From the IMG/VR virus record IMGVR_UViG_3300018878_000121, positions 106,354 through 126,353 of that record: a stretch of DNA of 20,000 nucleotides; one strand, 5' to 3'. The notes beneath the pieces were generated by a model. The model had not been told where the DNA came from. It searched no databases and worked only from the letters and a program-made list of their open reading frames with translations. Positions 1 through 20,000 of this stretch are shown here, one piece after another. Each line of letters opens with the position of its first letter. Position 1 is the stretch's first letter. The translations under genes were made by a program, and so were the position numbers. The stretch comes from an uncultured virus (IMG/VR IMGVR_UViG_3300018878_000121). Lineage: Duplodnaviria; Heunggongvirae; Uroviricota; Caudoviricetes.

Positions 1-228
1 TTCTACTTGACCCACATTATAGATATAAGACCTTAATTCTTCAAGCTCCTATTGAATTGGTTCAATTTTACTGTCAATTGTTTCATTCAATTTGTCAGTC
101 TCTTGGTCTGCTAAAAGCTTTTTATAATTTTTCATTTGACTATGCATATATTTACAAAAAGCTAAAGCACCAGCAGAAATTAAACCAAAAATAATTTCAA
201 TGAAATGTTCAGTTAAAAAAGCTAACAT
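1..228 (-). CDS. Holin-like membrane protein, partial (runs off the window end); 1 in-frame TAG at 49-51
   Basis: ATG at 228 after an AAAGGGG RBS. Translation MLAFLTEHFIEIIFGLISAGALAFCKYMHSQMKNYKKLLADQETDKLNETIDSKIEPIQ(TAG)ELEELRSYIYNVGQVE: one N-terminal hydrophobic helix then a coiled coil. The holin call is inferred from this architecture only. Confidence 0.6.
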
Positions 229-234
229 TATAAC

Positions 235-291
235 AAATCCCCTTTCTTAAAATTTTTTCTCACACTATATCAATTTTAAGTAAGGGGATTT
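235..291 (-). promoter_or_regulatory. Stem-loop sequestering the RBS of the holin-like gene
   Basis: Inverted repeat 272-291 / 235-254. On the mRNA, AAAUCCCCUU-A-CUUAAAAUU pairs with AAUUUUAAG-A-AAGGGGAUUU (19 bp, one A/A mismatch, 17-nt loop). The 3' arm contains the Shine-Dalgarno sequence. Confidence 0.7.
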
Positions 292-307
292 TATTTATTC
301 AGACCAA
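266..307 (-). promoter_or_regulatory. Putative phage-specific promoter motif, copy 1 (TTGGTC-N29-TGATATA)
   Basis: Same spacing as the copies upstream of nrdD and the intron endonuclease, but a weaker match in the second box. Confidence 0.4.
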
Positions 308-786
308 TCAAATGATTTTGCCTAAGAGTTTAGATACCAGTGACCAATACATATTGCGTCACTTTCATCTTCTGTAGCTTGTTTATTATAAAGCGTTTTT
401 ATTAATAACTAAGCTTCTTTTTTCTACTCTGGACGAGTTCTACTTTTTATACCGATTTTACTTTTCCATACTGTAGCTAATACAGCTTCAACTGGTATAT
501 CTAATTCTACAATCAATTCATAAATAACACCAAATACTTCTGCTAATGTTTTAAAGGTTTGAACATTTCCTGTTACATTAGATTGAAGTTGTATATCTTC
601 CATTATAACTTTATTAATAGAATAAGTATCAATTAATTGATGAACATTTTTTCTAATATTAAGCAATCTATCTCCTAAATCGGATTGATTACAAGTAAAA
701 TGTCCATAATCAATTAATTGATTATCTTCAAATATAGCATATCCAGTTATTTTAGAAGACTAATCTAAAGATAAGATTCTGCTCAT
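295..786 (-). CDS. ruvC: RuvC-like Holliday junction resolvase, 163 aa; 4 in-frame TAGs (760, 424, 409, 322)
   Basis: With TAG=Q: MSRILSLDQSSKITGYAIF...VIMEDIQ...VWKSKIG...RPEQKKEAQ...EDESDAICIG...WSE-TAA. The RNase H/RuvC acidic residues (D8, E, D-x-x-DA) are present. ATG overlaps the dut stop (ATGA). Confidence 0.85.
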
Positions 787-1478
787 ACTGATTCAAAAAC
801 ATCTGCTTTTAATCCAAGAGAATTAAAAACATCAAGTAATTTTTCATCAATTTTAATTTCGTTATTTAAATTAATTGATTGTAAAGAAGTAGAACCAAAT
901 CCGCCTGTTCGTAAGCCAATAGCTACATCATCTTCAATGGTATAATAAGGTTTAATAATTCCTTGACCAATAATATCTCCTCGTTTTAATTGAATATCAA
1001 ATGGAGATAAATTAATTAATTGAAAGAAAATTTCACCTTCATTATCAGGATTATTATAATAATCAGCGTCAATAATACCAACTCCATTAGCAAGAATAAG
1101 CCAATATTTTAAAGGAGTAGAAGACCGCACGCTTAATTCAAGATAAGTATTTGGAAGTAATTCACATTTCATTCCAGTAGAAACTAAAGAAGGTTTAATT
1201 TTTGATGCTTTAGTAACAGCGGCAACATCTTCAAGAGTATAAGGTTTACTCATCTTTTGCGCAAGCTCATATTCAGCCTTCTTCTTTTCTTCTGAGTCAA
1301 TTACATTCTAATGTAATTGGAATAGTTCATATCTACCAAGCCAATTCAATTCTTCAGAACAAGATGGAATTATAATATCTTCAGCTACAACAAAATCATA
1401 TCCAGCGCTCTGTTCTGTTTTTCTAATTGGTAAAGGTAAATCAATATCATTAAATCTACTTACTTTTTCAAATTTCAT
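783..1478 (-). CDS. dut: Trimeric dUTPase, 231 aa; in-frame TAG at 1308-1310
   Basis: Motif 1 (SAGYDF) lies upstream of the TAG, in frame with motifs 2-5 (RSS, GIIDADY, GQGII, RTGGFGST). ATG at 1478 overlaps the upstream TAA (TAATG). Confidence 0.92.
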
Positions 1479-1723
1479 TATTCTACCTCATAATTAATAT
1501 TAACAAAACTTATCGGGTCTTTTTCATCATTGAAATGTTTGTTTAAAGTAACTTTATACCAACTATCAATAACTGCACCTTTAGATTTTCTTTCTTTAAA
1601 TTCACTAGAATATTTTGCTAATGAAAATTCAGTAGCATTCTTAGCTTCATCAATAATTTCTTTTACTTCATTTTCATTATCTACTCTATATACTTCAATT
1701 GTACTTACAAGATATTTTGACAT
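1478..1723 (-). CDS. Hypothetical protein, 81 aa
   Basis: ORF with a GAGG RBS, tightly packed between its neighbours. Confidence 0.75.
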   Translation of the reverse strand: MSKYLVSTIEVYRVDNENEVKEIIDEAKNATEFSLAKYSSEFKERKSKGAVIDSWYKVTLNKHFNDEKDPISFVNINYEVE

Positions 1724-1724
1724 T

Positions 1725-1985
1725 TTAATTTACCTCAATATTAATTTTTTTAGTATTATAATTTTTTACATTATACATTTGAATATCTTCAATAAAACCT
1801 TCAAGATATCCTTCATTACCATATAGGTGAATATTGTATATATCATATGTATAACAACTACTAACAATTACTTCTGCTAAATTATCAATAGTTGTTGAAG
1901 CTATTTCTCGCTTACCATTATCATCATAAATAAATATATACTAATCAGTATTAAATAAATTAACTGAACTAACAATATAACTCAT
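1725..1985 (-). CDS. Hypothetical protein, 86 aa; in-frame TAG at 1941-1943 (absent from the ORF track)
   Basis: GGAGG RBS, ATG at 1985, MSYIVSSVNLFNTD(TAG)YIFIYDDNGKRE...INIEVN-TAA. It exactly fills the gap between the flanking genes. Confidence 0.75.
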
Positions 1986-1986
1986 T

Positions 1987-2385
1987 TTATCCTCCATATG
2001 AAACCATTAAACCTTCACAATCAAATAAGCACATACATAAATTTTCATCTTCATTTGTCCGCACCCAAATTTCAATTGTATCAGAAGCTTCCATATAATC
2101 AACAGTAATAATCTTACCAATATCTAAAGCGCAAGTAAGAACTGCTTTTCCTTTATTTTCAAAATCCGATTCGTTTGCTTTTGGATAGAAAATAGTATAA
2201 TAAGAAATTTCTTTACATAAAAGCATTAAATTTGAATAATTTTTCATTTTATCATTAATTAATTCAATATAAGGGTCTATATTATCTGCTATTGGAAGCT
2301 ATGAAACAATAGATTTATTTAAATCATATAGATTCATAGAAATATTTCCATAATCTTTAGATTCTTTTTTTAAATTACACTTCAT
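1987..2385 (-). CDS. Hypothetical protein, 132 aa; in-frame TAG at 2299-2301
   Basis: AAGGAG RBS and ATG at 2385 just downstream of a consensus promoter. In frame with the track ORF 1987..2247 through one TAG (NKSIVS-Q-LP). Confidence 0.75.
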
Positions 2386-2415
2386 TATTTATCTCCTTTT
2401 TTATTTTATATAATA

Positions 2416-2444
2416 ATTATATCATATTTTTTTATTTTTGTCAA
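2416..2444 (-). promoter_or_regulatory. sigma70/sigmaA-type promoter
   Basis: TTGACA (2444-2439), 17 nt, TATAAT (2421-2416), with an extended -10 TG. Perfect consensus. Confidence 0.85.
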
Positions 2445-2904
2445 GATAAATAATACGTTGATTGCGGCTTCCTCTCATAGGAAGTGTAATGTCTCTTTCA
2501 GCTTCAATATAAGGTCCATCAATTAAACAAGTAATTAATTCTAAAATTTCTTTTATATTTGGATTATGAGGTAAATCATCGTAAGTATACCCTGTCCATA
2601 AATAAATTTCTGTATCTGGTAATTTTTCTTTAACAGTTTTTATTACCAATAAAGTCAAAAAAGTATTTTCAGGACATAAAGGTTCTCCACCCAAAATACT
2701 TAAAGAACGCTTAATACCATTAGCTTGAAGAGCTTCAATTATTTCATTAATTACATCAGTAGTAAATTCTAGTCCTCCGTCATAATCCCAAGTTTCGGGA
2801 TTATGACAGCCAAGACAATGATGCGGACATCCTTGAGTATAGAAAGAAACTGATACACCAGTTGCCGCAGAAAAATCATTTTTAATTAAACCTGCATATC
2901 GCAT
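2422..2904 (-). CDS. nrdG: Anaerobic ribonucleotide reductase activating protein (radical SAM)
   Basis: CxxxCxxC motif GCPHHCLGCHNPETW, plus LGGEP, DGPY and RGSRNQR. Confidence 0.95.
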   Translation of the reverse strand: MRYAGLIKNDFSAATGVSVSFYTQGCPHHCLGCHNPETWDYDGGLEFTTDVINEIIEALQANGIKRSLSILGGEPLCPENTFLTLLVIKTVKEKLPDTEIYLWTGYTYDDLPHNPNIKEILELITCLIDGPYIEAERDITLPMRGSRNQRIIYLDKNKKI

Positions 2905-3533
2905 TATTCTTCCTCCTCTAAGTCTAAATCATGAACATCATCTGGATTAGCTACTTCGTAATAAAATATACATCTACAACTGGGATGATATGGTGGGAGA
3001 TTAACATCTTCATCTGGCGGATATTCTCCGCCTTCACACATATCACATCCACTTTCAATTACTAATAAAGTAGCATTAATAGGTCTTTTATTTTTCTTTA
3101 CTGCATTTTCTACATTTTTAGTTTCTGTATTTAAAATTCTTTCAAATTTATAAACTAAATTATCTCTTATTTCTTTATAAGTTTTTTCTTTTAAAATATC
3201 TTGTCTTGTCTCTTCCCAAATTAAAGACAATCTATCTTGAATTGTTTTTCCATCTTCTTTATAAGTTAAATCAAAGATATTTTTGATATTAAATTCTTCT
3301 ACTTCTTCATATAATTTTTCTATATATTTACTTGTAATAAGATATGTTTCAGTTAATGATTCATAAAATAAATCTTCAATTTTTTTATATGCTTTATCCC
3401 AAAGTTTAATATTAAAATTATTTGAATATTCTCTGACAGCTTTTAAAGATTTATTTATAATTTTTTCAAAATATTTATCTTTAGATTCGTCAATTAAATC
3501 TTCTAATTTAAGTATTTCTTTTCTGATACTCAT
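2904..3533 (-). CDS. MuF / SPP1 gp7-like head morphogenesis-domain protein, 209 aa
   Basis: C-terminal CDMC...PPYHPSCRC resembles the PPxHPxCRC motif of the Phage_Mu_F family, and ERILNTE resembles its R-I-x-RTE motif. Confidence 0.6.
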   Translation of the reverse strand: MSIRKEILKLEDLIDESKDKYFEKIINKSLKAVREYSNNFNIKLWDKAYKKIEDLFYESLTETYLITSKYIEKLYEEVEEFNIKNIFDLTYKEDGKTIQDRLSLIWEETRQDILKEKTYKEIRDNLVYKFERILNTETKNVENAVKKNKRPINATLLVIESGCDMCEGGEYPPDEDVNLPPYHPSCRCIFYYEVANPDDVHDLDLEEEE

Positions 3534-3538
3534 AACAA

Positions 3539-5830
3539 TTATCCATGTTTAACCCTTCGCTCTACCTCATCTTGTTTACCAAGGTTAAAAGCAGTTTTAT
3601 AATTACCAGTTAAATAACCAGTAACTCTACGCAATTGTTGAATTTCTTTACTTCCGCATTCTGGACATTCATCATTAAATTCATCAGTATATCCGCATTT
3701 AAGACAAGTATCATTTGGAACATTTACTGCGAAATAAGGAATATCTTTATCCATAGCATAATTTACTAAAATTTCTAATGCCTCAAGATTATTTTTAATT
3801 CCACTATCCAATTCAACATAAGTAATACATCCAGCAGAAGAATAACAGGTTAATTGAGATTCAATATCAATTTTTTCAAATGGAGACATCTCTATCCACA
3901 CAGGTACATGCATAGAATTAGTAAAGAATTCTTTATCGGAAACATTCTCAATTACACCATATTTATCTTTAAATTTCTTTAAAGCAGTATGACATAGGTT
4001 TTCCGCAGGTGAATAATAAACACCAAAATTTAATTTATATTCATTTTTAAATTGAGCACAACGAGTTTTAAACAATTCTTCAATTCGTTTTGCTAATTCC
4101 ATTCCTTCTGGAGTAGTATGATTTTTTCCAATAAGAATTTGAAGCGTTTCAGCAAGACCTAATTGTCCAAGAGCAAGGGTACCATGCTTAAGAGCGGAAC
4201 GTATTCCTTCTTCTGGAATATATCCTGCCATAAGTCCATTTTCATACATAAACTTAGCAGAATCAGGAGATTGACTACAAATCCATTCAAATCTTTCAAT
4301 AAGCATATCTTTAGCATCATATATTGCTTTATCAAGAATTTCCATAAAAATATCTACAAGTTCAGTAGTATATTTATATTTATCTGTAAATTGATTTTCC
4401 CACTCTTCTTTTGCTTCCATGGCTAATGTAGGAAGAATAATTGTTACAGGACAAATATTACCTCTACCATCTTTGAGTTGACCAAAACCATTAATATCCC
4501 AACCATTTGCTGTGCGGCATCCCATCGTTGAGAAATAAGTTCTTGGGTCATTAATATCATATCCAGCATTACCAGACCAATCAACATTTGCGTAATTGGG
4601 ATATAGTCTTTGAGCGGTTGATTTTAAAGCCAATTGGAATAAATCATAATTGGGGTCTCCAGGTTTACGATTTACACCTTTCATACATTGAAAGATTCCA
4701 CAAGGGAAAATAGATGTTTTATGTAAAGCTCCAATACCTTCAATGGATACTTCAAGCAAAGCTTTAGTCACCATTCTACCTTCTGGTAAAGTACAAGTAC
4801 CATAATTAATAGAAGTAAATGGCAACTGATTGCCTGAACGAGATTGAAGTGTATTAAGATTATGATACATTCCTTCTACGGCTTGATGTGTTTCTTTTTT
4901 TGTTTCAAATAGAGCTGCTTGACTTAAATATTTATCAAGATTAACAATATTACTAAAAGTGAAATCTTCATATTTAAGATTAAATTCTTTTAAATATTTT
5001 TCTTTATGATTTTCAACCCAATTATCTAATTCTTCATTTGGCATATCCAAAAGAGACAGAGCTAAAAATTCGTCAGTATGTTTTACATATTCTAATACAT
5101 AATGTTTAAAAAATGATTTGCGTATATAAGGCACCATGGTCCAGTCAATATGTGTCGCAGAAACACCACCAAATTGTTGTAAACTTTGTAATTGGAAAAT
5201 AACCGCTACAAGCTGAAATGCTGTATTTACAGAACCTGCGGGACGCACATCTGTTTGTCTGGTATTAAATCCTTTAGCAAGCAAATCATCAAAAGGAATA
5301 GATAAGCAATTATGTGAACCAACATAATAACTATTTAAGTCATGAATATAAATACGATTATTTAAATGATTTTCTCTTGCTTTTGGTGATACAATAAAAT
5401 CTAATGCTAATTGTTTCGTGACCACATCTCCAGCTTCACCTGTGCGGCCTCCAAAAGATGCTTCATCTACATTAGCATTTTGGTTTTGGATATTTGTAGC
5501 ATTTAATTTTTCTTTAACTGCGTCAATAAAATCATTTTCATAATGTCTAGCAACTTCTTTTTTATATCTATAACGAATATATTCTCTTGCTACATCACTG
5601 CGTTCAGAACGCATTAAATATTCTTCAACTTTATCTTGAACTTTTTCAACAGTAAATGGTTTATCTGAATTATGTACAGCATCTTTATAAATAGCTTCCG
5701 CTATATCAGCAGCTGTATCTGTTTCATAAAGTTTTCCATCAACTTCAAGAAAAGCTTTATTTATTGCGGTAATAATTTTACCTTTATTAAAAGGAACAAG
5801 TGTTCCATCTCTTTTATAAATTTGTACCAT
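3539..5830 (-). CDS. nrdD: Anaerobic (class III) ribonucleoside-triphosphate reductase with N-terminal ATP cone
   Basis: ATP cone (IYKRDG...KI..AI), IHDL, HNC, MGCRT, PAENL, Zn-site CLKC/CPEC and the glycyl radical motif RRVTGYL. Confidence 0.97.
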   Translation of the reverse strand: MVQIYKRDGTLVPFNKGKIITAINKAFLEVDGKLYETDTAADIAEAIYKDAVHNSDKPFTVEKVQDKVEEYLMRSERSDVAREYIRYRYKKEVARHYENDFIDAVKEKLNATNIQNQNANVDEASFGGRTGEAGDVVTKQLALDFIVSPKARENHLNNRIYIHDLNSYYVGSHNCLSIPFDDLLAKGFNTRQTDVRPAGSVNTAFQLVAVIFQLQSLQQFGGVSATHIDWTMVPYIRKSFFKHYVLEYVKHTDEFLALSLLDMPNEELDNWVENHKEKYLKEFNLKYEDFTFSNIVNLDKYLSQAALFETKKETHQAVEGMYHNLNTLQSRSGNQLPFTSINYGTCTLPEGRMVTKALLEVSIEGIGALHKTSIFPCGIFQCMKGVNRKPGDPNYDLFQLALKSTAQRLYPNYANVDWSGNAGYDINDPRTYFSTMGCRTANGWDINGFGQLKDGRGNICPVTIILPTLAMEAKEEWENQFTDKYKYTTELVDIFMEILDKAIYDAKDMLIERFEWICSQSPDSAKFMYENGLMAGYIPEEGIRSALKHGTLALGQLGLAETLQILIGKNHTTPEGMELAKRIEELFKTRCAQFKNEYKLNFGVYYSPAENLCHTALKKFKDKYGVIENVSDKEFFTNSMHVPVWIEMSPFEKIDIESQLTCYSSAGCITYVELDSGIKNNLEALEILVNYAMDKDIPYFAVNVPNDTCLKCGYTDEFNDECPECGSKEIQQLRRVTGYLTGNYKTAFNLGKQDEVERRVKHG

Positions 5831-5870
5831 TAATAAATCCTCCGAAAATATTAATTTGGGGCGACCCTAT

Positions 5871-5914
5871 TATATTTAATAGTTGTTTTTTTATGGTTAA
5901 TTACTTCTGCCCAA
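5871..5914 (-). promoter_or_regulatory. Putative phage-specific promoter motif, copy 2 (TTGGGC-N29-TTAAATATA)
   Basis: Upstream of nrdD. Spacing and second box are identical to the copy at 10095-10138. Confidence 0.5.
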
Positions 5915-6455
5915 TGATGCTTAAAATTGTCTTTACGTTCTTCATTAAGTCTAATGTATTATCATTTTGTAATTCAATATATTCAAAAGGTAAATCTGAA
6001 AAATCTTTTTTATCAGTTCCATAACGTCTAACAATTTCATCAACATTTGGTTCATCTTCTCTATTTAATTGTCTTAAAAGTCTTTGTTTATCAGAAGCTT
6101 TTATATAAAAAATAGTTACATCAATTTGAGGGTCTGATAGTAAAAATTCAACACGAGATGGGTCAAATACTCCTATATTTATAACATCTGAACGTAAACA
6201 TTCATAATCAGTTCCATAAAACCAATCATTAAAAGTTGCCATTTCTACTAATTCATTATTAATAGCTTTTTGCGCAAATTGCTCTGGTGTTATAAAATAG
6301 TAATTAATACCTTCAATTTCATTATCTCTACGAGGACGTGTAGTATAACTAATAATAGAATGAACATCATTAGTATTTTCTAAAATCATTCTTAATAATG
6401 TATCTTTACCAGAACCAGATTGCCCAATTAAAGCAATTATTTTATACTTCTTCAT
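5901..6455 (-). CDS. gmk: Guanylate kinase-like nucleotide kinase
   Basis: P-loop GQSGSGKD and GMP-binding SYTTRPRRDNEIEGINYYF...YGT. Confidence 0.9.
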   Translation of the reverse strand: MKKYKIIALIGQSGSGKDTLLRMILENTNDVHSIISYTTRPRRDNEIEGINYYFITPEQFAQKAINNELVEMATFNDWFYGTDYECLRSDVINIGVFDPSRVEFLLSDPQIDVTIFYIKASDKQRLLRQLNREDEPNVDEIVRRYGTDKKDFSDLPFEYIELQNDNTLDLMKNVKTILSIIGQK

Positions 6456-6681
6456 TTATGTCAATAGCCTCATCTTCATATTCATATTTTAATTGATTAG
6501 GTAATTCATTACGATAAAAAGTATATTTCCTTTTACAGGTAGGACAAAAATAAACATACTGTTCAGGATAAGTACATAAAACTTTACCAGTACTTTTTAT
6601 TTCTTCATTACAATCTTCACAATAAAAGCTATCTATATAGATAGCTTTTACATATCGTCTTTTAATTTTCATCTTCTTCAA
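6442..6681 (-). CDS. Small zinc-ribbon protein
   Basis: Two CxxC pairs (CEDC, CPTC). Overlaps both neighbours. Confidence 0.7.
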   Translation of the reverse strand: MKKMKIKRRYVKAIYIDSFYCEDCNEEIKSTGKVLCTYPEQYVYFCPTCKRKYTFYRNELPNQLKYEYEDEAIDINEEV

Positions 6682-9169
6682 TTCCTCCTTGATAACGTTC
6701 CGAAGTTAATTTTAAATCAGTTTTATTTACAATTTCTTCAATTTTATACAACTGATGACCTGGCGTACTATTGTATTTTTTAACAATAAAATTATCTCCA
6801 GAACGAATACCCATAACCGCAATCATATTACCACGATTAAACCAAGATTTTTCTACAATCTTTTTAGTTCCATCAGGATTTTTGATAGAAATTTGTTTAT
6901 CAAATAAAGAAAAATATTCTTTTCTAAATTTAACTTCTACAACTCCATGAGTTGTTAATAACGTTACTGTGCTTTTAACCTTATTTTTTGCTATACAGGT
7001 TCCGCAAATTTTATGAAGTTTAAACATATGAATTTCTTTTCCTCCACGAGCAAACACTTGGTCTACTATTGGTTCTTCTGGCAAAGCAAAGAAATCAACA
7101 AATCCATATTTATTATGATTTACATCAATTAATTCATGTTCGTGATAATAAAAACATAAAACTTCCATCTCCCAAGCAGAAATTGTACCTGAAGCATATT
7201 TCTCCCAATCTTCAAGAAAAACAGCATCATTTATTTTTACTAAGATTTCATCTTTATTTTCATTAATCCATGTTCTAAAAATATCCATCCAATTTTGATA
7301 AATTTTTTCCCATTGCTTAATATTCATAAAGAAAATTGTATCTTTTGTTATAATCAAATTATCACAATGTACTTCAATAAGAAAATTAATAGCTCTTTCA
7401 TCTAATTTATATAATTCATTATTAAATTTACAAATTGCTTTTAAATAACGATTAAATTCATATACTCTTCTTGCTAAAATTTGTTCTTCAGTTTCAGATG
7501 GAAGTAGATTATATTTAATTAATCCACCCATATTTTGTAGAGTAATTCTTTTTTTTCTATCGCAAGTTTCCCAAATATACCAAGCCATACAAGTTTTACG
7601 TTCCATCATATCATCAAAAGCTCCACCCTTAATCAATGAAATCATAGCTTGCTTGCCTGGATTTACTTTATTCAAAAAATCTCGCGGAGATACATAAGGT
7701 CTATGTTCAATGATAGATGCTACGACATCATCACCAACATTTAATAATCCTTTTAAACCAAAAAGAATTCTATTGTTCTCAGCATCTGGCGCAAAGCCAT
7801 ATTTAGATTTATTAATATTTGCTAAACTAACTTTAATACCAGCAGCTTGAATATCACCAATAGCTTTCGCAATTTTACCATAATCAGTACTTGCGCCAGC
7901 TTCTTCATCAGTTGCGCCACTATTAACAATTAAACAAGCTGTATTCCAATAGATAGGATTAAATTTAGTTGCCAATAAAATTGTTTGAATACCAACAAAT
8001 GAATAAGGTAATGAATGATTTAAACTAAAAGCATATCCAAGTTGTGGAGCGACCGCAACTTCCCAGACATAATCTGCTATATTAGAATTTCCAATTTTTT
8101 CATACACTTGCGCTTTTAATTCCGGAATTTTTGACATCTGTTTTTTTGCTACTATTTTACGAGCAGCGTTTGCTTCACCTAAAGTAAAATTAGCAACCTC
8201 CATCAAAATTTCCATCATTTGCTCTTGGATAGGACAGCAACCATAATATTTATCACAATGTTTATGCATTAACTCAATCATTTTTTCAGGCAAATGATTA
8301 AATTTCATTTCTTTATCAAAAATATTAATTCCTGATTTTTGAATGCGAGCATATCTATCTTGCTGACTTTCTTTACCTTTTTCAGACATAAGTCTCATCA
8401 TAGCATTTGCGGCAGTCATCTCTAAAGGATTTTGTGGTTTAAGTTTTTTCGCAATTGCTAATCCAACACCACCACTAAACTGAAATACATCCAATATATC
8501 ACCTGCGGCTAAATGATTCCAAATATAATTTTCAGATGTGTCAATTATTTCTGGATGAATATATTTATTATAAGTTTCTCTTAAACCAATATTTTCAATT
8601 AAATTATCCTCATGTAACATTTCAAAACATTTAATAATTTTATCAGAAACTTCAGTTACAAGAAAATCATATTTAGTATCACCTGCTGCTTCCGCCGCAT
8701 GTAAGTCAAAACAAGTAATTAAATCTCCATTTGGTGCTCTCATAAAAGATGCTGTATCAAATGGATTTTTATCATAAAGAATTACACCAGAAGCATGAAT
8801 GCCACGTTTATTTACTAATCCCTCTATTGAAATGATAATATCAACCAATCCAGGATATTGATTAACTTCTTTTATAAAAGTTGTAACTGGTTTTCTATCT
8901 TTTTCTTCATCACCATATAATACTTCTGAAATAGACCATAAAAATCCACGTTCTTGAGGAATTAATGATGACATATATTGCGCTACATCTACATCTATTC
9001 CTTCTGGATATTCTTCACTTCTATAACCACGACAAGCTGTAAGAACAGCTGATTTAGTTCCTTCAGTTCCAAAAGTTGCTACCTGAACCAAACCAAATTC
9101 TCCACGTTCTTTACGAATTGCTTCAAAAATCGCTGGTCTTTTACTTGGAGCCAGGTCTATATCAATATC
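6662..9169 (-). CDS. dnaE: DNA polymerase III alpha (family C), exon 2
   Basis: The frame is open from 9169 (DIDIDLAPSKRPAIF...). Contains GIHASGV, KYDFL, QEQMM, GYAFSLNHS, the HhH region GLKGLLNVG and a C-terminal OB fold. The spliced product would be 1292 aa. Confidence 0.93.
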   Translation of the reverse strand, partial: DIDIDLAPSKRPAIFEAIRKERGEFGLVQVATFGTEGTKSAVLTACRGYRSEEYPEGIDVDVAQYMSSLIPQERGFLWSISEVLYGDEEKDRKPVTTFIKEVNQYPGLVDIIISIEGLVNKRGIHASGVILYDKNPFDTASFMRAPNGDLITCFDLHAAEAAGDTKYDFLVTEVSDKIIKCFEMLHEDNLIENIGLRETYNKYIHPEIIDTSENYIWNHLAAGDILDVFQFSGGVGLAIAKKLKPQNPLEMTAANAMMRLMSEKGKESQQDRYARIQKSGINIFDKEMKFNHLPEKMIELMHKHCDKYYGCCPIQEQMMEILMEVANFTLGEANAARKIVAKKQMSKIPELKAQVYEKIGNSNIADYVWEVAVAPQLGYAFSLNHSLPYSFVGIQTILLATKFNPIYWNTACLIVNSGATDEEAGASTDYGKIAKAIGDIQAAGIKVSLANINKSKYGFAPDAENNRILFGLKGLLNVGDDVVASIIEHRPYVSPRDFLNKVNPGKQAMISLIKGGAFDDMMERKTCMAWYIWETCDRKKRITLQNMGGLIKYNLLPSETEEQILARRVYEFNRYLKAICKFNNELYKLDERAINFLIEVHCDNLIITKDTIFFMNIKQWEKIYQNWMDIFRTWINENKDEILVKINDAVFLEDWEKYASGTISAWEMEVLCFYYHEHELIDVNHNKYGFVDFFALPEEPIVDQVFARGGKEIHMFKLHKICGTCIAKNKVKSTVTLLTTHGVVEVKFRKEYFSLFDKQISIKNPDGTKKIVEKSWFNRGNMIAVMGIRSGDNFIVKKYNSTPGHQLYKIEEIVNKTDLKLTSERYQGGIEEDEN

Positions 9170-9291
9170 CGTTTATTGGACTATATTTTTCATAATGACT
9201 TACTAAGAGCATTTTACTTCAGTCATTACTAGAACATCTTTCAGACGGTGCTTATCTCCGCCTTACATAAATAGTCTCTACACATTTAATC

Positions 9292-10074
9292 TTATTTTTC
9301 TATTTGTTTCCAATAATAGCCTTTATATAAAGTTCCATTTTTAATCGCTTTATCTAATTGAGTGTGTCCTTTCATTCCTAAGAATTGTAAGACTGCGGTT
9401 TTAGCATTAAATATTTGAATTAAATTGTAATTTTCATCATACATTTCAATTCGTTTTCCATTTAATGCTTGATTACCACTTTTACCATACATACCATTTT
9501 TTTCGCCAGCGGTTTTACCTTTACTATTTACAGACATTTTCTACTTAGACTCTTCTGTATGTTTTTTACCATACATTCCATTATTAGAACCTTTTGTTTT
9601 TTCACTCATTTTTTGTTTAAACTCTTCAGTTCTATAAGGAGAGTTGTCTCTTTCAAATTCTGCCCAATAAGATAAAAATGCTTTAGTTTTTTCACTATGG
9701 TATTTTCCATACATTCCATTATTCTTACCACGATTTACTTCACTTAATTTTCGGCACAAAACTTCTTTTTCTTCTGGTGTATATCCTGCGGTAGTGTTTC
9801 CTCCACAACCGCCCTCATGAATATTATAAAACAATGGATTTGATGTGGCATTATATAAGGCAATAAATTGTTTTTCTTTTTCACTATTTTCTAAATCATT
9901 TTTAGAAACAAATAAAATGGACTTTGTAAAACAGTCTTTTCCATATTTGGCAATTTCTTTTTTCAATTCTTTTCCGCTGCCTAAATATGAATCATCTAAT
10001 TCTCCATAATGTTTTCCGATATATTTCATACCATTTATATTATTAGTAGTTAAATAAATATAATGTTGTTTCAT
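9292..10074 (-). CDS. Intron-encoded GIY-YIG homing endonuclease with NUMOD3 repeats and a C-terminal NUMOD1-like HTH, 260 aa; in-frame TAG at 9541-9543
   Basis: YIY...KYIG N-terminus and three G-x-N-G-M-Y-G-K repeats. Track ORFs 9541..10074 and 9292..9537 are in frame and join as KHTEESK(TAG)KMS. RBS is AAAGGGGG. Confidence 0.9.
9485..9723. repeat. Coding direct repeats underlying the NUMOD3 modules
   Basis: ccatacattccattatt occurs at 9569-9585 and 9707-9723, with a variant ccatacataccatt at 9485-9498. Confidence 0.7.
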
Positions 10075-10094
10075 TTAAACAACCCCCTTTCATA

Positions 10095-10138
10095 TATATT
10101 TAACTTTTAGAATTAGACAATGACCTGACTTTGTCCAA
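10095..10138 (-). promoter_or_regulatory. Putative phage-specific promoter motif, copy 3 (TTGGAC-N29-TTAAATATA), internal to the intron
   Basis: Directly upstream of the endonuclease RBS, with the same spacing as the nrdD copy. Confidence 0.5.
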
Positions 10139-10351
10139 GATTTTTAGCACGGTATTCCCAATCTAACCTTTTTTAGGTCATAGGGTCTCTTAGTCAGTTG
10201 ATTCGCATTTATATAACATAAATCTTATTTCGCTGATACCGTTAGCCTGCGGTTACTCGTCTCGCCGGTCGGATGACCGGGCCGCCGCAGACACCCATTA
10301 AGCAATGGTTAATGTTCTTTTTTTACAACTGCCCAATATCAATATTAGACT

Positions 10352-11722
10352 AGGCAGTTCGGCTCTCTCTTTATTTAAAAATCTCCAATAAGGGAGACCC
10401 CAACGAATTGGGTCAAGTTGAGTAATACCAAGCAAATAATTTGAAAGAAAACCGGTCGCAGAACCTCGTCCAGGTCCAACAATTGAACCGCATTCCCAAA
10501 ACAAATCAATATAATGTTTAAAAGTATTGAAATAAGCGAAAAGACAATCATCAAGTTTTTCTCCAATAAACTTAATTACATCTGCCTCAATTTCAATACG
10601 ATTAATATATTCTTCATTAAATAAATTTTTATTTATTAATTCTTGTAGACATTCATTAATCCAATATCTTTCTTGAGATTCATCAGATATTAAAAGTGAT
10701 TTAATAATCGGCCAATTAGTATCTAATTCATCTTTTAATGAATTATTAATACCAAAATAAGATAAAGTTTTAGGATAATCTTTTACTTTTACTTTTGGAA
10801 TAATTTGTTTTCTTTCAATTGAATAAAATTCAATTTTATTTTTTATTTCATTTGTATTATTTAAAATCCATTCTGAAATATCATCATCTTGATAAGCATA
10901 TGTTAATAATTCTTTAGCTTCATTATAATCCATTAAACGAGCAAATTCATAAAATGAATCAACTTCTCGTTCTCCACCTTTAGAATTTAAATAAGCTTTA
11001 TGAACCCATCTATCTTGACTTGTATAATAATGAGCATCAGTTCCTGCGACTAATTTAATTCCAAAAGATTGAGAAATAGAGTATAATTTTTTATTAACCA
11101 ATACTTGGTCTTTTGTAGTTGCTGGGGCGCATTCTAAATAGAAATCATCACCAAATAATTCAAGACAATAATTAATAAAATCAATTATTTTTGAATAATA
11201 TACTTTCATTGTTTCCATGTCTTGAACTTCTTCAGCTAAACAAAATTGTAATAAATTTGATGATAATTCTCCACCAAGACAAGCTGTTGTAGCTATTAAA
11301 TGTCCTTTATATTTATTAACAATAGTTGATAATTCTTTTTTTAAAACTGGAACTCTTTCCATTTTTCTATCAACATATAAATTATACCAAGCTATTGAAC
11401 TTAATTCTTTTAATGCCATATAACCAATTTTATCTTTGGCAATTAAAATAAAGTGATAATATTTTTGACCACTACTTCTATCATCTGTTAAATAAATTTC
11501 ATTACCAAGTGCAATTGTAAAATCTGGATTTGTCTCTCTCAATTTCTTAGCATATTGATTTACTTCCATGTGCGCAGATAAACATTCATGGTCTGTAATT
11601 GCTATACCGTTTAAACCCAATTCAATTGCTTTATCAATTAAATCTTTAGGTCTATTTATACAATCAAGTAAGCGAATATTTGAATACATTGTATGATTAT
11701 GACAATTAAAATAACTGTTCAT
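10352..11722 (-). CDS. dnaE: DNA polymerase III alpha (family C), exon 1 (PHP domain and start of the palm)
   Basis: PHP motifs HNHTMYS, ITDHE and TDAHY, then GPGRGSA...LLGITQLDP...RFLNKER. The last 17 codons of the track ORF are intron sequence. Confidence 0.93.
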
Positions 11723-11759
11723 ATATATTCACTCTCCATTTTTATTTTTTCATATAAAT

Positions 11760-11788
11760 ATTATACCATATTTTATATGAAAAATCAA
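11760..11788 (-). promoter_or_regulatory. sigma70/sigmaA-type promoter upstream of dnaE
   Basis: TTGATT, 17 nt, TATAAT with an extended TG. Shares AAAATATGRTATAAT with the promoters at 2416 and 13805. Confidence 0.75.
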
Positions 11789-11979
11789 GTTGTATATTCT
11801 TGAAGTACAGAAGCTAATGTACGCCTAAAATCTTCATTTCTTTGAACTCGTAATTTTAAATCATCCATTTCAGCTTTTTCTTTATCTAATTGTTTTGCCA
11901 TAGCTAATAATGAATGAGCGGCTGCTTCTAAATCGCGAGCAGCTTGTGTTAAGTTTTTTGAAGTTTCGTTTTCATCCAT
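11785..11979 (-). CDS. Small coiled-coil hypothetical protein
   Basis: 64-aa ORF with an AAGGAG RBS and heptad-like pattern. Confidence 0.7.
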   Translation of the reverse strand: MDENETSKNLTQAARDLEAAAHSLLAMAKQLDKEKAEMDDLKLRVQRNEDFRRTLASVLQEYTT

Positions 11980-11982
11980 AGA

Positions 11983-13173
11983 TTAACTACTCCTTATTAA
12001 TACTAATTTATCTTTAGCTCTTGTGATTGCTGTATATAACCATTTTTGATGTTCTTCTTTATTGAATGGAAATCTTTCTTCAAATACTAAAACTTTATTC
12101 CATTCACTACCTTGTGCTTTATGACAGGTAATAGCATAAGCATATGCAAAATCATATGGTGGCTCTAAATCACAATTTTTATTTTTTTTCATTTTATATA
12201 TTTCAATTGGAGTTAATGTTGAAGTATTATTAACTAAATAATTATAATCAATTGGAATATTCATAAAAGTATCATCTTCAAAATCCATATGAGTCATCAT
12301 ATATTCAATTGGTGCCGTTCTAATATATCTAAATGTATATTTATTTTGTTTAAAAAAAGAATCTATTGTTCCAATAGAGCCATTTGTGAGTGGCCAATTT
12401 CCATTAGCAGAATAGAATTCCCAATGATTAGATAGACTGATAATCTTATCTCCGACACATGGCTCTGGGCCATATCCCTTTTTTTCTCTAATAAAATTAT
12501 TTATGTAATTTCTTGTATCATTAGTGGCGCAAAGAATTTGGTCTGCCCAATCATACATTCCAGTACAAATTTCGTTTTTAGAAAATAATTTTACTTGTTC
12601 TCCTAATGCTTGAAAGCTACTTAAAGGCTTACCCTCTCTTACATGCATTGATAGTCTAATAATTTCACTATCTTGCGCTTGCCGCATAATTTCATCAAGA
12701 AAAATATGCGGATTATCTAATACATGATTATTGTCTTCTGGATTTACAGGTGGTAACTGGCCGGGGTCGCCGCAAGCTAATACATATATTTTATGACTTA
12801 ATAACAAATCCCACATAGGCTTAGGTAACATAGATACTTCATCAACAACAATTACTTTATAAGCATCTTCTAAGTTTTTCCGTGGTTCATGAATAAACTT
12901 TCCACTTGGTAATTGTTTAGAATAATAAAGTAATTTATGCGCAGTAGTAGCATTATAGCATCCTTTTTGTTTAAGAACAGTAGCTGCTTTACCAGTAAAA
13001 GCTATATAACAAACTTCAGTTACTGGGTCTACTGGTAAAGCTGAAATAATATATTTAATTAAAGTACTTTTACCACTACCAGCATATCCTGAAATTATAG
13101 TATATGGTTCTTTATCAAAATATCTTTTAATAGAAATAGTTAAACCTTCTGTTTGTTTATTTGTTAATATCAT
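11983..13173 (-). CDS. SF1B (Dda/RecD-like) DNA helicase
   Basis: GYAGSGKS, DEVSM, GDPGQLPPV, MRQ, YAITCHKAQGSE and YTAITRA. Confidence 0.92.
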   Translation of the reverse strand: MILTNKQTEGLTISIKRYFDKEPYTIISGYAGSGKSTLIKYIISALPVDPVTEVCYIAFTGKAATVLKQKGCYNATTAHKLLYYSKQLPSGKFIHEPRKNLEDAYKVIVVDEVSMLPKPMWDLLLSHKIYVLACGDPGQLPPVNPEDNNHVLDNPHIFLDEIMRQAQDSEIIRLSMHVREGKPLSSFQALGEQVKLFSKNEICTGMYDWADQILCATNDTRNYINNFIREKKGYGPEPCVGDKIISLSNHWEFYSANGNWPLTNGSIGTIDSFFKQNKYTFRYIRTAPIEYMMTHMDFEDDTFMNIPIDYNYLVNNTSTLTPIEIYKMKKNKNCDLEPPYDFAYAYAITCHKAQGSEWNKVLVFEERFPFNKEEHQKWLYTAITRAKDKLVLIRSS

Positions 13174-13175
13174 TT

Positions 13176-13409
13176 TTAATCCTCTTTATTATTTACATGA
13201 GCATGTACTAATTGTTCTAAACAATTATAAAAGTGCATTTTTTGAGTTTCTGCTTGATTATGTTCTTGTTCATAATCATGACTACGCTCTGCTTTTAATC
13301 TAGCAACTTCGTCACAGAGAATAGCATATCTAAAATAAATGCTATCAAAACCAAAATCTAATCTATCTTTATATAAATTTTCTAATGCTTTTTCCTCTAT
13401 TGTAATCAT
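13176..13409 (-). CDS. Hypothetical protein, 77 aa
   Basis: AAGGAG RBS and ATGA overlap with the upstream gene. Confidence 0.7.
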   Translation of the reverse strand: MITIEEKALENLYKDRLDFGFDSIYFRYAILCDEVARLKAERSHDYEQEHNQAETQKMHFYNCLEQLVHAHVNNKED

Positions 13410-13765
13410 AAGTTAAACTCCTTTATAAAATTTTCGTACCATTTATCAATTTGCTCAAAAATTTCTAAATCACTTTTTTCTTTTGGTTTCTCGGTCTCAG
13501 CTTCCAACACCGGCCGGAGCAATTTTTCCTCCATTAAATAGACAGTATTCATTATATGGTCATATGTAAGCAATTTATTTTCAGTATCATTAATCCTAGC
13601 ATCTAAATTTCTCACCTAATCTTCTATTGTGTCTATACGACCGTAACGACCAAGTGCTTTAACTATATCTGTAACTTCATATAATGAAATTCTATATTTA
13701 TCTTCAAATTGATTTTCAAACCATGTGAAATTATCTTCACCAAGCTTTATTTGAGTTTGTATCAT
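13406..13765 (-). CDS. Hypothetical protein, 119 aa; in-frame TAG at 13616-13618
   Basis: GAGGGG RBS and ATG at 13765. MIQTQIKLG...IDTIED(TAG)VRNLDARIN continues into track ORF 13406..13615. Confidence 0.75.
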
Positions 13766-13804
13766 AAATATATTTACCCCTCACTTATTATTATTTCTAT
13801 ATAT

Positions 13805-13833
13805 ATTATATCATATTTTTTTATAAAAATCAA
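13805..13833 (-). promoter_or_regulatory. sigma70/sigmaA-type promoter
   Basis: TTGATT, 17 nt, TATAAT with an extended TG. Confidence 0.75.
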
Positions 13834-13858
13834 AAAGGGAAGATTTTATTCTTCCCTT
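13832..13858 (-). terminator. Rho-independent terminator after the lysozyme-like gene
   Basis: Hairpin AAGGGAAGA-ATAAAA-TCTTCCCTT ending in a U tract. It overlaps the stop codon and abuts the next -35 box. Confidence 0.65.
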
Positions 13859-14676
13859 ACAAAATATTCATATGCTTTTAAAGCATTTGTTTTTCTTACA
13901 GAATAATAAGCAGAATTGCAACGTTCATAACTTTTAGCAAAAGCTAGTGCTACTTCTTGAGCATCTTGTAATGCTAAAAACTTTTCATATGAAAAATCTT
14001 TTTGATAAGCGCGCCCAAAAGTATTAATTTCATATTCAATAGTATCTCTTAAAAAATCACATTGCTCTTGTAAACTTCCACCCACAATAGAACTATAATA
14101 TGTGGTATTCCATTGGCACATTCCATAATGAACTTTGCCACCATATAGCCAATATTGAATATCTAAAGTATTACCTCCAACTTCAGCCATTATATTTCCT
14201 AAAATACCAGCAATTACATAATTATTATATCCTAAATTTTTTAAATATAACCAAATTTCTGTTGCTACTGGATAATCTGTTTTTCTTTCTAACCAGAAAT
14301 TATAATCATTTGTATATTTAGTATATAATTCATGTGCTTCTTCCCATTCTCTTTTGGCTAATTGAATAATTAAATGATTATCTTCATATCTAAGAGCCCG
14401 AGCCATTTCTGCCATTTGATGAGCAATTTCTTTTTTATCCTGATAGTAAGAAATTTTTGTTGTTAAAATTTCTAAATCATCGGTTTCAATATATTCATGT
14501 GGAATAGTTTTTTCTGTTGAATATACTGGTTCACATTCTTCAGCCGGTACATCAGCTACACAAGTTGAAACTGGTGATAATATAATTGGTTCATCAGCTT
14601 TAATTAAAGTAGTATTTGGATTTATGTGAAAGAAAATAGATAAAGTTAAAGTGAATACAATAATATATTTTTTCAT
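13846..14676 (-). CDS. Secreted or membrane-anchored phage-tail-lysozyme-like (Phage_lysozyme2) protein, 276 aa
   Basis: AGGAG RBS before MKKYIIVFTLTLSIFF (signal-peptide-like). C-terminal IWLYLKNLGYNNYVIAGILGNIMAEVG...YGMCQWN...FAKSYER matches this family's pattern. Confidence 0.75.
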   Translation of the reverse strand: MKKYIIVFTLTLSIFFHINPNTTLIKADEPIILSPVSTCVADVPAEECEPVYSTEKTIPHEYIETDDLEILTTKISYYQDKKEIAHQMAEMARALRYEDNHLIIQLAKREWEEAHELYTKYTNDYNFWLERKTDYPVATEIWLYLKNLGYNNYVIAGILGNIMAEVGGNTLDIQYWLYGGKVHYGMCQWNTTYYSSIVGGSLQEQCDFLRDTIEYEINTFGRAYQKDFSYEKFLALQDAQEVALAFAKSYERCNSAYYSVRKTNALKAYEYFVREE

Positions 14677-14714
14677 AATTTTTCTCCTAATATTTCTATT
14701 AGGTCTATCGTGTT

Positions 14715-16460
14715 TTAAAAATAGTATGTTTGTTTTCCTGTAATTTCGTAATCTTCTATAATAATTTGCGGACTTACAATACCATTCCAAATATTTCGCT
14801 CGCATTTGCCAACGATATTAATTGTTACACAACCTAAATTAGAATATAAAGATTCATATTCTTCTTTAGACGACCTGAATTTAATTAAACTCATCCCATT
14901 TGGAAGTGTAATCTTTAGAGTAGGATTTTTATCTTCAGACATTAACTTTAAATTTTCATTATTAATTTTAATATTTTCAATCGCAATTAATGGTTCTTCT
15001 ACTCCTTGACCCCAAATTGTTTTTAAGTTGGCTAATTCTAAAACATCATTAACATTCATGTCATTATGATTAAAAATATAATCAACTTTATAACTAGGGA
15101 TAAACTCAAAATCCTTTAAATTATCATTAGCATATTCAATAAACTTATCAATTCTATCATTTGTAAAAGCGCATCCAAAGGCTTGAGCATGACCTTCCGC
15201 AAATTCGTCAAGATGGCTTGATATAATAAATTCTCTAAAATTATCAAATTTAGAATTACTTAAACCTCTACCAGAACCTTCCCAAGAATTATCATCTTGT
15301 TCATTTAAAAGTAATACTGGCTTTTGATATTTAGACATTAATTGATTTGCGATTAAGCCTGTTAAATTCTTATCAATAGAATATTTTTTTGGTAATTGAA
15401 TTACTAAAATTTTATTTTTTAAAAGATTTTGTTCTTGAATGAGATTTTCAATTATTTCCAAGCTCGTGTCTCTTGCTTTAGTTTGTCTATTTTTAATATT
15501 AGAGCAATTACGACAAGCTTGTTCTACCCTTGTCTCTGTTTGACCTTGACATCCACGCTTAGTTGAAGAAATCATTTTATAACCTAAATGGTCTAACATA
15601 GATTCAAATAGAATTAGCTTTTCATTTTGCGTGCCAACCCGAATGGTTGCGTTGACATAAGGAGCAATATAAAAAGCTATACCGAATGGTGTTAACTCAC
15701 CTTTTAATGAAAAGGCTTGTTTATCTACCATTCCTTTAAAAAATGGATTACGAACTTGTTTAATACCACATCTAATTAAATGTGTAGTTTCAAAATCTCG
15801 TAAATCCATCATATCTGCTACCATACCAAGAGCAACTAAATCAAGAAATTGATTAGCATAATCTACATCTAAAAGTTCATCAATATATGAACAAAATTTA
15901 TAAACCATACCAACACCAGACAGTGATTTTGTAGGATAATCACATAGTTGATTATTAATTACGCAGGCATCTTCACATTCATATTCAGCTTCATGATGGT
16001 CAATAACTAATACATCTATATTTTTAGATTTTAATTCTTTACATTCATCATAGCTATTGGAACTAGAATCTGGAGCAATAACTAATTTAATGTTATTAGT
16101 AATAGTTTCTGGAATTATACCATGCTGTTTTCCAGTATGTAATCTATAGTAGATATGATTTGACACAAAAGATGGAAATAAACAATTTAAATAGTTTATA
16201 AGAGCGGCAGCGCTTGTGAAGCCATCAGCATCACTATCTACTTGAATCATTATATCATCATTTTGTGCTATATGTTTAATAAGCATTTTAGCTCCATTAT
16301 TAATATTTTTAATTAAAGAAGGAGATAAAATGTCATTATCAGTTGTATTGAGGTAATGCTATACCTCTGCCAGAGGAATTCCTCTATTTGTTAATACTCT
16401 CTATACCGCAGTTAATTTTATTTTTTGTGGAATAGATGAATCTATAAGCTTATATTCCAT
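14715..16460 (-). CDS. recJ: RecJ-like DHH-family ssDNA exonuclease, 581 aa; in-frame TAGs at 16401 and 16359
   Basis: DSDADG, DHH, GMVADMM, GSGR and GHAQAFG motifs. The N-terminal RVLTNRGI motif and an AGGAG RBS lie upstream of the track start and are reached only through the two TAGs. Confidence 0.88.
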
Positions 16461-16476
16461 ATTTATCACTCCTATT

Positions 16477-16779
16477 TTAATAGAAATTATAAGCAGTAAA
16501 AGGAGGAGCGCTTGTACTAGGTCTAATGATATTATGTCTTATTTCTACTGGAATATTATTATCTATATAAGATATATTACATTTAACGCCACGACTTAAT
16601 TCAGTAGCTTTTTTTACCATCCAGTAATCGCCATTAGTAAAATGTACTTCATATTTATATTTATTACATTGTACATCTTCAATAATATTTTCACCATAAT
16701 ATCGTACATAACTGTCTATAATTTCAGTTAATTTATTACAAGCATATTCAAATGTATTTCCCCAAACTATACCTTTCAT
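16477..16779 (-). CDS. Hypothetical protein, 100 aa
   Basis: AGGAG RBS and ATGA overlap with the primase stop. Confidence 0.75.
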   Translation of the reverse strand: MKGIVWGNTFEYACNKLTEIIDSYVRYYGENIIEDVQCNKYKYEVHFTNGDYWMVKKATELSRGVKCNISYIDNNIPVEIRHNIIRPSTSAPPFTAYNFY

Positions 16780-17876
16780 AAAATTATTCTCTCCTTAAAC
16801 AATTGTAAAAATTTATCCATTCCTTCATCTATTGGACTTGCTTTATAATTAGTTATCATATTTTTATCAAAAATAAATGAAATATTTACAAAATTCTTAT
16901 ATTTAGAATATAATTGTAATAAATTCTTTTTTAAGTGTTTAAATTCATCATCGCCTATTTGTTGAAATTGTCTGTCAAAAGCAACAATAATTTCTTGCAC
17001 TCCCATTTCTATTAATAATTGAATTTGATAAGATGAAATACTACTACCACAACAAGAAACACTAATATCATTTTCTTCACCGAAATAAGAACGATATAAA
17101 AGATTAGATTTTTCGCCTTCAAACACAATAGCTTTTTTCATAATTTTAATATTATCTTTACTGTGATTTAAATTGTATAAATTCATTCCAAGAGGATGAT
17201 TATATAACTGTTTATTAACTTTAATTGGCCTATATTTTCCATATCGTTCAGCATCATCGGCGCAAAGTGTGCGGCCGCGCAGCCCCACGAATCTATTATC
17301 TTTATCAAAATGAGGAATCGTGATTTGGTCGCCTCCTGGATAATAACCAATACGAGCATTTTTCATTGTCTCTAAACTAATTCCTTCTTTAATCCAAGGA
17401 CTAATTATTACATTATAATTAAATCTATCAAGAATATTATTATCATATTCTTTTAAAATAATATTATTAGTTTTTAATTCAATTTCTTGAATTCGTTCAT
17501 AATTAGAAAAATATTTCCAATCTTCTAAATCAGATTGATTATCTTCTTCTATAGAACCAGAAATACCAAATTTTTGAGCAATCCAACGAATAGCATCATT
17601 TAAATCAAATACTTGATTATGTTGAATTTTCATAATTTTTATAACTAATTCAAAAATATCAAAATAAGCATCACAACCAGTATAACATTTAAATAAATTA
17701 CTATTTTCATAATAATATAATTTTCTACTTCCTTCTCCGGGGTAATTATGGCAAATGGTGGAGGATAAAATGCCAAAATTTGAATATTCTGGTTCTCCTC
17801 CCCATTCTTGTAATAAATCATATATATTATGAATTGTTAAATTATCTCTAATTTCATTCTTATCAAATACTATCAT
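16776..17876 (-). CDS. DNA primase (Zn-binding domain plus Toprim)
   Basis: CHN...CYTGC Zn motif, ITIPH...GLRGR, VFEGEK and IIVAFD. Located next to the helicase. Confidence 0.85.
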   Translation of the reverse strand: MIVFDKNEIRDNLTIHNIYDLLQEWGGEPEYSNFGILSSTICHNYPGEGSRKLYYYENSNLFKCYTGCDAYFDIFELVIKIMKIQHNQVFDLNDAIRWIAQKFGISGSIEEDNQSDLEDWKYFSNYERIQEIELKTNNIILKEYDNNILDRFNYNVIISPWIKEGISLETMKNARIGYYPGGDQITIPHFDKDNRFVGLRGRTLCADDAERYGKYRPIKVNKQLYNHPLGMNLYNLNHSKDNIKIMKKAIVFEGEKSNLLYRSYFGEENDISVSCCGSSISSYQIQLLIEMGVQEIIVAFDRQFQQIGDDEFKHLKKNLLQLYSKYKNFVNISFIFDKNMITNYKASPIDEGMDKFLQLFKERIIL

Positions 17877-18049
17877 TAAAAAGTTAATACGCGGGTAACA
17901 GGTCTAAGAAGACCATATTGCTCATTGACTACCTTACAAAGATATTCATTAGGACGCATTTTCTTATCAAGCCCATCACGACTTCTTAAAAGTTCCTTAG
18001 CTAATTCTTCAGGCATCTTATACTCAAAATAAGCATTCTTGTTTTCCAT
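17876..18049 (-). CDS. Hypothetical protein, 57 aa (not in the ORF track)
   Basis: GAGG RBS, MENKNAYFEYKMPEELAKELL...VTRVLTF. Its TAA overlaps the primase ATG (TAATG). Confidence 0.75.
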   Translation of the reverse strand: MENKNAYFEYKMPEELAKELLRSRDGLDKKMRPNEYLCKVVNEQYGLLRPVTRVLTF

Positions 18050-18063
18050 AATTATTACCTCTC

Positions 18064-19605
18064 TTATTCATTATATTCAAAAGCTGATTCTTCATCTAAT
18101 TTAATTTTGATATCTTTCATATCTATTAATTCATAATCATATGAAGTACAAAACATAGGTTGAATTCTACAACAACCCAAATCTGCTTTACACCATAAAT
18201 AAACACCTTTATAACGTCCTCGTCTATTTTTATAAACAGACAATTTAATTGTGGGTTTATCAAAAACATTAGTTGCTAAAATTGTTTCTAAAGCTTGAAT
18301 ATCTTCTTCTTTTACATTTAATAAAATCGCACCCACGTCAATTTTATCGGCAATTGCTTTAGCACCTCTCAGTAATGTTTGGTCTGGAGTTTTTGATTCG
18401 GCAAAATCACCATTTAACTGCGTTGCTGACATAATAAACACTCCATATTGATTACAAATATCTTTTAATCGTGTAGATAACATAAATAAAATATTATCTT
18501 CACGCAATTTAATACCGCCACTTCTTCGCGTTATTTCTTCAAGAATTTTTAAACTTGTATGAATATAGTCATGAAAAATATAATATACATCATGGTCACG
18601 AATATTTCTTTTAATTGTATTTTCTACATCTTTTAAAGAAAAATCTGGCAATTCTTCTACATAAAGTGGAGCATTAGATAAGATTTTAGCTGCTTCTAAA
18701 ACCCTTTCTTCTTCATTACCATCATATTGACCATTTAAAATATGCTCTTCATTAACATTAGATATAAAAGCTAACATCATAGTTTGAACTTCTTCAAGTT
18801 CCTGTTCTGTTGTAATGAACAATACTGGTCTATTAACACCACAACTAATCCATCCAAAAGATTCATCATAAATTTTATTACAAGCAATATAACAAGCATC
18901 AGCTATCATACTTCTTGTTTTTCCAACACCTGTAGCTGCTGAACGCAAATAAAATTTTTTTAATCTTGCTCCACGAGTAACTGTATTAATCAATGGTCCA
19001 TATAATGGAACACCAACTTCTGGATGTTGTTTAAATTTATCAATCAATTCAAAAATTCCATCGGCGGCTTGACTGGCTTCTCCATCACTATCATCCACAT
19101 ATTGAAGTCTAATATTATCAATTTTTTTATCAACTTGGTCAGCAATCTCTTCAAGATTTACATTATCCAACCAATCTTCTTGAATTTGTTTCTTTTTTAC
19201 ATCAAGAATATTATTTGGGTCATATAAATCAGAAATATCAATGCCGCAATTATCATAAGCTCTTAAAAGAGTGAACTTTTTTAATCTATTATAATAATAA
19301 TCAAATGTTGAACTCATACAAGTTTCAGCAGCTTTTAAAATCCACTCTTCACCTTTTTGTTGTTTATATATTGCCGCACTTTTTGGTCTATTGGATAGAA
19401 AATCTGATATATTTTCTAATGTAATTTTTTTTGCTCCCAATTCATAAATTTTATAAATTGCTCCAAAAATTATACGATGGAATTCATCTGGAAAATCTTC
19501 ATCTGTAATAATATATTTATCAGTAAAATCTAAAATTTGCGGTGTATTATATACACATCCAATTACTTGAATAATTGCTTGTATATCTACATATTGTGAT
19601 GCCAT
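18064..19605 (-). CDS. dnaB: Replicative DnaB-like helicase (SF4)
   Basis: N-terminal EDF...HRIIFGAI, Walker A AATGVGKT, ITTEQ, DYIH, ATQLN and KNRRG. Confidence 0.9.
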   Translation of the reverse strand: MASQYVDIQAIIQVIGCVYNTPQILDFTDKYIITDEDFPDEFHRIIFGAIYKIYELGAKKITLENISDFLSNRPKSAAIYKQQKGEEWILKAAETCMSSTFDYYYNRLKKFTLLRAYDNCGIDISDLYDPNNILDVKKKQIQEDWLDNVNLEEIADQVDKKIDNIRLQYVDDSDGEASQAADGIFELIDKFKQHPEVGVPLYGPLINTVTRGARLKKFYLRSAATGVGKTRSMIADACYIACNKIYDESFGWISCGVNRPVLFITTEQELEEVQTMMLAFISNVNEEHILNGQYDGNEEERVLEAAKILSNAPLYVEELPDFSLKDVENTIKRNIRDHDVYYIFHDYIHTSLKILEEITRRSGGIKLREDNILFMLSTRLKDICNQYGVFIMSATQLNGDFAESKTPDQTLLRGAKAIADKIDVGAILLNVKEEDIQALETILATNVFDKPTIKLSVYKNRRGRYKGVYLWCKADLGCCRIQPMFCTSYDYELIDMKDIKIKLDEESAFEYNE

Positions 19606-20000
19606 TAAACATCATCCTCCTATTCTTCATCCAAAAACGTAAATAATTTTCTTTTTGGCTTAATTTTTCGTTTTGGAATTGGAATAATTATTTCTTGTAC
19701 TTCCGGCACATATTCTTTAATTACTTTATTTTCATTTTTTTGTTTAGCTTCCCATAAGCTATAATAATAATTAAAAGCATTTTGATACACATATGGAACT
19801 ATACCTATACCACCATTTGCTTTTTCAATATCACCATTTTTAACTTCATAATGATAAACTAATGCTTTTTGAATTCCAGAATATGTATATTTATAATTAT
19901 TTATATATTCATTAATTTGTTTACGAATACGAGCATCCACATATGAAATATTAAATAATTTCATAATATAATTTTCTAAATCATTTTTTTCTTTTTCAAA
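19605..20000 (-). CDS. Hypothetical replication-associated protein, partial; in-frame TAG at 19620-19622
   Basis: The frame is open to the window edge. Read-through gives ...FLDEE(TAG)EDDV-TAA, with the TAA overlapping the dnaB ATG (TAATG). Confidence 0.7.

Follow-up and report, generated by a model that had tools for sequence, protein, structure and literature searches.

The crAss-like and Lak phages, in the sources cited here, read TAG as glutamine in late genes and carry suppressor tRNAs (PMC9523058; 10.1101/2021.08.26.457843), and for the crAss-like phages peptide evidence for this reading is described (PMC9523058; Borges et al., 10.1101/2021.08.26.457843). The preliminary description of the DNA studied here had compared it with these two groups, which is right in kind, but among published systems the phAss-1 group and the 'Agate' phages come closest. 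As its published account presents it, phAss-1 is a human gut phage of ~136 kb with terminase, portal and tape measure genes interrupted by TAG, which is read as glutamine; three tRNA-SUP-CTA genes and no encoded synthetase are described (PMC10607447). In the same account the wider group takes in the Enterococcus phage EF1 (PMC10607447; Babkin et al. 2023), and members of the proposed genus Phassvirus share 82.7-86.4% nucleotide identity with phAss-1 (PMC10607447). The 'Agate' phages are described as animal-gut phages of ~127 kb with standard, TGA-recoded and TAG-recoded members (Borges et al., 10.1101/2021.08.26.457843). According to this source their recoding falls mainly on structural and lysis genes and spares the DNA replication genes, and RF2 is reported in two TAG-recoded members (10.1101/2021.08.26.457843).

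The window, that is the whole stretch of DNA analysed here, is the final 20 kb of an IMG/VR phage contig that is 126 kb long and estimated to be ~71% complete. The phage genome has 30% GC and the runs from which it was recovered come from bovine and sheep gut or faeces. The contig is best explained as part of a tailed phage of roughly 175 kb from the ruminant gut or faeces. Its closest cultured relatives are large Bacillota siphoviruses such as the Enterococcus phage EF1/VRE9_4. The members of its own clade, with 48-74% mean protein identity to this phage across the terminase-region genes, use three genetic codes (standard, TAG=Gln and TGA=Trp). Naming the host through MAGs was dropped because the related contigs carry clashing labels (Agathobacter, 'Tenericutes', Erysipelotrichaceae, Treponema, Bacteroidales and Bacillota). 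Exact-match scans of viral_contigs and metagenome_contigs with two stretches gave no match that would extend the left end, and one related locus (L168) reaches 9.6 kb past the right end.

TAG codons in the window and along the contig

The preliminary description had counted 13 in-frame TAGs in nine genes of the window. An ORF listing with TAG read as glutamine and a script placed all of them at the same positions, and every site is CTA on the plus strand. The nine genes are the following:

1..228, minus strand: N-terminal part of a 145-aa gene with its 3' end before the window (contig 106144-106581); TAG 49-51
295..786, minus strand: RuvC-type Holliday junction resolvase, 163 aa; TAGs 322, 409, 424 and 760
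783..1478, minus strand: dUTPase, 231 aa, Pfam dUTPase at residues 94-181; TAG 1308
1725..1997, minus strand: hypothetical protein, 90 aa; TAG 1941 (relatives CAA 3, CAG 2, AAT 3, TAG 2)
1987..2385, minus strand: hypothetical protein, 132 aa; TAG 2299
9292..10074, minus strand: GIY-YIG/NUMOD3 homing endonuclease, 260 aa, Pfam NUMOD3 E=4.3e-18; TAG 9541
13406..13765, minus strand: hypothetical protein, 119 aa; TAG 13616
14715..16469, minus strand: RecJ-like exonuclease, 584 aa; TAGs 16359 and 16401, within the N-terminal 61 aa
19605..19964, minus strand: hypothetical protein, 119 aa; TAG 19620, five codons ahead of the TAA

The Pfam RuvC model (E=1.8e-10) covers residues 4-147 of the 163 of the resolvase, crossing three TAGs, and the protein matches E. 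coli RuvC 1HJR (residues 4-156). In the dUTPase, TAG 1308 links the N-terminal 56 aa to the core matched by Pfam, and under code 11 the gene falls into two pieces (1308..1478 and 783..1253). The best NUMOD3 stretch of the homing endonuclease (residues 149-181) crosses the TAG at residue 178. This gene sits in an insert of 1209 nt that interrupts the DnaE polymerase gene and is found only in our contig and near-identical ones; an Rfam search for a group I intron in the insert gave no match at E<=1. The Pfam domains of the RecJ-like exonuclease (DHH, DHHA1 and RecJ_OB) begin at residue 73, and the alignments with its relatives continue through both TAGs. The gene overlaps that had been claimed are also there: ATGA between the dUTPase (783..1478) and RuvC genes, and TAATG with the start of DnaB when TAG 19620 is read through. 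Of the 13, TAG 19620 is nevertheless the weakest; it could act as a stop without much loss. Ahead of the gene at 13406..13765 there are a terminator-like hairpin and a sigma-70-like promoter (TTGATT, 17 nt, TATAAT); its relatives are three near-identical contigs, all with the TAG, and it is the structure of the ORF that suggests read-through of TAG 13616. A spike in depth at window positions 13794-13837 proved to be just an AT-rich promoter-like stretch, with no feature of interest.

Each of the 13 TAGs is unchanged at 2-3 loci that belong to near-identical contigs of other IMG/VR records; two of these loci, L088 and L204, are a single contig. Contigs from two runs (X6 and X7), identical to the window, include seven of them (1308, 1941, 2299, 9541, 16359, 16401 and 19620). 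The objection that the TAGs might be assembly errors therefore fails, as the same codons appear in contigs that were assembled independently.

Over the whole contig, in the comparison of tables 11 and 15 that the preliminary description had proposed, taking TAG as sense raised the coding density from 0.66 to 0.89, and ORFs grew from an average of 126 aa to one of 232 aa; in the 60-70 kb bin the density went from 0.35 to 0.98. Taking TGA as sense gave a contig density of only 0.69, and TAA as sense gave 0.86 but with ORFs shorter than those obtained with TAG. Density alone is weak evidence, since at 30% GC a sense TAA also lifts it to 0.86. Among code-15 ORFs of 150 aa or more there are 324 in-frame TAGs and not a single in-frame TAA or TGA. 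With TAG read as glutamine there are ORFs of 3306, 1787 and 2050 aa containing 78, 28 and 25 TAGs respectively, PHROG models of portal, terminase and tape measure proteins match across TAG-containing ORFs, and in conserved genes the homology continues on both sides of the in-frame TAGs (Pfam, PHROG and tblastn alignments). The earlier statement that every complete gene ends in TAA or TGA holds, but it does so by construction, and the real test is the position of the TAGs along the ORFs. The 365 TAGs are evenly spread (25-48 per decile, 35 in the last) and lack any excess in the last decile, so on this indirect evidence there is no sign of TAG still ending genes. These results support TAG as a sense codon.

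Residues aligned with TAG

Codon-level alignments with 77 and 118 related loci showed CAA, CAG and TAG itself at the TAG columns, the comparison with homologues that had been suggested at the outset. Over 74 TAG columns (3693 cells, 77 IMG/VR loci) there were 1529 Gln codons, 529 TAG, 285 Lys and 204 Glu, and the likelihood over all relatives was -6776 for Gln, with Lys next at -10915, a lead of more than 4000 log units. The 18 standard-code loci had Gln in 63% of 840 cells at TAG columns and in 62% at true Gln columns; Gln was the plurality residue at 43 of 67 TAG positions, and the likelihoods from these relatives only were Q -1423, E -2896, K -2917 and T -2992. In the reverse comparison, TAGs of the relatives stood opposite 4.7% of our Gln and at most 0.7% of any other residue. 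Against the distant VRE9_4 alone the 152 TAG columns, half of them supplied by the tape measure protein, gave Lys 23, Gln 15 and Glu 15. The reading of TAG as glutamine in the preliminary description is borne out by likelihoods that put Gln far ahead of the other residues. The alignments show TAG to be a conserved in-frame codon that, judged at the sequence level, evolves exactly like a Gln codon.

Within the window, Gln was the plurality non-TAG residue at six of the 13 TAGs (760, 424, 409, 1941, 2299 and 9541), and the other seven lie in variable columns (Glu, Lys, Arg, Pro, Ile or thin cover) or have no relatives. In RuvC the context argument drawn from LD[Q]SS holds, with CAA 21, TAG 15 and Ala codons (GCN) 7 among the relatives at position 760. 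The same gene has TAG 27, CAA 11, CAG 2 and AAR 3 at 424, CAA 19, CAG 9 and TAG 5 at 409, and thin cover at 322. In a related strain (run X8) a change of A to G at 426 converts TAG 424 into CAG. For TAG 2299 the relatives had CAA 6, CAG 2, TAG 2 (plus two near-identical contigs) and AAA 2, and for 9541 CAA 2, CGA 1 and ATA 1. The variable columns were those of TAG 49 (AAA 13, GAA 12, TAG 2, GAT 2 and AGA 1, mainly Lys/Glu), 1308 (AGA 15, gap 4, GAC 4, with Gln absent), 16401 (GAG 23, GAA 19, CAG 2) and 16359 (CCT 12, GAC 9, GAA 6, TAG 3); the relatives aligned across 19620 had GAA 5, AAT 5 and GTG 2. The gene at 1..228 has a second TAG outside the window, at -95, where relatives have CAA 21 and TAG 9.

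Late-gene bias, decoding machinery and alternative readings

The late structural block of the contig contains 286 TAGs, or 15.3 per 1000 codons; in the replication block, which occupies the window, the density is 2.3 per 1000. TAG makes up 37% of the Gln-type codons in the former and 6% in the latter, and the genes for DnaE, DnaB, SF1 helicase, NrdD, NrdG and Gmk have none. Recoded codons are thus concentrated in late genes, as is characteristic of code-15 phages.

As a whole, the data are best explained by a code-15 phage with TAG=Gln and late genes opened by a phage suppressor tRNA(CUA), to which we assign a probability of about 0.92. Such a phage would infect a host with the standard code, and its TAG-poor early and replication genes would be translated first, as the codon distribution and the literature suggest. 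A phage-encoded amber suppressor tRNA(CUA) of the Gln type would then be expressed, as in the complete recoded relatives, one of which adds RF2 beside it, and this tRNA would open the TAG-rich late genes.

The preliminary description had proposed a look elsewhere in the genome for a CUA tRNA, RF2 or GlnRS, and on this contig, a fragment (71% complete), the search gave none. ARAGORN (default, with introns and with lowered thresholds) and Rfam (gathering score and E-value) gave no credible tRNA(CUA) on it, and RF-1, PCRF and tRNA-synt_1c domains were absent, so neither RF2 nor GlnRS was seen. Two 'cta' calls of ARAGORN at -ps80 (90687 and 123216) were dismissed; they are without an Rfam match at the gathering score and sit among ~55 extra low-threshold calls within coding regions. 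None of three odd tRNA-like genes reads CUA: at contig 7435-7509 the loop is of 8 nt (agga), the gene at 6784-6848 reads GCA and that at 343-462 has a 47-nt insert. The 9.6 kb past the right end, in L168, contain no tRNA, and the tRNA array of the contig is cut off at its left end. A Gln-like tRNA(CUA) of 38-59 bits was found in five of the six large TAG-recoded relatives and in neither of two standard-code relatives; where present, it lies at the far end of the main array of tRNAs or past it. RF2 was present in one of five relatives (G003; prfB 426.7 bits, cut-off 370) and GlnRS/GluRS in none of the five. An accessory RF2 or aminoacyl-tRNA synthetase is described for only a minority of code-15 phages and does not strictly define them. 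By analogy with these relatives, a suppressor gene is predicted in the part of the genome that this fragment lacks, most likely just past the left end of the contig.

TAG could also mean Gln with no switch driven by the phage, if TAG is sense in the host's own code or one of the host's tRNAs suppresses TAG constitutively. The lack of decoding machinery on our contig would fit this, and so would a recoded relative (G004) that is 87% complete and yet has no tRNA at all. We consider it improbable, since a bias from 37% of late Gln-type codons to zero TAGs in the core replisome would be needless in a code-15 host, and recoded relatives have CUA tRNAs of their own while standard-code relatives have none.

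The tRNAs of the relatives also bear on whether TAG, though sense, is read as another residue (Glu, Lys, Ser, Tyr or pyrrolysine), which appears very improbable. Three of the six CUA tRNAs measure 90-95 nt and have a long variable arm, type II as in Ser, Leu and Tyr tRNAs, ARAGORN gives a 'Pyl' label, Lys is the top residue in the comparison with VRE9_4 only, and several window TAG columns have Glu, Lys or Arg. Against this stand the very large likelihood gap between Q and E in standard-code relatives, the conservation of TAG columns at the level of true Gln columns, and the Gln-like acceptor ends of the CUA tRNAs. All six resemble the eight phage tRNA-Gln genes in G73, in a weak 1:72 pair and, mostly, in G2G3; the three long-arm tRNAs share the weak 1:72 pair, G73 and a CU-CUA-AA anticodon loop, with G2G3 in two. 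In phages with long-arm tRNAs, too, TAG falls at Gln columns (Gln in 46-58%, and the plurality residue at 15-24 of 32-40 columns), and Ser, Tyr and Leu are not in excess there. Pairwise comparison of the tRNAs, with end gaps left free, was too noisy to establish the parentage of the CUA tRNAs, and acceptor-end features were used instead.

Many Bacillota lack GlnRS and make Gln-tRNA by the route of GluRS and GatCAB, in which both enzymes inspect the body of the tRNA. It is a tentative and rather doubtful suggestion that the suppressors of the clade have a chimeric architecture, not that of plain tRNA-Gln copies, and perhaps receive Gln by non-canonical charging; it would extend to our phage only if the missing part of its genome carries such a tRNA.

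Finally, that TAG is still a stop, in pseudogenes of a decaying phage or through assembly or sequencing errors, is scarcely credible even with no suppressor tRNA on the contig and TAG 19620 so close to a TAA, as it would shatter the essential genes for terminase, portal and tape measure, independent assemblies contain the same TAGs, dozens of relatives share them or swap them for CAA/CAG, and in-frame TAA and TGA are absent from the long code-15 ORFs.

Relation to known recoded phages

Under table 11 the genes of the contig and of dozens of its IMG/VR relatives are badly mis-called. The terminase, portal, 3306-aa tape measure and tail genes fragment under this table and table 15 is therefore needed; four relatives call for table 4. 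The phage adds a well-documented ruminant-gut lineage to those in which a change of code seems to act as a gate on late genes, and this lineage groups with Bacillota phages and has three codes within it, which makes it suitable for the study of code flips.

The nearest cultured relatives, the Enterococcus phages VRE9_4/EF1/H1 (terminase identity 49%), have structural and replication modules syntenic with those of our phage, including the order RuvC, dUTPase, Gmk, DnaE, helicase, RecJ and DnaB. They use the standard code, whereas our phage is TAG-recoded, and their DnaE is a single 1284-aa gene while ours is split by the homing-endonuclease insert. The phAss-1 terminase matches ours with only 42% protein identity; our phage is therefore outside Phassvirus and a distant relative. 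As far as its account goes, phAss-1 also differs in coming from the human gut, not from bovine or sheep gut or faeces, and in having three suppressor tRNA genes against none on our contig, a fragment. The likeness to the 'Agate' phages lies in the traits described for them, namely three codes, a late-gene bias and RF2 (here in one relative), but the cases detailed in that publication are TGA-recoded and ours is TAG-recoded. The crAss-like and Lak phages, as their sources present them, belong to unrelated lineages with Bacteroidota hosts, whereas our phage groups with Bacillota phages and is known from sequence alone. TAG-to-Gln recoding itself is already established in several gut phage groups, and the phage described here is a solid new example of it.

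TAG as a sense codon along the phage genome

The focal record (126,353 bp, 30% GC, no terminal repeat), whose final 20 kb make up the window, was estimated by CheckV to be 71% complete. The preliminary description had proposed comparing the coding density of the whole contig under tables 11 and 15, and this was done with a greedy ORF cover for each code.

Coding density and mean ORF length of the whole contig
Table 11: density 0.66, mean ORF 126 aa
TAG as sense: density 0.89, mean ORF 232 aa
TGA as sense: density 0.69, mean ORF 130 aa
TAA as sense (control): density 0.86, mean ORF 161 aa

The expected rise with TAG as sense was found. The TAA control, however, rises almost as far, which makes density by itself a weak argument for a genome this AT-rich. 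The regional pattern is not weak. In the 60-70 kb bin density goes from 0.35 to 0.98 when TAG is sense. On the plus strand, the same reading turns the stretch between 44.5 and 106 kb into an ordinary structural module, with a sigma-like factor, terminase, portal, tape measure protein (3306 aa with 78 TAGs) and tail proteins of 1787 aa (28 TAGs) and 2050 aa (25 TAGs). Among ORFs of 150 aa or more, TAG occurs in frame 324 times, TAA and TGA never. Since the TAG positions are evenly distributed along the ORFs of the contig, TAG seems no longer to end genes in this phage.

Under table 11 the minus-strand replication module of the window contains several split or unusually short ORFs. Reading TAG as a residue merges these into nine ORFs with 13 in-frame TAGs, exactly where the preliminary description had placed them; the plus strand reads CTA at all 13. 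Each recurs unchanged in two to three near-identical contig loci of different IMG/VR records, which speaks against assembly errors, and seven of the 13 are covered by window-identical contigs from two sequencing runs (X6 and X7). Of the sampled words of the phage, 82-99% are present in each of seven runs (X1-X7). By Pfam, the module codes for RuvC, dUTPase, NrdG, NrdD, guanylate kinase, an SF1 helicase, RecJ, DnaB, a two-piece DnaE polymerase, a GIY-YIG/NUMOD3 endonuclease and a lysozyme-domain protein. The matches to RuvC and NUMOD3 span TAGs. Ahead of the gene at 13406-13765, the stretch 13794-13870 holds a terminator-like hairpin and, after it, a sigma-70 promoter close to consensus (TTGATT, 17 nt, TATAAT). 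Many unrelated metagenome contigs are drawn to this AT-rich stretch, so that depth peaks strongly there and numerous loose ends appear.

A 1209-nt insert (window 9092-10297) with the GIY-YIG/NUMOD3 homing endonuclease interrupts the gene for the DnaE-type polymerase.

10298-11722, minus strand: first DnaE piece
6662-9169, minus strand: second DnaE piece

The insert is absent, and DnaE contiguous, in 38 of 40 related loci, the two carriers being near-identical copies of the focal phage. In the second piece homology begins at 9169, before the first ATG, GTG or TTG, a hint from the sequence that the two pieces may be joined by splicing. No group I intron was found in the insert by Rfam.

The frequency of TAG differs along the genome.

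TAG per 1000 codons, and TAG share of TAG+CAA+CAG
Late structural block: 15.3 per 1000 codons; 37%
Left 44 kb: 6.2 per 1000 codons; 21%
Window replication block: 2.3 per 1000 codons; 6%

DnaE, DnaB, the helicase, NrdD, NrdG and Gmk contain no TAG, and four occur in RuvC, a late-acting enzyme of branched DNA. This distribution is the pattern that the relevant passages of Borges et al. describe for recoded gut phages, whose replication genes remain standard-code compatible.

The amino acid assigned to TAG

Alignments were made with 77 terminase-related loci from IMG/VR (60-98% identity). At 74 focal TAG positions the 3693 aligned cells contained CAA (1116), CAG (413) and TAG (529), followed by codons for Lys (285), Glu (204) and Thr (164), with no TAA or TGA among them. 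When amino acids were ranked by likelihood, with substitution frequencies estimated from these alignments, Gln came first (-6776) and Lys next (-10915). Circularity was avoided by restricting the comparison to the 18 standard-code loci, those without in-frame TAG: here Gln filled 63% of 840 cells, compared with 62% at true Gln columns, and was the plurality residue at 43 of 67 positions. Both results uphold the assignment of TAG to Gln made earlier from context, and with it the enrichment for Gln expected at homologous columns. Reciprocally, TAGs of the relatives fall opposite focal Gln 10 times more often per cell than opposite any other residue. The comparison with the distant cultured relative VRE9_4 alone gave a weaker result, Lys (23) exceeding Gln and Glu (15 each) over 152 columns, half of them in the low-complexity tape measure protein.

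For the TAG columns of the window, the comparison used loci around NrdD and DnaB. At 409, 424, 760, 1941, 2299 and 9541 the residue encoded most often, TAG aside, is Gln. The columns at 49, 1308, 16359, 16401 and 19620 are variable, with Lys, Glu, Arg, Pro or Asn; relatives give thin cover at 322, and at 13616 they are limited to near-identical contigs. A roughly 96% identical strain from a bovine-gut run has an A>G change at 426, which turns the TAG at 424 into CAG.

Decoding machinery in the contig and its relatives

A CUA-anticodon tRNA, release factor 2 and a Gln-tRNA synthetase had been suggested as things to look for, and none was found on this 71%-complete fragment: its tRNAs (17 by ARAGORN plus two Rfam matches, at 6784-6848 and an insert-bearing one at 343-462, all within 0.2-8.5 kb) include no CUA anticodon, and no RF-1, PCRF or class-Ic synthetase domains were detected. 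Past the right end the sequence continues for 4.4-9.6 kb in three contigs of other samples. They show 100% identity at the junction and match as far as the second-last base of the focal contig (window 19999), so the record is truncated there and this is not a genome end. The tRNA array also runs off the left end. The right-end extension (L168:1-9606) carries further same-strand genes, some with TAGs.

Two tRNA calls are peculiar.

Contig 343-462, minus strand: tRNA-like gene with a 47-nt anticodon-loop insert, Rfam 32 bits (above the gathering score), called by ARAGORN only at a lowered threshold, anticodon ambiguous
Contig 4910-4998, minus strand: ARAGORN tRNA-Ser with the unusual anticodon ACT (A34)

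In G001, a standard-code relative, a tRNA-Tyr with a comparable insert was called; G009, a recoded relative, has the same tRNA-Ser call.

Among large relative genomes, the standard-code G001 and G002 have 25 and 23 Rfam tRNA matches and no CUA tRNA. Five TAG-recoded ones (G003, G006, G007, G008 and G009) carry tRNA(CUA) genes, one or two apiece (38-59 Rfam bits), usually at or past the far end of the main tRNA array. None was found in the 10 kb examined of G010, and the recoded G004 (87% complete) had no tRNA whatsoever. G73 and a 1:72 pair that is weak or mismatched are common to all six CUA tRNAs, as they are to the eight phage tRNA-Gln genes, and four of the six have G2G3. Three are of normal length (75 nt; L216:952, L218:655 and L218:928). 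The other three, from G003, G006 and G007, combine this Gln-like acceptor end with a long variable arm (90-95 nt; L207:11061-11151, L211:1170-1259 and L212:10186-10280), and their phages still use TAG at Gln columns; no paper on such long-arm amber suppressors was among the matches listed by a full-text literature search. Of five large recoded relatives searched, one, G003, encodes an RF2 (L226:865-1929, plus strand; prfB, 426.7 bits). This gene has the SPF and GGQ motifs, contains no TAG in frame and is transcribed divergently from that of the sigma-like factor.

The large relatives point to a phage-encoded Gln-type tRNA(CUA) as the likely source of decoding. From their CUA tRNAs and RF2 we propose that early genes would be readable by the host, that a Gln-type amber suppressor of the phage would be made next, opening the late genes, and that RF2 would be an optional aid. 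For the focal phage this decoding step is suggested by analogy alone.

Codes within the clade and other recoded gut phages

In the terminase neighbourhoods of the 77 relatives (L011-L087; 48-74% mean protein identity) three codes coexist in one clade: 18 loci are standard, 51 TAG-recoded, four near-identical to the focal phage and four of TGA type (L042, L043, L056 and L079), with 8-20 in-frame TGAs mostly opposite focal Trp. Judged by its published description, the clade that Borges et al. named 'Agate' is similar to this one in size and habitat, likewise mixes codes and includes RF2. The phAss-1 group, whose lineage is akin to Enterococcus phage EF1, shares the TAG-to-Gln trait with the focal phage (PMC10607447); the terminases are 42% identical. 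TAG-to-Gln recoding is established in gut phages, with peptide evidence in crAss-like phages (PMC9523058), and the focal phage is a further example.

What the first reader, a model, noticed from the sequence alone, without database searches (positions are those of the whole stretch)
9170..10351. Group I intron splitting a phage family-C DNA polymerase exactly at the catalytic P|DID motif
Seen: removing 9170-10351 joins ...ERAELP to DIDIDLAP in frame, with canonical U at the 5' splice site, terminal G, P1 and core helices. Without splicing, translation stops 17 codons into the intron and no active site is made. Known: PDIDxD holds two catalytic aspartates of DnaE. The phage polymerase introns I know of (SPO1-like, some T7-like) are in family A enzymes, and DnaE is better known for inteins. 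Replication would therefore depend on ribozyme splicing.
Basis: partly seen in the sequence, partly recalled or inferred. Interest (0 to 1): 0.75.

Follow-up and report, generated by a model that had tools for sequence, protein, structure and literature searches.

The report
Group I intron in phage DnaE
A self-splicing-type (group I) intron carrying its own DNA-cutting enzyme gene splits the DNA polymerase gene of an uncultured gut phage just before the enzyme's catalytic aspartates; it is a real, tidy example of a known kind of mobile element.

Summary
On the minus strand, window 10351..9170 (1182 nt) interrupts a phage dnaE gene. Removing it joins ...ERAELP to DIDIDLAP, with no gap in the Pfam profile. 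The first Asp aligns with residue 401 of E. coli Pol III alpha.

Seventeen of 24 related loci are uninterrupted at this site. Others carry homologous introns there, including a 310-nt copy without an ORF and the Enterococcus phage EF1 intron.

Rfam RF00028 does not hit the window, but it also misses two annotated phage intron loci. It gives sub-threshold hits on 7 of 20 family members.

The fold rests on covariation in P1 (U·G at the splice site, 3 compensatory pairs), P10, P3, P5, P7, P7.1 and P8. It also ends in a terminal G. Splicing itself is not shown, because the RNA contigs gave no junction.

The intron belongs to a large phage family (at least 121 IMG/VR loci). The family has two extra hairpins between P3 and J3/4. 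The window's branch has no P2 or P9.

The GIY-YIG endonuclease gene in L6 has one in-frame TAG. The phage is TAG-recoded, so the enzyme is probably intact and made late.

This is a new member of a known kind. This scan has noted dnaE group I introns on other DNA before.

The parts
10352..11722 (-). dnaE exon 1 (457 codons: PHP domain and first part of the Pol III alpha palm), ending ...ERAELP
   Evidence: translation. PHP E=6e-25; PF07733 profile positions 9-102 end at residue 457.
9170..10351 (-). Group I intron, 1182 nt, first base A (10351), last base G (9170)
   Evidence: Identical 1182-nt copies in L001 and L002.
10352..10359 (-). P1, exon strand AACUGCCU; the U at 10352 is the 5' splice site
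   Evidence: In L026, L029, L093 and L106 the exon reads AACUCGGU and the guide reads GCCGAGUU: 3 compensatory pairs, 8/8 paired in 10 of 10 sequences.
10327..10334 (-). P1, internal guide strand GGGCAGUU (G at 10334 pairs with the splice-site U)
10335..10346 (-). P10, intron strand AAUAUUGAUAUU, in the P1 loop; pairs with the first 12 bases of exon 2 (9169..9158)
   Evidence: 9-12 of 12 paired in 10 sequences. Two positions change on both sides (U-A in the window, C-G in L017 and in L029/L093).
10311..10318 (-). P3, 5' strand AGAACAUU, followed by the conserved AAC
   Evidence: 4 compensatory pairs in the subfamily; 40 of 51 distinct family members have at least 7 contiguous pairs with their own 3' region, against 18% in cross-sequence pairings.
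10247..10308 (-). Two hairpins between P3 and J3/4: hpA (10308..10295) and hpB (10290..10247, here with a G+C-rich 32-nt inner part)
   Evidence: The stems differ in sequence between relatives but stay complementary (read by eye; gapped columns spoil the automatic count).
10150..10246 (-). J3/4 (GCUAA) and the P4-P5 domain: P4 10241..10237/10154..10150, P5 10236..10233/10197..10194, P5a hairpin, CUAAGAGA, P5b hairpin
   Evidence: P4 invariant; P5 100% paired with 3 of 4 pairs changed on both sides; P5b outer stem 88% paired; nhmmer E=5.7e-17 over 10250..10144.
10137..10142 (-). P6, 5' strand AAUCUU; pairs with AAGAUU at 9293..9288 and closes the loop that holds the endonuclease gene
   Evidence: Other sequences in L029, L106 and L026 remain complementary (by eye).
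9292..10074 (-). GIY-YIG/NUMOD3 homing endonuclease gene in L6. It has 260 codons if TAG at 9543..9541 (codon 178) is read as sense. The Shine-Dalgarno-like GAAAGGGGG lies upstream. The stop TAA (9294..9292) overlaps the P6 3' strand.
   Evidence: phrog_314 matches residues 1-225 in one stretch. Bacillus phage G gp330 matches residues 5-255, 45.7% identity.
9271..9278 (-). P7, 5' strand G[A]GACUAU with a bulged A (9277); pairs with AUAGUCC at 9184..9178
   Evidence: the pair beyond the bulge is G-C in 12, A-U in 10 and U-A in 1 of 23 sequences, none unpaired.
9244..9262 (-). P7.1 hairpin GGCGG-AGAUAAGCA-CCGUC between P7 and the P3 3' strand
   Evidence: 5/5 paired in 10 of 10, 2 compensatory pairs.
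9231..9238 (-). P3, 3' strand GAUGUUCU (forms the P3-P7 pseudoknot)
9192..9229 (-). P8 hairpin (9-bp stem, 20-nt loop)
   Evidence: 9/9 paired in 10 of 10, 5 compensatory pairs.
9170..9184 (-). P7 3' strand, a 7-nt tail and the terminal G (9170); no P9 hairpin
6662..9169 (-). dnaE exon 2 (835 codons), starting DIDIDLAP: rest of palm, fingers, HhH, C-terminal part
   Evidence: PF07733 positions 103-259, fingers, HHH_6..

Best explanation
Window 10351..9170 (minus strand) is a mobile group I intron in the dnaE (Pol III alpha, family C) gene of an uncultured gut phage that reads TAG as a sense codon.

The gene is transcribed as one precursor. The intron RNA folds into a P3-P7 pseudoknotted core:
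- P1 is formed by the last 8 exon bases and the internal guide, with U·G at the cleavage site.
- P3 follows P1 directly, with no P2.
- Two extra hairpins lie between P3 and J3/4.
- The P4-P5-P6 domain follows.
- P7 has a bulged A. Then come P7.1 and P8.
- The 3' tail is short, ends in G, and has no P9.
- A long P10 pairs the P1 loop with the start of exon 2.

Splicing by the usual two transesterifications (inferred) would join CUGCCU to GAUAUU. That restores the P-D-I-D-I-D motif, whose first and third residues correspond to the catalytic Asp401 and Asp403 of E. coli Pol III alpha.

Loop L6 carries a 260-codon GIY-YIG/NUMOD3 homing endonuclease gene. By analogy with other intron endonucleases, the enzyme would cut intronless dnaE alleles of co-infecting relatives and so spread the intron (inferred).

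The gene's single in-frame TAG would hold back full-length enzyme until the phage's TAG-to-sense decoding is active, probably late in infection (inferred).

Shown here: the exact in-frame boundaries, the fold by covariation, homology to a large phage intron family, intronless and intron-bearing alleles, and TAG recoding of the genome.

Not shown: splicing, endonuclease activity, and timing.
For: Boundaries:
- Pfam profile positions 102|103 meet at the junction.
- Exon-2 residue 1 aligns with E. coli residue 401.
- 17 of 24 related loci are continuous at the site.

Fold, from 10 same-site introns of the subfamily:
- P1: 8/8 paired in all, 3 compensatory pairs.
- P10: 2 compensatory pairs.
- P3: 4.
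- P5: 1.
- P5b outer stem: 3.
- P7.1: 2.
- P8: 5.

Fold, family-wide:
- P3: 40 of 51 distinct introns have at least 7 bp with their own partner region, against 18% in cross pairings. There are 40 different 5' strands.
- On 23 sequences, the covariation score is 0.268 against 0.121 shuffled (0 of 500 shuffles reach it) and at most 0.102 when slid.
- The P7 pair beyond the bulge is GC 12, AU 10, UA 1.
- An energy fold of the ORF-less copy L017 recovers P1, P3, both extra hairpins, P4, P7.1 and P8, z = -3.3.

Family:
- The pattern CTAAGAGA-N24-40-AATACCGTG finds at least 121 IMG/VR loci.
- 100 of 127 matches also have TAACGG upstream.
- RF00028 hits 7 of 20 family loci at the intron, with E from 3e-7 to 0.03.
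- A profile built from those 7 hits window 10250..10144 with E=5.7e-17.
- blastn links the core to terL introns of Staphylococcus Kayvirus and Silviavirus phages, annotated as group I.
- For phage fRuSau02, the full terminase large subunit was seen by mass spectrometry (PMC5618024, passages read).

Same site in a named phage: EF1, MF001358...ELP|DVDID with an HNH endonuclease annotated 'Phage intron'.

Endonuclease:
- NUMOD3 58.9 bits and SegE_GIY-YIG 26.6 bits.
- Full-length matches run across the TAG.
- All 7 internal stops in 5 related endonuclease genes are TAG, with 0 TAA or TGA. Each of the 5 frames then ends at TAA.

Recoding:
- ORFs of at least 450 nt cover 38% of the genome under table 11 and 76% with TAG as sense.
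- The late plus-strand genes carry up to 78 TAGs, while 12 of the 13 TAG-free long ORFs are minus-strand genes, among them most of the window's replication genes.
- A portal gene with 9 TAGs matches phrog_2739 end to end, E=8e-88.
Against: - RF00028 gives nothing on the window, on the ORF-less sibling L017, or on the whole record, even at E<=10. None of the family hits reaches the gathering score of 50 bits.
- No spliced junction was found. Four RNA-library runs hold only contigs about 90-95% like the window. Two of those contigs run unspliced across the 5' splice site. No joint 10352/9169 was listed. These libraries may contain DNA.
- The fold departs from textbook group I: no P2, no P9, and two hairpins where J3/4 normally follows P3 directly. 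I could not test subgroup models.
- P4 and most of P7 never vary, so they are supported by conservation only.
- No tRNA with anticodon CTA is among the 17 tRNAs ARAGORN finds in the 126-kb record. How TAG is decoded is therefore not shown. The record is estimated 71% complete.
- Only 3 of the 7 endonuclease TAGs align with Gln in relatives.
- Pfam GIY-YIG (PF01541) is marginal: 22.7 bits against a cut-off of 22.6 for the 177-aa piece, and 21.6 bits for the 260-aa reading.
Confidence: 0.9

Rival explanations
1. The dnaE gene is a true two-piece gene. A free-standing endonuclease cassette split it, there is no RNA splicing, and the two polypeptides assemble into one enzyme, as proposed for some other phage DnaE genes.
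For: Split, intron-free phage DnaE genes were noted earlier in this scan on other DNA (notes e1-5645089, e1-5989265, e1-5696365; unchecked AI notes). No spliced RNA was seen here.
Against: Exon 2 has no start codon at its beginning. The first ATG/GTG/TTG in frame is the TTG at 9091, 26 codons after the DID motif, so a separate product would lack the two catalytic aspartates.

Exon 1 would carry a 17-residue read-through tail.

The intervening DNA has a complete, covarying ribozyme fold whose guide sequence tracks the exon sequence.

A 310-nt copy without any ORF sits at the same place in L017.
Confidence: 0.03
2. It is a group I intron by descent but no longer splices. On this reading the polymerase gene is dead and the phage relies on a host or other polymerase.
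For: No direct evidence of splicing. RF00028 is silent. There is no P2 or P9.
Against: Both exons are open and match their Pfam domains in full.

Helices keep pairing through compensatory changes across relatives.

The 1182-nt intron is identical in two other contigs.

No other polymerase of family A or B is found in the record.
Confidence: 0.05
3. The endonuclease gene is a pseudogene knocked out by a nonsense mutation. It would make at most a 177-aa fragment, and the intron is no longer mobile.
For: Under table 11 the frame stops at codon 178. No suppressor tRNA was found in the record. L017 and L149 have lost the ORF altogether, as expected late in a homing cycle.
Against: The frame stays open and conserved for 82 more codons, ending at TAA.

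Full-length homologues align across the TAG.

All 7 internal stops in the relatives' genes are TAG, and none is TAA or TGA, in A+T-rich DNA.

The genome uses TAG as sense in its late genes.
Confidence: 0.2
4. The insertion is an intein or a group II intron.
For: DnaE genes are well known as hosts of inteins (recalled; PMC4760082 seen in search listing only).
Against: The exon-1 frame stops 17 codons into the insert. Pfam finds no intein or reverse-transcriptase domain in the insert's ORFs. The RNA fold is of group I type.
Confidence: 0.005

Closest known systems
Enterococcus phage EF1 / EF5 dnaE intron (GenBank MF001358, MF001361)
   Same: Same host gene and the same codon boundary (...ELP|DVDID). 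Same intron family (core motifs, P3 and P7.1 alignable). The endonuclease gene sits in the same loop.
   Different: EF1 carries an HNH endonuclease, not GIY-YIG. It has a P9 hairpin, a shorter P1 and no long P10. The phage is said not to be recoded (PMC10607447, passage read). I found it only as a database annotation, not described in a paper.
terL group I introns of Staphylococcus Kayvirus/Silviavirus phages (phiIPLA-RODI NC_028765, Romulus JX846613; I-MsaI intron of fRuSau02, PMC5618024)
   Same: Sequence similarity in the P4-P5 core (82-84% over 50 nt). P1 is followed directly by P3 with no P2. Similar R and S elements. The L049-type dnaE intron shares their 3' end (by eye).
   Different: The host gene is different. 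P3 is directly followed by J3/4, without the two extra hairpins. The endonuclease is of a different family and sits further 3' in the intron.
Phage T4 td intron with I-TevI (recalled, not tested here)
   Same: A GIY-YIG endonuclease gene looped out of P6. Similar J3/4-P4 and P4-J-P6 sequence as I recall it. Endonuclease expression is delayed relative to the host gene.
   Different: td has P2, P7.2 and P9-P9.2. In T4 the delay comes from late promoters and an RNA hairpin, not from a recoded stop codon. The host gene is thymidylate synthase.
Group I introns in family A DNA polymerase genes of phages (SPO1/SP82, Bastille, Pf-WMP3)
   Same: A mobile group I intron with a homing endonuclease in a phage replicative polymerase gene, at a conserved motif (PMC3428280 abstract seen; SPO1 and Bastille papers seen only as references).
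   Different: Those enzymes are family A. Here the host is the family C (DnaE) enzyme.
Recoded intron endonuclease of 'Agate' gut phages (Borges et al. preprint, 10.1101/2021.08.26.457843, passage read)
   Same: A group I intron endonuclease inside an early gene carries in-frame recoded stop codons. The authors propose that these hold back the endonuclease until late in infection.
   Different: There the recoded codon is TGA (Trp). Here it is TAG (probably Gln). The host gene is not named in the passage I read.
phAss-1 and relatives (OQ749652; PMC10607447)
   Same: Gut phages of about 130 kb with TAG read as Gln in late genes and a related DnaE (38.5% identity). The paper places EF1 in the same wider group.
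   Different: The phAss-1 dnaE is one continuous CDS. The paper's main text holds no 'intron' or 'homing'.

Membership tests
Group I intron | 5' exon ends in U, paired with G of an internal guide sequence (P1) | tested here: met
   P1 is 8/8 paired in 10 of 10 subfamily introns, with 3 compensatory pairs tracking an exon change from LP to LG.
Group I intron | Intron ends in G (omega G) | tested here: met
   G at 9170. All 18 same-site rows printed, the window included, end in G.
Group I intron | Conserved core: P3-P7 pseudoknot, P4-P6 domain, P8, and P7 with a bulged nucleotide next to the G-binding pair | tested here: met
   Covariation. P4 and five P7 pairs are invariant, so for those there is conservation only.
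Group I intron | Match to the Rfam model RF00028 at its gathering score | tested here: not met
   No hit on the window or on L017 at E<=10.

Controls: the model at E<=1 also misses two annotated phage intron loci. It gives 24.6-41.5 bits on 7 of 20 family members.

PMC11878797 (passages read) states that Rfam and GISSD models may fail on phage introns.
Group I intron | Removal restores the host reading frame exactly | tested here: met
Group I intron | Splicing observed (spliced RNA, or GTP-dependent self-splicing) | tested here: inconclusive
   only low-depth contigs of about 90-95% relatives in four RNA-library runs, and no joint at 10352/9169. In vitro splicing is not testable with these tools.
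Subgroup IA2 (phage-type group I introns) | Extra pairings P7.1/P7.2 between P7 and the P3 3' strand; P2; P9 with extensions | tested here: inconclusive
   P7.1 is present and covaries. P7.2, P2 and P9 are absent in the window. Two hairpins lie between P3 and J3/4. The defining list is recalled, and no subgroup models (GISSD or the 2025 database) are on hand.
GIY-YIG homing endonuclease (I-TevI-like, with NUMOD3) | GIY-YIG catalytic domain followed by NUMOD3 DNA-binding repeats | tested here: met
   - SegE_GIY-YIG: 26.6 bits (cut-off 25).
- GIY-YIG: 22.7 bits (cut-off 22.6) for the 177-aa piece, and 21.6 bits for the 260-aa reading.
- NUMOD3: 58.9-65.4 bits (cut-off 20.4).
- phrog_314 homing endonuclease: E=3e-34.
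GIY-YIG homing endonuclease (I-TevI-like, with NUMOD3) | Uninterrupted reading frame | tested here: inconclusive
   Broken by TAG at codon 178 under table 11. Open for 260 codons with TAG as sense. The genome is TAG-recoded.
GIY-YIG homing endonuclease (I-TevI-like, with NUMOD3) | Cuts the intronless allele near the insertion site | not testable with these tools
   Candidate targets exist: 17 intronless loci.
DNA polymerase III alpha (DnaE, family C) | PHP, palm (PF07733), fingers and HhH domains in order, and the catalytic Asp pair | tested here: met
   (all four Pfam domains above cut-off across the two exons). (alignment to solved DnaE chains from residue 401/463). That Asp401 and Asp403 are catalytic is recalled knowledge.
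TAG-recoded phage (translation table 15 type) | Many in-frame TAGs in genes whose full-length products match known families | tested here: met
TAG-recoded phage (translation table 15 type) | Phage-encoded suppressor tRNA with anticodon CTA | tested here: not met
   None among the 17 tRNAs in the 126-kb record. The record is estimated 71% complete. PMC10607447 notes that some recoded phages lack such genes.
Intein | In-frame insertion translated with the host protein | tested here: not met
   The frame stops after 17 codons.

The most novel reading that the evidence does not exclude
The intron represents a structurally distinct and abundant lineage of phage group I introns. Its marks are:
- P1 joined straight to P3.
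- Two conserved hairpins inserted between P3 and J3/4.
- In the window's branch, no P9 and a 12-bp P10.

The current Rfam model largely misses this lineage. It has colonised the codon boundary before the catalytic aspartates of DnaE in many gut phages, with at least two unrelated endonuclease families.

In TAG-recoded phages, its endonuclease gene has acquired TAG codons. These would act as a timing switch: the polymerase is made early by splicing, and the homing enzyme only once UAG is decoded.
Probability: 0.4. Interest if true: 0.55.

Novelty: new member of a known kind. Interest (0 to 1): 0.38.

Why it matters
It adds the family C (DnaE) polymerase to the phage replication genes known to host mobile group I introns. 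It also shows the site before the catalytic aspartates to be a recurrent landing place.

It is a practical warning for annotation. The standard Rfam model does not see this intron family, so such dnaE genes are filed as two fragments plus a 'broken' endonuclease gene.

The combination with TAG recoding gives a natural case in which splicing of an early gene and translation of the intron's own enzyme could be separated in time. An infection time course could test this if a host is found.

None of this changes what is known about how group I introns work.

Tried and rejected
Rfam RF00028:
- Searched the whole window at gathering score.
- Searched 8900-10600 and 10060-10370 at E<=10.
- Searched the whole record and the ORF-less sibling L017. 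There were no hits, only chance-level snoRNA and leader matches.

megablast of 9000-10500 against GenBank phages: no match.

RNA evidence:
- One search for runs and one laying of four RNA-library runs.
- Only contigs from relatives about 90-95% alike were found, with low depth and no joint across the intron.
- One contig of run X19 begins exactly at 10352, the last exon base. I take that as a contig break, not as evidence.
- Parts without cover are not interpreted.

MAFFT alignments of 23 and 12 family members were too poor in the P7.1-P3'-P8 region, and too long (527 and 456 columns), for a covariance model of my own. I therefore built none. I tested P3 by an alignment-free pairing count and the subfamily with two half-alignments.

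In one search the counts for hpA, hpB, P5a and P6 are spoiled by gapped columns. Those helices rest on reading the rows by eye. In the same call my P4 (6 bp) shared one base with P5. The 5-bp P4 is the one I use.

I first read the endonuclease genes of the window, L024 and L026 as decayed. I dropped that reading once every internal stop proved to be TAG and the genome proved recoded.

The promoter scan of 9000-10500 found nothing upstream of the endonuclease gene.

Pfam found nothing in five late proteins read with TAG=Q. PHROGs did.

The PDB sequence search with the endonuclease gave nothing useful.

Literature: five searches found no paper describing a group I intron in a phage dnaE gene.

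The search of earlier findings by place found nothing for this genome.
Full report
**What is in the sequence**

The feature lies on the minus strand. An ORF from 11722 to 10298 encodes the N-terminal part of a Pol III alpha (DnaE) protein. It has a PHP domain and Pfam PF07733 profile positions 9-102, ending at residue 457, the P of ERAELP. After that residue the frame runs 17 more codons to a TAA.

A second open frame from 9169 to 6662 starts DIDIDLAP. It continues PF07733 at profile position 103, followed by the finger and HhH domains. Deleting 10351..9170 therefore restores the protein without loss or gain of a residue.

By sequence search against solved structures, the first residue of exon 2 aligns with residue 401 of the E. 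coli enzyme and residue 463 of the Thermus aquaticus enzyme. From recalled literature, these are the first of the two neighbouring catalytic aspartates.

The last exon base is U and the last intron base is G. The exon's AACUGCCU pairs with GGGCAGUU 17 bases into the intron.

**Related alleles**

A scan of IMG/VR with exon 2 gave 26 loci, of which 24 cover the junction.

- Seventeen are uninterrupted exactly here. Several read ...CCT|GAT....
- L001 and L002 carry an intron identical to the window's.
- L017 has a 310-nt homologue without any ORF.
- L024 and L026 have homologues of 1156 and 1197 nt.
- L019 and L020 have an insertion I did not resolve.

The named Enterococcus phage EF1 (MF001358) has its dnaE annotated in three pieces. 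An 'HNH homing endonuclease # Phage intron' lies between the first two. Its intron sits at the same boundary...ELP|DVDID.

The related gut phage phAss-1 has a continuous dnaE.

**Is it a group I intron?**

Rfam's RF00028 says nothing about the window, about L017, or about the whole 126-kb record. I treated this as a real negative and ran controls.

- The model at E<=1 is equally silent on the EF1 locus and on a Staphylococcus phage terL locus annotated with a group I intron protein.
- On 20 other members of the same intron family, it hits the intron in 7 (E from 2.9e-7 to 0.034, 24.6-41.5 bits). All are below the 50-bit gathering score.
- A sequence profile built from those 7 alone finds window 10250..10144 at E=5.7e-17.
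- A 2025 study of Bastillevirinae introns makes the same point, that Rfam and GISSD models may miss phage introns (PMC11878797, passages read).

The positive case rests on structure.

In ten introns of the window's own branch:
- P1 pairs 8/8 in all. When the exon changes from ...CUGCCU (Leu-Pro) to ...CUCGGU (Leu-Gly), the guide changes from GGGCAG to GCCGAG. That is three compensatory pairs.
- P3 has 4 compensatory pairs.
- P5 has 1.
- The outer stem of P5b has 3.
- P7.1 has 2.
- P8 has 5.
- P10 has 2.

Family-wide:
- The 8 bases before a conserved AAC pair with at least 7 contiguous bases in their own P7-to-P7' interval in 40 of 51 distinct introns. There are 40 different sequences. In cross pairings the figure is 18%. 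This is the P3 half of the P3-P7 pseudoknot.
- On a 23-sequence alignment, the tool count gives a covariation score of 0.268, against 0.121 for shuffles (0 of 500 reach it) and at most 0.102 for slid partners.
- The pair beyond the bulged base of P7 is G-C in 12, A-U in 10 and U-A in 1, never unpaired.
- P4 and the other five P7 pairs are invariant.
- An energy-only fold of L017 finds P1, P3, P4, P7.1, P8 and both extra hairpins.

**Anatomy**

Coordinates are and by hand:
- P1: 10359..10352 with 10334..10327.
- P10: 10346..10335 with 9169..9158.
- P3: 10318..10311 with 9238..9231.
- hpA: 10308..10295.
- hpB: 10290..10247.
- J3/4: GCUAA.
- P4: 10241..10237 with 10154..10150.
- P5: 10236..10233 with 10197..10194.
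- P6: 10142..10137 with 9293..9288, closing the ORF-bearing loop.
- P7: 9278 and 9276..9271 with 9184..9178.
- P7.1: 9262..9244.
- P8: 9229..9192.
- A seven-base tail, then the terminal G at 9170.

Three things are unusual against the textbook picture:
- There is no P2.
- There is no P9.
- Two hairpins lie between P3 and J3/4.

The Kayvirus terL intron shares the core sequence. It also lacks P2, but there P3 runs straight into J3/4. The two hairpins are present in all 23 aligned family members. I could not check them against subgroup definitions.

**The family**

Of 127 matches, 100 also have TAACGG within 160 bases upstream.

Among these loci, tblastn finds further dnaE junctions.

- Twelve have borders readable at the same P|D boundary.
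- One type (L049, L082, L134) sits one codon downstream.
- Endonucleases differ: GIY-YIG in the window's branch, HNH in EF1.

The record itself holds only this one copy of the family.

**The endonuclease and the genetic code**

Loop L6 holds an ORF with GIY-YIG and NUMOD3 matches. Under table 11 it stops at a TAG after 177 codons, but the frame continues for 82 more codons to a TAA.

I first took this, and similar breaks in L024 and L026, for decay. That was wrong.

- All 7 internal stops in the 5 related genes that have any are TAG, and each of those 5 frames then ends at TAA.
- Read with TAG as sense, the window's product matches a PHROGs homing endonuclease family over residues 1-225. It also matches Bacillus phage G gp330 over residues 5-255.

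The genome explains it.

- ORFs of at least 450 nt cover 38% of the record under table 11 and 76% with TAG as sense.
- The long plus-strand genes between 44 and 102 kb carry 0 to 78 in-frame TAGs each, and only one of them has none.
- The minus-strand replication genes of the window carry none, except one ORF with two.
- A portal gene with nine TAGs matches its family end to end.

A related group of gut phages reading TAG as Gln has been described (PMC10607447, passages read).

For TGA-recoded 'Agate' phages, Borges and colleagues already noted an intron endonuclease in an early gene. They proposed that its recoded stops delay its production (preprint 10.1101/2021.08.26.457843, passage read). 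The window is a TAG counterpart of that idea.

Caveats: no tRNA with anticodon CTA is in the 126 kb held. Only 3 of the 7 TAGs align with Gln in relatives.

**What is not shown**

Splicing is not shown. Four RNA-library runs hold only low-depth contigs from relatives about 90-95% alike. Two of these contigs cross the 5' splice site unspliced, and no joint across the intron is listed. These libraries may hold DNA, so this neither supports nor refutes splicing.

Endonuclease activity, its target and the timing are inferences.

That replication depends on splicing is likely, since no family A or B polymerase is found. But the record is estimated 71% complete.

**Rivals**

- Two-piece DnaE without splicing. 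This is unlikely. Exon 2 has no start before the catalytic motif: the first candidate start is 26 codons in. The insert is a covarying ribozyme whose guide tracks the exon.
- A dead intron. This is unlikely, given intact exons and compensatory change.
- An intein. The frame excludes it.

**Novelty**

Mobile group I introns with homing endonucleases in phage replication genes, placed at catalytic motifs, are a known kind.

- I found no paper on one in a phage dnaE.
- A GenBank annotation shows one.
- Earlier notes of this scan report several on other DNA (e1-5907624, e1-5664124, e1-5760256, e1-5348554; unchecked).

I therefore file it as a new member of a known kind. There are two side points worth a specialist's look: the poorly modelled intron lineage, and the TAG-gated endonuclease gene.

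Noticed in passing
whole record G000 (window = G000:C1:106354-126353); in the window 295..2385 minus strand: The phage reads TAG as a sense codon. ORF coverage is 38% under table 11 and 76% with TAG as sense. Late plus-strand genes at 44-102 kb carry up to 78 in-frame TAGs.

The portal gene has 9 TAGs and matches phrog_2739 end to end. No tRNA with anticodon CTA is among the 17 tRNAs found.

In the window itself, small minus-strand ORFs at 295..2385 merge when TAG is read as Gln.
   Followed up: partly
L005, L006, L014, L015, L016, L021, L025, L027 (EF1): after exon-2 residue about 378 (APQLG|YAFS): A second insertion of about 990-1190 nt in the dnaE of relatives, absent from the window. It has group I-like R and S elements and a P1-like pairing at its 5' end. 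EF1 annotates a 'hypothetical protein' there.
   Followed up: partly
L019 / L020 (155-kb and 20-kb contigs): The dnaE of this relative looks broken by about four insertions. One, of about 270 nt, lies at the KYDFL motif, which by recall holds the third catalytic Asp. About 30 codons before the DID motif could not be placed. Micro-exons are possible.
   Followed up: no
L049, L082, L087, L134, L147: A 348-nt ORF-less intron of the same family sits one codon downstream of the window's site (...LSD|VDID). Its 3' end resembles that of the Staphylococcus Kayvirus terL intron.
   Followed up: partly
window 10253..10284 (minus strand): A G+C-rich 32-nt inner hairpin (CCGGUC/GACCGG stem) is inserted in hpB of the window's intron. 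It is absent from L017 and L024, which have a 4-bp stem with a short loop. It stands out in an A+T-rich genome. A weak chance Rfam match (cyano-S1, plus strand) falls on it.
   Followed up: no
L044 (IMG/VR contig of 102 kb), 145..2595: RF00028 gives five hits within 2.5 kb, one of them above the gathering score (51.7 bits). This points to an intron-dense region in another phage.
   Followed up: no
window 9292..9294: The endonuclease gene's stop codon TAA overlaps the 3' strand of P6. A ribosome finishing the ORF would therefore sit on the helix that closes the loop.
   Followed up: no
L062-L064 (one 159-kb contig): Four matches to the family's core motif lie about 1.3 kb apart on one strand, suggesting several introns in neighbouring genes or in one gene.
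   Followed up: no
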